A DNA stretch of 64,000 bases from Bdellovibrionales bacterium (GTDB taxonomy: Bacteria; Bdellovibrionota; Bdellovibrionia; Bdellovibrionales; UBA1609). The translations under genes were made by a program, and so were the position numbers. The notes under the pieces are model-generated. The model was not told the origin of the DNA, searched no databases, and saw only the letters and a program-made list of their open reading frames with translations. Shown here in pieces: positions 1 through 64,000 of this stretch; position 1 is the first letter of the stretch, and every line of letters starts with the position of its first letter. The stretch spans positions 1,632,001-1,696,000 of the forward strand of contig OZ241877.1 in NCBI GenBank assembly GCA_965203095.1, given 5' to 3'.

Positions 1-2
1 CA

Positions 3-932
3 CTTGCAGTCGTTGAGGAGGCGGTTTCAGGTCCGTTTGAAGATGGAGGGTTAGAAGAGTTAGCCTCTTACCTTGAAGATATCGGCCCGTTGCCAGCCAA
101 AAAAAAGAAAAAGAAAAAGATACTATCTGAAGAAGAAAAAGCAGAGAGAAAAGAAATAAGAAGAAAAGAAGCAGAAGAAAGAAAACAGAAAGCCGAAATC
201 GAAAGAAAAGAAGCAGAAAAGAGAAAAGCAGAAAGAAATAAAGGAGCCACTGCACTCCATCACCTTGTTCCTGAAAAAAGACTATCAATTAATTTAGAGC
301 TTTCAGACAGTGTAAGCTATTCATTTTTGATAAAGTTCAAAGTTATAGAGGAAAAAAGCGAAAGACGAAGAGCAAATATGGCGAATACTATTATAAAAAA
401 CGGTGTGGATATCAATGCCAAAAACGGTGATGGTGAGACTGCTCTGCTTTTATCCATTAAATGGCATTATCCATTGGTTTTTAAACAACTTTTAGCTCAT
501 GGAGCCGATATCAATCTTTCTGACAAGTGGAATAACAGCCCTGCCCATTGGCTCTTTTCCCTGCCCAATGAGAGGGTGTTCCCTCCTGAACACTGGCGTT
601 CCTATTATGTTGAGGATTTTGTCCAAAGATGGTTTAGCTCGCTTTTTTATAAAAAAGATCTGGATTTATCTATCAGAAATAATGAAGGAAAGACAGCCTT
701 AGAGCTGGCTGTTCAAAATGGCTATCGGCGAATGGCCTTATTGATAATAAAAAAAGGAACGGGCTATCTAAGCCAGAATGAAAGAGAGCGTATCCTCCGT
801 CAAGCTGTAGAACAGAGCTGGCCGGGGGTTGTTAAACGACTAAGCAATAGGAACAATCTATCGACTTCAACTCCCTCCCCCAGTTTTTTTAAGAACTGCC
901 GAAGAGTTTTTTCTGGCTTTTCTCCAAAGTGA
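3..932 (+). CDS. Ankyrin-repeat protein, 5' end outside the window, with a Lys-rich/charged coiled-coil segment
   Basis: Frame is open from base 3 to the stop at 932. ANK motifs: GVDINAKNGDGETALLLSI, GADINLSDKWNNSPAH, RNNEGKTALELAV. Stop overlaps the trmD start (GTGA). Confidence 0.85.
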   Translation, partial: LAVVEEAVSGPFEDGGLEELASYLEDIGPLPAKKKKKKKILSEEEKAERKEIRRKEAEERKQKAEIERKEAEKRKAERNKGATALHHLVPEKRLSINLELSDSVSYSFLIKFKVIEEKSERRRANMANTIIKNGVDINAKNGDGETALLLSIKWHYPLVFKQLLAHGADINLSDKWNNSPAHWLFSLPNERVFPPEHWRSYYVEDFVQRWFSSLFYKKDLDLSIRNNEGKTALELAVQNGYRRMALLIIKKGTGYLSQNERERILRQAVEQSWPGVVKRLSNRNNLSTSTPSPSFFKNCRRVFSGFSPK

Positions 933-1729
933 AGTTTCAGATCTTATCCCTTTTTCCAGAGTTTTTTAAATCCTGCTTTCAAGTGGGGCTGTTAAGTAAA
1001 GCCATTCAAAACTCCCTTATTCAAGTGGATCTGGTGGATATCAAAAAATTTACAGGAAAGGGGAGGGCAGACAGCTATCCTTTTGGAGGGGGCGATGGCA
1101 TGTTGATAACTTATGAGCCTTTAAAAAAGGCCCTCCAATCTGTTAAAAACCCTGGCTGGCGGATCTATTTGTCGGCCCAAGGAGAGAGATGGTCAGCTCA
1201 AAAGGCAAGAGATTACTCAAAAAAATATAAAAATCTCAGTTTGATTTGTGGTCGTTATGGGGGGATAGATGCTCGCTTTGTTCAGGACTTTGTAGATGAG
1301 GAAATCTCTATTGGAGATTATATTTTAAACGGAGGGGAGGCTCCCGCCCTTGTTTTAATAGAGAGCCTTTCCCGATTTTTGCCCGGCTTCTTAGGCAATA
1401 AAAAATCCTCTCAACAAGAAAGTTTTGAAAACTCCCTTTTAGAAGGCCCCGCTTGGGCTAAACCCCGCGAGATCAAAGGGCATAGCCTCCCTAACTTGAT
1501 CTTGAGTGGCCATCACGAAAATATAAAAAAACTCAGGTTTTACAGCTCCTTACTTTTGACATGGCTTAAAAGGCCCGATCTTTTAAAAGAAAGGGAAGAT
1601 CTCAAAGCCCAGCTCCCTCAAGCCAAAAAGTTTTTGAGCTTTTTGCCAGTAGAAGAGCTGAAAGCCCTTGGCTTTTGCAAAAAACAAGAGGCTTTAGCCT
1701 TATTTCAACAGGATAAAAAGGAACATTAA
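929..1729 (+). CDS. trmD: tRNA (guanine37-N1)-methyltransferase
   Basis: SLFPEFF, PFGGGDGM, LICGRYGGID, EISIGDYILNGGE and LSGHH motifs; upstream of rplS. Confidence 0.95.
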   Translation: MKFQILSLFPEFFKSCFQVGLLSKAIQNSLIQVDLVDIKKFTGKGRADSYPFGGGDGMLITYEPLKKALQSVKNPGWRIYLSAQGERWSAQKARDYSKKYKNLSLICGRYGGIDARFVQDFVDEEISIGDYILNGGEAPALVLIESLSRFLPGFLGNKKSSQQESFENSLLEGPAWAKPREIKGHSLPNLILSGHHENIKKLRFYSSLLLTWLKRPDLLKEREDLKAQLPQAKKFLSFLPVEELKALGFCKKQEALALFQQDKKEH

Positions 1730-1740
1730 TAGAGCAGAGG

Positions 1741-1932
1741 TAGTCCCCCGTGAAAAAGTCTCAGTAAGACCTTCTCATTCTCTGCTTTTACAGGGGCAGA
1801 CTTTTCAATCACTTTTGCCTAAAGGCCGTCCCATGAGGGTCCAAGGTATTGCCGTCCCGAAATGGGACGGACCTTTAGGCAAAGAAACTGAAGAATCCCC
1901 TGTGAATTATAGAGGTTTTTCACGAGCGACTA
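1741..1932. mobile_element. MITE/REPIN-like element, copy A (hairpin subtype 1)
   Basis: Terminal IRs TAGTCCCCCGTGAAAAA / TTTTTCACGAGCGACTA. Internal ~21-bp stem (1814-1834 / 1862-1883) around a 27-nt loop identical (reverse complement) to the loops at 40852 and 55430. Confidence 0.8.
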
Positions 1933-1991
1933 TTTAGTTTACTTCAAAAAAAACTTGACCTCCTCCCACAGTGCTTGTAGGAAAAAGGGCT

Positions 1992-2336
1992 ATGGATAAA
2001 ATTCGGGAAATTTGCCTCAAAAGCTATCCTTTAAAAAACAACTCTCTCCAGCCGGGGGACACAGTTAAAGTCTCTCTCCTGGTAAAAGAAGGAAGTAAAG
2101 AGAGGGTCCAAATCTTCGAGGGGCTTGTGATTAAAATCCAAGGGCAGGATTTTTGCCGATCCTTTACTGTGCGAAAGATCTCCTCAGGAGTGGGGGTGGA
2201 GAAGACCATTCCCCTGGCCAGCCCTTATATTAAAAATATAGAGATCTTGTCTCGTGCTCGAGTCCGAAGGGCCCGTCTTTTTTATTTGCGTCGTCTCAAA
2301 GGCCGAGCTGGTCGCTTAAAAGTCAAAAGTCAGTAG
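1992..2336 (+). CDS. rplS: 50S ribosomal protein L19
   Basis: PGDTVKV, KERVQIFEGLVI, FTVRKISSGVGVEK, VRRARLFYLR. ATG at 1992 preferred over GTG at 1971. Confidence 0.97.
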   Translation: MDKIREICLKSYPLKNNSLQPGDTVKVSLLVKEGSKERVQIFEGLVIKIQGQDFCRSFTVRKISSGVGVEKTIPLASPYIKNIEILSRARVRRARLFYLRRLKGRAGRLKVKSQ

Positions 2337-2494
2337 CCCCCTGTTATTTTTTTAAGAATAGCCGGCTTTTTCATGGTTCTATTTTTCTGAAAGTTGAACC
2401 CAACAAATCGCCTGCTTAGAAGAGCTGAGAGCATAAATTTTCTTTTTTGCACTTATCTTATAGACTGGAATGGACAGGAAACTAAAGGAAAGTT

Positions 2495-4333
2495 TTATTG
2501 ATTTTTAAGGTTATGGTTTTTTGGTAAAAAAATTAATATTAAAATCAGTGCTATTAAACTGAACCATAAAACTATGGGGTTGATGAGATGGCCCCATAAG
2601 GCAAACACAGTTTTTTGTTCTCTGTTTGAAGAGTAGGGGACTTTTACAAACCAAGCCCCTTTTTTAGCAGGAAGGATAGTCAGCTCCCCTTTAGCAGAGA
2701 TCACAGCAGAGAGGCCGGAGTTGGTCCCGCGAAGTAAGGGCCGGCGGACTTCTATCGCACGGGCTAAAGTCATATACAGATTTTGCAAAGGTTCTTGCCA
2801 ACTTCCAAACCAAGAATCATTGGCAACATTGATTAAAATGTCCGCCCCCGATGTCGACAGATCACGAGTGAGCCTGGCAAATAAAGACTCATAGCAAATC
2901 TGAAATCCCAAATTCAATCCGTTGAGAGAAATAATTTTATTGTCCCCATGCCCTTTGTCAAAAGTGATGTCTCCAAAAAGGCTTTTGCTCCACTTGGGGA
3001 AAAAGTGAATGAAAGGGGCCTTTTCCCCAAAAAGCATTAAAATCATTTTGTCATAAGAACCTTGAACTATCCGACCCTCCCTATCAAAAACAAAAATAGA
3101 GTTGCTTTGTTGAGACTGGTAATGCCCTTCGGCTGAAACAATTAAAGGGGTGTTAAAAACCAAGGGCCATTTTTGCACTGGATCCTGACCTTTTAGGGCA
3201 TATTCTTTATTTATAGGATAAGGCCAAGCTCCCTCTGGCCATAAAATGAAATCTAAGTTTTCTATAGCAGAATGTTCCATAAGGGCTGGCCCCAGCCTCT
3301 TTTTTTGAGAAGTTTTTGTAGGAAAAAAAAGATCTCCCTCAAGGGGAGATTTATACTGATCGGGCCACAAAAGCCGGGAAGTCTCTTGCAGGAGTCGGGA
3401 TGAGATAAAATCATCCCATTGTTCTTTTCCTTGTTTTTGATTTTCAATATGGGGTTGAACCAGCAAAACAGAGGCTTGGCTGTCGGGTGCTGTCCATCGG
3501 CTTTTTAAATAAAGCCCATAAATATTGAGGCTGAAAAAAAGGGCCAAGCCAATAGATAGAGGGACATAAATGCCTTTGTTTTTTATTGCCTGAGAAAAGA
3601 CAGACCGAAGAGATAATTTTTGAACTGAGAGTTTTATTTTTTTAAAAAATAGGCTCAAGGTATGAGCTAAAGCCTTTTTCTTTTGAGTTAAAATACCTTT
3701 AGGCTGAGAGGAAAGTTGGAAAAAAGATTTATGAAAATTTTTGAAAGCCAATAAAAACAGAAAGTTAAAAAACAAAGTCAGGCTGTTTAAAAATTGAAAG
3801 CCCCATATTTCTGCTGTTTGAAAGGCGGGCCATCCGGCATAAAGCCAAGTGTAGCCAAAGTGCCATTTAAAAATGATATAATAATACTCCATGCTCAATA
3901 GGGAATAGAGAGGGAGAAATAAGAGTGAAATTTTTTTAAGAGCGGTGTCAGATTTTTGGGGACTTTCCCACACGAAGGATCTGATAGGGATCAGGGCCTT
4001 CTCACTAAAGGACCAAAGGCTCAAAGCTATGGGGATATGAAGATTGGCTAAAGAGGCAAAGGCTATAAGGCCCAACAAAGACAGGGGCCAAGGTAAAATA
4101 TCAAACTCTTTTATTGTGTAATTTAGGTAGTTAAAGCCGATTAAAGTTCCTGCAAATTGTGAGAACCAGCCCCCAATAAAAAGGGATTTAAAAGATGGTC
4201 TTTTTAAAGCAAAAAACCAAAGGGGAACATAGCAAAAAAATAGTGCCCAAGGAGGGAAGGGGATAAAGCTTAAGCCCATTAAAATGCCGGAAAGCAAAGG
4301 CAGAAAGTAAAAACGGATGAACCGGACAGGCAT
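2495..4333 (-). CDS. lnt: Apolipoprotein N-acyltransferase
   Basis: N-terminal TM helices plus a nitrilase-fold E-K-C triad: WPEGA, YDKMILMLFGE, QICYES; NDSWFG; RAIEVRRP. Confidence 0.93.
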   Translation of the reverse strand: MPVRFIRFYFLPLLSGILMGLSFIPFPPWALFFCYVPLWFFALKRPSFKSLFIGGWFSQFAGTLIGFNYLNYTIKEFDILPWPLSLLGLIAFASLANLHIPIALSLWSFSEKALIPIRSFVWESPQKSDTALKKISLLFLPLYSLLSMEYYYIIFKWHFGYTWLYAGWPAFQTAEIWGFQFLNSLTLFFNFLFLLAFKNFHKSFFQLSSQPKGILTQKKKALAHTLSLFFKKIKLSVQKLSLRSVFSQAIKNKGIYVPLSIGLALFFSLNIYGLYLKSRWTAPDSQASVLLVQPHIENQKQGKEQWDDFISSRLLQETSRLLWPDQYKSPLEGDLFFPTKTSQKKRLGPALMEHSAIENLDFILWPEGAWPYPINKEYALKGQDPVQKWPLVFNTPLIVSAEGHYQSQQSNSIFVFDREGRIVQGSYDKMILMLFGEKAPFIHFFPKWSKSLFGDITFDKGHGDNKIISLNGLNLGFQICYESLFARLTRDLSTSGADILINVANDSWFGSWQEPLQNLYMTLARAIEVRRPLLRGTNSGLSAVISAKGELTILPAKKGAWFVKVPYSSNREQKTVFALWGHLINPIVLWFSLIALILILIFLPKNHNLKNQ

Positions 4334-4410
4334 TTAAACTGATTTTGCAATCCTTACTTTCATTGTTTCAGACATATTTAATTGGTTTAGTTTATATCTT
4401 TCTAAAAAAT

Positions 4411-4893
4411 CTACCAATTGTAATGGGAAAAGGCCCTGTTGGATTCCGCCATTCGATGGACATCTTCTTTCTTTTTAATAGAACTTCCCCGTCGTTTGTA
4501 AGCCTCAAGCAGTTCTCTACCTAAGCTTTCAGCAAAAGCCTTGCCTTTTCTGTTTTTTCGAGAATGATGAACTATCCAACGCATAGCCAGAGTCACGCGA
4601 CGGGCCGGACGCACATCCACAGGCACCTGATAAGTGGCCCCTCCCACACGACGAGAGCGGACTTCTAAAGAGGGCTTGCAATTGTCAACAGCTTTTTTAA
4701 AAACAGATAAAGGCTCTTCGGAAGACTCCCATTCTTTTATTTTTTTAAGGGCAGAGTAAAAAATTTGGCGAGCCTTCTCCTTTTTGCCATGCATAGTCAG
4801 TTTGTTGATAAAACGAGCCACTGTGAGATCTTGAAACATTGGGTCAGGAGCAATGTTTCTCATCAACTTTCTATTCTTTCTTCTTCTGGACAT
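4411..4893 (-). CDS. rpsG: 30S ribosomal protein S7
   Basis: EVRSRRVGGATYQVP; HRMAESNRAFSHY. Confidence 0.98.
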   Translation of the reverse strand: MSRRRKNRKLMRNIAPDPMFQDLTVARFINKLTMHGKKEKARQIFYSALKKIKEWESSEEPLSVFKKAVDNCKPSLEVRSRRVGGATYQVPVDVRPARRVTLAMRWIVHHSRKNRKGKAFAESLGRELLEAYKRRGSSIKKKEDVHRMAESNRAFSHYNW

Positions 4894-4895
4894 AT

Positions 4896-5270
4896 TTATT
4901 TTTTAGGTTTTTTAGAACCGTATTTGGAGCGAGCTCTTTTCCTCTCCGCAACCCCTTGAGTGTCTAATGTGCCTCGGACAATATGATAGCGAACCCCCGG
5001 AAGATCTTGGACCTTGCCTCCACGAACCAAAACCACACTGTGCTCCTGCAAATTATGGCCAATTCCGGGAATATAGGCATTGACCTCAAAACCTGTGGAA
5101 AGCTTCACCCTGGCGACTTTTCTTAAAGCCGAATTGGGTTTTTTAGGGGTTGTTGTAAAAACCCGTGCACAAACCCCTCTTCTTTGAGGCGATCCGGACA
5201 GGGCTGGAGATCGGGATTTGGACTTTGGCATTGTCCGGCCTTTCCTGATCAATTGGTTTTGTGTAGGCAT
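4896..5270 (-). CDS. rpsL: 30S ribosomal protein S12
   Basis: [10 protein letters not shown] start at 5270; [27 protein letters not shown]. Confidence 0.98.
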
Positions 5271-5385
5271 ATTTTTCTCGTTTTCAGGCAAAATAAACTG
5301 AAGGAGGAAACAAAGTCAAGTGTTTTTTTAAACCGGCCCCAACAAGGCTTTGACAAAGCTTTTAAGCTGTGTTTTGTGACTGTAT

Positions 5386-6189
5386 ATGAATCCCGACCTC
5401 ATCCATAAAACCTTTCTCAGTGGGGAATTGTCCCCTTCAGCCAAAAAAGCCGTTCAAGAAAGTATAAAGGCTTTAGATGAAGGGAAGATCCGTGTTTCAG
5501 AAAAATCAAAGGGAAAGTGGCAAGTCAATGAGTGGGTCAAAGAGGCCATTCTCCTATATTTTAAAATAAGCAAAATAAAGGAAATATCCTCTGGAGATTT
5601 TAATTTTTTTGACAAAATTCCACTAAAAAAATGGACCGGCCGGGAGGCCGTCCGGGTGGTGCCACAAGCTTTGGCCCGCTATGGTTCTTATATTGCAAAA
5701 GGGGCTGTGCTTATGCCCTCTTATATCAATATAGGGGCTTATGTGGCTGAAGGTTCTCTAATTGATACCTGGGCCACAGTAGGTTCCGGTGCTCAGGTGG
5801 GAAAGGGGGTTCATGTCTCTGGTGGAGTGGGCATAGGTGGGGTTTTAGAGCCGGTGCAAGCTCAACCTGTTATTATTGAAGATCATGTTTTTATCGGGAG
5901 CCGATCCATTATTGTAGAAGGGGTTTTGGTTCGCGAAAACGCAGTGATAGCCGCAGGAGTGGTTCTTACAAAAAGCTCTAAAATTTTAGATCTGACACAA
6001 GATAAGGTGAGAGAGTTGAGGGGGGAAGTCCCTAAAAACTCTGTTGTGATACCAGGGAGCCGGAGTAAAAAATTTCCGGCAGGAGAGTTTCAAGTCCCCT
6101 GTGCCCTAATAATAGGCAAAAGATCGGAGAAGACAGACAAAAAAGTCTCCCTCAACCAATGTTTAAGGGAATGGAATGTCCCCGTTTAA
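5386..6189 (+). CDS. dapD: Tetrahydrodipicolinate N-succinyltransferase
   Basis: WQVNEWVKEAILLYF, DKIPLK, RVVPQALAR, DTWATVGS, GGVGIGGVLEP. Confidence 0.95.
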   Translation: MNPDLIHKTFLSGELSPSAKKAVQESIKALDEGKIRVSEKSKGKWQVNEWVKEAILLYFKISKIKEISSGDFNFFDKIPLKKWTGREAVRVVPQALARYGSYIAKGAVLMPSYINIGAYVAEGSLIDTWATVGSGAQVGKGVHVSGGVGIGGVLEPVQAQPVIIEDHVFIGSRSIIVEGVLVRENAVIAAGVVLTKSSKILDLTQDKVRELRGEVPKNSVVIPGSRSKKFPAGEFQVPCALIIGKRSEKTDKKVSLNQCLREWNVPV

Positions 6190-6602
6190 GAAGGGCATTG
6201 CTCGTCAATCCATCTTAAAAAGGCGGATGAGGCCCGGCTAAAAGATATGGCCGAAAGCCCGGGGCATTCATAAGGATGTTTTTTAATTAGCTCTTCTGAC
6301 ATTTTTTTATAAAGAGATTTTTTGGTTTTGCAAATTAAAGCCAGTTCCACTTCCTTTTGAAACTTCCCTTTCCATTCATAAAAAGATTGCCCTTTTGGGA
6401 AGAGATTGGCACAAGCAATTAATTTTAAAGATAAAAGATGGCGGGAGATCATTTCGCCCGTTTGAGCAGAGGGGACCATGCAATAGACCAGTAAAAAATC
6501 CTCTGGCCGGAGATCGAGATTTTGAGAAGATTCCTGGCTTGGTTCAATAATAGACATTTTTGACATCTCTCGTAGATTAAACTCCTTATTTGGTAAATTC
6601 AA
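6186..6602 (-). CDS. cutA: CutA divalent-cation tolerance protein (start uncertain)
   Basis: LIACAN, SFYEWKG, ELALICKT, HPYECP. Confidence 0.88.
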   Translation of the reverse strand: MNLPNKEFNLREMSKMSIIEPSQESSQNLDLRPEDFLLVYCMVPSAQTGEMISRHLLSLKLIACANLFPKGQSFYEWKGKFQKEVELALICKTKKSLYKKMSEELIKKHPYECPGLSAISFSRASSAFLRWIDEQCPS

Positions 6603-6665
6603 GGGGCTGGACTTGAAAAGTCCTAAAATAGAGTTTAAAATTTAAAAAATAAGGAATCCATTGCA

Positions 6666-7943
6666 TTGGAAAAAACAGGCCCAAAACTCTCTCCTGAACA
6701 ACAGTTCCAGATCCTATCCCAAGGTGTTGTGGATATCATTAGCGAAAAAGAGCTGATGGATAAACTGAAATTAAAAAGAGCTCTTCGGGTTAAAGCCGGC
6801 TTTGACCCTTCAAAACCGGACATTCATTTAGGCCATGCGATTTTGATCAACAAGCTTTGCCAGTTTCAATCCGCTGGCCATGAGGTGATCTTTGTTGTGG
6901 GGGACTGGACAGCCTGTGTGGGAGATCCTTCGGGCCAAAACAAAACCCGCCCTCTGCTCTCTTTTGCAGAGGCAAAAAAAAACTCCCTCAGCTATGCCCA
7001 ACAAGCTATGGGAGTCAATTTTAAAGCCCCAAAAACTTTAGATGAACGAGGCCGTCAAATTTTTTCCTTTTTTAAAAAATTAGATCCCAAAAAAACAAAA
7101 TGGGTATATAACTCTGAGTGGATAGACAAAATTTCCCTTAGAAAATTTATTATCTCCATGTGCTCTAAGCTCACGGTGGCTCGGCAGTTGGAGAGAAAAG
7201 ATTTTTCATCAAGATACAAGGCCGGCCGGCCGATTGCTTTGCATGAATTTCTCTACCCTCTTTTGCAGGCTTACGACTCGGTCCATCTGAAGGCGGATGT
7301 AGAGATAGGCGGATCAGATCAGCTTTTTAACCTCCTTTTAGGTCGTTCTTTACAAGAGCAACAGGGGCAAAAGCCTCAAGTTGCACTCAGCCTCCCCCTT
7401 CTGGAGGGGACTGATGGCCAACAAAAAATGTCAAAAAGTTTAAACAATGCCATTAGTTTTAATGACCCTCCTAAGGATATTTATGGCAAGGTGATGAAAA
7501 TCTCTGACCAACTCCTATCTCGCTATATTCATCTATTTACTGAGGGAAAAACCAACTTGCAAGAGCTTTTTCAATCGGGAAAGCTTTTTCCCAAACAGGA
7601 GAAAGAAAAACTGGCCTATCTTTTAGTTTGTGCTTTTTACAGTGAGGCTAAGGCTGATGAAGTGCAAAGGGAATGGAGAAAAGTTTTTTCCGAAAGGGGG
7701 CTACCCGATCATATTCCTAAAAAAAACATTCCCCCAGTAAAAAATGTGGGGATATGCCAGTTGCTAAAAGAAGTGGGGCTATTCCCTTCTGCAAGTTCTG
7801 CCCGGAGGGGGATTGAGGCTGGAGCTGTTCGAAAAAATGGGCAAAAACTTACTGATTTTCAAGAAAAGCTGAACCTGGGTCCGGGTGCTGAATTTTTATT
7901 GAGTTTTGGAAAAAGAAAAATAGTTCGGGTCAAAGTAAAATGA
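6666..7943 (+). CDS. tyrS: Tyrosyl-tRNA synthetase
   Basis: KAGFDPSKPDIHLGH, YPLLQAYDS, GGSDQLFN, KMSKS, C-terminal S4 domain. Confidence 0.97.
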   Translation: MEKTGPKLSPEQQFQILSQGVVDIISEKELMDKLKLKRALRVKAGFDPSKPDIHLGHAILINKLCQFQSAGHEVIFVVGDWTACVGDPSGQNKTRPLLSFAEAKKNSLSYAQQAMGVNFKAPKTLDERGRQIFSFFKKLDPKKTKWVYNSEWIDKISLRKFIISMCSKLTVARQLERKDFSSRYKAGRPIALHEFLYPLLQAYDSVHLKADVEIGGSDQLFNLLLGRSLQEQQGQKPQVALSLPLLEGTDGQQKMSKSLNNAISFNDPPKDIYGKVMKISDQLLSRYIHLFTEGKTNLQELFQSGKLFPKQEKEKLAYLLVCAFYSEAKADEVQREWRKVFSERGLPDHIPKKNIPPVKNVGICQLLKEVGLFPSASSARRGIEAGAVRKNGQKLTDFQEKLNLGPGAEFLLSFGKRKIVRVKVK

Positions 7944-7971
7944 CTTTGTATTGTAAAAAGGATTTTTTAAA

Positions 7972-9462
7972 ATGACTTCCCAAAAGCCTTTGCCTTTAAA
8001 AATTTACGATACTGCCCAAAAAAAGAAAAGGCCCTTTGCCCCTTTAAACCCCCCTCATGTTAAGATGTATTGTTGTGGCCCCACCGTGTATGATTATCTT
8101 CATATTGGGAATTTTCGCGGGGCGGTGTTTTTTAATTTTGTTCGGAACTGGTTGGAGTTTTTAAATTACAAAGTGAGCTATATTTATAATTTTACAGATA
8201 TTGATGACAAAATTTTAAACCGTGCCGAGGAGGAAAAGATCTCACCACAAAACTTGGCAGAAAAATACATTCAGGAATTTAAAAAAGACTACCAATCCTT
8301 AAAACTCAAAGCTCATACAGCTAACCCCAGAGCTACGGAGACTTTGCCGGAGATCATCTCCTTAATCCAAAAATTGATAGTTCAGGGCAAAGCCTACACA
8401 GTGGATGGGGATGTTTTTTACTCTACCCGCTCTTTTAAAACTTATGGCCAGCTCAGTGGGAAGGATTTAAATAGCCTCCGGGCGGGTGCCCGTGTGGAAG
8501 TCAATAAACAAAAAAAAGATCCCTTAGATTTTGCCTTATGGAAAAAAAGTCGGCCCAATGAAAGCTGGCACTTTAACAGCCCTTGGGGGAAGGGGCGACC
8601 GGGATGGCATATTGAGTGCACAGCCATGATTCATAAATTCCTTGGAGAGGAGATTGACATTCATGCCGGGGGATCAGATCTTATTTTCCCCCATCATGAA
8701 AATGAAATTGCTCAATCCACAGCCATTACCAATAAAACTTATGCCCGTTTTTGGCTTCATAACAATATGATCGTCACAAAAGGGGATAAGATGTCAAAAT
8801 CCCTTGGAAATATGATTCGCATGAGGGAGTTTTTAAACCAGTATCCTGGAGAGCTGTTCAAATTCTTAATTTTGTCTTGTCATTATCGCTCTCCTTTACA
8901 ATTTTCTAAAAAAAGCCTGGGGCAGGCCCTGCTTTCCCTATCAAAAATTTACTCCAGTTTGAACCAAGCTCGCCATTGCCTTCAGGAATCTTATTCTCCA
9001 GAAAAACCGGGTCCATTTTATTTAAAGTTTGAAGAAAGGCTTTTGCTGGCAGAAAAAGATCTATTTATGGCATTTAACGATGACTTTGCTACCCCTAAGG
9101 CTTTTGCGGTTTTGTTTTCCACCTTAAATTCCTTTCAAAAAATGATGAAAGATCCTTCAGCCTCTTTAAGTGATAAGGCCCTTTCTTCCAAAAAATATTT
9201 GGCATTTTTTAAAAAATACGGCCAAACTCTCTCTTTATTTCAAGAAGAACCCTCTGCTTTTTTAAAAAATTTAGATAACCAACTATTACAGCAAAAAAAC
9301 TTGAAAAGACAATCTATTCAACAGTTAGTGGATGAGCGATCCCATGCTCGGCAAAAAAAAGATTTTCACACAGCCGATCTTTTAAGGGAGCGATTGAGCC
9401 AGTTAGGCATTGAGATAAGGGACAACTCAAAAGGAGAGAGCACTTGGGAAGTCAAAAAATAA
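7972..9462 (+). CDS. cysS: Cysteinyl-tRNA synthetase
   Basis: CGPTVY..HIGN, DFALWK, GRPGWHIEC, FPHHENE, KMSKSLGN. Confidence 0.97.
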   Translation: MTSQKPLPLKIYDTAQKKKRPFAPLNPPHVKMYCCGPTVYDYLHIGNFRGAVFFNFVRNWLEFLNYKVSYIYNFTDIDDKILNRAEEEKISPQNLAEKYIQEFKKDYQSLKLKAHTANPRATETLPEIISLIQKLIVQGKAYTVDGDVFYSTRSFKTYGQLSGKDLNSLRAGARVEVNKQKKDPLDFALWKKSRPNESWHFNSPWGKGRPGWHIECTAMIHKFLGEEIDIHAGGSDLIFPHHENEIAQSTAITNKTYARFWLHNNMIVTKGDKMSKSLGNMIRMREFLNQYPGELFKFLILSCHYRSPLQFSKKSLGQALLSLSKIYSSLNQARHCLQESYSPEKPGPFYLKFEERLLLAEKDLFMAFNDDFATPKAFAVLFSTLNSFQKMMKDPSASLSDKALSSKKYLAFFKKYGQTLSLFQEEPSAFLKNLDNQLLQQKNLKRQSIQQLVDERSHARQKKDFHTADLLRERLSQLGIEIRDNSKGESTWEVKK

Positions 9463-9602
9463 ACCCAGGACCTTAAAGTCAAAGAGGAGGAACCTCCTTG
9501 TAAAGGAAGGGGTAGGAGAGGATAAATCTTTAAAAATAATGGATTTTTATGGCTGATTTTCCTGATGTTTTTGAGAGATTTCTGAAAAAAGTTATTTTTT
9601 TC

Positions 9603-9630
9603 TTGTTATTTCTCATAAAATAGATATAAT
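9603..9630 (+). promoter_or_regulatory. Sigma70-like promoter of the NYN gene
   Basis: TTGTTA-N16-TATAAT. Confidence 0.6.
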
Positions 9631-9645
9631 AGTATTAAATTACTG

Positions 9646-9686
9646 CCCCCTTGACTTGCCTTTTGGCCCTCATGTGGGGTTTTTTT
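9646..9686 (+). terminator. GC hairpin plus T7 tract directly before the NYN ATG (attenuator or small-RNA candidate)
   Basis: CCCCC-TTGA-CTT-GCC-TTTT-GGC-CC-TCA-TGT-GGGG followed by TTTTTTT and ATG. Confidence 0.6.
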
Positions 9687-10325
9687 ATGGAAAAGCCCAA
9701 AAAAACAGCTGTCTTTTATTTTGACGCTCAGAATCTCTACAGGAGGGCAAAAAGTGTATTTGCTAATGTCCGGTATCCCAATTTTGATCCTGTAGCTTTA
9801 TCAAACTTAATCGCTCAAAAACATTCCCTGAAAATCAAAAAAATTAAATTTTATACAAGGATACCTCCCAAAAAAAGGAATCCTTACTGGAATAGATTTT
9901 GGAGTGCCAAACTGGCACTCCTTGGAAGAAATAAATCAGTAAAAATCTTTACAAGGAAAACTCAGTTTAGAGAAAAAACGATCATCATTGATGGCAAAAA
10001 ACACCAAATAAAGTTTGATGTAGAAAAAGGTATTGATACAAGGATCACCATTGATATTGTAAGGGATGTTTTAGATCAGGAGTCAGAGGTTATTGTGATA
10101 TTCAGCGAGGATCAAGATCTGTTTGAAGCCGTGACAGAAGCCAAAAAAATTGCAAAGACACAAGGGAAATATATATCTATTTTCTCGGCTTCACCTCCTT
10201 TTAAAAACAAAAGAGGCATTAGTGGTTCCCAATGGATCAAAATATCAGAGGCAGACTATAACCGGTGTATTGATACCAGGGATTACAGGCCCCCTTTTCC
10301 ACTACAAAAAAAGCCCTCGGAATAG
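9687..10325 (+). CDS. NYN (LabA/DUF88-like PIN-fold) domain nuclease
   Basis: YFDAQNL, EKGIDTRITID and FSEDQDL acidic PIN motifs; start placed at MEKPKK (9687). Confidence 0.85.
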   Translation: MEKPKKTAVFYFDAQNLYRRAKSVFANVRYPNFDPVALSNLIAQKHSLKIKKIKFYTRIPPKKRNPYWNRFWSAKLALLGRNKSVKIFTRKTQFREKTIIIDGKKHQIKFDVEKGIDTRITIDIVRDVLDQESEVIVIFSEDQDLFEAVTEAKKIAKTQGKYISIFSASPPFKNKRGISGSQWIKISEADYNRCIDTRDYRPPFPLQKKPSE

Positions 10326-10369
10326 AGAAGGGCAAAGTCCAGTTTTCTACTAATAGCAGGATGTCCGCT

Positions 10370-10534
10370 CAAATCCAGACAGTCCTTTCAGAAAAAATCA
10401 ATCCGAAAAAATCCCAGTCTTTAGCATAGAAAAACAGGCGGACTTTGTTTTTTCCCTTAAATAGCTCAAGGCTTTAACGCCCTGCTCTAATAAAAAGGTA
10501 TGACATTACAAGCATACCACAAACAAATTTTAAA
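10370..10534 (+). repeat. Duplicate of the upstream region and first codons of the type IIG R-M gene
   Basis: 10370-10403 matches 12545-12578 (34 nt, 1 mismatch). 10495-10534 is identical to 12772-12811 (40 nt, encodes MTLQAYHKQIL). Confidence 0.9.
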
Positions 10535-10548
10535 CAATTTTAATGTCT

Positions 10549-11517
10549 CTAATTTGTTTGTCTTTTTTGAGTCCCTTGATGGATTGCAATTTGAACCTGT
10601 TTGCCCCAAGATATGCCTTTTGTGTTCTCATACAACTTTACAAACGGACTGATCCTAAAAAAACCATTGATTAAAATATAAGCTTCCCACATTAAATCTT
10701 GAAGTATCTTATCAGCAGGTTTGATATTTAACCCCAGATTGGAGAGCTTTTTTATTGATAAAGGGCGAGTATGTATCAAGTGCTCATCATAGTTTGAAAA
10801 GTATTTAACAGCTTTTTGTATTTTTTTATCTGCATTCTTTTCTTTTTTAAACATATATTTTTTTAGCCAATCGGTGACCAGCTCCCTTGATAACTTTTCT
10901 GAATCTTCGCAAAGCTCTAACAGTTCTAAAGAATATTTTTCAATAAGAGGAATATAAGGGAGTAAAGCTTCTGATCCCTCTTTACTTAATTTTTCTTTTA
11001 TTTTTTCAAAACTTCTTTTAATAGCTCTGGCAGGTATGCCGTTAATCTGTGGGTCAATCGGCCCTAAAACCGCACAGGGGTGCATAATAATATTGTCGCC
11101 TGATAAAGCAAGCATTGTGGCGGCAGAATAAGCAGAATGGGGGATAAGAAAATTGACCTCTTCAAAATGATTGCGAAGAATTTCTACAAGTCTCTCAGTG
11201 GCGTCAGGTCGCCCTCCTGGACTGTGTAAAAGCACATCAATGGCTTTATCGTCTTTTACAGAATTAACTAAATCAACCCAGCCTTCCACATCTGGAAAAT
11301 CAATAAAATTAGGAATATTTGGTGGTGTTTCAAAAAAATTTGTTGCATACACTAACAAAGGATTTTTGCGATACTGCTCAATATCTTTATAGCAATCTTG
11401 ACGAAGTTTTTGGATGGTATTTGCATCAATCTCCCCACCATCAGACCTATTGAGGAAGTTATGCCAATCTTGAATTGTTTTAAATTTTATACGATTTTGT
11501 TGTTGGTGGGATTGCAT
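10549..11517 (-). CDS. SDH-family (ClpP/crotonase-fold) serine protease; start uncertain (ORF extends to 11586)
   Basis: LLHSPGG, AYSAATMLAL, LGPIDPQ and HTRPL motifs. Confidence 0.85.
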   Translation of the reverse strand: MQSHQQQNRIKFKTIQDWHNFLNRSDGGEIDANTIQKLRQDCYKDIEQYRKNPLLVYATNFFETPPNIPNFIDFPDVEGWVDLVNSVKDDKAIDVLLHSPGGRPDATERLVEILRNHFEEVNFLIPHSAYSAATMLALSGDNIIMHPCAVLGPIDPQINGIPARAIKRSFEKIKEKLSKEGSEALLPYIPLIEKYSLELLELCEDSEKLSRELVTDWLKKYMFKKEKNADKKIQKAVKYFSNYDEHLIHTRPLSIKKLSNLGLNIKPADKILQDLMWEAYILINGFFRISPFVKLYENTKGISWGKQVQIAIHQGTQKRQTN

Positions 11518-11713
11518 GGTGATTGATTTCACAATTTTGAGTTGAATTGGAGCTGTATTTATATACCTGTTTTCTACCCATAGCAATATCTATTTTTTCT
11601 GAAATACCAGAAATTTCTTTATATGTCCTGTAAAATTCCAAGGCTTTGGCATTTTCATCCAAGACTGTCTTTGGCATAATCTGCTCAGAGAGCATTTTTT
11701 TTTGGTTTGACAT
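11480..11713 (-). CDS. Small hypothetical protein overlapping the protease 5' end
   Basis: 77-aa ORF with an AT-rich promoter-like region immediately upstream; same strand as the protease. Confidence 0.55.
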   Translation of the reverse strand: MSNQKKMLSEQIMPKTVLDENAKALEFYRTYKEISGISEKIDIAMGRKQVYKYSSNSTQNCEINHHAIPPTTKSYKI

Positions 11714-11956
11714 AACTTTATTATTATCTATTTACTACAAAAAATCAAAAAAAAACTATAAAAATTCTAAAAAATTCCTAAAAGTGTCATGAATCTGGTT
11801 TAATTGGTTCATTAGCTGGGAATGTCAAGCTTTTTTTAAAGTGCTCAAATATTCATGAATAAGGGTTTTTAGGCAAATTTTGTAAAAACCTGTTTTTAGT
11901 AGGACAGAAGTTCAATCAGGGATATGGGCAAAAAAGAGATAGCTCAAAAAGGGCTT

Positions 11957-11983
11957 TAAGTTTCCCGGATAATCAGCCGATAA
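11957..11983 (+). promoter_or_regulatory. Sigma28 (FliA)-like promoter
   Basis: TAAG-N15-GCCGATAA versus consensus TAAA-N15-GCCGATAA. Confidence 0.5.
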
Positions 11984-12021
11984 AATAAGTGATAATAATC
12001 ATTCATTATCCTTTTGCACAG

Positions 12022-12056
12022 GCAAAAGCCCTTTAATCGGGGCTTTTTGCTTTTTT
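12022..12056 (+). terminator. Intrinsic terminator
   Basis: GCAAAAGCCC-loop-GGGCTTTTTGC followed by TTTTTT. Confidence 0.7.
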
Positions 12057-12112
12057 GTGATTCATTTTGAGACAAAGCCTTTAGTTTTCAAATAATCGTC
12101 CGATAAGAAGGT

Positions 12113-12437
12113 ATGAAAGCTTTGGCTTTAATCCTCTTACTGTTTCTCAATTCTCGCTCAAGCCAAAGGCTTAAGCAAAGCGGAGCTGATTAAGAAAATA
12201 AGAAAAGGGGAAAAAGACTTAGCAGGGGCGGACTTATTTTGGGCAAACTTGATTGAGGCGAACTTGACAGAGGCGAACTTGTCTGGGGCTAAATTGTTTA
12301 AGGCAGACTTTTCTGGGACGAACTTGTCTGGGGCGGACTTGACAAATGCAAAAATGAAAGGAGTAGACTTTACTTGGGCGGACTTGTCCATTGCTCTTAT
12401 AGACTCAAAACATCTTCAAAGTCTCAAACACAAATAG
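12113..12437 (+). pseudogene. Frameshifted secreted pentapeptide-repeat gene (paralog of 48360)
   Basis: ATG 12113 gives the signal peptide MKALALILLLF and then stops at codon 27. A one-base shift near 12146 restores ILAQAKGLSKAELIKKIRKGEKDLAGADL...IDSK, matching ELIKKIRQGKKNLARANL...IDSK of 48360. Confidence 0.75.
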
Positions 12438-12776
12438 AGATAGCAGTCGTGGCCTGTGCTCTGGGAGTTAGAGGGAATCTATTAGCCAATCAGAATTGGA
12501 CAAGTCCGATAAATAACGAATAAAAATTAAATTTTATACCTGATCAAATCCAGACAGTTCTTTCAGAAAAAATCAATCTAAAAACTACTCTCTTTTTTAG
12601 TTAGTTCAAACTGAAGTCAAAAAAGCTTCACAAGATGTCTATATTTTGACAGTTATTGGACATATTTTTTATAAAAAAATTATTATTTTCTATTAAAAAT
12701 CTTTTTAATAAAGAACTCCATAAAATGCTCTGGACCAAAGTTCTGTATGGAATAAATCTTGCTATGTCAATAAGGT

Positions 12777-15293
12777 ATGACATTACAAGCATACCACAAA
12801 CAAATTTTAAAACTTTCAAAAAAACCAGGGCATGAAACAGTCAAACACTTGCTTTGCAATATTTTAAAAGAAAAACTTGGTGCAACAGATGATGAAATAA
12901 CTTTAGAGGCGAATCTTTTAACTTGCAGAGGTCGAATTGATGCTCTATGGGGCCGAACTATTTTTGAAGTCAAAAGCGATCTCAACAGGGAATTGTCTTC
13001 TGCAAAATCTCAAATCAAAAAATATATTCAATCCAAAGAAGAGGAATCCAGAACAACAAGAGAAAAATATGTTGGAATTGCTACAGATGGACAAAAATAC
13101 AAGGCTTATTTTCTCCTTAACAATGAATTGAAGTCAATCAATGAGTTTGTTTTGAATAAAGATAAAGCCTCTGAATTTATCCAATGGTTAGAAAGTGTAA
13201 TTCTTATCAAAAAACAGCTGGAACCGACACCGGAAATTATCTGTAAGGAAATAGGTCAAGGTAGCCCACTTTGCATGAACGCACTGATAAGGATCAAGAG
13301 TCTTTGGGCACAAGCCCAACACCGGCCGGATATAAAATTGAAATATGATTTATGGAAAAAATCTGTTGATATTGTCTATGGAACAGAGGGTGCGGATGAA
13401 TCTCTTTTTGTTGAGCATACCTATTTGACAATTATTTCTAAAGCGATAGCTCATGTTGCTTTTTTCCATTCCTCTCCACCCTTAGGAAAAGCTCTCTTAA
13501 GTGGAAAATTGTTTAAGGAAGCCAGTATTGCTGGTATTATTGAGGATGATTTTTTTAGTTGGGTAGCCTTTTGTGGGGCAGGAAATGATTTGATAAGACA
13601 AATCGCTTTGCATGTTCACCGGTTTGACTTTTCTGTTGTTCAAGCGGATATTTTAAAAGGCTTGTATGAGGGGCTTATCCGGCAAGAGCAAAGGCACAAA
13701 ATGGGAGAATATTATACTCCCGATTGGTTGGCTGAAAAAATTTGCAAAAAAGCTATAAAAAAACCCCTCGAAAACAGAGTAATTGATCCAGCTTGTGGCT
13801 CCGGAACTTTCTTGTTTCATGCCATAAGGCTTTTAATTGCAGTAGCTGAAAACAAAAACATATCTGCTAAAGATACAATAAGCCTTATATGTGACAAAAT
13901 TGCAGGGATTGACATTCACCCTGTGGCGGTTATTTTTTCCAGAATCACTTATCTATTGGCCATGTTGAAAACAATAAAAAAGGGCCGTCCTGATAACATG
14001 AGCATTCCAGTTTATTTAGGGGATTCGCTTCAATGGAGCATAGATGAGGTTCTTGGAGAAAAGAGTTTGAGAATAACTGTTCCTGAAGATCAGCAGACGG
14101 GTGCACAAAAAAAACAGTTGATTTTTCCTGAATCTGTTTGTTTAAACAGGAGTCAGTTTAAAGAAGTTTTAGATAAGATGCGTGGATTGGCCGGAAAGCA
14201 TAAAGAACCAGAGATTTTTCAGTCATGGATTAAACAACAGTCAATTAAAAAGGCAGAAGCTCAAACTCTTTTCGAAACTTATAAAACATTGTTAAAACTT
14301 CAAAAAGAGAATAGAAATCATATTTGGGGCTATGTCGCAAGCAACTTGGCTCGTCCGATATGGCTTTCTTCTGAAAAGCAAAAAGCGGATATTGTTATCG
14401 GAAATCCGCCTTGGTTAAGATTTAACAGTATGAATAAAAAAATGCAGACAAGGTTAAAAGAAGAGTGTTTTTCTTTCAATTTGTGGAAGAGAAAAATAAA
14501 AAAGAGAGAAGGAAAATCAGAAGACAAATACAGACAGCGGAAGAGGAGAGAGGCCAAGTTTAGAACAAGTCAGGACATTTCCACCTATTTTTTTATTCGG
14601 TCTGTTGATTTGTATATGAGAGAAAAAGGATTGCTGGCTTTTGTTATGCCCTATGGTGTTATGAATGGAGAGCATCATTCTATTTTTAGAGAAGGATTTT
14701 TTGAAAGAGAAAGTGGAATCTCCATACATATTAAATTTGAAAGTGCATGGGTTTTTGACTCAGAAGTAAAAAACCTTTTTAAAGTTCCCTCATGTGTTTT
14801 GTTCTCTGTCAGAAAAGAAAACTCTGAAGAAAAACCATCACTTCCCAAAATTTTGTGTTTCAAAGGAGTTTTGCCTCAAAAAAATGCCAGCTTAAAACAA
14901 GCAGTCAAAACTTTATCTCAAGAGAAAAAGGAATGGCCTACTTTTAATGTTTATGATAGCCAACAATCTGATTATTATAATAAGTTCAAGCAAGGGGCCT
15001 CTTTAGTTCCAAGGAGATTTATCTTTGTTGAGAAGATCCAAAAAGGAAAGCTTGGGGGTTCTGCCAGTAAGCCTCTTGTCAAAGGGCTTACATCCAATCA
15101 GGATAAAGCCCCTTGGAAAGAGATTGAGCCTCCGGAAGGAAATATAGAATCCCCATTTTTAAAGCCAGTATATACTGGACAGTCTATCGCTCCCTTTAGA
15201 GTGCTTAAGAGAAATTTGGCTGTAATCCCTTACATTAATGAGGCGGGGGTGATGAGTGCCAAGGAGGCAGGACATCAAGGTTGGACTGATTTA
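12777..15293 (+). pseudogene. Fused restriction endonuclease / N6-adenine MTase (type IIG/Eco57I-like), 3'-truncated at an IS630 insertion
   Basis: N-terminal PD-(D/E)xK-like RIDALWGRTIFEVK; GEYYTP, DPACGSGTF, GNPPW. The frame runs into the IS end (stop 15332) and does not resume beyond the IS. Confidence 0.8.
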
Positions 15294-16428
15294 TACTGGT
15301 CTTGTTTGAATTTTCAGGTTTCGATGACATGAAAATTATCAGTAATAAGCATGGACAATTCAGCCCTGTATTTTCTAACACCTCTTAAAAACAGCATCAA
15401 CTCTTTACGAAAAGTTTTAAGATCTGAAAAATACACATTAGCCATTGTCTTCTTCTTTACAAATTTCCAAAACCTCTCAATAGGATTCAAATTAGGAGAA
15501 AATGGAGGCAAATACAGCAAAGTAATATCCAAACTTTTCGCTAAATCCCTCACCTGAAAGGCCCTGTTATATGGTGCATTGTCTAAAACCAAATACAACC
15601 TTTTATCCCTCATAGGCTGTCTCGCCCTCACAGCTCGCAATAACTCCTGCATTGAATTTTTATTAACCCTCTCACAGCTTCTACTGACAAAATCTAAACT
15701 ATTTATCTCTATCGCACCATTTATATTCACCCGCTCACGACCTGAATTAGTTTTAACCTTAAACTCCACCCCCTTCTTAATCCAACCCGATGATATTACA
15801 GGATTGAGCATAGGATGAGTTGAATCCGCAAAATACACTAAATCACCTCTCTTTTTTATCCTGCGATATCTTTGAATAAACACCTTCTGCTTCTCAATAT
15901 CAGCCTTCCCAGGCACACCCTTTGGCTTCTTATATGAAAAATCTAACTTGTGAAGTAAAGCCGTCATTCCATTCACAGTATAAACAACCCCAAATGTCTT
16001 TTGAACATATAAAACAACTGCCTTTGTTGTGGGATATACCTTTGACTCCAACTCCAAAACCAGTTTCTTCCGTTGTTCCTCAGATAAATACGACATGCGA
16101 CCTCTATGATCGTCATAAACCAACCTCGACAAACCTCCTTCTTCATAACGCCTTTTGCAGTTTCTGATAGTTCCTTCATCAAAAAATAAAAATCTCGCAA
16201 TATCGGTGACAGACTCTCCACTATCCAGCAACAAAATAACCCGGATACGATCCGCTCGCCTACGATTCCTTTCCAAACGAAGAAAAGTTAAAAGCTCTGC
16301 TTTTTGCTTGCCAGTTAAAAATGAGTTCATAGAAACATATTATAGAACATCCAAAAGATTTGGAAAACTCATAATGCCAAAAACTAAACCTTTATCAAAA
16401 AAACTTGATTTTTTAAATCAAACCAGTA
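15294..16428 (-). mobile_element. IS630-family insertion sequence
   Basis: Ends TA|TACTGGTCTTGTTTGAA ... TTTTAAATCAAACCAGTA|TA (imperfect TIRs, flanking TA); encloses a DDE transposase. Confidence 0.88.
15314..16330 (-). CDS. IS630-family transposase (single intact ORF)
   Basis: N-terminal HTH; YFADSTHP, LVLDNAPYN, LPPFSPNLNPIERFW. Confidence 0.95.
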   Translation of the reverse strand: MNSFLTGKQKAELLTFLRLERNRRRADRIRVILLLDSGESVTDIARFLFFDEGTIRNCKRRYEEGGLSRLVYDDHRGRMSYLSEEQRKKLVLELESKVYPTTKAVVLYVQKTFGVVYTVNGMTALLHKLDFSYKKPKGVPGKADIEKQKVFIQRYRRIKKRGDLVYFADSTHPMLNPVISSGWIKKGVEFKVKTNSGRERVNINGAIEINSLDFVSRSCERVNKNSMQELLRAVRARQPMRDKRLYLVLDNAPYNRAFQVRDLAKSLDITLLYLPPFSPNLNPIERFWKFVKKKTMANVYFSDLKTFRKELMLFLRGVRKYRAELSMLITDNFHVIET

Positions 16429-16544
16429 TATGTTTATTATAACAATGTTGAGAAAAAGTTTGTCTGAAAGCCCCTTGGGCTTTCAAGCTCCCTTGCAAAC
16501 GAGAATCTACATATCTTTCTTTGTGAGGAAGGACAGGGATTCCT

Positions 16545-16607
16545 GGATTCCCGCTTTCGCGGGAATGACGGAGTCCGCGGGAATGACGAGTTTTTCACGG
16601 GCAAATT
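16545..16607. repeat. dRS3/RPE-like short palindrome (ATTCCC-N8-GGGAAT) plus a partial second copy and a MITE right end
   Basis: GGATTCCCGCTTTCGCGGGAATGAC, then CGCGGGAATGAC, then TTTTTCACGGGC. Related copies at 46992, 48901 and 55489. Confidence 0.75.
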
Positions 16608-16685
16608 ATACTGATCACAGTTGAAGTTTCCGGTCACAATAGAATAGAGAAGGCAGGAATTTTCAAACAAAATCGGTATAAGTAG

Positions 16686-17870
16686 TTAGTAAGTGACGAT
16701 ATGGCTTGCAGATTCTTTTTGCCTGGGATCTTGAACAGGGATCAGAGGGTGACGGCTAAAAAAGTGAAATAAAGAGAGCAAAAAGATCCCTACAAAGCCG
16801 GCCAATAAGCCCAACTCCATCCATCCGAAACGGACATGCTCTGGATCCAGCTGAGGGTAGATCATCCAGTAAATGTCTGCATACTGAGTGATTAAAACCA
16901 AAGTGCATACAGGGATTAGTGCCCTATCATTCCTTTTTACATGGCGAGGGAGTAAGCAGATAAAGGGAAGAATAAATTTAAAGAAAATGAGGAATAAAGA
17001 CAAATAAACCCAAGGGGCTTTAGAGCGAATCCCATAATATATTGCCTCTTCCGGAAGATTGGCATACCAAATCAGCATATACTGGCTAAAGGCGATATAG
17101 GCCCAAAACACAGTGCAACCCAAAAGAAATTTCCCTAAATCGTGAAGGTGATTTTCGTTTACTAATTTTTTATCTAAAACTCCTGTCCTTCTAAAATAAA
17201 TGAGAAGCAAAATCAGCCCGGCAATAAAGGATTGAAAAAGCCCAGCAAAAACATAAACCCCAAAAACAGTGGAAAACCAATGCGGTTCCAAAGCCATTAA
17301 AGTATCAAAAGAGAAAAAGGAAAAGCTCAAAGCAAACAAAAGCAAAAAAGCTATAGAGAGGCGAAGGCTTTTGTGGCTGATGGCCTCCTCCCCTGTTTGA
17401 TCTTGCTTTAAGGAGAGACGGTTTAGTTTTTGAGAGAAGAAAATCCATATCCCAAAAAACAAAATCAGGCGAACAAAAAAGAAAGTTTTGTTCAAGTAAG
17501 CGGATTTGTGTTGTAAGAGAGGATCCATAGCCACAATCTCTTTGTTAAACCATGAGTAAAGAACATCCTCTGAGAGCAAAAGAGGCAAAGCCAACAGGAA
17601 AGCTAAGGGCAAGTAGGCAGAAAAACCCTCCATTACCCGGCGAATGTTCACACTCCATCCCGCTTTAGAGACATGCTGAATGGCTGTAAAAAATAGCCCG
17701 CCCAAACTGAGAAACAGGACAAAAAGAGAGCTTGCTAAAAAACTATGCCAAACTCTTTCTTTATCTAAAAGAAAACCTGCCCAAAAAGTAATGAAACCAA
17801 TAAAAATCAAAATGGAAAAAGCGGTTTTTAACCTGTCAGGGAAAACAAATTTTATAACTGGATTTTTCAT
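16686..17870 (-). CDS. actF: Alternative complex III membrane subunit ActF
   Basis: Multi-TM NrfD-like; WFSTVFG, HDLGK, AFSQYMLIWYANLPEE; last gene of the act cluster. Confidence 0.88.
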   Translation of the reverse strand: MKNPVIKFVFPDRLKTAFSILIFIGFITFWAGFLLDKERVWHSFLASSLFVLFLSLGGLFFTAIQHVSKAGWSVNIRRVMEGFSAYLPLAFLLALPLLLSEDVLYSWFNKEIVAMDPLLQHKSAYLNKTFFFVRLILFFGIWIFFSQKLNRLSLKQDQTGEEAISHKSLRLSIAFLLLFALSFSFFSFDTLMALEPHWFSTVFGVYVFAGLFQSFIAGLILLLIYFRRTGVLDKKLVNENHLHDLGKFLLGCTVFWAYIAFSQYMLIWYANLPEEAIYYGIRSKAPWVYLSLFLIFFKFILPFICLLPRHVKRNDRALIPVCTLVLITQYADIYWMIYPQLDPEHVRFGWMELGLLAGFVGIFLLSLFHFFSRHPLIPVQDPRQKESASHIVTY

Positions 17871-17963
17871 TTTATTCCTAAGTGCTTAAAACTCCCTTCC
17901 CTCCATGTTTTTAATAGAAATAGCAAATATAAATTATTTTGTCTATATCTTTCTCTATTTTTT

Positions 17964-19235
17964 TTATTCAAGGCTTATTCCTTTTTGGGACAGAGAATTG
18001 CTAAAAATCCTCTGGCAATTTTTCGGATTGCTCTCAGCAAGCTGAAATAGAGATTTTTTTACTAACTGAAACACAAACTCTTTAATAGTTTCTCTGTTTT
18101 TTAAAGAGCTTTTTTTTATGGAGTAAAACTTAAAAATTTTAGCAACAGTTTTATCTGACAATTGGGCAAAAAGCTTGGGTTCAAAACAAAATAGCCATTT
18201 TATAAGCCAGCTTTTATTTTTTTCTATCAGCTCCTTATGGCCTAAAGGTGATAAATTGCCATAAAGCCATAAATCTTTTGGCCGGAACAACTTTTTAAAA
18301 GCAAAAAGGTAAGCATATTTATATAAATCTTCTAAATGAACTACAATGCTATATGGATTCTTTTTTATGTGAAATCCGCGATTTCTTATCAAAGAGTTTA
18401 TATCCCTAAAGGCATGATAATAAACTCCAATGTTAGAACTTTGAATGTCTGTTTTCCGGGGTGGATATTTTCTAATAAAAGGATCCAGGCTGGCGTAATT
18501 TTTCAATTTAAAAATCCCATTATCGTTAAGAATGGAAAACTTAAAACTTTTTATATATTCATCTGTCATGCCTTTAGAGTTTTTTTCATACAGAGCTATG
18601 GTTATGGGAAAATGAGTTGAACTCACATTTTGAAACAATGCACTGGAAAATAACAAGCCTTTTTTTAATCTATAATTTTCAGAAAAAGGTTTGAGCCTTT
18701 TAAAATTAGCCGGTTTGATTAAATAAGATAAAGGATGAAGAACACAAACTACATCAGAGCATAATTTGTTGTAAGATTTTAAAAAAGATATGCCTAAGTC
18801 TCTATCAAATAGATCCTTGTCGCAAATATTTTCTCCCTTTTTTCCTTTTCTATAAGCTGAAGTCACATCATTATAAGGAGGATTGCCAATTTGTATTAGA
18901 AAATCAGATGGTGAAATGCCATATTTTTCCCGGCTCACATTCAATATCGAGTTTTCAATAAACAGATTTTTCTCAGGCAATTTGTTTTTTAAAAAAGCTC
19001 CGGCAACAGGATCAAATTCCACAGCTTTATAAATAGCTTTCTCTTCCCATCTTATGAAAGCCCCTCCGCCAGCAGAACTATCAAAAATAACAGCTTTCGG
19101 ATGATCTTTATAAGGTAAAATCAGTTTATGAACTTCATCCACAATTTTTTTTGGGGTATAAAAACTTCCTTGTTTGACTCGCTCAGAGTGCAATAAATGA
19201 CTGGATTCAAACTCGTTAAGCTGTGTCAAACTCAT
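17964..19235 (-). CDS. N6-adenine DNA methyltransferase (M.PabI-like partner)
   Basis: QGSFYTP, DSSAGGGAF (motif I), IGNPPY (motif IV); ATGA overlap with the upstream R gene. Confidence 0.88.
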   Translation of the reverse strand: MSLTQLNEFESSHLLHSERVKQGSFYTPKKIVDEVHKLILPYKDHPKAVIFDSSAGGGAFIRWEEKAIYKAVEFDPVAGAFLKNKLPEKNLFIENSILNVSREKYGISPSDFLIQIGNPPYNDVTSAYRKGKKGENICDKDLFDRDLGISFLKSYNKLCSDVVCVLHPLSYLIKPANFKRLKPFSENYRLKKGLLFSSALFQNVSSTHFPITIALYEKNSKGMTDEYIKSFKFSILNDNGIFKLKNYASLDPFIRKYPPRKTDIQSSNIGVYYHAFRDINSLIRNRGFHIKKNPYSIVVHLEDLYKYAYLFAFKKLFRPKDLWLYGNLSPLGHKELIEKNKSWLIKWLFCFEPKLFAQLSDKTVAKIFKFYSIKKSSLKNRETIKEFVFQLVKKSLFQLAESNPKNCQRIFSNSLSQKGISLE

Positions 19236-19984
19236 AGTTTTAATCCTCGTTTTAAAGCTTTAAGAATCTCTATAATATCATGTTGATGACCTTTAGATGC
19301 CATTGCAAGGGTTTTAAATAAATTCAAAATATTTTCAAAATTTCCTGTATTTATACAGTATTTAAAATGGATGGGCTTTTCTTTTGAAGTCCAGCCCAAA
19401 GCCTCCTTTCCATTAGAAAAACACACTATAGGGATGCAAAAATAAATCATAGGCTGAAATCCTGAAGCGTATTGCTGTTTTTGAACTATAATCTCTATAT
19501 AAGTTTTGTCCTCATTCTCAAAGTAGTATCCTGCCAACTCTGTAATAGTGGAATCAAAAATCAATTTATTAAAAACCACTTTGTCTTGTGGTTGGACTTT
19601 TGGAGTTCTACTCAAAAACTCATTATAGCCTTCTATCTCACTTTTTAGAGAATCTAAAACACCAGCTTTTAAAATATTCTCTTTAATAAGCAAATATAAA
19701 AACTCCGATAGCTCATAAGGATATTTTTCCTTTCCATTAGCCCCTTGAAATTTAAAAATGCTATGGCCCAAGCTTGTTGCTTTCTTGCGATTTTCTATAT
19801 CTCTCATATAAACATCATAGCCTATTTGCCACTCTAAGTAAATTTTTTCATCAAATTTTTTAGTTCCTGAAGCAAAGGAATTGCCAAATTGTTTTTTATG
19901 ACTCCTTTTTTTAAATCTAAATTTCCCTTGGTTTTTATTAGGAACTGAGATAAGCAATTGTTTGTTTATAATGTGAAAAGTCAT
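19232..19984 (-). CDS. R.PabI-family (HALFPIPE) restriction DNA glycosylase
   Basis: YLEWQIGYD, YELSEFL and KQQYASGFQPMIYFCIP match recalled R.PabI-family motifs; adjacent MTase; ATG 19984 overlaps the actE stop. Confidence 0.8.
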   Translation of the reverse strand: MTFHIINKQLLISVPNKNQGKFRFKKRSHKKQFGNSFASGTKKFDEKIYLEWQIGYDVYMRDIENRKKATSLGHSIFKFQGANGKEKYPYELSEFLYLLIKENILKAGVLDSLKSEIEGYNEFLSRTPKVQPQDKVVFNKLIFDSTITELAGYYFENEDKTYIEIIVQKQQYASGFQPMIYFCIPIVCFSNGKEALGWTSKEKPIHFKYCINTGNFENILNLFKTLAMASKGHQHDIIEILKALKRGLKL

Positions 19985-20589
19985 TGTTCTTTTTTGGATT
20001 TTTGTAAATAGCGAACATAGTGGACTACGGCCCATATTCTGTTAGAACCTCTGTATTCGTCTTCTTTTGTGTTTTGGTTGGAGAGGGCTTGCTCTGTTGT
20101 GTCTAACTGGATGCGGTAAGCTCCCATAAGCCCCTGCCCTTCATAAATAATATGGTAGAGCCGGCCATCGCTATAGGCTTGGGCTTTATCTGTTAAAAGG
20201 GAGGCGGGGGGAATGGCCATTTTTGGAGCTACAGTGGCTCCCTCTCCGGCATCCCCTTTGGAACCATGGCAATAAATGCAATATCTTTCATAATGTTTTT
20301 GGCCCTGGAGCAAAACTTCTTTTGAGCTTTTTAAAGGATTTTTTAGTTTTGTGCCTGCACTTACTGGATCTTTTGTATAGGGATAATAGATGCGATTTCG
20401 GGCACGAGTTCCCTCTGGAGGAACTTTCATTAAAATTTTTCCATCAGGAGATCCTTCCTGAGCTTTTATACTGTTTTGTTGGGCCATGTCTCTGGTCCAT
20501 TGGGAATCGGTCCGGTTTTTCCCCCCAGAGCAAGCTCCTAAATAAAAAACAAAAACAAAAAGCAGTGGGCAGTAAAATATTTTTTCCAT
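19981..20589 (-). CDS. actE: ACIII monoheme cytochrome c lipoprotein ActE
   Basis: LGAC lipobox, one CIYCH, DMAQQNSIKAQE, GQGLMGAY. Confidence 0.85.
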   Translation of the reverse strand: MEKIFYCPLLFVFVFYLGACSGGKNRTDSQWTRDMAQQNSIKAQEGSPDGKILMKVPPEGTRARNRIYYPYTKDPVSAGTKLKNPLKSSKEVLLQGQKHYERYCIYCHGSKGDAGEGATVAPKMAIPPASLLTDKAQAYSDGRLYHIIYEGQGLMGAYRIQLDTTEQALSNQNTKEDEYRGSNRIWAVVHYVRYLQKSKKEQ

Positions 20590-20590
20590 A

Positions 20591-21160
20591 TTAAAACTCT
20601 GTCTCTTTGATTTCTGGAGCACCAACTCCTTTAAATATTTCCTGAGCTTTGCTCTTAGGGCAATCCACTTCGGCTACAAACAAAGCAAATTTATGGCAAG
20701 TCAAATCTTTATCTATCACGGGTGGCTCAATATGAGGTAGGCCACAAAGCCAAAACAATGCAAAAATGGAACTAAAGGCAGAAAACAAAATCGTCAATTC
20801 AAAAATAATGGGGACAAAGGCAGGAAGAGACCAAAAAGGTTTTCCCCCAACAATAATGGGCCAATTTACAGCAGAGGTCCACCAAGTAAACCACAGTCCA
20901 AAAAGAAGGCCCACTGTTCCGAAGGCCAAAGTCACCCAAGGAATATGGGACCTGGGGGTTTTTGTAGCTTCCTCCAAACCATGAACAGGGTAAGGGCTGA
21001 TGCTTAAGGGACGGATTTCTCCCTTCTCATAAATGGCCTGCACTGCTTTTAAAAAATCTTGCTCATCCGTCCATAAACCAGCAACCCCAGGCTTTGCTTT
21101 ATAGCGAGAAAGCTTTTTCATTTCAAAAGAAGATATTTTATTCCATAATTTTTTTATCAA
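20591..21160 (-). CDS. actD: ACIII subunit ActD (DUF3341)
   Basis: SPYPVHGL, NWPIIVGGKP, PAFVPIIFELTILF; TTG start at 21160 follows GGAGG. Confidence 0.85.
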   Translation of the reverse strand: MIKKLWNKISSFEMKKLSRYKAKPGVAGLWTDEQDFLKAVQAIYEKGEIRPLSISPYPVHGLEEATKTPRSHIPWVTLAFGTVGLLFGLWFTWWTSAVNWPIIVGGKPFWSLPAFVPIIFELTILFSAFSSIFALFWLCGLPHIEPPVIDKDLTCHKFALFVAEVDCPKSKAQEIFKGVGAPEIKETEF

Positions 21161-21233
21161 CTTGGCCTCCCTCTTTCCTAACTGAAAATCATTATGACGA
21201 AAAAACAAACCCGAAAAAAAGTTTTGAATAAAA

Positions 21234-22586
21234 TCAATGAGCCTCCTTTCGCCCTACATTAAGGACAGGTTTTACTTCAGAAATAGATATGGCTGGGAAA
21301 AAACGAATGTAAAGCAAAAACAAAGTCAAAAACATACCAAAACTACCTACTAAAGCCCCAAAGTCATAAAAAGTCATTTTAAATAGACCCCAGTTGGCCG
21401 GTAAAAAATCCCTGTGTAAGGAGGTGACAATAATCACATACCTTTCAAACCACATGCCTATATTTACTAAAATAGAAATTACAAACATAGCCTTAATGTT
21501 TCTCCTAAACCAACGAAACCAAAACAGCTGAGGAATAATCACATTGCAAGAGATCATAATCCAATAAGACCACCAGTAAGGGCCGAAGGCTCGGTTTAAA
21601 AAAGCATATTGCTCCATAGAGGAACCAGAATACCAGGCCATAAAAAATTCACAAGCATAAGCATAACCTACCATCATGCCCGTAAGCATGATGATTTTGT
21701 TCATGTTTTCCATGTGGTGAATGGTAATATAATCCCTAAATTCAGGAACAAAGGCCCGGACCAAACACATAAGAGTCACTACCATTGCAAAGCCGGAAAA
21801 AATAGCTCCTGCTACAAAATAAGGGGGAAAGATAGTGGCATGCCAACCCGGCAAACCCGCCACAGCAAAGTCAAAAGACACAATGCTATGGACAGACAAA
21901 ACCAAAGGGGTAGAAAGTGCCGCCAGCAAAAGGTAAGTCATTTCATAATGACTCCAGTTCCGGCCCGTTCCCCTCCAGCCTAAGGACAAAGTCCCGTAAA
22001 AAAATCTCCTCACTCGGCTTTTGGCTCGATCCCTAAGGCTTGCCAGATCCGGAACCATACCAATATACCAAAACATCATGGAGACCAAAGCATAAGTGGA
22101 TATAGCAAAAACATCCCAAGTCAAAGGGGAGCGAAAGTTGATCCAAAGAGGACCCCTTTGGTTAGGGTAGGGGAAGAACCAAAAAAAGAGCCATGGCCGG
22201 CCCAAGTGAATTACAGGGAATAGGCCAGCAGTTAAGACAGCAAAAACAGTCATAGCCTCTGCCGTTCGGGCAATAGAGGTCCTCCACTTTTGACGAAACA
22301 AAAACAAAATGGCGGAAATTAAAGTTCCCGCATGGCCAATGCCAATCCAAAAAACAAAGGTGATAATATCGGTCCCCCAGGCCACAGGGTGATTGACCCC
22401 CATAAGCCCCATACCCGTCATCACAATAGCTGTTAAAATGGCAATGTAAAAAAGGAACAGACTTTTTGCTGAGAGCAGAGCACCAAAATATTTCTTCCCT
22501 GGTTTTTTTTCCACCAGGCCGGCCACATCTTCCGTCACCTGCTTTAAACTTTTTTTGTTAGAAACTAAAGGTTCTCTTTTCATCAT
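21234..22586 (-). CDS. actC: ACIII NrfD/PsrC-type subunit ActC
   Basis: [48 protein letters not shown]. Confidence 0.93.
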
Positions 22587-22623
22587 TTTTTTAATCTCTC
22601 TCTTAATGCAGTAAAAATTTTTT

Positions 22624-25617
22624 TTAATGATGTCCTTTTTTTAAAATGCTTTTGCTGTTTCTGATCTTAGTTTTGTATTTGACCGCCGGTTTGGTATTCA
22701 AAGTGGCGTCTAAAAGAGCATAACTGTTTTTAGCATGAAAAGCTTTGCTCACTTTAGACTTTGGATCATTTAGATCCCCAAAAACAATAGCTGAGGCCGG
22801 ACAAGACTGTTGGCAGGCGGTTTGAATGTCACCGTCTTTTAACTTCCTGTTCTCTTTTTTAGCTTGAGCCTTGCCCTCCTGAATCCTTTGGATACAAAAA
22901 CTGCACTTTTCCATAACCCCTCTATGACGAACAGTCACATCGGGGTTTAAAGCCAAATTTAAAGGTTCTTCTTTTTTTGTGTAATCAAACCAGTTGAAGC
23001 GTCGCACTTTATAAGGGCAGTTGTTTGAGCAATAGCGAGTGCCCACACAGCGGTTATAAACCATATCATTTGTGCCCTCATCACTGTGAACCGTGGCCAA
23101 CACAGGGCAAACCGTTTCACAAGGGGCATTATCACAATGCATACAAACTACTGGCTGATGGACTGTGGAAGGGGCAGAAGGAGATCCTTTGTAATAGCGA
23201 TCCACCCTTATCCAATGCATTTCCCGCCCTTGGAGGACATACTTTTTCCCCACCGTGGGAATATTGTTTTCCGATTGGCAGGCTATCATACAGGTCCCAC
23301 AACCATTGCAACTGTTGAGGTCTATCACCATTCCCCATTTATGCCCTTTGTATTTGTGTTTGGACCAAAGGCTCATAGCTTTGTGATGGTGAGGGATGCC
23401 AGAAGAAGGGTCTTTTTTAAATTCACTGAGACGGCTTTCTAAAACAATATCTCTTCCCTCCATAGAGTGATGCCCCTGGACATTGGCCAAAGGGATAACT
23501 TTGTTTGTTTTTTTGATTTGCACCGGTTGACCAGAAAAAACAAATAACTTTTCTACCTGAGCCAAAGGGTAGGCATTAACACCTCGATCATCGCCAATCG
23601 ATCCGGCTTTTGTCCGGCCATAACCTATGGCCAAGGAAAGAGAGCTATCTTCTTGCCCCGGCTGAATATGCACAGGGGCGGTGAGAGAAGCCTTACTTGT
23701 TAAAAGCTCCACAACAAGCCCCTCTTTTAAGTTTTCCTTAAGAGCTGTGGCTGGAGAGACACAGAGGTAATTGTCCCAACAAATTTTTGTGACGGGGTCG
23801 GGAAATTCCATAAGCCAAGCCACATTAGCAAGTTCACCTTGCTTTAATGCAGAGCTTTCATAAAGGCTGAGAAAATATTTTCCCTCCGCCGGGGCATAAG
23901 GCTTTATATATTTTAAAGTTTTTGTTGGGAAGGGGCGGGTAGGGGAGTGAGCGATTTTCTGAGATCCAACAATCCCTGTTTTTAAAAACTTTTGCCAAAA
24001 GCCGGGAGATCTTCTTTTTTGCCAATAATTTTTAATGTATTCATAAAAGTTTTTTTCCGGAATAGCTAAGCCAGAGGCTTTAAGCCATGTGATTAAGCTA
24101 TCTTCAAAAGATCTAATATTGTAAAGGGGGCGAATAGCAGGTTGTTGAATTGTAAAGATCCCTTTTTTAAATTCCCAATCAGACCATTTTTCTAAAGGAT
24201 GAGAATCGGGCACAAGATAATCGGCATAAAAACCGGTTTCATCTATGCGATCTCCAGTGTAAATCACAGTTTGAGCTTTCTTTATGGCTGAAAGAAACTG
24301 AGGACTATTGGCGTAAGAGTAAACAGGGTTTACTCCATGGATAATCAATGTGTCCACCCGCCCTTGGTTTAAATTAGAAATTAACCTATTCATTTCAGAA
24401 TAAGATCCCCATTTATAAGGGTAGGATTGCTTGTAATTTACGGTTTTCCCGTCATTACCTAAGGCTGAATTTAAAAAATTGGTTAGAATATGAGCTGAAA
24501 GGGAATCCTTAGTTTGAGTTTTTAAGCCTCCAAAAAGAATAAGCCCCTGGCCCTTGTTTTTTATCAGCTGAGAGGCCCACTCCTCCCACTTAGAGGGAGG
24601 AATTTTAAGCCTTGCCATAGCTGGCTCATAGTTTTTAAATAAAATTTTTAATTCTTCTAAGGCGGGAAAGGCCCCTTTTTTTATTAAAGCCTTGGTTAAG
24701 GCCAAAAGGGCAGGGGTATGCTCAGTCACTTTGAGGCGATGCCTTTCATCCGCATTGGAGCCAGTGAGGGACATTAATGATTCTAAAACCACCAGCCGGC
24801 TCATATCTCCTTCCGGCAAGCGACTTTTGGCAAACTGTTTTTGAAACTCTGTAGGAGAGAGATAAGTTCCGAGAAAATCGCAGTCAATAGAGAGGATGAA
24901 TCGAGCTTGAGATATATTGTAAGAGGGGATGAGGCTTTTCCCGTAAGAGAGTTTTTGTGCCTGGCCTAAGTCTTCTAAACTGATAGGGGACCAAACATAA
25001 TGTTCTGCTTTAAAAACCGATCGAAATTTTTTTATCAATCTTTGAGTGGAAGGGGAGGGGATGCGATCTGTTAGCAAGGCCGTTCGGCCCTTTTTAAAAG
25101 TTTGTGATAGATTTTTGTCCAACTCCTCAAAAGAGATATTAATAGTCTCTTTATTGGTTTTTTTGTCGTTAAAAAGATTTTGCTTAGGGCCTTTAACTCT
25201 CTCCGGATCATAAAGGCTTAAAATATAGGCACTGGCCCTTGGGGAGAGGCCGGAACTGTTGAGAGCTTTGGCCTCTTCATTGCCTTCAATTTTGATGGGC
25301 CGGCCTTCTCTGGTTTTAATTAAGGTAGAAAAACCCTCCCCCCCGTCATAATAGGAAGAGGCGTAGTAATTGGCTGAACCAGGGATAATGTCCACTGGGC
25401 GGTTAATGTAAGGGACTAATTTTTCCGCTGGTCTCCTCATACAGCTCGCACTGCTTAGGGCCAGCCCCGCCCCCATAAGTTGTAAAAACTCCCGGCGATT
25501 AGTCCCCACCTCCTCTTTAGAGGGCAGTGGGGAGAGAAATTCTTTTTGAGCCTTCTCCTTAAAAGAGGCTTGGTTTTGATAATCTTGTAGACTCAACCAA
25601 TATTTTTCTTTACTCAT
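22624..25617 (-). CDS. actB: ACIII subunit ActB (molybdopterin-oxidoreductase-like domain fused to Fe-S domain)
   Basis: Tat-like [17 protein letters not shown]; Cys motifs [39 protein letters not shown]. Confidence 0.93.
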
Positions 25618-25698
25618 TGTTCCTCCTCCAGTTTTTTAACTGGCTTTTTTTTAAAAAAACTTTAGCCATGTTTTCTATCCTTATTAAAATTAAAAAAC

Positions 25699-26292
25699 TC
25701 AATAATGGCAAGTGGAGCAGTTTATAGGGGCTTGCTCATGCCCCTGCTCTTTTAATTCTTTCAAAATTTTTCCCTCTTTTGGTGATTGGCGATGGCAGTT
25801 AACACACCAACCCATAGAAAGACTGCCATGTTGGAACAGGACTTCCATCTCTTCCACAGGGCCATGGCAGACCCGGCAATCCTTTCCGGCTTGGATATGG
25901 TGGAAATGGGAGAATTTAACAAAATCAGGTAAGAGGTGGACTTTTTCCCAAGCAATGGGCTGGCCCTCATTATAAGCTGAAGTGATTTTTTTTATCCATG
26001 GGCTGTTTGTTTTTACAGTCCGATGGCAATTCATGCAGATATTTAAGCTGGGAAGGGTGGAGGGACGGCCCGATTCCACCCCTGTATGGCAGTAGAGGCA
26101 GTCGATTTGATATTCCCCCGCATGCAGTTTGTGGGAAAAGGGGATAGCTTGTTCTGGCTGATAGCCTTTATTATAAAGCAGGCTGATTTTGTTGTTGGTG
26201 AGCAAATAAAAAAACAAGGATAGCACAAGGAAAAAAAGACTGAGCAGAATCGCCCCCATAAGTTTTTTCTTCAAAATTTTTTTTAACTTCAA
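25699..26292 (-). CDS. actA: ACIII pentaheme cytochrome c ActA
   Basis: N-terminal TM helix and five CxxCH motifs (CLYCH, CMNCH, CRVCH, CVNCH, CSTCH). Confidence 0.92.
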   Translation of the reverse strand: MKLKKILKKKLMGAILLSLFFLVLSLFFYLLTNNKISLLYNKGYQPEQAIPFSHKLHAGEYQIDCLYCHTGVESGRPSTLPSLNICMNCHRTVKTNSPWIKKITSAYNEGQPIAWEKVHLLPDFVKFSHFHHIQAGKDCRVCHGPVEEMEVLFQHGSLSMGWCVNCHRQSPKEGKILKELKEQGHEQAPINCSTCHY

Positions 26293-26401
26293 GATGTATC
26301 CCTTTTTGGCTTAAGAAAGCCTTATTTTTCTTAACTGTCCTGTTGGAGTCAAGATATTTTTTGTAGTGGCATTTGAGTAAATTCTCTGATAATTTATTAA
26401 A

Positions 26402-26538
26402 GAGTCGTCCGTGAAAAAGGCTATATTTGATAGATCGCATAAGCAAAAGTCCAGCTTGTTCGCGGGAAAAATACCTTGGACCCTCACTGCTGACTTTTGC
26501 TTGTGCGATAAAAGACAGAGGTTTTTCACGGGGGACTA
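26402..26538. mobile_element. MITE/REPIN-like element, copy B (subtype 2)
   Basis: AGTCGTCCGTGAAAAA / TTTTTCACGGGGGACTA ends; stem ATCGCATAAGCAAAAG / CTTTTGCTTGTGCGAT; loop contains AATACCTTGGACCCTC. Confidence 0.8.
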
Positions 26539-26563
26539 AAAAGCTTGTGATGGGAGGCGAGGT

Positions 26564-29173
26564 ATGGGCAAATACAATCATTCGGAAGTAGAGCTTAAGC
26601 TTCAAAAATATTGGGAGCAAGAGAGGGTTTACGCCTATACTGCCTCTTCTAAAAAGGAAACTTTTGTAATAGATAGCCCCCCTCCCACTGTCTCTGGGGC
26701 CTTGCATATTGGCCATGTTTTTAGCTATACACAAACGGACATTTTGGCCCGATTCCATCGGCAAAGGGGTAAAAATGTTTTTTATCCGATGGGTTGGGAC
26801 GACAATGGCCTCCCCACAGAGAAGAGAACACAAGATCTTTACGGAGTGTATTGCGATCCGGCTCTTCCGGTTGACAAAGCCTCCTTCCCGTTAAAAAAAC
26901 TCAGTAAAAAAACCTCTTCCCCCCGGCCTTTGTCCCGGAAAAACTTTTTGGAGCTTTGCCAACAACAGGTTTTAGAGGATGAAATCAAATACAAAAAGCT
27001 TTGGAACCACCTGGCCCTTTCCGTAGATTGGAAGGAGAGCTATCAAACCATAAACCCTTATTCTCAAAGTTTGGCCCAGCTCTCTTTTTTAGATCTGTTG
27101 GAAAAGTCATTAGCCGAAAGCCGTTTATCCCCTGTGCTTTGGGATTGCCAGTTTCAAACCGCTGTGGCCCAGGCGGACATAGAGGATAGGCCCAAAAAAG
27201 GTTTTTATTATGACATTGCTTTTTCTGTTGGGGGAGAGGGGGGGGAGTTTGTTATTTCCACAACCCGCCCGGAACTTTTGCCCGCCTGTGTGGCTGTGGT
27301 GGCTCATCCTGAGGACCACCGTTATAAAAAACTTTTTGGAAGGCTGGCGGTCACACCTTTATTTTCAAGGGAAGTGCCTATTTTGCCTTCCCCTCATGCC
27401 GATCCCAAAAAAGGCACTGGTATTTTAATGATCTGCACTTTTGGAGATATGGAGGATGTAAGTTTTTCCCGGAAACAAAAACTCCCTATTTTGCAAATTA
27501 TCGATGACAAAGGTTTTTTCATAAATATTCCTTGGGGCCAAAAGCCTTTTTTCAGCCTCAAAAAAGAGGAGGCTAAGATTAATTATTCTCTTTTAAAAAA
27601 TCTCCGGATTTTGCCGGGCCGGAAAAAAATTGTGGAGCTTTTAAAAGGAAAAGGCTATTTGAGAACTGAACCAAGGGAATGCCAGCAAAATGTAAAGTTT
27701 TACGAAAAAGGGGACTTTCCCCTGGAAATACTGCCCAAAAGGCAATGGTATATCAAAATTTTGGATCATAAAGAGGCTCTTTTAAAACAAGGGGCAAAAA
27801 TCAGTTGGCATCCTCCCTCTATGAGAAAAAGATATGAGCAATGGGTTGAAGGTTTAAATCAGGATTGGTGCATCTCCCGGCAGAGGGCTTATGGCGTTCC
27901 TTTTCCGGTTTGGTATAAGGCAGATGAGGAGGGGGGGCCGGACTATAGCCAAGTTCTCACTCCAAAAATAGAGAGCTTTAAAACCCCTCTTCCACCAATA
28001 ATAAAAAAAACTTTGCCAGTGGATCCTTTACAAAAAACTCCTCCGGGTTTTAAGGAGAGTGAAAGGGATGGCCCTGGTGGTTTTATTGCGGATAAGGATG
28101 TGATGGACACTTGGGCCACCTCCTCCCTCACCCCTTACATAAATAGTGGCTGGCTTTGGGATAAAAAGAGGCAGGAAAAGCTTTTCCCGGCCGATCTCCG
28201 CCCTCAAGCTCATGAGATCATAAGGACATGGGCATTTTACACTATTGCTAAAGCTTATTTTCATGAAAAACAGATCCCTTGGAAAAACATTGCCATTAGT
28301 GGTTGGGTAGTGACTCCTCAACGGGCCAAGATGAGCAAATCTAAGGGCAATGCTTTAGAACCTGAGAATTTGATAAAAGTTTATTCTGCCGACGCCCTTC
28401 GTTATTGGGCGGGGAAGGCCCGTTTGGGCCAAGACACCGCTTACGATGAAGAGCTTTTTAAGGTAGGAAAACGACTCAGCACAAAAATTTTTAATGCCGG
28501 CCAATTTGTTTTTTTGCACACTAAGGATTTCCCTTGGATCGATAGTGAGTCTTGTTGGAGTTCCATTTCATCCCCTATTGACAGGGCTTGGGTCAAAAAA
28601 CTGCTGAACATAAAAAATCAAGCCACTCAAAATTTAGAGTGCTATAACTACGCCAGAGCTTTGGAAATAATTGAAGCGGGCTTTTGGTCTTTTTGCGACA
28701 ATTATTTGGAACTGATCAAATCCCGAGTCTATCAATTAAAAGATCGGGTGGAGGGAATTTCCGGAAAAAAATCCTTAGATTATAGCCTTCATATTTTTTT
28801 AAAGCTTTTTGCACCTTATTTGCCTTATGTGACGGAACAGCTTTGGCAAAACCGATACCAAAGGGAAAGCTCAAGTGTTCACAATTCCCTTTGGGGGGAT
28901 AGTCAGCTGTGTTCGGTTATTCAACAAAAGGAATCTATGTTAGAGAGGGCTTTTGCTATTTTAGAGCAAGCCCGAAGTGGGAAATCCCTACTCAAAAAAA
29001 GTTTGGCCAGCCCACTCAAGAGTTTAAAAGTGACCGCTCAGCCTGATCATTTAAAAGAGTTGGATCTTTATAAAGAGGATATAGCTAAAGCGACTCATGT
29101 TGCAGTTAAAAAAATATGGACGGAGGAAGATTCTTCTCTAACTGATCCTATAGTTCAAATACATATTGATTGA
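26564..29173 (+). CDS. valS: Valyl-tRNA synthetase (type 2, archaeal/rickettsial-like)
   Basis: DSPPPTVSGALHIGHVFSY, MGWDDNGLPTE, DWCISRQR, RPQAHEIIRTW, KMSKSKGN. Confidence 0.95.
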   Translation: MGKYNHSEVELKLQKYWEQERVYAYTASSKKETFVIDSPPPTVSGALHIGHVFSYTQTDILARFHRQRGKNVFYPMGWDDNGLPTEKRTQDLYGVYCDPALPVDKASFPLKKLSKKTSSPRPLSRKNFLELCQQQVLEDEIKYKKLWNHLALSVDWKESYQTINPYSQSLAQLSFLDLLEKSLAESRLSPVLWDCQFQTAVAQADIEDRPKKGFYYDIAFSVGGEGGEFVISTTRPELLPACVAVVAHPEDHRYKKLFGRLAVTPLFSREVPILPSPHADPKKGTGILMICTFGDMEDVSFSRKQKLPILQIIDDKGFFINIPWGQKPFFSLKKEEAKINYSLLKNLRILPGRKKIVELLKGKGYLRTEPRECQQNVKFYEKGDFPLEILPKRQWYIKILDHKEALLKQGAKISWHPPSMRKRYEQWVEGLNQDWCISRQRAYGVPFPVWYKADEEGGPDYSQVLTPKIESFKTPLPPIIKKTLPVDPLQKTPPGFKESERDGPGGFIADKDVMDTWATSSLTPYINSGWLWDKKRQEKLFPADLRPQAHEIIRTWAFYTIAKAYFHEKQIPWKNIAISGWVVTPQRAKMSKSKGNALEPENLIKVYSADALRYWAGKARLGQDTAYDEELFKVGKRLSTKIFNAGQFVFLHTKDFPWIDSESCWSSISSPIDRAWVKKLLNIKNQATQNLECYNYARALEIIEAGFWSFCDNYLELIKSRVYQLKDRVEGISGKKSLDYSLHIFLKLFAPYLPYVTEQLWQNRYQRESSSVHNSLWGDSQLCSVIQQKESMLERAFAILEQARSGKSLLKKSLASPLKSLKVTAQPDHLKELDLYKEDIAKATHVAVKKIWTEEDSSLTDPIVQIHID

Positions 29174-29195
29174 ATTTTGAGTTTGTTTAAAAGCC

Positions 29196-30191
29196 CTATA
29201 GACTTTCTTTGCTCTTCTCTTGAGGTTTTTTCCCGGCCATAAGAAGTTTTTGAACAATATTCTCACATCGGTTAATGGCCTTTTGTAAGTCTTTGATATG
29301 GCTTTTTTCTAAAGAAAGCTGATTGGGGATCTGTCTTTCAATCGCGAATAAAAGGGCTTTGATTCCGGCAATGGGGTTGTTCAGCTCATGGGCGAGGCTC
29401 CCTTTAATCAGGCCCAGCTCTCTCTCATTGGCTTGGGCGGAGAGGCGAGCTTCCATAGCCATTTCCTCTGTCACATTTTTAATTAAAAACAAAAGTGCGG
29501 GAAAGCTCTCTTGTTTTAAAAAAATAGGCTTAAATGAGATTTCCCATAAAGAGGGATCATTATCAGATACTCCCTTAGTCAGCCATGATCCTTCTTCTTC
29601 CGGTGAGGGCATTTTTGCAGGGAAGGGAAAAAGCTCAAAAAGCTTTTGAACAGGTAGATACTGTTTTGATTTTTTGCTGATCTTTTTAAAAGACTGATTG
29701 GCCCGAAGAATTTTAAAATTTTTATCTGTAATGCAAAAAGCTTGAGGAAAAGAGTCAAAAGCTTGGCTCCATTCTTGTTTAAGGTGTTCTTTTTTTACTT
29801 TGCTCTCAATAAAATCAAGAGATCCTGCAATAAAACCAGCAATTTTTTTTAAAAATTTTTTTTGACTTTGTGAAAATTTTTTAGACGAATAAAACAACAA
29901 TGAGCCATAATGTGAGGTCGCATTTAAAGGGCAATCTATTTGAAACGGCCAGCTTTTTTCATTTTGAGGAAATTGAAAAAGATCTTTTCTCAACCAAGAT
30001 GTATTAAAATTCCAACTCAGGTCATCAACTTCCAGCAGGTCTAAAAAACTTTTGCTTTTGAGCAGTAAAAGATCCTCTACTTTAGAAAAGCTATGTATTT
30101 TGAGCAGAGCTGTGTAAAGCCTTCTCTTTTTGGCAGAACGAGTTTTGTTTGATATGCCTTTTTTTTGTGCAAAATGAGAGGCTTTATTCAC
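29196..30191 (-). CDS. PAS plus HisKA sensor protein lacking the HATPase domain
   Basis: PAS-like FDSFPQAFCITDKNFKILRANQ; H-box LAHELNNPI; ORF ends ~60 aa after the His with no N/G1/F/G2 boxes. Confidence 0.75.
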   Translation of the reverse strand: MNKASHFAQKKGISNKTRSAKKRRLYTALLKIHSFSKVEDLLLLKSKSFLDLLEVDDLSWNFNTSWLRKDLFQFPQNEKSWPFQIDCPLNATSHYGSLLFYSSKKFSQSQKKFLKKIAGFIAGSLDFIESKVKKEHLKQEWSQAFDSFPQAFCITDKNFKILRANQSFKKISKKSKQYLPVQKLFELFPFPAKMPSPEEEGSWLTKGVSDNDPSLWEISFKPIFLKQESFPALLFLIKNVTEEMAMEARLSAQANERELGLIKGSLAHELNNPIAGIKALLFAIERQIPNQLSLEKSHIKDLQKAINRCENIVQKLLMAGKKPQEKSKESL

Positions 30192-30304
30192 ATTAATAGA
30201 ATAGCCTTTTTTTAAGAAAATCCAAAACCCGCCCGCTCTTATTCTTGACCAAAGGGCAGGGCTTAAGGCAAAAATCCAGCTTTTTCGTGAAAAAAATACC
30301 TTAT

Positions 30305-30354
30305 TATACTGGTTTGATTAAGTTTTGCCCTTTCCCTCTAATCTCTATCTATAT
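30305..30354 (+). repeat. Solo IS630-like end joined to a dispersed repeat shared with 46817-46875
   Basis: TATACTGGTTTGATT is the exact reverse complement of 16416-16430. CTCTAATCTCTATCTATAT occurs at 30336-30354 and 46857-46875. Confidence 0.65.
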
Positions 30355-30442
30355 TCAGCAAATGGAGCCTTAATTCATGTGGGTTTTAGAGCACTTGAAA
30401 AAAAGCTTTGACATTTCCAGACAATGAGCCGATAATGAGTTT

Positions 30443-30709
30443 ATGGCAAGTTTTCTATCTTTTTTAAGCTCATTGGGATTCAGTTTTGAAAGCCTTTTTT
30501 TATTCATTATATTGATTCTATTTTACATAAAACTTGATCATAAGATTGATCTTGTTTTTAAGCTTTTGAGTAAAGACATAGGTCACATAAAAGAGATTTT
30601 AAGCAATCACATGACAGACACAAATAAAAAAATTGATCAGCTGGACAATAAGTTTGATAAGAGGATTGATAAACTTGAGTCTAAAATTGAGCAGAACTTT
30701 AGGAAATAA
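30443..30709 (+). CDS. Small TM plus coiled-coil protein (paralog of 38760-39014)
   Basis: Single TM then LSNHMTDTNKKIDQLDNKFD; TTGACA-N17-GATAAT ends 6 nt before the ATG. Confidence 0.75.
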   Translation: MASFLSFLSSLGFSFESLFLFIILILFYIKLDHKIDLVFKLLSKDIGHIKEILSNHMTDTNKKIDQLDNKFDKRIDKLESKIEQNFRK

Positions 30710-30765
30710 ACCCCCTTTTTAAATCCTCTATTTTTCCCTTGTTATAAGCTTTTTTAATAAAAAAT

Positions 30766-31650
30766 ATGAAACTTCAAATTCCAGCAGTTTATCAAAAAAT
30801 TTTTGAGAATAAAATTTGCTTTTACTGTGGGTTGTTTATTGTCCTTGTCGGTCTTTGTGCTCTGTTTGCTGAGTGGATTGCCCCTTACCCTTTTTATGAG
30901 CAGTTTCCTGAAAGGGCACTCTCTCCTCCCTCAATTCAGCACTATTTGGGAACAGATCATCTGGGAAGAGACCTTCTCTCTCGGATCATTTATGGGGCCA
31001 GAATTTCTATAGCCATAGGCTTAGGAACAGCCTTAATTTCCGGTTTTCTGGGTTTGTTTTATGGGTTGATTTCCGGATGGCTTGGGGGATGGCCTGATCG
31101 GATACTGATGCGTTTTATTGATATTATGTTTTCCATTCCCACTTTAGTTCTTTTAATTTTAGTTAAGGTAATATTTGATTCTTTTATCCCCATACCTCAT
31201 CCGGAACTGAAGGCTTTAGTGAGTGCTTTGGCCGCTTTAAGTTTAGTGAGCTGGGCCTCTTTAGCCCGTGTGGTTAGAGGTCAGGTTTTACAAGTGAAGG
31301 AAGATCTTTTTGTGGAATCCGCCAGAGCTGTGGGGGCGGGTGCTTTTCGAATGCTTTTTGTTCATGTTTTGCCCAATATAGTCGCTCCTATAATTATTAT
31401 TTTGACTTTTCAAATTCCATCCAATATTTTGTTTGAGAGCATGTTGAGCTTTTTAGGCTTGGGTCTAAAGCCCCCCTTTAGCAGTTGGGGGGTATTGGTG
31501 GATGAAGGTTGGCGATCTTTAAGCTTTTGCCCTCGCCTCATAATTGCCCCCGGCCTTATGCTTTTTTTGACTGTGTTGGCTTTTAATCTTTTTGGAGATG
31601 GCTTGAGAGATATTTTGGACCCTAAAATGCAAAGTGTGCCAAGGGATTAA
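30766..31650 (+). CDS. Oligo/dipeptide ABC permease (OppC/DppC family)
   Basis: LGTDHLGRDLLSRIIYGAR, EAA loop, SFLGLG, FNLFGDGLRD. Confidence 0.92.
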   Translation: MKLQIPAVYQKIFENKICFYCGLFIVLVGLCALFAEWIAPYPFYEQFPERALSPPSIQHYLGTDHLGRDLLSRIIYGARISIAIGLGTALISGFLGLFYGLISGWLGGWPDRILMRFIDIMFSIPTLVLLILVKVIFDSFIPIPHPELKALVSALAALSLVSWASLARVVRGQVLQVKEDLFVESARAVGAGAFRMLFVHVLPNIVAPIIIILTFQIPSNILFESMLSFLGLGLKPPFSSWGVLVDEGWRSLSFCPRLIIAPGLMLFLTVLAFNLFGDGLRDILDPKMQSVPRD

Positions 31651-31733
31651 AGAATGAAAATTGGACAAGATGAGATTTTTTTTGACATTTTTTATTTTTA
31701 TCTTTTATATAAAATGCTATTCAGGAGGTATTT

Positions 31734-32270
31734 ATGAATTTTAAATGGCTTTTGTTGTTTTTTTTAGGCTTTCATGCTACTGGGGAAGATTCTGCAAATT
31801 TTGTTACAAATTTTACTACTACTGAATTTTTTAAGCAAGCGACTACTGGCGATTTTTGGACATTCAGCTCCTGGGTGGAAACTACAGGAGTCGATATCAA
31901 TACTCAAGATAAAGAGGGCCGGACAGCTCTTCATCTGACCTCTAATGGGGATATAGTAAAGTTTTTGTTAGATAAAGGAGCGAAACCCAATATTCGAGAT
32001 AATCAAGGTCAAACGCCCCTTCACCGTATTGTCTTTAGAGACAACTTGAATCTTAGGTTGATAGATCTTTTGTTGGAAAGCGGAGCTGATCTCAACATTC
32101 AAGATAGAGATGGTCAAACTCCTATGCACTATTCTGCCTTAAGAGGAGATACAGATTGGTTGTTTCATATTTTGAATCAAAGAGAAGAAGCAAATCTCAA
32201 TATTCGAGATAAATTTGGCAAAACACCTGAGGAATATATTACAACAGATTGCAGAGGATCTTTTATGTAG
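31734..32270 (+). CDS. Secreted ankyrin-repeat protein
   Basis: Signal peptide; three to four ANK repeats (DKEGRTALH, DNQGQTPLH, DRDGQTPMH, DKFGKTP); AGGAGG RBS. Confidence 0.9.
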   Translation: MNFKWLLLFFLGFHATGEDSANFVTNFTTTEFFKQATTGDFWTFSSWVETTGVDINTQDKEGRTALHLTSNGDIVKFLLDKGAKPNIRDNQGQTPLHRIVFRDNLNLRLIDLLLESGADLNIQDRDGQTPMHYSALRGDTDWLFHILNQREEANLNIRDKFGKTPEEYITTDCRGSFM

Positions 32271-32375
32271 ACACAAGTGGCTTTAAAAAACCAGTTCATC
32301 ATTTTAAAATGAATAAGCTGTGGTTTTTTTCATTGGAGGACCCGGACAGGAAAGATATTTTAAGCAGAGTTTTTT

Positions 32376-32452
32376 GCGGGTGTAGCTCAGCTGGCTAGAG
32401 TGCAACCTTGCCAAGGTTGAGGCCGAGGGTTCGAATCCCTTCACCCGCTCCA
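32376..32452 (+). tRNA. tRNA-Gly (GCC)
   Basis: GCGGGTG/CACCCGC acceptor stem, CAACC-TTGCCAA-GGTTG anticodon arm, TTCGAAT T-loop, encoded CCA. Confidence 0.97.
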
Positions 32453-32494
32453 TTTTTCAAACCTCAATGTTTGCAGGAAAAATACCTTAAATTT

Positions 32495-33871
32495 TCATAG
32501 CCATTCTTTTATTGGATTTTTTATAGAGCTTATTTTTTTTTGAATAAGCTCTTGGATAGTTTTTTGATTTTGAGTTTGCAAGCCAGAAAATGTTTCTTTC
32601 ATAAGGCTGGAAAGAATCAAATTAAAAGCTTTAAAAGGATCTATTCCTCTGGATTGTAGGTAAAAGGCCAGCTCTTGGCTCTCTGTTGAAGGGGATACTG
32701 TGGCCCCATGGCGAGCCTGAACATTATCCGCCGATATATCTAATTCCGGAAAAGCCACAGCCATAGCCCGATGGCCAAATAAAAAATTTTGACTCAACTG
32801 CTCAGTGTCGGATTGCTGAGCTTTTTTTTGTATAGAGACAGAGCTTTGGAATATTTGTCGGGCCGAATCCAAAAGAAAAGATTTGTAAATTTGACGACTT
32901 TTCCCCTTTTCCCCCTGAAGTGTGGCGGTCACATTGTGATCGGCATACTGCGACCCTTCAAGAAGACTTAAACCATTCACTTCTGAAGATGACTTCTCTG
33001 CTTGATCAACAGCACTCAGCCATCGGCTAATGCTCGCATTTAAACTCAGTGAAAAAAAACAGGCTTTGGCCCCTGGAGACAGGTGGGCAAAAAGCTGGTT
33101 TATCAGCATATCTTGCTCTCCCATCTGATCTGTTCGAATATGCTCTAATTGAGCTTTATCCCCTATATAACTGTCGGTTTGCATGTTTAAAAATAGAGGC
33201 TTTTTGTCCGGTCGGCTATAAAACAGCTCCACAATTTGAGCTTGAGCATTGTTTTCTAAAAAAATAAAATTTCTCAAATTCAAAGCTTGTGAGTTTTTAA
33301 GGCTGTTTTGAGTGTAATGAATTTCCAAAGGCTGTTTTAAGTTTTTTCTAATAATGAGGATCCAACCATGAGGATAAAAAGCATTGCTTAAGTGGCAAAA
33401 GGGGTTTCGTTGTTTTTTTAAAGTGCTGTGTATTTTTCCCCTTACAGAAGATTCCAGTTTTGTTTGAGAGGAGTAAAAATCTCTCCAAGGACAAAGCAAA
33501 ATGTCTTTTTCCTTTGAGAATGAGGGGAAAGGCTCACCATTTTGAACAGAGATCACCAGGGAAGAGGGGTTTACCGGAGAAAGGCTTTTTTTAGCTAAAG
33601 GCAGTTTAACTGCTTCAAAAACAAAATTTTGCCTCATCATTTTTTGGAAAGGGAAATGCCTCCAGCTTTCTTTTTTTTTAGAGAAAAAATCCAGCTGTTT
33701 CAAATAAAGTTGTGATTGTGTTTCAAAAAGATTCGGGACTTCTTTTTTTGAGGGAAAAGTAAGCCAGCCCTTTTTAAATTCTGCTTGTGTTTTAGGAAAG
33801 CCAATCATAGCCTTGTGCTGAAATTTTTTTTGAGAGAGATTGATCACCACTCTTTTTAATTTGCCCATCAA
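32495..33871 (-). CDS. sufD: Fe-S assembly protein SufD (divergent; true start probably downstream, e.g. 33808)
   Basis: PELDISADNVQARHGATV, FYLQSRGI; follows sufBC. Confidence 0.85.
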   Translation of the reverse strand: MMGKLKRVVINLSQKKFQHKAMIGFPKTQAEFKKGWLTFPSKKEVPNLFETQSQLYLKQLDFFSKKKESWRHFPFQKMMRQNFVFEAVKLPLAKKSLSPVNPSSLVISVQNGEPFPSFSKEKDILLCPWRDFYSSQTKLESSVRGKIHSTLKKQRNPFCHLSNAFYPHGWILIIRKNLKQPLEIHYTQNSLKNSQALNLRNFIFLENNAQAQIVELFYSRPDKKPLFLNMQTDSYIGDKAQLEHIRTDQMGEQDMLINQLFAHLSPGAKACFFSLSLNASISRWLSAVDQAEKSSSEVNGLSLLEGSQYADHNVTATLQGEKGKSRQIYKSFLLDSARQIFQSSVSIQKKAQQSDTEQLSQNFLFGHRAMAVAFPELDISADNVQARHGATVSPSTESQELAFYLQSRGIDPFKAFNLILSSLMKETFSGLQTQNQKTIQELIQKKISSIKNPIKEWL

Positions 33872-34541
33872 TCATTATATGAACAAAGTCCGGCGGGACC
33901 AACTCCAACAAATGATGATAGTGGGTAATGATAAGCAAGCTTTTATCTTTAGACCGGAACTGATTTAAGCCCTTAGCCATTTTTTGAATGGAATCCACAT
34001 CCAATCCCGAATCGGTTTCGTCTAAAATGGATAAACGAGGGGAGAGAAGTAATATTTGCAGGATTTCGTTTTGCTTTTTTTCCCCCCCGGAAAAGCCTTC
34101 GTTGAGGTTTCGTTTTAAAAAATCCTCATTTATCCCTAAACTTTTGGTTTTTTGGAAAAGCAGTTTTTCAAAATCTTTGTCAGACATAGCGGGAATGCCC
34201 TGTTGCTTGCATATAGAGTTAAAGGCTGTTTTTAAAAACTCCATATTATTTAAACCGGGAACCTCTACAGGATATTGAAAGGCCATAAATATTCCCTCTT
34301 TGGCCCGATCGGAAACAGTTAAGGACAATAGGTCTTTTTCCTTCCAATGAGTTTCATATAAAACCCGACCATCTGAAATCTCATACCGAGGATCCCCGGC
34401 CAGAATTTTAGCTAAAGTGCTTTTCCCGGAACCGTTAGGCCCCATGATGGCATGGGTTTCCCCTTCTTTTATTTGCAAATCAATCCCTTTTAAAATAGGT
34501 TCTCCCTCTATATTAACCTTTAAATTTTGAATTTTTAACAT
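33792..34541 (-). CDS. sufC: Fe-S assembly ATPase SufC
   Basis: GPNGSGKST, AFQYPVEVPG, GFSGGEKK, LDETDSGLD, ITHY. Confidence 0.96.
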   Translation of the reverse strand: MLKIQNLKVNIEGEPILKGIDLQIKEGETHAIMGPNGSGKSTLAKILAGDPRYEISDGRVLYETHWKEKDLLSLTVSDRAKEGIFMAFQYPVEVPGLNNMEFLKTAFNSICKQQGIPAMSDKDFEKLLFQKTKSLGINEDFLKRNLNEGFSGGEKKQNEILQILLLSPRLSILDETDSGLDVDSIQKMAKGLNQFRSKDKSLLIITHYHHLLELVPPDFVHIMIDGQIKKSGDQSLSKKISAQGYDWLS

Positions 34542-34548
34542 GAAAGTT

Positions 34549-35970
34549 TCAACCAATGCTGTTTTCTAACTTCATTTCAATCAGCTTGACGGCTTCTACG
34601 GAAAACTCCAAAGGCAGTTGTTTAAAAACCTCTTTACAAAAGCCATTGACGATTAAAGAGACAGCCTGCTCTGCACTCAAGCCTCTGGATTGCAGGTAAA
34701 AAAGCTGTTCTTCACTTAAGCGAGAGGTAGAGGCTTCGTGCTCTACAATGGCTGAGGGGTTTTGGGCTGAAATTATAGGGAGAGTTTTCGCTTTAGCCGA
34801 ATCTCCCACTAACATGGAATCGCATTGGCTGTAATTCCTGGCCCCTTTAGCTGAGGAATGAATTTTGACAAGGCCCCTATAAGCATTAACCGACTCGTTA
34901 GAGGAAATCCCTTTGGACAAGATAAGGCTTTTTGTATTTTTGCCCAAGTGAATCATTTTTGTTCCCGTATCGGCTTGCATTTTATCATGTGTAAGGGCTA
35001 CAGAATAAAAACGACCCTCCGAACGATCGCCTTTTAAAATACAGCTGGGATATTTCCATGTAATGGCAGAGCCAGCTTCTACTTGTGTCCATGAAATTTT
35101 GGAATCACTTCCCTGGCAAAGCCCTCTTTTAGTGACAAAGTTATAAACGCCCCCTCGGCCCTCTTTATTTCCGGAATACCAGTTTTGGACAGTGGAATAT
35201 CTGATCTCTGCCCTGTGTTTAGCAATAAGCTCCACCACGGCTGCATGAAGTTGATTGTTGTCGCGGATAGGGGCTGTGCAACCTTCCAGATAGTTGACAT
35301 AAGAGCCTTCCTCAGCAATGAGTAAAGTTCTTTCAAATTGCCCTGTTTCCCCCTGATTGATACGAAAGTAAGTGGAGAGATCTAAAGGGCAACGAGTGTT
35401 TTTAGGGATAAAGCAAAACGAACCATCTGTCCAAACCGCACTGTTCAGGCAGGCAAAAAAGTTATCTTTATAGGGGACTACAGTGCCGATATATTTTTTC
35501 ACTAACTGAGGATGATTTTGGATAGCTGAGGAGATGGAACAAAAAATAATACCTAATTTTTTCAATTTGTCTTCATGAGTTGTGGCGATGGAGACACTGT
35601 CAAAAACAGCATCCACAGCCACCCCGGCCAGCCTTTTTTGTTCTGAAAGGGGAATGCCTAACTTTTCAAAAGTCTCTAAAAGGCGAGGATCCACCTCATC
35701 CATGCTGGAGAGTTTTTTTTGAGGGGCTGGGGCCGAGTAATACCTCATATCCTGATAGTTAATGGGTGGGTATTTGAGCTTAGCCCAGTCCGGCTCTTTC
35801 ATGTTGAGCCACTGCCTATAGGCTTTTATCCTCAAATCCAAAACCCAATGAGGTTCTTTTTTTTTGGCAGAGAGAGCCTCTATGATTCCTTCGTTTAAGC
35901 CCTTAGGCAGGCTGTCTGAAGGGACATCACTTACAAAACCGTATTTGTATTCTTTTTGTTGAGCTGACAT
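34549..35970 (-). CDS. sufB: Fe-S assembly protein SufB
   Basis: [41 protein letters not shown]. Confidence 0.97.
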
Positions 35971-36097
35971 ATTTCTCTTCCATTATAATAAAGAGGGAAA
36001 GCCTAAGCCTCTATTATTAAATACAGGCTTTTTCACAGTTTATTATTATATGAGCTTTTGAAGAATAGTCAAACATTCATTTATAAAAACTAAAAGC

Positions 36098-38725
36098 TCA
36101 GTTGTGCTGGGCCATAAACCAATTTTTTCCTATGGATAGATTCACTTTTAAAGGGACAGTCAAAACTTCGTTTTTTTCCATAATAGGGACAATCTCTTGA
36201 GATTCGGCCATGACTTGCTCTGTAGGGCATTCAAATAAAAGCTCATCATGTATTTGGGACAAAATGGGAATGGGCAAACTCTCATTGAGGGCAATCATGG
36301 CTTTTTTTATTAAGTCGCTGGCTGTCCCTTGTAAAGGGGCGTTAATACCCGCTCGCTCCACAGCCGCTCTTCTCCTTGGATTTTGCAAATCCGCTGGCCG
36401 GAAAAACCGTTTTCGCCCATAAAGGCTTTGAACATAGTTTTTTTTAGGCAATTCCTCCTTTGTCGTTTCAATATAATCCTTAATTTTTTTAAATTTTTTA
36501 AAGTAATTTTCTATAATCTCTTTGGCCTCTGATCGAGGGATGGAAAGGCTTTCCGAAAGGCCATAAGCCCCTTGCCCATAAGCAATACCAAAATTTACCG
36601 CTTTGCTTTTCCTTCTCAAATCAGAAGAGAGATCCTTTAAAGGCACATTAAAGATCTCACTGGCTGTGATAGCATGAATATCTAAATCCTCCTCAAAGGC
36701 TTTGCAGAGGCTTTCGTCCTTTGTGATATGGGCCAAAATACGGAGTTCCACTTGAGAATAATCCGCACAGATGAGGCTATTCCCCTCCTGAGCCAAAAAA
36801 GCCTTTCGGATCAACTGGCCCCTTTGCGTGCGAAGGGGAATATTTTGCAAATTGGGCTTTAAGCTGGAAAGTCGCCCTGTCACAGTGCCTGCTTGCCGGA
36901 AGTTTGTGTAGATTCGCCCTGTTTTTTCATCCCTGAGGGAGAGGAGGTTGTTTGTATAAGTGCTCTTTAGTTTAAAAAGCTCTCTGTGTTCTAAAATCAG
37001 AGGTAAAATAGGGTGAAGGTTTCTGATTTTTAAAAGTTCATGGCCATCTGTAGAATAGCCCGTTTTAATTTTTCGCCCTCGTGGAAGATTTAGTTTTGTA
37101 AACAAAACTTCATTCAACTGCTTATGGCTTAAGAGGTTAAACTTCTCTCCCGCCAGTTTGTGAATTTGAAACTCTAACTCCTCAATGTCCCGTCCCAAGC
37201 TTGTGGATTGCTTTTCAATCTCCTTAAAATCTAAAAGAAGGCCCTGCCTTTCCATATCATATAAAACGGCGATAAGGGGCAACTCTATGTCTTCAAAAAG
37301 AGTGAGCATCTCCTCTTTTTGAAGGGATAGGAAAAGTTTTTCCCTCAGTTTTTGTTGGTAAAACAAAGTTTGAGGGAGGTTTGGATCCTCTTCTTCCGGA
37401 ATATTCAGATGGATCTGGAAAAGGCTTTTAAGCGAAGGAGTGACTGCGGAATTTATAAGATGCCCGGCAATCATGGAATCCCATTCCGCTACAGGGTGCT
37501 CAATTTTTAGTTTTTTCCAAAGAAACTTTAAGTCATGACCAGAGTAGCGGACCCACTTATAGTCCAAAAAATCAGCCCAACTTTTAAGCTCTCCTGCTGT
37601 TAACAAAACAAAATATTTCCCATAGCTGAGGTAAAGCTGATTTTGGTATTCGCCTATTCCAACGGAGCTATAAGGAGGCAATTTATTTTTAAAATCCTCC
37701 ACTGCCTGTTGTTTCATTTTGAAGGTTTTTGGTTCTTGTTTTGATGAGTTGTTTTGAGACACAAGAACCAGTCTTTTAGGCTCCTTATAAGAGCCTTCTA
37801 AGGGTTTAGGCGACTCGGTTTTGACCGGAAAAAAATCCCTCATAAAGGACTTAAAACCCAGTTCTTCCAAAAAACTCTTAAGGGCTTGTTTACAGCTCAA
37901 GGACAGTTCGGAGATAGGCACTCGCCGGGTATCCTCTATATCCCTATCCCAAACAATATCCGCCTTTAAGGATATAAGCTGGCGAGACAAAAAGGCATTT
38001 TCCCGATCTTTCACAAGTTTTTTTCTAAGAGCTGGCTGAAGGTAATCAATGTGCTTGTAAATCCCCTCTAAGTTGTTGTAACTTTTTAGGAGTTGGCAGG
38101 CCCCTTTAGGCCCAATGCCCTTCACTCCGGGAATATTGTCACTGGAATCTCCTGTTAAGGAGAGATAATCTTGCATTTGCAGGGGGCTGAGTCCCCATTT
38201 TTCCTCCACACCGGAGGGGTCGTAAATGATCTCTTTCATTGTGTCATAAAGAAAAACATGGGAATCCACTAATTGAGCGAAATCTTTATCCCCACTGACA
38301 ATATAGATCTGCCAGCCTTTGCCTTTACTGATATGGGTTAAAGAGGCGATAAGGTCGTCTGCCTCAAACCCCGGCTTTTCCCAAAAAGGGATGCTTAGGC
38401 AGTTCATCATTTTTTTTAAATAGGGGACTTGAACTTCTAAATCTTCCGGCATTTCCCCCCGATGGGCTTTATATGCCGGGTAAATTTGTTTTCTAAAAGA
38501 AGGAGTTTTGCTGTCAAAACAGGATACAATATAGTCTGGAGCTTTTTTCCGGCAGAGTTGTTGAATCATTTTTAAAACCCCATAAAGAGCATTTGTGGGT
38601 TGGCCTTTTTCGTTTTTCATGTTTGTGGGGATGGCGTAATAGGATCGAAAAAACAAAGAGCTGATATCTATCAGGTAAAGTGAGGGGTTAAAAGAGACTA
38701 ACTTCATCCTATAAAAACTACTCAA
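36098..38725 (-). CDS. polA: DNA polymerase I
   Basis: 5'-3' exonuclease (FEADD, GDKD, GDSSDNIPGV) and Pol A motifs (GRLSS..PNLQNIP, ADYSQVELR, KAVNFGIAYG, QIHDEL). Confidence 0.96.
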   Translation of the reverse strand: MSSFYRMKLVSFNPSLYLIDISSLFFRSYYAIPTNMKNEKGQPTNALYGVLKMIQQLCRKKAPDYIVSCFDSKTPSFRKQIYPAYKAHRGEMPEDLEVQVPYLKKMMNCLSIPFWEKPGFEADDLIASLTHISKGKGWQIYIVSGDKDFAQLVDSHVFLYDTMKEIIYDPSGVEEKWGLSPLQMQDYLSLTGDSSDNIPGVKGIGPKGACQLLKSYNNLEGIYKHIDYLQPALRKKLVKDRENAFLSRQLISLKADIVWDRDIEDTRRVPISELSLSCKQALKSFLEELGFKSFMRDFFPVKTESPKPLEGSYKEPKRLVLVSQNNSSKQEPKTFKMKQQAVEDFKNKLPPYSSVGIGEYQNQLYLSYGKYFVLLTAGELKSWADFLDYKWVRYSGHDLKFLWKKLKIEHPVAEWDSMIAGHLINSAVTPSLKSLFQIHLNIPEEEDPNLPQTLFYQQKLREKLFLSLQKEEMLTLFEDIELPLIAVLYDMERQGLLLDFKEIEKQSTSLGRDIEELEFQIHKLAGEKFNLLSHKQLNEVLFTKLNLPRGRKIKTGYSTDGHELLKIRNLHPILPLILEHRELFKLKSTYTNNLLSLRDEKTGRIYTNFRQAGTVTGRLSSLKPNLQNIPLRTQRGQLIRKAFLAQEGNSLICADYSQVELRILAHITKDESLCKAFEEDLDIHAITASEIFNVPLKDLSSDLRRKSKAVNFGIAYGQGAYGLSESLSIPRSEAKEIIENYFKKFKKIKDYIETTKEELPKKNYVQSLYGRKRFFRPADLQNPRRRAAVERAGINAPLQGTASDLIKKAMIALNESLPIPILSQIHDELLFECPTEQVMAESQEIVPIMEKNEVLTVPLKVNLSIGKNWFMAQHN

Positions 38726-38759
38726 CTCAGACGATAAAGAACAGAGTTGTCTCTTAGTG

Positions 38760-39014
38760 TCATAAAGTTTTTTTATCTTGTTTATTCACTTGTTTATTCA
38801 AAAGGGTCTCATACAATCTGTCAAAACGATCGCTTAACCTTTCTATCTTCTTATTTGTGTCCCCTATGTGATTATCTAACTTTGCATTTATCTGGCTTAT
38901 GTCTTTTGACACCCCATTCAGTTTAAAAAACATAACCCCCATAAGAATAAGCAAAATCAATGAAAAGAGAACTCCTTGCTCTAAAAGTATAAAAAAGCTT
39001 GTGATTTTTTCCAT
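38760..39014 (-). CDS. Small TM plus coiled-coil protein (paralog of 30443)
   Basis: TM then LDNHIGDTNKKIERLSDRFD; TTGACA-N18-TATGCT ends 6 nt before the ATG at 39014. Confidence 0.75.
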   Translation of the reverse strand: MEKITSFFILLEQGVLFSLILLILMGVMFFKLNGVSKDISQINAKLDNHIGDTNKKIERLSDRFDRLYETLLNKQVNKQDKKTL

Positions 39015-39171
39015 AATAACAGCATAAGGCTTTAGTTTAATACCTGTCAAGGTTTTTTCCAAAAAAAAGTCCGATTTTGAGCAAAAAAACCCAGGAAATA
39101 TGGAGGGGCCAGCAAAAAAAACTTCATGAGGTTTTGGGCAAAAACAGTTGTTTGCAGGTGATCAGTGAGTT

Positions 39172-39759
39172 TTATTTTGTGGGAGGGCCTAATAAAGGAT
39201 AATTCCAATGGGACAATTGCTGAATCACGGAAATAAGAGGTAGGCCCTCAATAGAGTAAAAATCCTCTGTTTGTATTTTTTCAAACAGCTGGATACCTTT
39301 AGACTCTATGTGATAACTCCCCGCACTTTTTAAAGGTTTTTCGCTCAAAACATAGTTCTTGATCTGTTTTAAACTTAAGTGCCGCATGCTCAACCGGCTT
39401 TTAATTAAACGGGAAAAACTTTTTTGGCCCCAAAGTATGTAAAGCCCACTCAAAAGGCAGTGGGTTTTACCCTGTAGTTGTATTAAAGTCTCTATAGCCT
39501 TTTTTGTGGTGTGAGCTTTACCAAAGAGTTGCCCCTCATGCAAAACCATTTGATCGCAAGCAATAATGATTTCTTTTTCATAAAGTGTTTGGGCTTTAAG
39601 GGCTTTTTGCCGGGCAATTTCTATACAAGAGTTTTCTGGTTTTTTATGATTGAGGAACAGCTCTTCATCAATATTAGGGGCAAAACTTGTAAAAACAAAG
39701 CCGGCTTGGGCCAACAACCTTTTCCTGCTGGGGGATTGGCTGGCTAAAATGATTTTCAT
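39172..39759 (-). CDS. maf: Maf-family nucleotide pyrophosphatase
   Basis: IILASQSPSRKRLL, IDE, IACDQ, FGK, AGSY, GLP. Confidence 0.9.
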   Translation of the reverse strand: MKIILASQSPSRKRLLAQAGFVFTSFAPNIDEELFLNHKKPENSCIEIARQKALKAQTLYEKEIIIACDQMVLHEGQLFGKAHTTKKAIETLIQLQGKTHCLLSGLYILWGQKSFSRLIKSRLSMRHLSLKQIKNYVLSEKPLKSAGSYHIESKGIQLFEKIQTEDFYSIEGLPLISVIQQLSHWNYPLLGPPTK

Positions 39760-40087
39760 TGGATGAAGCCCTTCTTGCAAACACAATTTTACAGACAAAT
39801 AAGCTTGTTTATATTATGAGAGCTTTTTTGTTGTCAAGGGCGGGAGGAGCTTATCCTGCCTTTGTTGTGGAAAGGTTTTTCCGACTTGTCCATCTTTTCC
39901 GCAAAGTTTTGTCTAAAAGAGTGATAAAGCAGGTTGTAAAGTTATGCAGGACAGGCATTTAAAAACACTTCCCGGCGAAAGGCCAGTTTTTTGAATCTAT
40001 TGGATCTTTTCTATCCTCCTTTAAAAAAGGAAAGCTAAACTGAGCTTGTCAAAGGCAGTTCATTAAACTCACTCACAGAGGGCTAAA

Positions 40088-40792
40088 ATGTTTACAAAAA
40101 ACAAGCCAGTTTTAATTACCTTTAATTTTATTTTATTACTACTATTCAGTGCTTGTTCTTTACTTTCAGCTAAAAATAAGCAGAACAAAGCAAAAGATTT
40201 TCGTGAGCTATCTTCTTCCAGTCATCCATCAGTTTGCCATCAGAACAATTATAAAGAGTATATCTTCGATTTTGAAAAAACAGAGAACTTGATAAAGAGA
40301 ACCCTTAGAGGTTGCAATTTGCAAAAGATCAATTTACAAGGGGCTTTTTTGCAAGGAGCTTTTTTGCAAAGGGCGAATTTAAAAGGGGCAGTTTTACAAA
40401 AGGCGAATTTGTATGGTGCCAACTTACAAAGGGCGGATTTACGAGAAGCTTATCTTCAAGAGGCGAATCTGCAAGGGGCTTTTTTGCAAGGGGCAGTTTT
40501 GCAAAAGGCAAAGTTGGAATCAGCAAATTTACAATGGGCGGATTTGCGAAAGGTGTATTTAAAAGAGGCCCAATTACAAAAAGCCAATCTGGAAGAAGCT
40601 GTTTTGCGAGAGGCTTATTTGCGATGGGCGGATTTTCAATCAGCAAATTTGCAAAAGGCAAATTTGCAAAAGGCGGATTTGCGAGATGCGAGTTTTCGAA
40701 AGGCGAATTTACAAAATGCATATTTAAAAGGGGTTATTTATAATGATCAGACATCTTTCCCATTTAATTTTGACAAAAACAGATTGAAATAA
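40088..40792 (+). CDS. Pentapeptide-repeat lipoprotein
   Basis: Lipobox FSAC; long A(N/D/F)L(Q/R)x repeat tract; C-terminal IYNDQTSFP. Confidence 0.9.
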   Translation: MFTKNKPVLITFNFILLLLFSACSLLSAKNKQNKAKDFRELSSSSHPSVCHQNNYKEYIFDFEKTENLIKRTLRGCNLQKINLQGAFLQGAFLQRANLKGAVLQKANLYGANLQRADLREAYLQEANLQGAFLQGAVLQKAKLESANLQWADLRKVYLKEAQLQKANLEEAVLREAYLRWADFQSANLQKANLQKADLRDASFRKANLQNAYLKGVIYNDQTSFPFNFDKNRLK

Positions 40793-40793
40793 A

Positions 40794-40950
40794 TAGTTGT
40801 CCGTGAAAAACCTTTGTTTTTTAACTTTTTTTGTCCAAAGGACCATTCCATTTCGGGACGGCAATACCTTGGACCCTCATGGAATGGCCTTTGGACAAAA
40901 TCAGGAAAAAGAAGATGAGGCTTTTTGTCCAGCTTTTTCACGGACGACTA
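40794..40950. mobile_element. MITE/REPIN-like element, copy C (subtype 1)
   Basis: TAGTTGTCCGTGAAAAA / TTTTTCACGGACGACTA; stem TTTGTCCAAAGG(A)CCATTCCAT / ATGGAATGGCCTTTGGACAAA; invariant loop at 40852-40878. Confidence 0.82.
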
Positions 40951-41228
40951 AATAGTCTAAAACTGTATTCCCGTTATGAATCTTTAACTCATGTTCATTT
41001 AAAATGTTCATTTAAATCTGCTGTTAATTTTTTGAACAGTTTTTTTAAGCTTGTGTCAAAACCCTTAGTTGTTTGGCCTCTCAGTTCCTGTTTTTATTGA
41101 GAAAAAATCAAAAATCCCTTATTTATATACTTGTCGGCAAAGGCATTTTTGAAAAACTTAAAATGGTTTTTTAAATTTGTCTAAAACTTGAAAACAGGTT
41201 TGTTAAACAAAATAAAAAGGAGGTTAAA

Positions 41229-42173
41229 ATGATTTTTTTGCAAGCCGGACAAAACCAAATGGATTTGGGTGATCATTTTGAGGATGTGGAAAAAGCACCG
41301 GGATCCGTTTTTATAGCCAAGTCACCGGCTATGAGGTCCATTTATAGGAAAATAGAAGAGATAGCCAGTTCCTCTACTCCTGTTCTTATTTTAGGAGCTG
41401 ATGGGACAGGCCGGAGCACAACAGCCCATGAGATCTTTAATAAAGATATCGAGTCCCATTCATTTAAAAAGCTGTCCTGCCATAAGTTGGACAAAAGCTG
41501 TATTGATGAAAAGTTATTTGGTTCTGAATTTTCAAAAGGTCTTTTGGACTTTGATCGAGGACATACTCTATTTATAAAAGGCTTGGACTGTTGGTCTCCC
41601 ATTTTGCAGAAACGGTTTTTATCCTGGCTTTTAAACCAAAGTCAAAAAGGCCCTCGTTTGATTTTTTCTGCTAAAGAGGATCTATTTGAGGATGTTCAGT
41701 CGGGCCGTTTTTCCAGGGAGCTGTTTGGAGTTTTAAGTCAAAGCCTTTTGGCTCTCCCTTTGCTTTCTGAAAGGACAGAAGGGATTCCCCTATTTATCTC
41801 TTTGTTTAACCGGCAAAATGACTTTAAAGGTCGCCTCAGCTCAAAGGCTTTGCAGGCCATGAAGTTTTATCCTTATGGAGGGAATATTAAAGAGCTGAGT
41901 CATATTTGCTTACAAATGGCTGTTTCATATATGGATAAAGAAATCATTACAGAGGAGGATTTAGCTATGATTCATAAAAAAATAGAAAAACCAGTAGAGG
42001 GCAAGCATATCAAATACAACCCTCATCTGTCTTTAGAGCAGATGGTCAACAGTTATATACAAATGTCTTTAAATCACTTTCAATCAAAAAAGAAAAGTGC
42101 TGAGGCTTTGGGCATTTCTGTAAAAACCATTTACAATAAAATAAAGACAGGTGTTATAGTTTGCTCTGAGTGA
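41229..42173 (+). CDS. Degenerate sigma54-activator-like (AAA+/Fis-HTH) regulator
   Basis: SPAM..I, PVLILGADGTGRS, YPYGGNIKEL, SAEALGISVKTIYNKI; GAFTGA loop and Walker B are absent. Confidence 0.8.
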   Translation: MIFLQAGQNQMDLGDHFEDVEKAPGSVFIAKSPAMRSIYRKIEEIASSSTPVLILGADGTGRSTTAHEIFNKDIESHSFKKLSCHKLDKSCIDEKLFGSEFSKGLLDFDRGHTLFIKGLDCWSPILQKRFLSWLLNQSQKGPRLIFSAKEDLFEDVQSGRFSRELFGVLSQSLLALPLLSERTEGIPLFISLFNRQNDFKGRLSSKALQAMKFYPYGGNIKELSHICLQMAVSYMDKEIITEEDLAMIHKKIEKPVEGKHIKYNPHLSLEQMVNSYIQMSLNHFQSKKKSAEALGISVKTIYNKIKTGVIVCSE

Positions 42174-42212
42174 TATAATGATCAGTTTTTTACGCTCAAC
42201 AAATCTATTTGT

Positions 42213-42275
42213 TAGTGGCCCGTGAAAAACCTTATCCAAAAGCCGGGAGCTTTTGGATAAATTTACGGGAGATTA
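42213..42275. repeat. Mini MITE-family copy D with a different internal hairpin; probable bidirectional terminator
   Basis: TAGTGGCCCGTGAAAAA, then perfect 12-bp stem TTATCCAAAAGC / GCTTTTGGATAA, then degenerate right end TTTACGGGAGATTA; between convergent genes. Confidence 0.65.
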
Positions 42276-42327
42276 TCTCAATCTGCAAATACATATAGCG
42301 AAAGAGAGAGGTTTTTTAAGATGAGAG

Positions 42328-42747
42328 CTAAAATAAACCCTCATCGTCCCCTTCTTCATCATCTAAATCTTCAAGACTGTCAAAAGGATCTTCAAAACTC
42401 ATGTCCCCTTCCTCCTCATCATCTTCATTGGGAGGGTAGTCATTGTCTTTAAAAGATTCGAAACGGCCTTCTTCTTCATCATCCTCAAAATCTTGCTCTT
42501 CGTCTTCAAAGCCCTCATATTGCTCTTTATCTTCTGAAAAATTTTTATCAAAAGCTTTTGGACTGGTGTCAGACAGGCCATGAGATAATAAGTTCTGTCT
42601 CATTTTTGTTTTTTTGGCCTTTGCTTTTTTAGAGCTTTTTTTCTTATAGCTGGGCTTTTTTTTAGCTGTTGCTTTTTTAGAGCTTTTTTTTGGTAAAGGT
42701 TTAATGTTTTTTCTTTTTTTAACTGGTTTTTTAACGGTTTTTTTCAT
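42328..42747 (-). CDS. Low-complexity bipolar protein (Lys-rich N-half, Asp/Glu-rich C-half)
   Basis: Composition of the translation; AAGGAG RBS upstream of the ATG. Confidence 0.7.
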   Translation of the reverse strand: MKKTVKKPVKKRKNIKPLPKKSSKKATAKKKPSYKKKSSKKAKAKKTKMRQNLLSHGLSDTSPKAFDKNFSEDKEQYEGFEDEEQDFEDDEEEGRFESFKDNDYPPNEDDEEEGDMSFEDPFDSLEDLDDEEGDDEGLF

Positions 42748-42777
42748 TTAGGAAACTCCTTACTTTTGGCCCTCAAT

Positions 42778-42912
42778 CAGCCTCCCGTGAAAAAGCTCTG
42801 TAATTTCACAGCAAAGCAAAAACTCTGCGGTGAGTATCCAAAGTGCTCTGCCCCGCACAAGCAGAGCTTTTACTTATGCGATCTCTAAAGACAGACTTTT
42901 CACAGGCCACTA
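42778..42912. mobile_element. MITE/REPIN-like element, copy E (subtype 2, reversed, diverged)
   Basis: CAGCCTCCCGTGAAAAA / TTTTCACAGGCCACTA; CTTTTACTTATGCGAT arm; GAGTATCCAAAGTG is a diverged reverse-complement loop. Confidence 0.7.
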
Positions 42913-43083
42913 ACATTAGAGCCTTGTTTTAAAAAATGAACCAATACCCAGCTCAAAATGCCGGGCAACAGGCTTATTTTTTTGCCCCTGCTAAAAGCTG
43001 TCAAGACTATTTTTCAAAAAAAATGTTTAAGTTTAAAAAAAGGCCAGGTTGACAAAAAAAGCAAAGCTCCACACATTAAATAT

Positions 43084-45666
43084 ATGAGAAAATTACTGGA
43101 AAAAATGACACAAAAAAGCAAAGAGGCTTTTCAGGAGGCGGTTTTAGAGGCTCAAAAAAATCAAAATCCCAGTATAGAGCCGATTCATTTCATTTTAGAG
43201 ATTTTACGCCAAAAAGAGGCTTTGGCCTCTCAAATAGTGGAGCTTTCGCCTCTCAGCAGGGCCGAGTTGATAAAAGATTTGGAGCAAGAAGTCCGTCATC
43301 TTCCCAAAGTCAGTGGTTCTTCCTCCCCTCCCTACCCCTCCAATGAACTGATCCGGCTTTTGTCCGATTCGGAAAAAGAGGCCGAAAAACAAGGGGATAT
43401 TTATATTTCCACAGAGCATTTTGTGTTGGCTTTTTTGTCTTCTTCGCAAAGAGTGGCTAAAAAAATAGCCGAAAGGCAGAATTGGGATCGCCAGGCCTTT
43501 TTAACAGCAATTAAAAAGCTCAAAGGGGGTAAAAAAGTTCAGTCGGCCCATCCGGAAGATCAAATCAATGTTTTAGATAAATACACACGCGATCTCACTC
43601 AACTGGCGGAACAAGGCCAGTTGGACCCTGTAATAGGTAGGGACAGCGAGATCCGCCGGCTGATACAGGTTTTGTCTCGTAGAACAAAAAATAACCCTGT
43701 GCTTATTGGAGAGCCAGGGGTGGGAAAAACCGCCATTGCTGAAGGTTTGGCCCTCCGCATTTTAAAAAAAGATGTTCCGGAAGCTCTTTTTGGCAAGAAG
43801 GTTCTGGCTTTAGATTTGGCTGTAATGATTGCCGGGACTAAATATCGAGGGGAATTTGAAAATCGTATGAAGGCTTTAATCTCTGAGCTGAAAGCCAGTG
43901 AAGGGAGGATTTTTTTATTTATAGATGAGTTGCACACTTTGGTTGGAGCGGGGAAAACCGATGGGGCCATGGATGCCGGACAGATGCTGAAGCCGGCTTT
44001 GGCACGAGGGGAGTTAAGGGCTATTGGTGCCACCACTTTAGATGAATACAGAAAGTTTATTGAGAAGGATAAAGCCTTAGAAAGACGCTTTCAAATTGTT
44101 TTTGTTAAAGAACCGGGGGTGGCGGACTCTCTGACTATACTCCGTGGGCTGAAGGAAAAGTATGAAGCTCATCACGGGGTTCGCATTAAGGATTCGGCCC
44201 TTTTATCAGCGGTCAAATTGTCCCATCGCTACATTTCTGATCGCTTTTTGCCGGACAAGGCTATTGACTTGATAGATGAGGCCGCCAGCCGGTTGAACAT
44301 TGAAATTCACAGTGTTCCCGCCGTTATTGACGAAAATCAAAGGAAGATCATTCATCTTCAGGTGGAAAAAAAGGCTCTGCTTAAGGAAAAAGGCCCGGCG
44401 GAGAAAAAACGATGTTTAGAAATTGAAAAAATTTTAAAAGACTTGAAGGAACAAACAAAAACATTAAAAACTCAGTTAGAAAAAGAAAAAGGATCTATTT
44501 TAAAACTTCGTTCCCTCAAAAGGGAAACGGAATTGATTAAACAGGATATTGAGCGATCGGAACGGGAAGGGGCTTTAGACAAAGCCGCTGAGTTAAAATA
44601 TGGCCGACTTCCCCAAATAAAAAAAGAGCTTTCTGCCCTGGAAGAAAAAGCACGAGATAATTCTTCTCATTCACTTTTGAAGGAAGAAGTGGGGCCGGAG
44701 GAGATTGCTGAAGTGGTTTCTCAATGGACAGGCATTCCCTTAAAAAAAGTTTTGCAAAAGGAAGTGGAAAAACTGCTTTCTATGGAAAAACTTTTGAGGA
44801 AAAGAGTTTTAGGGCAGGATCAGGCTCTGTCTCTTGTAAGTGATTCGATCCGCCGGGCTCGAGCTGAGCTTTCTGATCCGGAAAGCCCTTTGGGCAGTTT
44901 TATCTTTTTAGGTCCTACAGGTGTGGGCAAAACGGAGACAGCGAAAGCTTTAGCAGAATTTCTTTTTGATACAGAAAAAGCTCTCATTCGCTTAGATATG
45001 AGCGAGTATATGGAAAAGCACAGCGTGTCTCGCTTGGTAGGGGCACCGCCAGGCTATGTGGGTTTTGAAGAGGGAGGGCAACTTACGGAAAGGGTCCGGC
45101 GACAACCCTATAGCATTATTCTTCTTGATGAGATAGAGAAGGCCCATCCCGATGTTTTCAATATTCTCTTGCAGGTTTTAGATGATGGTCGGCTAACAGA
45201 CGGGCAGGGGAGAGCTGTGGATTTTAAGAGCACGGCTTTAATTATGACCAGCAATTTAGGTTCTGATATTTTGTCTGATGAAAGCTTAAAAGAGGATGAA
45301 AAACAAACAAAAATCATGGATGTTTTAAAAAAACATTTTCGCCCTGAGTTTTTAAACCGCATAGATGAAGTGGTTATTTATAACTCTTTAGATAAGGAGC
45401 AAATTGAACAGATTGTTAAAATTCATATTCAAAGGGCAGAAGATCGCTTAACAGAGGGGGGAAAGCTGGACTTAGATTCAAAAGCACTTTCTTTTTTATC
45501 TAAAAAAGCTTTTGATCCGGTTTATGGTGCTCGCCCTGTTAAGCGAGCCATTCAAAGGGAGTTGTTAAACCCCTTGGCCCAAAAGCTGTTAAAAGCTGAG
45601 ATTTCAAAAAAATCCAAAATAAAGGTCACAGCCAATGATTTGAGGTTGGAATTTAAAAATAACTGA
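43084..45666 (+). CDS. clpB: ATP-dependent chaperone ClpB
   Basis: Two AAA+ modules (GEPGVGKT, GPTGVGKT), long coiled-coil M domain, GAPPGYVG; start placed at 43084. Confidence 0.96.
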   Translation: MRKLLEKMTQKSKEAFQEAVLEAQKNQNPSIEPIHFILEILRQKEALASQIVELSPLSRAELIKDLEQEVRHLPKVSGSSSPPYPSNELIRLLSDSEKEAEKQGDIYISTEHFVLAFLSSSQRVAKKIAERQNWDRQAFLTAIKKLKGGKKVQSAHPEDQINVLDKYTRDLTQLAEQGQLDPVIGRDSEIRRLIQVLSRRTKNNPVLIGEPGVGKTAIAEGLALRILKKDVPEALFGKKVLALDLAVMIAGTKYRGEFENRMKALISELKASEGRIFLFIDELHTLVGAGKTDGAMDAGQMLKPALARGELRAIGATTLDEYRKFIEKDKALERRFQIVFVKEPGVADSLTILRGLKEKYEAHHGVRIKDSALLSAVKLSHRYISDRFLPDKAIDLIDEAASRLNIEIHSVPAVIDENQRKIIHLQVEKKALLKEKGPAEKKRCLEIEKILKDLKEQTKTLKTQLEKEKGSILKLRSLKRETELIKQDIERSEREGALDKAAELKYGRLPQIKKELSALEEKARDNSSHSLLKEEVGPEEIAEVVSQWTGIPLKKVLQKEVEKLLSMEKLLRKRVLGQDQALSLVSDSIRRARAELSDPESPLGSFIFLGPTGVGKTETAKALAEFLFDTEKALIRLDMSEYMEKHSVSRLVGAPPGYVGFEEGGQLTERVRRQPYSIILLDEIEKAHPDVFNILLQVLDDGRLTDGQGRAVDFKSTALIMTSNLGSDILSDESLKEDEKQTKIMDVLKKHFRPEFLNRIDEVVIYNSLDKEQIEQIVKIHIQRAEDRLTEGGKLDLDSKALSFLSKKAFDPVYGARPVKRAIQRELLNPLAQKLLKAEISKKSKIKVTANDLRLEFKNN

Positions 45667-45677
45667 AGATTTACGCA

Positions 45678-46271
45678 ATGACAAAAAAAGGTTTTTTTGT
45701 GACAGGAACAGGCACAGGGGTGGGGAAAACTCTCGTCTCCCTGGGGCTTTGCCTACATTTTAAAGCGGATTATTGGAAGCCTGTTCAAACAGGTCAGCCC
45801 AGTGATGTGAGTTTTATCCAAAAATTTTTACCAAAATCTCAAATTCACCGCAGTTCAGAAAGTTTTAAAGCCCCTCTCTCCCCCAATCAATCCGCAGAGG
45901 AAGAGGGCCGGAAAATAGATTTAAAAAATATTATTGTTCCTAAAAGCTCTTTTTTAATTGTTGAGGGGATTGGCGGGGTTTATGTTCCTTTAAATAAAAA
46001 GGAAAACCTTATGGATCTGATGCAAAAAATTTCTCTACCTTTAATTGTTGTGGCTCATAGCGGGATAGGAACTCTCAATCACAGCTTACTCACATTGTCA
46101 GTTTTACAAAAAAGACAGCTTGAAGTTGCGGGGGTGATTTTGTCCGGCCCAAAAAACAAAAAAAACAAAAGGGATATAGAACATTATGGGCAAGTTCCCG
46201 TGATTTTAGAAGTCCCCCCTTTGCCTCAAATTACAAAAGCCAAGCTTAAGGCATTGTTTAGTCGCCTGTAA
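45678..46271 (+). CDS. bioD: Dethiobiotin synthase
   Basis: FVTGTGTGVGKT, WKPVQTG, IVEGIGG, GTLNH. Confidence 0.93.
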   Translation: MTKKGFFVTGTGTGVGKTLVSLGLCLHFKADYWKPVQTGQPSDVSFIQKFLPKSQIHRSSESFKAPLSPNQSAEEEGRKIDLKNIIVPKSSFLIVEGIGGVYVPLNKKENLMDLMQKISLPLIVVAHSGIGTLNHSLLTLSVLQKRQLEVAGVILSGPKNKKNKRDIEHYGQVPVILEVPPLPQITKAKLKALFSRL

Positions 46272-46294
46272 AAAATGATTCTGTCAGCGAAATA

Positions 46295-46465
46295 ATGAAC
46301 ATTTACAGGGCTGACTTGAGATGGGCACGATTGAGGGGGACAGACTTGAGAGGGGCTATTTTAAAAAAAGCAGACTTGGCATGGGCTATTATAGACTCAA
46401 AATATCGTGACATGATTATGGCCAGCAGAGCATTGAACACAGACAAGATTAACTGGGTGGATTAA
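46295..46465 (+). pseudogene. 3' fragment of a pentapeptide-repeat gene (cassette 1)
   Basis: 56-aa ORF ...ADLRWARLRGTDLRGAILKKADLAWAIIDSKYRDMIMASRALNTDKINWVD; last ~80 nt nearly identical to the end of the 48360 gene; no signal peptide. Confidence 0.75.
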
Positions 46466-46537
46466 GCTCTGCCCTTTTTGTGAAAAATTTACAATAGACT
46501 TTATTTTCCCGGACAATCCTGCTATAAACCCTACACA
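46466..46537 (+). repeat. Cassette linker/promoter repeat (copies at 48289-48359 and partial 48858-48892)
   Basis: GCTCTGCCCTTT..TGTGAAAAATTTACAA.AGACTTTATTTTCCCGG..ATCCTGCTATAA.CCCTACACA then ATG. Confidence 0.88.
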
Positions 46538-46813
46538 ATGAAAATACTATTAAGCCTTATCCTTTTAATGCACTTGCCGACTTTTGCTAATAACTGCCAT
46601 GATGCTTTTGATCCTGAAACTGAAAAACAGGCAGAATGGAACGAAAAAGAATTTAAGAGAGGATATTGGGCTGGAGTTAAGAAGACATTGGGAGAGGCAA
46701 TAATACTTGGAGCGATATGGGGGGGGAGTAGGGTATTTAATAGGGACAGAGCTACACGATTTTACTTGGGACGCCTTAAAACCAGAAAGCCTAAAACAGG
46801 AAAGGCTACATAA
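46538..46813 (+). CDS. Small secreted protein (cassette 2), possibly frameshifted at a G8 tract
   Basis: Signal MKILLSLILLMHLPTFANNC closely matches the 48360 N-terminus, but the body is unrelated; G8 at 46719-46726. Confidence 0.65.
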   Translation: MKILLSLILLMHLPTFANNCHDAFDPETEKQAEWNEKEFKRGYWAGVKKTLGEAIILGAIWGGSRVFNRDRATRFYLGRLKTRKPKTGKAT

Positions 46814-47095
46814 AGATTAACTGGATAGAATAAGCCTCAGAACCCTCTATTTTTCTCTCTAATCTCTATCTATATCCAAAGCCTCAGCTATCAAATAAGT
46901 CTCAAAAAATTCAGGTTAAAAGACAAAGCCAAAGAGCTTTTTAAAAGCTTTTAGGGAAAGAACTCTTGTTTTCACGAAGTCCAGCTGTTCTGGATTCCTG
47001 CTGTCACAGGAACAACGGTTTCCTGTGTCTAAGAAGCTTTTTAAACAAGCCCATCTCTAAAGTGACAAAACACGGACAAACAAACTAAAAAAGAA

Positions 47096-47287
47096 TCAAG
47101 AACCGTTTTTAAGCTTTTTGATCTCTCGAACAGGTAGGCCCGTCACTTTAGAGATGACAGCCAAATCCAGCTTTTCTCTCAACATATTCCGGATAACTTC
47201 CTCCCGTCCCTCTTGCCGACCTTCTTGCCGACCTTCCTGTCGTCCTTCCCAGCGACCTTCCAGCCGAATTTCCTCTTTTATGTCCAT
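47096..47287 (-). CDS. Predicted intragenic RpnS antitoxin (63 aa)
   Basis: In-frame AAAGGAGG-CTAT-ATG precedes MDIKEEIRLEGRWEGRQ... Confidence 0.7.
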   Translation of the reverse strand: MDIKEEIRLEGRWEGRQEGRQEGRQEGREEVIRNMLREKLDLAVISKVTGLPVREIKKLKNGS

Positions 47288-48067
47288 ATAGCCTCCTTTC
47301 TTTAATAAAGCCTTCTTAATAGCCTCTTCCTCCAACTTGTTCCAAAGCTTAATATTTACCCCCGCCGACCTCAAATACTTGGCCACAGCCAATATCCACT
47401 CATCACGCTTAAAAACCCTAAAAAAAGCAAATAATACCTCCCGCAACTCCCGCTCATTATCCTTTAAAAACCACACACGGTCCAACAACTGTAAAACCCG
47501 ACCCGTCTTAAAACTCCGATCATCAAAAACCCTCTGAACCCTCCTATCCCCTGTATTCAATAACCTCAAACCATAATTTAACATGTTTTTTCTAAAAGAT
47601 CGAGGAATTTTTAAAAAAAACTCTCCTAAAACAACCTCCTGAAAAGACAACTTCCAACTCCAAGGGACTTTTCCGTGATAAAACAAAACAGGAATTACCA
47701 CTATCCTCTGTTGGGACTGCTCATAAAGCTTTGTCTGATACCTTAAAACCTGCTTAAAGAGATTTTTGTCATATTTGGACTTGTGCTCAAACAGGACGAC
47801 TATCCTGATCTGGCTTTTAGGAAAGTTTTTTAGGGGAAAAGACAAAACCAAGTCCATCTGCTTATCTTTAAAAAGGCTTTTTTCTACTTTGAGTTTTGAT
47901 AGATTACAGGCTTTTAACTCCTCTTTAGACAATATCAATCTCACAATCTCCTCAGCAAATTGAGGCTGAGAATAGAATCTTTTAAAAAATTTGTCGTGAT
48001 GATTTCCGGGCTTTAATACCGAAAATTCCCCAAGTTCTTTTTTAGTTTTTTGAGTTTTGATTTTCAT
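47096..48067 (-). CDS. Rpn-family (YhgA-like PD-(D/E)xK) nuclease, long form
   Basis: HDKFFK, MDLV...LFEHKS, PVLFYHG, C-terminal EGRQ repeats and ISKVTGL HTH; AAGGAG RBS. Confidence 0.92.
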   Translation of the reverse strand: MKIKTQKTKKELGEFSVLKPGNHHDKFFKRFYSQPQFAEEIVRLILSKEELKACNLSKLKVEKSLFKDKQMDLVLSFPLKNFPKSQIRIVVLFEHKSKYDKNLFKQVLRYQTKLYEQSQQRIVVIPVLFYHGKVPWSWKLSFQEVVLGEFFLKIPRSFRKNMLNYGLRLLNTGDRRVQRVFDDRSFKTGRVLQLLDRVWFLKDNERELREVLFAFFRVFKRDEWILAVAKYLRSAGVNIKLWNKLEEEAIKKALLKKGGYMDIKEEIRLEGRWEGRQEGRQEGRQEGREEVIRNMLREKLDLAVISKVTGLPVREIKKLKNGS

Positions 48068-48120
48068 TGGTATATTCTCCTTATTAGTTGGTGTTTAACT
48101 TACTGAGAATCCAAAAAAAT

Positions 48121-48149
48121 AGTATAAAGTGCTTTTTATGGAAAAGCAA
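48121..48149 (-). promoter_or_regulatory. Sigma70-like promoter of rpn
   Basis: TTGCTT-N17-TATACT on the minus strand. Confidence 0.6.
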
Positions 48150-48197
48150 GCTATGGCTTAAAGAAATTGAAGAATAATGCAATCTTTTTAACAAGGC

Positions 48198-48263
48198 TTT
48201 TCACAGGCGATTAAGTCGCTCGTGAAAAAGCTCTGTCCGTTATCGCATAAGCAAAAGACCAGC
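48198..48263. repeat. Tail-to-head junction of two truncated MITE-family copies
   Basis: TTTTCACAGGCGATTA abuts AGTCGCTCGTGAAAAA..ATCGCATAAGCAAAAGACCAGC. Confidence 0.7.
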
Positions 48264-48359
48264 TTAAAAGACAAAGCCTCACAATAAAGCTCTGCCCTTT
48301 TGTGTGAAAAATTTACAAAAGACTTTATTTTCCCGGCCATCCTGCTATAACCCTACACA

Positions 48360-48857
48360 ATGAAAATACTATTGAGCCTTATTCTTTTAATAAGCTTGCC
48401 GGCTTTTGCTAACTGCCGGAATGTTTTTGAGCCTGATTTAGAACCCGATAAAAAACAGGTAGAGCTGATTAAAAAAATCAGACAAGGGAAAAAAAACTTG
48501 GCAAGGGCGAACTTGAGAGAGGCGAAATTGGCGGGAGCGGACTTGATATTGGCAAAATTGACAGGGGCAGACTTGAGAAAGGCAGACTTGTCAGAGGCGA
48601 AATTGTCAGGGGCGAAATTGGAGAGGGCGATCTTGCAAGGGGCGAACTTAGAAAGGGCGAGATTGTATGGGGCGAACTTGACAAGGGCAGACTTGACAGA
48701 GGCCGACTTGCAAGGGGCGAACTTGGAAAGGGCGATCTTGACAGAGGTTAAATTGACAGGGGCGGACTTGAAAGGGGCTTTTATAGACTCAAAATATCGT
48801 GACATGATTATGGACAGCGGAGCATTAAACACAGACAAGATTAACTGGGTGGATTGA
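48360..48857 (+). CDS. Secreted pentapeptide-repeat protein (cassette 3)
   Basis: Signal MKILLSLILLISLPAFA; A(D/N/K)Lxx repeats; C-terminal IDSKYRDMIMDSGALNTDKINWVD. Confidence 0.9.
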   Translation: MKILLSLILLISLPAFANCRNVFEPDLEPDKKQVELIKKIRQGKKNLARANLREAKLAGADLILAKLTGADLRKADLSEAKLSGAKLERAILQGANLERARLYGANLTRADLTEADLQGANLERAILTEVKLTGADLKGAFIDSKYRDMIMDSGALNTDKINWVD

Positions 48858-48959
48858 GCTTTTGCCCTTTGTGTGAAAAATTTATAAAAGACGATATTTT
48901 GGATTCTTGCTTTCGCAGGAAAGATGGGCTGAGCTTTTTCATTGGCGAATAAATTAAGC

Positions 48960-49964
48960 TCACTTATAATATTTCAGGATTTTGTTCAGGTCTTTATTTT
49001 GTAGGCGAATGTCCTGTTCTTTATAGTCTATCAGATTTTGCTCAATTCCAGTTTTTTTAAAAAAATTTGCCTGCTCTCTATAATAAATTAAGCCCGTTGC
49101 CAGCTCTTTGTTTTTAGTTGAGTTTTCTAAAATTTGCTGAGCTTTCTCTTTATTTGTAGGATCATGATCTTTTATTTTTAAAAGTGAAATATTTCCACCA
49201 TTAGGTAAAGGAATTTTTTGCTTTACTCCTTCTTTTATTTCTGTTTCCATCGCGGGGCTTTCAACAATAATGTCTATTTCATGTAAGGGTGATTTTTTCT
49301 CCTTCATTGAGCTAAAGCTATGGGGGAAATCCTTTTCGTTTCCATAAGCGACACAGGGGGAAATCACATCGATAAAGGCAAAGCCCTCATAGAGCAGAGC
49401 CAGCTTTAAAAGTTGTGTGAGTTGTTTGTTGTCCCCACTAAAAGATCGAGCTATAAAACCACAACCAGCGGAGAGGGCCAGCAGGCAGAGGTTCATAGCT
49501 TGAAAGGGATTTTCCTTATTTCGCTTTGAGGAACTGCCTTTTTCCGCAGTGGTTGAAAACTGCCCCTTAGTCAAACCATAAACCCCGTTATTCTCCACAA
49601 TATAGATTATAGGGATGTTTTTTCTCACAGTATGCAAAAAGCCACTAAGGCCAATACTTCCAGTGTCCCCATCACCGGATATGCCTAACACTTTGAGCTT
49701 TCGATTAGCGATTTTAACCCCTGTAGCCACAGAGGGCATTCGCCCATGGATGGTATTGAACCCACGGGCCTGTTTTAAAAAATAATTAGGTGTTTTTGAA
49801 GAGCAACCAATCCCTGAAATCTTGGCTATTTGAAAAGGAGGGACAGAGCTTTCATAAAAAGCCTTCACAATGTGACGGCTTATTTGATCGTGCCCACAAC
49901 CTAAGCAAAGAGTGGAGGGAACAGCCCCTTCATATTGTTTTTTATCAAAAATTTTGCTATCCAT
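48960..49964 (-). CDS. 2-oxoacid:ferredoxin oxidoreductase beta subunit
   Basis: STLCLGCGH, SGIGCSSK, HGR, TPP motif GDGD...NNGVYGLTKGQ, SPC. Confidence 0.92.
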   Translation of the reverse strand: MDSKIFDKKQYEGAVPSTLCLGCGHDQISRHIVKAFYESSVPPFQIAKISGIGCSSKTPNYFLKQARGFNTIHGRMPSVATGVKIANRKLKVLGISGDGDTGSIGLSGFLHTVRKNIPIIYIVENNGVYGLTKGQFSTTAEKGSSSKRNKENPFQAMNLCLLALSAGCGFIARSFSGDNKQLTQLLKLALLYEGFAFIDVISPCVAYGNEKDFPHSFSSMKEKKSPLHEIDIIVESPAMETEIKEGVKQKIPLPNGGNISLLKIKDHDPTNKEKAQQILENSTKNKELATGLIYYREQANFFKKTGIEQNLIDYKEQDIRLQNKDLNKILKYYK

Positions 49965-50166
49965 TACTTTTTATGAAGATGTTTCAAGAACCGCTCGTCA
50001 AGAGCCTAAAACCAAGCCCTCCCTGTGTCAAGATTTGATGGCTATGTTTATCTTTATTAAGGTTTTGACTATTTTTGAAAGTTATGTTTTTATAGGCTCA
50101 AACTCTATGGGGCTTTCTTAAGGCAAAAGGAGATTGCCATTTTGTGGGCCATAAGGTGATATATCT

Positions 50167-51078
50167 ATGATTTTTCATCCTGTAAATATTCAAAAGCAAA
50201 GGCAACAGTTAAGAAGCCAGCTGAGTTCCTCCTGTCTTCGTTTTGTAGGGAGTTTTTCCCCTCTGATTTCCCGCCTGATTGAGAAAAAGGCTTTTGATGG
50301 CATTTATATCTCTGGAGCTGTGATCAGTAGCTTCCATGGCTTTCCGGATACTGGCCTTATCGACTTATCCCAGTTGGCTCGTTTTGCAGGGGGGCTGATA
50401 TCCTGCTCCTCTCTTCCCTCCCTTGCGGATGCGGACACTGGTTTTGGTTCTGCTCTGTCTTGTGCCCGTGCGGTTTATGAGTTAGAGAAAAGAGGGCTTT
50501 CGGGCCTTCATATAGAGGATCAGGTTTGCCCTAAAAGATGTGGCCATTTGGACAAAAAAAAACTCATTCCCACAAAGGAAATGGTCTTAAAGATCCAGTC
50601 CGCAGTGAGGGCACGGCAGGATAAAAATTTTTTAATTATTGCCCGAACAGACGCCAGAGGGGTGGAGGGCTTAAACTCAGCTGTCGATCGGGCTAAGGAG
50701 TATGTGTTGGCGGGAGCGGATATGATCTTCCCAGAGGCTTTGCAATCGGTAGGGGAGTTTGAAAAGTTTCGCTCAGAGCTTTCTATCCCCCTTATAGCCA
50801 ATATGACAGAGTTTGGTAAAACAGAAATCATCCCTTACTCTGTTTTTAAAAAGATGGCTTATAATATAGTCATCTATCCAGTGAGTTTGTGGAGACTTAG
50901 CCTTAAGGCTGTAGATGAGGGCTTAAGCCTTTTGGCTGAAGATCGCCAAAAAGATCTTTTGCCCAAAATGCAGACCCGGAAAGAGCTTTACAATCTCTTA
51001 GAATATTCAGCTTACAACCAGTTTGACAAAGAGCTTTTTAACTTTTCTAATAACGAGGAGAAAGGCCCGAAACCTTAA
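50167..51078 (+). CDS. prpB: Methylisocitrate lyase
   Basis: YISGA, DADTGFG, HIEDQ..PKRCGHL, IARTDA, ANMTEFGKT, MQTRKELY. Confidence 0.92.
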   Translation: MIFHPVNIQKQRQQLRSQLSSSCLRFVGSFSPLISRLIEKKAFDGIYISGAVISSFHGFPDTGLIDLSQLARFAGGLISCSSLPSLADADTGFGSALSCARAVYELEKRGLSGLHIEDQVCPKRCGHLDKKKLIPTKEMVLKIQSAVRARQDKNFLIIARTDARGVEGLNSAVDRAKEYVLAGADMIFPEALQSVGEFEKFRSELSIPLIANMTEFGKTEIIPYSVFKKMAYNIVIYPVSLWRLSLKAVDEGLSLLAEDRQKDLLPKMQTRKELYNLLEYSAYNQFDKELFNFSNNEEKGPKP

Positions 51079-51142
51079 AGGCGATCATGTGCAAAAGATC
51101 TACTCATAAAAACCGGAAAGCCCGTTTTTTTACGGAGGATGA

Positions 51143-52213
51143 ATGATGACATATTACCATCAGCTGGATCCTTATTTAATTCATTTTTTTGGGAATTGGG
51201 GTATCCGCTGGTATTCATTGGCTTATATTTTTGGTGTTATAGTCGCTTATTTTGCCGGATATTATCTTGTCCGAAAAGGGAGAATCTCAGTAAATCCCTC
51301 TAAAATTTCGGACATTATCTTTTTTGGAGCTATAGGGGCTGTTGTAGGAGGGCGACTGGGCTATTGTGCTTTTTATAACACCGATCTTTTTTTGTCTTTT
51401 GACCCGGCCTTTCCCTATTGGGGGGCACTCAAAGTCTATCAAGGGGGAATGTCCAGCCACGGGGGTATTATAGGGCTTTTGCTCTCTCAAATTTTATATA
51501 GCTATCGTCATAAACTGAATGTTTTTTCCTTAATGGATTGGGCCACAGTGGCTGGCTCCGTTGGAATCTTTTTTGGCAGAATAGCCAACTTCATAAACGG
51601 AGAGCTTTATGGCCGTGTTGTGGAAGGCTCAACTTGGTTGGCTGTTCGTTTCCCAACTGAACTTTATTTATGGGCCTATCAGCCGGACCTCTATAAAAAA
51701 CAGTTGCTTTCCCTTAAAACTTTGTTGCCCTCTCTCTCCTCAGTGTCGACTTCTACAGCTAAAATACCTACGGCCTCTGTATGGGAGGAATGGGTTTCTA
51801 AAGCAGTTAATGGAGATTTGGTTTATGAGGGTTATATCTCTTATGTTTGTCGGTTAATTGTTCAAAACTCAGGGCAGGCTGAAATAAGAGCTGTTTTAGA
51901 GCCTTTACTCTTCCTTCGCTATCCCTCTCAACTCTATCAGGCATTGTTGGGGGGGCTGGCCACTTTTTTAATTGTTTGTATTTTCTGGCTAAAAGCCAGA
52001 AAGGCGGGTTTAGTGAGCTTGGTTTGGATTAGCAGTTATCTCATATTTCGCATAATAACAGAGTTTTACAGGCAACCCGACCCTCAAACTGGTTTTCAAT
52101 TTTTTCAGCTCAGCCAAGGGCAGTGGTTGAGTATTTGTCTTTTTCTAATCGTGGCTTTGTATGGTTATTTTATTTACAAAAGCCAACCTATAGGTTTTAA
52201 AAGGGCAAATTAA
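51143..52213 (+). CDS. lgt: Prolipoprotein diacylglyceryl transferase
   Basis: IRWYSLAY, GGRLGY, GGMSSHGG, GRIANFINGELYGR, PSQLY, EFYRQPD. Confidence 0.95.
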   Translation: MMTYYHQLDPYLIHFFGNWGIRWYSLAYIFGVIVAYFAGYYLVRKGRISVNPSKISDIIFFGAIGAVVGGRLGYCAFYNTDLFLSFDPAFPYWGALKVYQGGMSSHGGIIGLLLSQILYSYRHKLNVFSLMDWATVAGSVGIFFGRIANFINGELYGRVVEGSTWLAVRFPTELYLWAYQPDLYKKQLLSLKTLLPSLSSVSTSTAKIPTASVWEEWVSKAVNGDLVYEGYISYVCRLIVQNSGQAEIRAVLEPLLFLRYPSQLYQALLGGLATFLIVCIFWLKARKAGLVSLVWISSYLIFRIITEFYRQPDPQTGFQFFQLSQGQWLSICLFLIVALYGYFIYKSQPIGFKRAN

Positions 52214-52324
52214 CAGCTGAAACTTTATGGCTATCTTCTTACAAAAGAGGATATGGACAAAAATAACAAAGCCCTAACAGTTGGAGACTTTATGGACCTC
52301 CCCTTAAATATGATCTCTCTCGGT

Positions 52325-54016
52325 CTATTTCATTTCAGTTTTTAAATCAGAAGGGATAGCCTCTATCAGTTTACGGGTGTAAGGGTTTTTAGGGTTTTTG
52401 TAAATTTCATCCGGATCATTATATTCCACAATTTGGCCATTTTGCATAACGGCGATTTTATCAGAAATAAATTTTACCACAGATAAATCATGAGAGATAA
52501 AAATATAAGTCAAACTCATTTTGTCTTGAAGATCTTTTAAGAGGTTTAAAATTTGTGCCTGTATGGAGACATCTAAGGAAGAAACCGACTCATCACATAT
52601 AATAAATTCCGGCTGAACAGCAATGGCACGAGCAATGCAAACCCTTTGCCTTTGCCCACCAGAAAATTCATGAGGGTAGCGGTTGGTCATGTTTTTGTTT
52701 AAACCCACTTGCTCCATAAGGGATTCCACTTTGTCCATCCTCTGTTTTTTGTCGGAATAGAGCTTATGGATAATCATCGGTTCCATAATAGAGGCTCCCA
52801 CAGTCATTCTGGGGTTTAAAGAGGCGTAAGGATCTTGAAAAATAATCTGCATCTTCCTTCTCATAGCTTTGAGCTTTTTCGAATCCAACTGAAGAATATC
52901 TGTTTTATTGTATAAAATTTGCCCTTCGGAGGCTTGGATAAGACGCAAAATAGTTCGGCCCAAAGTGGTTTTGCCACAACCGGATTCCCCAACTAAACCC
53001 AAAGTGCTGGCTTTGTGGACTTCAAAGGAGACATTATCCACCGCTTTTATGTAGGAGAGGCTTTTTCCAAAAAAAGATTTTTTTAAAGGGAAATATTTTT
53101 TTAAGCCTTTAACTTCCAGCAAAGCTTCTCCGGTGAAATCTTTTTGGACTTTTAGCGGAAGGTTTTGGAGGATTTTAGTTTTCCCTGTCAAAAAGTCGTT
53201 CACTGTGGGCAGGCGAGCTAAGTTTTTGTTCAGTTTGGGCCGGCAGGCAATTAAACCTTGAGTATAAGCCTTTTGAGGTTTTTTAAAAACATCTTCAGTG
53301 GGGCCGGCCTCCACGATTTTTCCCTCACGCATGACTACAATCTTTTGAGCAATTTCAGCAATAAGAGCTAAGTCATGAGAGATAAACAGGACAGACATTT
53401 TCATCTTTTCTTGAAGATTTTGGATAAGCTCGATGATTTGTTTTTGAATGGTCACATCTAAGGCTGTGGTCGGCTCATCAGCAATAAGAAGATCGGGCTG
53501 GCAAGCTATGGCCATGGCAATCATCACCCTTTGCCTTTGCCCGCCACTCATCTCATGCGGGTAAGATTGTGCCCGGCGGGAGGGTTGGGATATTCCCACT
53601 TGATCTAACAGATCAATAGTTTTTTCCCGGGCTTCTTTTTTGTTTTTGTTTTGGTGCAAAATTAAAGCCTCATCAATTTGATAGCCCACGGTGAAAACAG
53701 GATTCAGGCTGGTCATAGGCTCTTGAAAAATCATAGAGATCTGATTGCCTCTCACTTGACGCATTTGCTTTTCAGAGAGTTGGAGCAGGTCCTTCCCTTT
53801 AAATAGGATTTGCCCTTGGCTAATATCCCCCGGCGGTTGAGGGATGAGCCTTATAATGCTTAATGCAGTCACACTTTTCCCCGATCCCGATTCGCCCACC
53901 ACCCCTAAGGCCTCTCCTTTTGTAATATCAAGGGACACTCCTCTTAGAGCTTTAACAAAAAGCTCTTTTGTTTTAAATTCTACTTGAAGATTTTTTATTG
54001 ATAGAAAAGCAGACAT
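52325..54016 (-). CDS. Peptide ABC transporter ATP-binding protein (two fused NBDs)
   Basis: GESGSGKS and GESGCGKT; two SGGQRQR signatures; [11 protein letters not shown] and [11 protein letters not shown]. Confidence 0.93.
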
Positions 54017-54069
54017 AATAGCAGTTTACTGTGCTGTGTAGGGCTATGTCCAGCCTTTTTTGCACTAAA

Positions 54070-55200
54070 CTAAGGCATTTTCAGCTCTTTGCAAAATAAT
54101 TCAAACGGCAGGACCCTCACCCCTCCCTTTTCATAATTTTTATTTTTTTGATGAACTTGATAAAAGCCAGGGATATTTGTCCTCTCTTTAAAGTAGCGAA
54201 TAGAAGGGGAAACTTGGGAGTCTCCTGACTTGCACTCCACAGCAAAGACAGGTTTTTTGTTTTTAAGAAGAACAAAATCCACTTCCCTTTTGTCTGTATC
54301 TCTAAGAAATCTCAGGTCCCATTTCTCTCCTTCAGTATCTTCTTTAAAGTGACAATATTTGAGCAGTTGGCTCGCCACTAAGTTTTCAAATCTCGGCCCT
54401 TCTTTTTCAATAGAAGTCCAGTTGTAAAGGTAAAGCTTTTTTTCTTTTTTGACGGCACGAATGCGAGGCGGACCAAAAGGCAAAATGCGAAAGCAAACAA
54501 AAAGGCTTTCTAAAATACAGATCCATCTTTCCACGGTTTCGTGAGAAACTTCTAAATCCTCTTTTAAGTTTTTGATCGATAGGGGAGAGCCTACTCTTTC
54601 TGGCAAGGCTGACACAAGAGTTTCTAAAATGTCTAATTCCTTGACTCTTTCTAAGTCACGAACATCCTCTCGAACAAGCCCATCCGCTCTTTCTTTTTGC
54701 CATCTCATGTAGATTTTTTTTGATCCAGCAAAAAGAGGTTCTGGAAAACCGCTCAAGTTTAGAAGATCCTTCAAGTCTTTTTTTGTGGGACGAGGGTTTA
54801 ACTCTCTGAGAGAAAAGGGGTGCATGCGGTAAGAAAAGTAACGACCCTGAAGGGAATCACCCCCGCGACTATAATGTTTTAAGCTACCTGAGCCTGTGAT
54901 GAGGAAGTGCCTTTTTGATTTTTCTTTATCGTAAAGCCCCTTCAATAAATTTCTCCAGCGAGAGTATTTATGCAGTTCGTCAAATAGCAAAATTTTTTCA
55001 TTAGGGGGCAGTTGTTCGGCCAGTATTCTTTTTCTGTCCTTTTTAGAATCCCAATTTAAGTAGGTGGGATGGCTCTCCGAGCCTTTTTTTAAAAAGCTTA
55101 AGGAAAAGGTGGTTTTGCCCACTTGACGGGGGCCGGAAAGGAAAACCATCTTCTTTTTTAAATCTTTTTTAATGGTTTTTTTAAGGTATCTTTCACTCAT
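54070..55200 (-). CDS. AAA+ (AAA_14) ATPase with C-terminal DUF4143 / PD-(D/E)xK-like domain
   Basis: GPRQVGKTT, FDELHK, TGSGS, DSLQGR, SGFPEP, KLYLY, FENLV, REVDFV...AVECK. Confidence 0.88.
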   Translation of the reverse strand: MSERYLKKTIKKDLKKKMVFLSGPRQVGKTTFSLSFLKKGSESHPTYLNWDSKKDRKRILAEQLPPNEKILLFDELHKYSRWRNLLKGLYDKEKSKRHFLITGSGSLKHYSRGGDSLQGRYFSYRMHPFSLRELNPRPTKKDLKDLLNLSGFPEPLFAGSKKIYMRWQKERADGLVREDVRDLERVKELDILETLVSALPERVGSPLSIKNLKEDLEVSHETVERWICILESLFVCFRILPFGPPRIRAVKKEKKLYLYNWTSIEKEGPRFENLVASQLLKYCHFKEDTEGEKWDLRFLRDTDKREVDFVLLKNKKPVFAVECKSGDSQVSPSIRYFKERTNIPGFYQVHQKNKNYEKGGVRVLPFELFCKELKMP

Positions 55201-55257
55201 AAGTATATAAATACTATCATAGTCCTATGTGAAAAAGCAAGTCATCCCGCAAATGCT

Positions 55258-55346
55258 CAGTAAAACAGACCTGATTTTATCCATGAGTAAAGTCAGATGG
55301 ACCTGATTTTACTCACGAGTAAAGTAAGATGGACCTAATTTTACTC
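55258..55346. repeat. Tandem array of 30-bp palindromes (period 32) upstream of the ATPase
   Basis: GAGTAAAGTCAG-ATGGAC-CTGATTTTACTC (55285-55314), GAGTAAAGTAAG-ATGGAC-CTAATTTTACTC (55317-55346), degenerate copy at 55258-55282. Confidence 0.85.
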
Positions 55347-55350
55347 ATGT

Positions 55351-55660
55351 TGGTTTTTGCTTATACGATAGTAAGGGCAGAAGCTTTTCACAGGCAATTC
55401 TTTAGGTTCTTTGCCCAAAGCCACAGCATTTCGGGACGGCAATACCTTGGACCCTCATGCTGTGGCTTTGGGCAAAAGCAGATAGACAGTCATTCCCGTG
55501 AAAACGGGAATCCATTTTGGACTTTAACCATGAAAAAAGTCTATATTTAATAGATCGCATAAGCAAAAGACCATTCTTTTTCAGGACAATAATACCTTAG
55601 ACCCTCACCGTTGGTTTTTGCTTATGCGATAAAGAACAAGAGCTTTTTCACGGGCGACCA
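55351..55660. mobile_element. Cluster of MITE-family pieces: right half, subtype-1 hairpin, dRS3-like palindrome, subtype-2 copy
   Basis: Perfect 20-bp stem 55410-55429 / 55457-55476 around the invariant loop; GTCATTCCCGTGAAAACGGGAATCC at 55489; ATCGCATAAGCAAAA...TTTTGCTTATGCGAT...TTTTTCACGGGCGACCA. Confidence 0.78.
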
Positions 55661-55751
55661 ACTAAGGGCCAGTTTTTTTTTAAAAAATTGAAAAGCTTTT
55701 CTATAAATTTTAAATTAGAGTTGTTTCCTGTTTTAAAAGAGGGGGGTTATT

Positions 55752-56162
55752 ATGTTTCGTTATCTTGTTTTTTTGATTTTCTTTTTATTTGTTCCACTGG
55801 CTATTTCCGCTCCGTCTAACAAACCCCGAGGGGACTGTGAGGGCAGAGAGTGGGGCAACTTATTCGACTCTCTTTCCAGAATTAAGGATGAATATATTGC
55901 ACTACAAAGAATGACTGGCGTAAACTGGGGACTCTTTATCGCCTTTGCCCAGGATTCAAGAATTACCGAAGATTTAAGACTTAGCATGCGACAAATCAAT
56001 CGGATGGGAAATATTTTAAAACAACTTATAGAACAAGAGAAAAATCTTGTAGATAGAGCCATTGTGCTAAGCATAAAACTGAAAAGATTAAGTGAGAATT
56101 GTGTGACAGAATCAGACTATGAAGTGGAAGAAACCCCGAGGAAGAGAGAGCAAAAAAAATAA
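55752..56162 (+). CDS. Hypothetical secreted protein
   Basis: Signal peptide, two Cys, helical body; GAGG RBS. Confidence 0.7.
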   Translation: MFRYLVFLIFFLFVPLAISAPSNKPRGDCEGREWGNLFDSLSRIKDEYIALQRMTGVNWGLFIAFAQDSRITEDLRLSMRQINRMGNILKQLIEQEKNLVDRAIVLSIKLKRLSENCVTESDYEVEETPRKREQKK

Positions 56163-56290
56163 AGGTCTGGAAACTCTTTTAATTTCTATCCTTTTTGTCA
56201 GTTTGTTAAAAAGTCTGGAGGCTTTGTTTTTGACGATTTTTTATTAGACCTCTTGTCAAGTCAGGGCGGTTTTGGTAAATTGCAATCCTC

Positions 56291-56938
56291 ATGCCAAGGA
56301 CAAAAAAAACCAAAAAATCTCTTTATATGGATGGGTTGTTCGGCCCAGAGGATCCCTACTTAAAAGCCCTTCGTAAATTAGCTCAAAAAGAGGGGCTGGA
56401 GGGCATGCAAATCTCCCTACATGAAGGGCGAATTTTAGAGTTTTTAACCCGAATTTTTAAAGCCAAAAAGATAGTGGAGATAGGGACTCTTTATGGCTAT
56501 TCTGCCTTCTGTATGGCTCGTGCCCTTCCCGCAGATGGGAAGATTTGGACTTTAGATTACTCTGTCGAAAAGCAAAAAAAAGCTCAGGAAGTTTTAAAAA
56601 ACTCATCAATAGGCCAAAAAATCCACTGTCTATCAGGTCCGGCTCAAGGGAGTTTGAAAACCATAACCGCTTCAGCCCCTTTTGATATGTTGTTTATTGA
56701 TGCTGATAAAGAATCCTATTTAGAGTATCTCTCCTGGGCAGAAAAGCATTTAAAAAAAGAAGGTCTGTTGGTAGCGGACAACAGCTTTTTATTTGGTGCG
56801 GTTTATGGGGGGGCCAGTCGCCCTCTAAAACCTAAAGCTACAGAAGTAATGAAAGAGTTTAACCTCCGCATATCCTCTTTTTGGAAGGGGGCTTTAATCC
56901 CCACCTCAGAGGGGCTGACTGTGGGTTTAAGGCCCTGA
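56291..56938 (+). CDS. SAM-dependent O-methyltransferase (COMT/CCoAOMT family)
   Basis: IVEIGTLYGYSA, FDMLFIDADK, LLVADN. Confidence 0.9.
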   Translation: MPRTKKTKKSLYMDGLFGPEDPYLKALRKLAQKEGLEGMQISLHEGRILEFLTRIFKAKKIVEIGTLYGYSAFCMARALPADGKIWTLDYSVEKQKKAQEVLKNSSIGQKIHCLSGPAQGSLKTITASAPFDMLFIDADKESYLEYLSWAEKHLKKEGLLVADNSFLFGAVYGGASRPLKPKATEVMKEFNLRISSFWKGALIPTSEGLTVGLRP

Positions 56939-57114
56939 GCTTTTTAGCAAGCTTTTTCAAAACACTTAAAAGTTCTTAAAATGTGGCACATAATGGAGAT
57001 CTGCTCAAAAAAAGTGTTAAGATTGTTTCAATTTTCAAGTAGAAATATCAAATTTTGTTTAAGAAAGCCCTCTCTATGTTTTTAAGCTATGGATTTATGC
57101 TATTATAAAGACCT

Positions 57115-58368
57115 GTGAAAAAGCTTACTAATAGATTGCATAAGTTATCCCCACTTAAGTTGGGAAAGACCCTTGTTTTGTTTATTTTTTTATGGCCTAT
57201 TGCTCTTTTAGCTGAGCCTTCTATCCCTCCGGTTTTAATGTCCTCTGAGCTGGTGAGTGAGGAAGGATCCTGGGAATCTCTTAATGAAGACATCTTCTTA
57301 GATGAAGAGATTCAAGAAAATAGAAGTTTGAAAGCTTTTTGGAAAACTGTTTTTGAAACTAAAATCCTATCCGACAAAGCCACAATGAACGCCATTGTCA
57401 GTAATGAGATTTACGGCAAACTGGATCTCAAAATGACAGAATTTTTATCTTTTCACACAAAGGGCTTGATTATCGGGAGAAACGGTTTTACTCAATCTAT
57501 TTACGATCGGGACGATCGGCAAAGGGGGCTTTACCTTTTGGAAGGTTTTTTTAAATGGCATTCTGAAAGCCCTTTCGCCATTCAAGCGGGAAGTATCCAG
57601 CAAAATTTTTTAAAAGCTCCACTTTTGACTTCAGACAAAAGCTTCCCCAGCCTGCTCGGTGAGTTTTCTTTTGAATTTTACCCTCCTTATAGTTTGTCCT
57701 TTTTATTGCAAACAGCTATTCCTGAAAATGCTTCAGAGATAGTCCGAAGGGAGCCTGAGGTTTTAAAATCTCCTCCTTGGTTTTTCAGTTCTTCTGCTTT
57801 TTTTGTTGAGCCAGATTTTCTGTTTGACTTAGGTATAGAGGAGCGACTGACTTTATTTTACTATCATAATTTGTCACCCGCTGTGGCGGACAGGAGCCGG
57901 ATCTATGGCAACAGTATAGAGCGGACGGCCAGTTCCTCCACCTTTAAATACCCTTTTTTGGGGCTTCACAATCATATCCAGATAAAAAAAAGTCTTTCTA
58001 CTTTTTGGATTGTGGAAGTGGGGGGAATTTGGTTATATAATTTTTTAGCACCAAACACTCACAATGAGGGGATGAGGCTTTATAGCACGGTTTATCACAA
58101 CTACGATGACATTATGGAAATCAAATTGAAGGGGGAGTTTTTTGCCAACCAGTCTGACAGCTCTGTCGCTTACTACAGTAGCGAGACTTATGGGCGAAAC
58201 AACCAAAGAGGCTTTTTAGCAGAGGCTCAAAATCATTTTTACGATTCGGGGTTGACTGTGGGTTTAAGGTTTGTCTACAGCCAACCCATAAACTATCCCG
58301 ACAAATCACCTAAGGGTTCTTCTTTTTCCTTTTCTTTTTCTTTAATGACAAATTATATTCCTATTTGA
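57115..58368 (+). CDS. Hypothetical exported protein, probable outer-membrane beta-barrel
   Basis: Signal peptide (..IALLA); aromatic-rich alternating strands, e.g. FSFSFSL near the C-terminus. Confidence 0.6.
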   Translation: MKKLTNRLHKLSPLKLGKTLVLFIFLWPIALLAEPSIPPVLMSSELVSEEGSWESLNEDIFLDEEIQENRSLKAFWKTVFETKILSDKATMNAIVSNEIYGKLDLKMTEFLSFHTKGLIIGRNGFTQSIYDRDDRQRGLYLLEGFFKWHSESPFAIQAGSIQQNFLKAPLLTSDKSFPSLLGEFSFEFYPPYSLSFLLQTAIPENASEIVRREPEVLKSPPWFFSSSAFFVEPDFLFDLGIEERLTLFYYHNLSPAVADRSRIYGNSIERTASSSTFKYPFLGLHNHIQIKKSLSTFWIVEVGGIWLYNFLAPNTHNEGMRLYSTVYHNYDDIMEIKLKGEFFANQSDSSVAYYSSETYGRNNQRGFLAEAQNHFYDSGLTVGLRFVYSQPINYPDKSPKGSSFSFSFSLMTNYIPI

Positions 58369-58383
58369 ACTGGGGTTTAAAAA

Positions 58384-61300
58384 ATGTTTAAAAAAATGTT
58401 TTTTTATTTTTTGAAAGGGGAGGCCACCGGCCCTCTTAAGACTCTTTTTTGTAGTTTGGCTTTTTTATCTTCTTGTGCTTTTTGGGAAAGGGAAAAGCCC
58501 ACTCAGTCCACAGTCATAGGAGACATTAAAGAATGTTCCGCGGGAAGTGCCCCCTTTGTGGTCAGTCAGATCACAAAATCTCCTAATGAAAAAGCCATCA
58601 CTGTTATCTCCGGAGCGGATGGCCTTGCAGAAAGCTTTGTTTTAAATTTAAGAACTTGCATGAAAGACTGGATCCGCCAAGACAACCCCATTCAAAACGC
58701 ACCTTTTGTTGTAGAATATTACAGTAGTGTAGAAAATCAAAAAAAAGGACAGGTGGAAAAGGTTAAAGTGGTTTCCGATACTCAAGGATGTATTCAATGG
58801 CAGGAAAGATACAGATACAAATACACAGCTCAGCCGTTTTGGATTGGGCTTGAGAGAAGTATTAAAAAAGAAGAAGGGGCTTATGCTGGAGCAGAGCTTG
58901 TGCCTATGGCAGTCAATCCATGGCTTTCTGAAAAGGATATAGAAAATGGCCTGCCCTTTATTTTAGACACCCGTTGCGAATATTCCCGGAGACATTCTAT
59001 TTTTAACGAACCAAAAAATTATAAGTCTAAAGGCTTAAGCTATCTTGAAAAAGTAAAAAAGAAGGAAAGACCTCTTATATGGGCTCCTATGGTCTCTTTA
59101 CAGATTCGAGAGACCAATCCCAACCAAAATCAACCAAGAGAAAAACCGGGAACCACAAACATTCGTCAGTTTTTAAAAAAATATCAAAAGCCTTGCGAAA
59201 CAGATGCTGATCCTCGTTTTTGCTATAAGAGGCAAGCTCAAATGTCACTTTACATTCCTTTAGAGCTTAGAACTTTAGACATGAGCCAAACCCTGGCCCA
59301 TAAAGAGCTTAGCGGGGGGGAATATGATGTAGAGGCTCATCTGCTGATATCCCCTATGGCCAACGGGAAAAATTATCTTCTTCACGAAGAGATTTGTAAA
59401 AAAGAGGGTATCAACTTGAACCGGACAAATGAATCTTTAAGTTTAGTTTGCCTTATCGATCTCTCTTATTTTAATCAAAATGCTTTGTATAAGTTGGCCA
59501 TTCGTATAAAACCCTCTAAAGGACTGCCCTTTAAAAAATTTGAAGGGGTTTATAGCATTAACCTAAACTTTCAACATGAGAGAAATGATTTTTTTATTGA
59601 AACAGCTCATGATGAAGAATACAGACAAATTTTAAATACGAATCAGGAGCTGAACATTGTAAATAGTATGGAAATTCAAACAGTTCCTAAACCTCTTCGA
59701 AAAACCCACTCATGGTTTTGGTTAACTAAAAAAAGCGATCGGGAAGAAAGAGAGGTGCTCAATATAAATGAAGGTTCTTTCGAAGGGGTGAATTTTTATC
59801 CCCTTCACTTGGATGGCCATGGGGAGTATAAGCTATCTCACATTGGTGGGAGTGCAATTGGTGAGGATGCAAGTTGTGAGGAGCGAAAAAATAAAGAAAA
59901 TGTGGTTAAAAGAACTGTAGTTTTTGTAGGAAAGATTTGCCTCACAGATGTTTTAGACAGCCAAAAGAAATTAAATAATGAGTCTTTTCGTGTCTTTTTA
60001 GAAAGGCCAACAAAGGATATTGAGAAAAACATTAAAAAGGACACTGAAGAGAAAAGTATAGAGGAAATTTATTTTAATGATGAAAAACAATTGTTCCGGG
60101 CCGATGGAAGTGGCTGTATATCCATTCCTATTGAGCTAAGACATAATATTTATGACCGGCAAAGATATTTTCAGGTGGATGTTCATATTTTATCTGAAAG
60201 CTTGAACCTCTATGGGAAGGTGCGATTGGCCCTTAGCCCCTGGCAAAGGGCTTTCCAGGCCTTTCAGGATGCACAAAACTTAGATGAAAACATTATCCGT
60301 TTCAATACCAAAGGGATAGACAAGCCCAAACTCATTATTAATCAGTTCCGAAGTATTAATTTGTTTCCCTCTTATGGCTTAGATAAATTGCTCAATATTC
60401 ATCTTTTTCATAGGATTTATCTTTTGTTTCAGCCCTTTATCCGAAGGCCGGACAACCTGTCCCTTGGCCTCCAGCATAATGCCCGTGAGCTGTTAAGAGA
60501 TGGTCATTACTTAGTGAGAGTTCTTATCCTTCGAAATCCTCAAGAGACAGGTAGCTCTGAATATTTTAGCCGGGTAAAAACCACAGAAAACTTAAACAGT
60601 GCACGAAATAACAGGGTCCGTTCGGGGGATATCCCCTTGGAGGGAGCAAGATACATTACTCATACCGACTCTGTTGTAAAAGCTAAGGCCAATTTTATAA
60701 ACTTTTACATGCCTATTTATTTATCCACAAAACAATTTTATTATATTGCCTCCCGGAATCTTATTGTTATAGAGATTCATCCAGCAGATCCTCACAGATT
60801 CAAATATAATGAAGAGGATAAAAATTGTTTTTTAAACACTGAAAAAACCAAATGGACCCCATTTATTGATCATGAACTGGAAAATTCTCCTTATGTAGGG
60901 GCTTTTAATATTCAAAACTTAGATAACTGGAATCTCCTGCAACCAGCAAAGCATATTGATACCGATCAAATTATAAATCAATCGGAGACAGGGAAAAAAT
61001 ACCGGCATTTTAATTTCTCTACAAATGGACGAGAAGAGAATGGGCGAGAGGAGACACAAAAAACGGCCACATTGCCCAAATCACTTGTGGAAAATACTGG
61101 CTGTGTAAACGAGCTTTATTCAGAAGAACAAGCAGTAGCTGTCCAAAAAGCTTTACTGGATTCTAATGGCTCAGCATCCTCTCTCATTGAGCCTACAAAA
61201 AGTGAAATGGCCTCTTGTGTGGATCTTGCTGAGGGTTCTGCTCTTTCCCCATTAACTGAGGATTATAGAAAAAGGGAGGAAGCCAACCAGCAATTTGATG

Positions 61301-63939
61301 TGCTAAAAAACTTTGCACAAAAAGAGAGTCTTCGTCTTATCACTTTGTCTGAAGGAGATAATGAAGGTGAAAAGTTTTTAAAAGACATCCAATCCTCTTT
61401 TGAGAGTTATCTTTCTCAAGAAGGGGGAGAGTTAGAAGATCTTGAGACTTTAAATGATCTCAGTTTTTTAGAACAGTTCCCTAAAGAAGATCAACAGATT
61501 TTAAAAACTAAAATAGAAAAAATATGCAAGGCTCATTTTGCGGATTTCTTAGGTCTTCAAGATAGAGCTAAGGAGTGCCAAGTATCTATTTTAACAAGTT
61601 ATCTAAAAAATATAAGAGATATATCAGAAGGGAGAGATCCTTTAATTTCTATTTTTAAAATCATTTCAGATAATGAGTTAGTGAGCGAAGATGAGGCTTT
61701 AGAGCAGAGCTTTGAGCTTTGCAAAAGCTCTCAAAGGGAGAGCACAGCATGCCATACAGCCACACGAGAATATGTATCTCAGGCAGTGGAGACAGCTGTT
61801 AAAAGTTTTCACAAGGATCGGTATTTTCTTGGGGTGGCCATTTTAAGTCTTCTTTCTTATGAGGAAAAACAAAAGTTTTTTAAAAATATAAAAAAATGCT
61901 CTAATTATCTTTTTCTATCTTCTGAAGAAGAGGGATATGAAAAATGCTATTATCAAAAACTCACAGAGATTTATGTAAAAAAACCACAACTTCCAAGTAG
62001 TATTGAAGTAGATGAGGATATGTTGAAACACTTTGAGAAAGAAGATCAAAAAGAGGCTCAATACAGAAAACTCATTTACTGCCCTCTTTGTTCAGCAGAT
62101 GGTAATAGCTCCTTAACATCCTACTGGGGAGAAAGACCAGTTAGAGAAAAAAAGGTTTTAAAAGAAATTATAGAAGATCCCATAAATATTTCTGGTTTTA
62201 TTGAGCAGGGAGTAAAAAACAGCAACCGGCTCGATCCGGGAGTTTTGGCTTTTTCTAAAAGCCTGTGCCTGTTTTGGTTTGATTTCTATCTTAAAGACTA
62301 TTTGAAAAAAGAGCAGATGCTCAGTGCTTACACAAAATACATTCAGAATTTTGATTATCTTCAAATTTTAGAAAGTGATTTTGATAACTTCATGTCCTCT
62401 TATGATGAAAAAGGATATATTTTAAATGATTTAATGCAATGGTTGAATGCTGAAGAGGAGGGAGGAGAGGCAACGGAAGAGAAGGATAAGCTTTCTGGCT
62501 GTTATCGCGAATACGCCAGCTGTCTTGTAGCCGATCACTGTTTGCAAAGGGATACTAATAAAAACAAAGAGGAATTTTGCCCTGAAGATCCAGTGGCCTC
62601 TTCCTCTTGCCATCATCTGCTTGAGGAAGAATGCCGGAAGGATAGCTCCTTTAGCCTCTGTAAAGATAAATGCCTCCGCAATCCCTATGGTAAAAATTGT
62701 AATGGGGAAAGCCTTTGTGTTTCAAAAACCAGGGATTTTTGCCTTCTCAATCCCGATCATGAGTTTTGCGAAAAATATGACGGAGCTTGCCTTCAAAACT
62801 ACCTGCCCTGTTTGGAAAACAACAAACATTCCCCCATTTTTAATACAAATAATGTGCTGAATTACAAAAGCGGGAAATCATTTCCTCCACTTAAGACCTG
62901 TCTTGAAAATCCTTATGAGTTTTTTAATTTTGAGAACAAAATGATAGTTCGTGAAATTTCAAAAAATGATCCTCAATGGAAAAGCGGTTTTTTAAGAAAC
63001 TTTTTTGTCTCCAGCAATGCTTCTATTGGATCTTATATGAATTGGACTGCCCAAAGGGGCCGGAGCCTATCTGTTTCCGGAAAAGCAGATATAGGTGCAA
63101 AGTTTGGCTCGATGGGAAGAGGCTCGCGTCCATTGTCTTTTTTCGATGCCGGTTTGAATTTGAGTGGCAGTATGAGCCAGTCAGCCAACTCTAATGAATC
63201 CAATAGTGCCCGGAGGGCTTATGATGCTCGTGTGGGGGAAGGGGTTTATTTGACCGTGGGGGAAGCCAAAATCACATTAGGCGTGACAAAGTTTCAAAAA
63301 TGTCTTGTGATAAAGCCCCGGCCCAATGCCTTTTCGGCTAAACTGAGTGCAGGGGAGCCGGAACTTTATGAGGATATTTGGCATGAAGATCTGGAGCAAA
63401 AAACATTAAAAAAACTAATTGTCTCTCGCCCGGGGCTTATCCTTTGCAATCCCACTCAAAAGCGGGAAAAAAATAACACTGAGAAAATTACCGAATCCTA
63501 TTACTATGTCTCTCAACAGGTAGAGGCCAATAACTCTCAGTTTCTCAATCTTTATGATTTGGCCAATCGCCCCTTTATGTTAATTTTACGGGGCCGAAGG
63601 GAGTTTGTGAAAATGTTTTATCTTTTAAAATTAGCTATAGAAGGGGATAATGGAGAGATCCTGCAAAACAGCGGTTTGAACCAAGCACCAGAAAACATGT
63701 TCATCAACTACCCCTTTCCTATAGAAGAATCATTGGGTTTGAGTTTAATGATGAGGGAGTTTAATGAAACCGGCTTTTCCCCCGGAGTTTATCATTATCC
63801 AGAGGACTCTGATGAGTATATGGATTCCTGGTTTGCAGAAATAGGAAGAAGCCAGATACTTCTGGATCCTTTAACAAATAACAATATATTTTCTGTTCCT
63901 TTAATCCCTGAAAATACTGTGCCTCAGCAAAATCATTGA
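58384..63939 (+). CDS. Giant (1851 aa) hypothetical lipoprotein with a Cys-rich region
   Basis: Uninterrupted ORF; lipobox-like FLSSC; dense Cys cluster ~62500-62820; co-oriented 15 nt after the barrel gene. Confidence 0.8.
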   Translation: MFKKMFFYFLKGEATGPLKTLFCSLAFLSSCAFWEREKPTQSTVIGDIKECSAGSAPFVVSQITKSPNEKAITVISGADGLAESFVLNLRTCMKDWIRQDNPIQNAPFVVEYYSSVENQKKGQVEKVKVVSDTQGCIQWQERYRYKYTAQPFWIGLERSIKKEEGAYAGAELVPMAVNPWLSEKDIENGLPFILDTRCEYSRRHSIFNEPKNYKSKGLSYLEKVKKKERPLIWAPMVSLQIRETNPNQNQPREKPGTTNIRQFLKKYQKPCETDADPRFCYKRQAQMSLYIPLELRTLDMSQTLAHKELSGGEYDVEAHLLISPMANGKNYLLHEEICKKEGINLNRTNESLSLVCLIDLSYFNQNALYKLAIRIKPSKGLPFKKFEGVYSINLNFQHERNDFFIETAHDEEYRQILNTNQELNIVNSMEIQTVPKPLRKTHSWFWLTKKSDREEREVLNINEGSFEGVNFYPLHLDGHGEYKLSHIGGSAIGEDASCEERKNKENVVKRTVVFVGKICLTDVLDSQKKLNNESFRVFLERPTKDIEKNIKKDTEEKSIEEIYFNDEKQLFRADGSGCISIPIELRHNIYDRQRYFQVDVHILSESLNLYGKVRLALSPWQRAFQAFQDAQNLDENIIRFNTKGIDKPKLIINQFRSINLFPSYGLDKLLNIHLFHRIYLLFQPFIRRPDNLSLGLQHNARELLRDGHYLVRVLILRNPQETGSSEYFSRVKTTENLNSARNNRVRSGDIPLEGARYITHTDSVVKAKANFINFYMPIYLSTKQFYYIASRNLIVIEIHPADPHRFKYNEEDKNCFLNTEKTKWTPFIDHELENSPYVGAFNIQNLDNWNLLQPAKHIDTDQIINQSETGKKYRHFNFSTNGREENGREETQKTATLPKSLVENTGCVNELYSEEQAVAVQKALLDSNGSASSLIEPTKSEMASCVDLAEGSALSPLTEDYRKREEANQQFDVLKNFAQKESLRLITLSEGDNEGEKFLKDIQSSFESYLSQEGGELEDLETLNDLSFLEQFPKEDQQILKTKIEKICKAHFADFLGLQDRAKECQVSILTSYLKNIRDISEGRDPLISIFKIISDNELVSEDEALEQSFELCKSSQRESTACHTATREYVSQAVETAVKSFHKDRYFLGVAILSLLSYEEKQKFFKNIKKCSNYLFLSSEEEGYEKCYYQKLTEIYVKKPQLPSSIEVDEDMLKHFEKEDQKEAQYRKLIYCPLCSADGNSSLTSYWGERPVREKKVLKEIIEDPINISGFIEQGVKNSNRLDPGVLAFSKSLCLFWFDFYLKDYLKKEQMLSAYTKYIQNFDYLQILESDFDNFMSSYDEKGYILNDLMQWLNAEEEGGEATEEKDKLSGCYREYASCLVADHCLQRDTNKNKEEFCPEDPVASSSCHHLLEEECRKDSSFSLCKDKCLRNPYGKNCNGESLCVSKTRDFCLLNPDHEFCEKYDGACLQNYLPCLENNKHSPIFNTNNVLNYKSGKSFPPLKTCLENPYEFFNFENKMIVREISKNDPQWKSGFLRNFFVSSNASIGSYMNWTAQRGRSLSVSGKADIGAKFGSMGRGSRPLSFFDAGLNLSGSMSQSANSNESNSARRAYDARVGEGVYLTVGEAKITLGVTKFQKCLVIKPRPNAFSAKLSAGEPELYEDIWHEDLEQKTLKKLIVSRPGLILCNPTQKREKNNTEKITESYYYVSQQVEANNSQFLNLYDLANRPFMLILRGRREFVKMFYLLKLAIEGDNGEILQNSGLNQAPENMFINYPFPIEESLGLSLMMREFNETGFSPGVYHYPEDSDEYMDSWFAEIGRSQILLDPLTNNNIFSVPLIPENTVPQQNH

Positions 63940-64000
63940 TAGAGGGGGAATTGAGAGCAAAGCTCTCTCACCTCTTGGCGAATTTTATAAATAAGCGATT

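Follow-up and report, generated by a model that had tools for sequence, protein, structure and literature searches.

The window, by which we mean the whole 64-kb stretch of DNA analysed, lies in a 1.8-Mb Bdellovibrionales genome (G000) that holds about 120 copies of one repeat family. These repeats are short, non-coding, multi-copy hitch-hiker transposons. The first in the window is a 188-bp MITE on the plus strand (1743..1930), with 15-bp inverted repeats (TIRs) at 1743-1757 and 1916-1930 and a decayed target duplication matching at 3 of 6 positions. Its hairpin (1813..1884; structured strand plus; 47.7 bits with our covariance model) has arms at 1813-1834 and 1862-1884 and an unpaired base at 1871, and the core between the arms (1835-1861) is predicted to fold into tandem G-A pairs and one 3-bp helix, in which 1837-1839 pair with 1856-1858. 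A 133-bp MITE of a second stem type follows on the minus strand (26404..26536; hairpin 26434-26509; 6-bp duplication with one mismatch), and it scores 70.3 bits with the covariance model, of which this copy is itself a part. The 153-bp MITE at 40796-40948 (minus), with its exact 6-bp target duplication (40790-40795 and 40949-40954), spans 40790..40954; its hairpin, also on the minus strand, lies at 40829-40900 with the unpaired base at 40842. A decayed 131-bp MITE of the second stem type is found at 42780..42910 (plus; hairpin ~42803-42884; 43.7 bits with the covariance model); this MITE is also on a contig of a related strain (sequencing run X5).

Partial and composite elements are present as well. 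The 59-bp mini-element at 42215..42273 (no strand assigned) consists of a TIR, a small unrelated palindrome, and a degenerate second TIR, and lacks the conserved core. At 48197..48262 (no strand assigned), two TIRs stand back to back (48197-48211 and 48215-48229) and are followed by a single arm, all within a segment that carries an rpn gene and is present four times. Fourteen rpn gene copies were noted. The mosaic array at 55226..55658 (minus) starts with a TIR-like end and contains 2.5 copies of a 32-bp palindrome (55268-55347), a half element reaching ~55394, a TIR-less hairpin (55409-55477), a dRS3/NTS-type palindrome (55492-55511), and an element at 55523-55658 with its hairpin at 55554-55630 and its right TIR at 55644-55658. 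Solo TIRs, none assigned to a strand, lie at 16591..16605 (adjoining a dRS3/NTS-type palindrome at 16547-16566), at 46261..46275, and at 48935..48949 (preceded by a degenerate palindrome of that type at 48903-48922).

A first-pass annotation of this DNA had described a 27-nt loop, identical at 1835-1861 (reverse strand), 40852-40878, and 55430-55456, between arms that differ in sequence yet pair, and a second subtype at 26402, 42778, and 55523 with a truncated copy at 48213. These descriptions hold, as does that of a single unpaired base recurring on the same arm in several copies, at position 10 in the first type and position 6 in the second, with the base identity varying. Genome-wide, the 27-mer core with up to two mismatches gave 80 matches, and the reversed-pattern control gave 0. 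A 16-nt part of it gave 122 matches, 43 of them exact. Placement within the shared ends is not general: at a relaxed threshold, 55 of these 122 copies have both TIRs, another 30 have one, and 37 have none. MITEs of 153 bp (n = 13), 188 bp (n = 8), and 133 bp (n = 6) form size classes, the hairpin also occurs in mosaic arrays (BIME-like clusters), and dRS3/NTS-type repeats, searched with a loose pattern, lie within 250 bp of 36/122 copies (background, 17%).

Sequence comparison leaves us very confident that these elements are non-autonomous IS5-family MITEs; their transposase, which is no longer found in G000, would have acted in trans and inserted them at TA-NN-TA targets. The shared ends, given earlier as ~17 bp, are real inverted repeats of 15 bp only, and the TA outside them belongs to the target duplication (6-7 bp, TA-NN-TA). 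This duplication is exact in 24/46 pairs in G000 (shuffled mean 3.8 and maximum 11 in 5000 shuffles) and is found in 52/89 pairs in 400 kb of G114 sequence. The proposed comparison of empty sites yielded element-free paralogous sites for 2 of the 56 pairs tested, one with a clean junction; for window positions 24500-43100, sequencing runs gave no empty-site joint among the joints listed. Full-length IS5 elements with the same TIR type are present in G017, G115, and G119, and those of G017 have the same ends and 6-7-bp duplications, exact in 4/6 pairs. The G017 and G115 transposases score 470 and 461 bits, respectively, against NF033578 (cut-off 275), and the latter is 43% identical to that of ISRm12. 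As first reported for the window, no cognate transposase is present there, nor is one found in G000 as a whole (90% complete; best tblastn E 0.27). IS5 occurs in 7/384 genomes of the order, 5 of them in this family and all of these among its six TIR-rich relatives. Close relatives of the G115 transposase were sought in metagenome and viral data with no useful result. The local IS630 was rightly set apart from the repeats by its ends, and both IS630 and IS1634 were rejected as partners because their ends differ from the repeat TIRs.

The annotation had taken a match to a catalogued family as counting against its reading, and such a match exists at the level of element class (IS5-family MITE) and not of a named family; in the literature searchable outside subscription journals, we found no description of this one. 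ISRm12-type IS5 elements (NCBIfam NF033578), namely ISRm12 and a Leptospira IS5, share the kind of 15-bp TIR and the TA-NN-TA duplication. The bacterial MITEs Correia/NEMIS, Nezha, and Chunjie are alike in size, TIRs, target duplications, stable predicted folds, mobilisation in trans, and empty/filled sites; however, in the part of the source available (PMC3184786) they are described with stable folds and without any core that shows covariation in nested short helices or is swapped between subfamilies. The kind of element is ordinary, but the shape of its hairpin is kept far better than expected.

In one IS5 lineage, the hairpin that the MITEs carry at their centre is a subterminal structure, which overlaps the transposase stop codon and adjoins the right TIR. 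G115 and G114 (80% amino acid identity) have it at the 3' end of IS5, the right TIR is present in 9/9 G115 hairpin copies examined, and the sense strand of the transposase is the one that is structured, with the stop codon in the stem. ISRm12 and Leptospira IS5, unlike this lineage, have no subterminal hairpin. The hairpin is not required for transposition, since it is also missing from eight further IS5 loci of the same type and since, in G111, G115, and G005, MITEs bounded by the same TIRs have either different hairpins or no hairpin at all. Right-right fusion MITEs, one in G115 (L317) and one in G114, show in two cases that two right ends were joined through the inverted arms of the hairpin, which places the hairpin at the MITE centre, and this may be the general route of MITE birth. 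It would differ from the making of MITEs by a left-plus-right deletion, and no MITE end resembling an IS5 left end was found. The route rests on these two examples since none of 298 G000 MITE ends matched the sampled IS5 left or right ends.

Among the copies listed, the hairpins are 70-110 nt long with a variable base and a conserved core and occur in both orientations. Copies sharing the identical 27-nt segment have very stable RNA folds (z-scores -6.4 to -8.4). That segment was first taken for an unpaired, frozen loop, and neither description survives: it is internally paired, in the form of tandem G-A pairs and of short helices whose covariation extends over eight genomes, and, with 43/122 copies exact, it changes per position as the spacers do. 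Within the three G000 size classes, distinct changes per position number 22/81 in the loop, 44/160 in spacers, and 16/143 in arms (loop above arms, p=0.003; arms below spacers, p=0.0005), so that after insertion the loop varies like spacer DNA. The inner triplets are matched in 147/149 cases against 44 expected, and in 90/94 without the stem filter; the four triplet types are each present in 3 to 5 of 5 stem families, and the tandem G-A pairs are near-invariant. Copies are not independent, and three triplet switches could each have arisen once. On one strand, G-T exceeds A-C (29 versus 12, p=0.012).

The earlier argument from compensatory stems and a frozen loop is weak because the loop goes on changing after insertion and because covariation of long arms can result from template switching, which can yield compensatory changes without selection (PMC8794818, PMC8604942). 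Arm covariation here is partly mechanical: five cassette inversions were found among 163 G114 copies (six flagged, one rejected by eye), with no clear case among 122 G000 copies, and in a loop-deleted (fold-back) copy the bulge is erased. Selection-free copying through the core is another matter, since it would erase the non-complementary loops between the 2-3-bp helices. What stands of the proposed selection on a folded single strand is thus carried by the short-helix covariation, the G-A pairs, and the one-strand G-T excess, which point to such selection, more likely on DNA.

Our best overall explanation, to which we give a probability of about 0.5, is that these are IS5 MITEs with a right-end hairpin, arms kept by copying, and a core read as a folded strand. 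The arms would stay paired largely through arm-to-arm copying (template switching), and the inner cassette may be swapped between copies. The core would consist of a 2-bp helix, the tandem G-A, a 3-bp helix, a small internal loop, and a variable tip, its shape being read on one folded strand. The putative reader is most plausibly the transposase of this lineage or host recombination proteins, and selection on the core would act as elements are copied and would not depend on a host function at individual insertion sites. The strand is probably DNA rather than RNA for the following reasons: (i) orientation relative to flanking genes is unbiased (23 versus 21, tested in G000), and (ii) G026, G118, and G115 have tips that conform to the DNA mini-hairpin GCGNAGC/GCGNNAGC (PMC13037366). 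The tip GTAA is also an RNA GNRA loop, most tips are uninformative, and the location of the structured strand on the sense strand suits RNA equally.

A less likely reading, which we put forward tentatively, is that the IS5 lineage itself uses a folded single-strand right-end signal (a long stem of free sequence, the tandem G-A core, and an exchangeable tip), which would be read by a protein during mobilisation and breed MITEs by right-end fusion. If so, DDE transposons would have a structure-read cis element besides their TIRs, and the intact cognate transposase in G115 makes reading of the folded strand by an IS5 transposase directly testable. Because related genomes still contain the parent IS, fusion intermediates, mature MITEs, and TIR-less hairpins, MITE birth by a route other than internal deletion can be traced. 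Mechanical covariation (long arms, template switching) can also be separated here from selected covariation (2-3-bp helices around the tandem G-A), and caution is warranted in covariation-based RNA discovery in repeats.

The rival that survives best, itself doubtful, makes the hairpin a REP-like unit in its own right that has a dedicated putative single-strand nuclease or recombinase and that was captured by one IS5 lineage and spread further by IS5 MITEs. Sister IS5 lineages do without the hairpin, and other hairpins ride in the same MITEs. Free-standing hairpins with unrelated stems occur in G109, G120, G026, and G118, where no IS5 was detected and where 0/36 copies have both TIRs and 30/36 have none; G120 has a six-copy tandem array with dRS3/NTS palindromes, and hairpins are inserted in either orientation between genes of atp, ribosomal-protein, and nuo operons. 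Against this, 5/24 G109 copies retain an upstream TIR, and none of the candidate partner genes fits. Y1/RAYT genes (PF01797) number 0 in G000 and are absent in 12/15 genomes of genus g18, those of the other three being IS200-type with other end hairpins, and the 20-40-bp REP palindrome with a terminal GTAG or CGTC tag was not seen by eye in the copies listed. In the available part of PMC3733652, REP/REPIN-RAYT and TIRtron systems share dispersed bulged hairpins, clusters, and possible single-strand recognition; they differ from our elements, which show no terminal tetranucleotide tag and no flanked Y1 transposase and have DDE-type target duplications. In G111 and G120, the repeats that flank the Ssn-like genes are of the dRS3/NTS type and not this hairpin, and the query used found no Ssn-like gene in G000 (where no gene of Ssn size was found), G109, G026, or G118. 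The dRS3/NTS (SRM)-Ssn repeats and CGTC REPs are likewise single-strand hairpin repeats that form mosaic arrays in symbionts, but, as far as the portions consulted describe them (PMC11893778, PMC3733652), differ in sequence and anatomy, the conserved part here being near the tip. Stand-alone DUF559, reverse transcriptase, and 250-aa GIY-YIG genes showed no link to the hairpin.

It is rather unlikely that the hairpin is an RNA element at the transposase mRNA 3' end (for stability, processing, or protein binding) that MITEs inherited passively. Its sense-strand location with the stop codon in the stem would suit this, as would the G-U wobbles and purine-rich internal loops on that strand and the long variants, in which both strands contain nested terminator-like hairpins (2 found against 0.3 expected). 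However, pairing is kept in MITE variants with neither mRNA nor orientation bias, triloop tips on 2-bp stems suit DNA, and, where a sense-strand terminator is nested, transcription would end ahead of the outer stem, whose helices persist anyway.

That the hairpin has no function, with arms paired by template switching, the core homogenised by gene conversion, and similarity across genera due to recent horizontal transfer, we consider improbable. The inversions and fold-back copy, the spacer-like mutation of the loop, core variants common to several subfamilies, and a 3.8-kb segment with 89% identity between hosts whose proteins are 46% identical in the median all agree with it. Yet non-complementary loops have survived between the 2-3-bp helices that covary, the G-T excess is confined to one strand, and the core is kept amid stems, tips, and spacers that cannot be aligned.

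Placement bears on a role at each insertion site. The copies, first described as all intergenic, overlap mechanically called ORFs in 12/122 cases in G000. Regions between divergent genes hold 48/108 copies (enriched over their length share, p=0.01) and those between convergent genes 16/108 (p=0.78, no enrichment); leading and lagging strands hold 52 and 70 (p=0.12, no bias, on a rough origin estimate). A host regulatory RNA, terminator, or attC-like site is thus very improbable, for despite the stable folds and divergent intergenic placement, there is neither convergent enrichment nor orientation bias, a T-run precedes the stem on both strands (an A-run comes after), nothing matches in Rfam, the hairpin was not found in 9/9 congeners, and older copies decay. 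As intrinsic terminators, only nested sub-hairpins of the long variants score. Integron attC sites need conserved base boxes, a variable tip, and one site per cassette in a single orientation, whereas our hairpins have a variable base and conserved core in both orientations, mostly in divergent intergenic regions. The suggested analogies to REP/RAYT, attC, and a protein-binding ncRNA fail for want of a RAYT, of attC anatomy, and of an Rfam family: Rfam 15 gives only a tRNA in the window and, for long and free-standing hairpins, only weak hairpin matches far below threshold. A likeness to the Bacillaceae-1 motif, which the part of PMC2864571 available only lists, has no Rfam support.

The covariance model finds the hairpin in 8/109 family genomes (at most 42 candidates scored per genome) and in 0/150 other genomes sampled from the phylum (at most 30 per genome). 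Exact-loop searches of relatives (0/60 and 0/400) missed them because their core is one base shorter or its tip longer, and a looser loop pattern gave mostly chance matches. Plasmid and viral scans found no hairpin, the nine viral matches all lacking stems. In the genome-collection scan, 78 of the 80 loci listed came from two Bdellovibrionales assemblies, and the other two were single chance matches without stems.

The repeats dispersed through the genome of Bdellovibrionales bacterium GCA_965203095.1 (G000; 1.80 Mb, 38% G+C, 90% complete) are, with a probability that we put at about 95%, MITEs of the IS5 family, i.e., short non-coding elements between two 15-bp terminal inverted repeats (TIRs), and they show every defining feature of such elements that could be tested. 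Their hairpin consists of paired arms around an internally paired core, or inner cassette, which the first-pass annotation had described as an invariant 27-nt loop. The motif positions named in the window were confirmed, but the loop is not invariant: 43 exact copies of the full 27-mer in G000 (80 at ≤2 mismatches) stand against 122 matches to a 16-nt part of it at ≤2 mismatches in a genome-wide pattern search. The claim that most copies sit within shared ends held for the 55 of these 122 that have both TIR-like ends and failed for the 30 with one and the 37 with none; as a control, 0.5% of random G000 positions fall between two TIR-like ends. The terminal TA assigned earlier to the repeat ends is target DNA and evidence of a TA-NN-TA duplication, since exact 6- or 7-bp direct repeats of this form flank 24 of 46 TIR pairs in G000, compared with a mean of 3.8 (maximum 11 in 5000 trials) under shuffled pairing. 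Comparison with empty sites yielded an element-free paralogous site for 2 of 56 pairs, with a clean junction in one.

Six relatives among 108 family genomes carry the TIR in abundance. The search for a transposase bounded by the same TIR returned a 1.56-kb element in G017, whose IS5-type protein reaches 470 bits against NF033578, an IS5 model with a cut-off of 275, and which shows the same type of duplication in 4 of 6 pairs. Transposases of this type are present in 7 of 384 genomes of the order, and the five family genomes with an IS5 transposase are all TIR-rich. Ends of the same kind are borne by ISRm12 and a Leptospira IS5. The cognate transposase is indeed absent from the window, with no trace of the gene in all of G000, and the ends of the local IS630 (and of IS1634) are unlike the MITE TIRs, as first reported. 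The repeats form a real, apparently undescribed family of a known kind; no description of it was found in the literature, in a coverage that excludes ISfinder and supplementary files. The relative G114 has a MITE of 268-270 bp whose TIRs are the same but whose multi-stem interior differs (L093:12638-12907, L097:5662-5929), and head-to-tail runs of three or four MITEs with single TA-NN-TA targets common to neighbours (L066, L060) suggest repeated insertion at earlier duplications.

On the sense strand of the transposase, the consensus structure begins with a long stem of free sequence, and a small internal loop separates it from a 2-bp helix. Tandem G-A pairs lead from there to a 3-bp helix, which a 5-nt/2-nt internal loop joins to a tip that measures from 2 to 15 or more bp. 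For one type, 94% of the cells pair in an alignment of 14 hand-picked copies taken from four genomes, compared with 30-48% in slid controls, and 20 of 26 pairs carry changes on both sides, a count that is descriptive only, because the same alignment shaped the structure. The evidence is stronger in a set of 163 G114 copies, drawn from 400 kb chosen around known TIRs and from loci among the matches listed. The inner triplets (GGG/CCC, GTG/CAC, GAG/CTC, AGG/CCT) are complementary in 147 of 149 cases (44 expected), or in 90 of 94 without the stem filter, and internal mismatches on the sense strand are G-T 29 times versus A-C 12 times (strict count, p=0.012), although both counts overstate the number of events because related copies are not independent. 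Every triplet type is seen in three to five of the five G114 stem families, and the 2-bp helix covaries too, across genomes. The covarying core is unusually well documented.

Distinct changes per position in three G000 size classes were 16/143 in the arms, 44/160 in the spacers, 22/81 in the loop and 45/90 in the TIRs; therefore, the loop is unprotected after insertion, and the arms are protected. Arms match in 33 of 38 G000 pairs and in 72 of 79 core-bearing G114 pairs (two of the 79 being a different element), unmatched arms being a minority left by single crossovers. In one G000 copy, the loop is gone and the arm pairs perfectly, even at the normally unpaired base, and in five G114 copies (six flagged of 163, one rejected) the cassette is inverted relative to the spacers. 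Arm homogenization and spacer inversion are among the template-switching products described in excerpts of PMC8604942 and PMC8794818.

The same core occurs, with wholly different stems, in MITEs of G114 and G119 (another genus). In IS5 copies of the relative G115, the coding strand bears the hairpin at the 3' end, the stop codon falling inside its 5' arm and the right TIR following ~40 bp beyond it; this TIR is present in all nine G115 hairpin copies examined. A G114 IS5 fragment (80% protein identity) has the same hairpin-bearing end; the hairpin is absent from eight other IS5 loci, and a ninth comprises the 5' half only. One G115 MITE (L317) is made of two IS5 right ends joined via their arms, and one G114 element has an IS5 right end on its 5' side; left-end matches were IS fragments only. 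None of the G000 element ends match the sampled IS5 ends, so their parents would be other IS5 variants. An extra small hairpin in the IS5 left end of some copies (L106:1388-1417, L101, L108) resembles that nested in long core variants.

Judging from ends and duplications, the MITEs are most likely moved by IS5 transposase acting in trans, and the hairpin would promote right-end fusion and inner-cassette exchange. Two right-end fusions and combinatorial cassette variants were seen directly, and this route may be general. A putative protein could read the core on the folded strand when elements are copied, which would explain why the core is kept. This account as a whole, including DNA rather than RNA as the folded strand, seems to us evenly balanced between right and wrong. 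DNA is favoured because orientation relative to co-directional flanking genes is unbiased among G000 copies (23 versus 21), no enrichment between convergent genes was seen among them, variants that nest a terminator-like hairpin keep their outer helices, and the DNA mini-hairpin GCGNAGC/GCGNNAGC, described as very stable in an excerpt of PMC13037366, fits tips from G026, G118 and G115. RNA may act instead, since the strand that folds is also the one that codes for the transposase.

A purely IS origin of the hairpin is counted against by its spread and by copies without a TIR pair: a covariance model matched in 8 of 109 family genomes (≤42 candidates scored per genome), and none of 36 copies in G109, G120, G026 and G118 has both TIRs; these copies separate genes within operons, facing either way, or belong to arrays that also contain dRS3/NTS palindromes. 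The model found no hairpin in nine congeners of G000. Hairpin DNA is 85-92% identical between G000 and G114, and a 3.8-kb segment with MITEs nearby and, by eye, helicase-like and methyltransferase-like ORFs is 89% identical (G114 L085:12625-16423; G000:C1 493762-497564). Since these values are far above the median protein identity of 46% (140 best hits of 258 ORFs), horizontal transfer between the two lineages is likely on sequence grounds.

As far as excerpts of the sources go, REP (PMC3733652) and NTS repeats (PMC11893778) resemble the G000 family in single-strand hairpins and mosaic arrays. The proposed REP/RAYT analogy failed in tests of membership, with no RAYT found, and NTS/Ssn membership was rejected, as no Ssn gene flanked by the hairpin was found. 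The hairpin is no attC site, contrary to another early suggestion, nor a terminator, and it corresponds to no Rfam family. Proteins of ~250 aa with a GIY-YIG domain and basic linker, one to five per genome (G000:C1 374349, 378992; L256-L266 in G119, G114, G115 and G111), showed no link to it.

Four copies of an element that we take, from the look of its protein, to be IS1634-like lie at G000:C1 175258-177179, 971121-973042, 1227585-1229518 and 1350952-1352884, and another at G115 L319. Very long direct repeats (1369, 1160, 84 and ~3350 bp) flank such copies, two of which directly adjoin a MITE end; in G115, one has duplicated a hairpin-holding segment. In the window, a 32-bp palindrome forms 2.5 tandem copies within a mosaic array (55268-55347), ORFs of 417 and 1851 aa at 57115-63939 have no Pfam match, and an rpn gene (TIGR01784) with back-to-back TIRs upstream (47096-48900) belongs to a segment with four repeats in the genome, which has 14 rpn-like ORFs altogether. 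An apparent tRNA gene lies between a TIR pair with nearly matching 6-bp flanks (G000:C1 226059-226254). The second contig, C2 (17191 bp), is a tandem run of a ~1.1-kb unit and possibly a concatemer or foreign to this genome.
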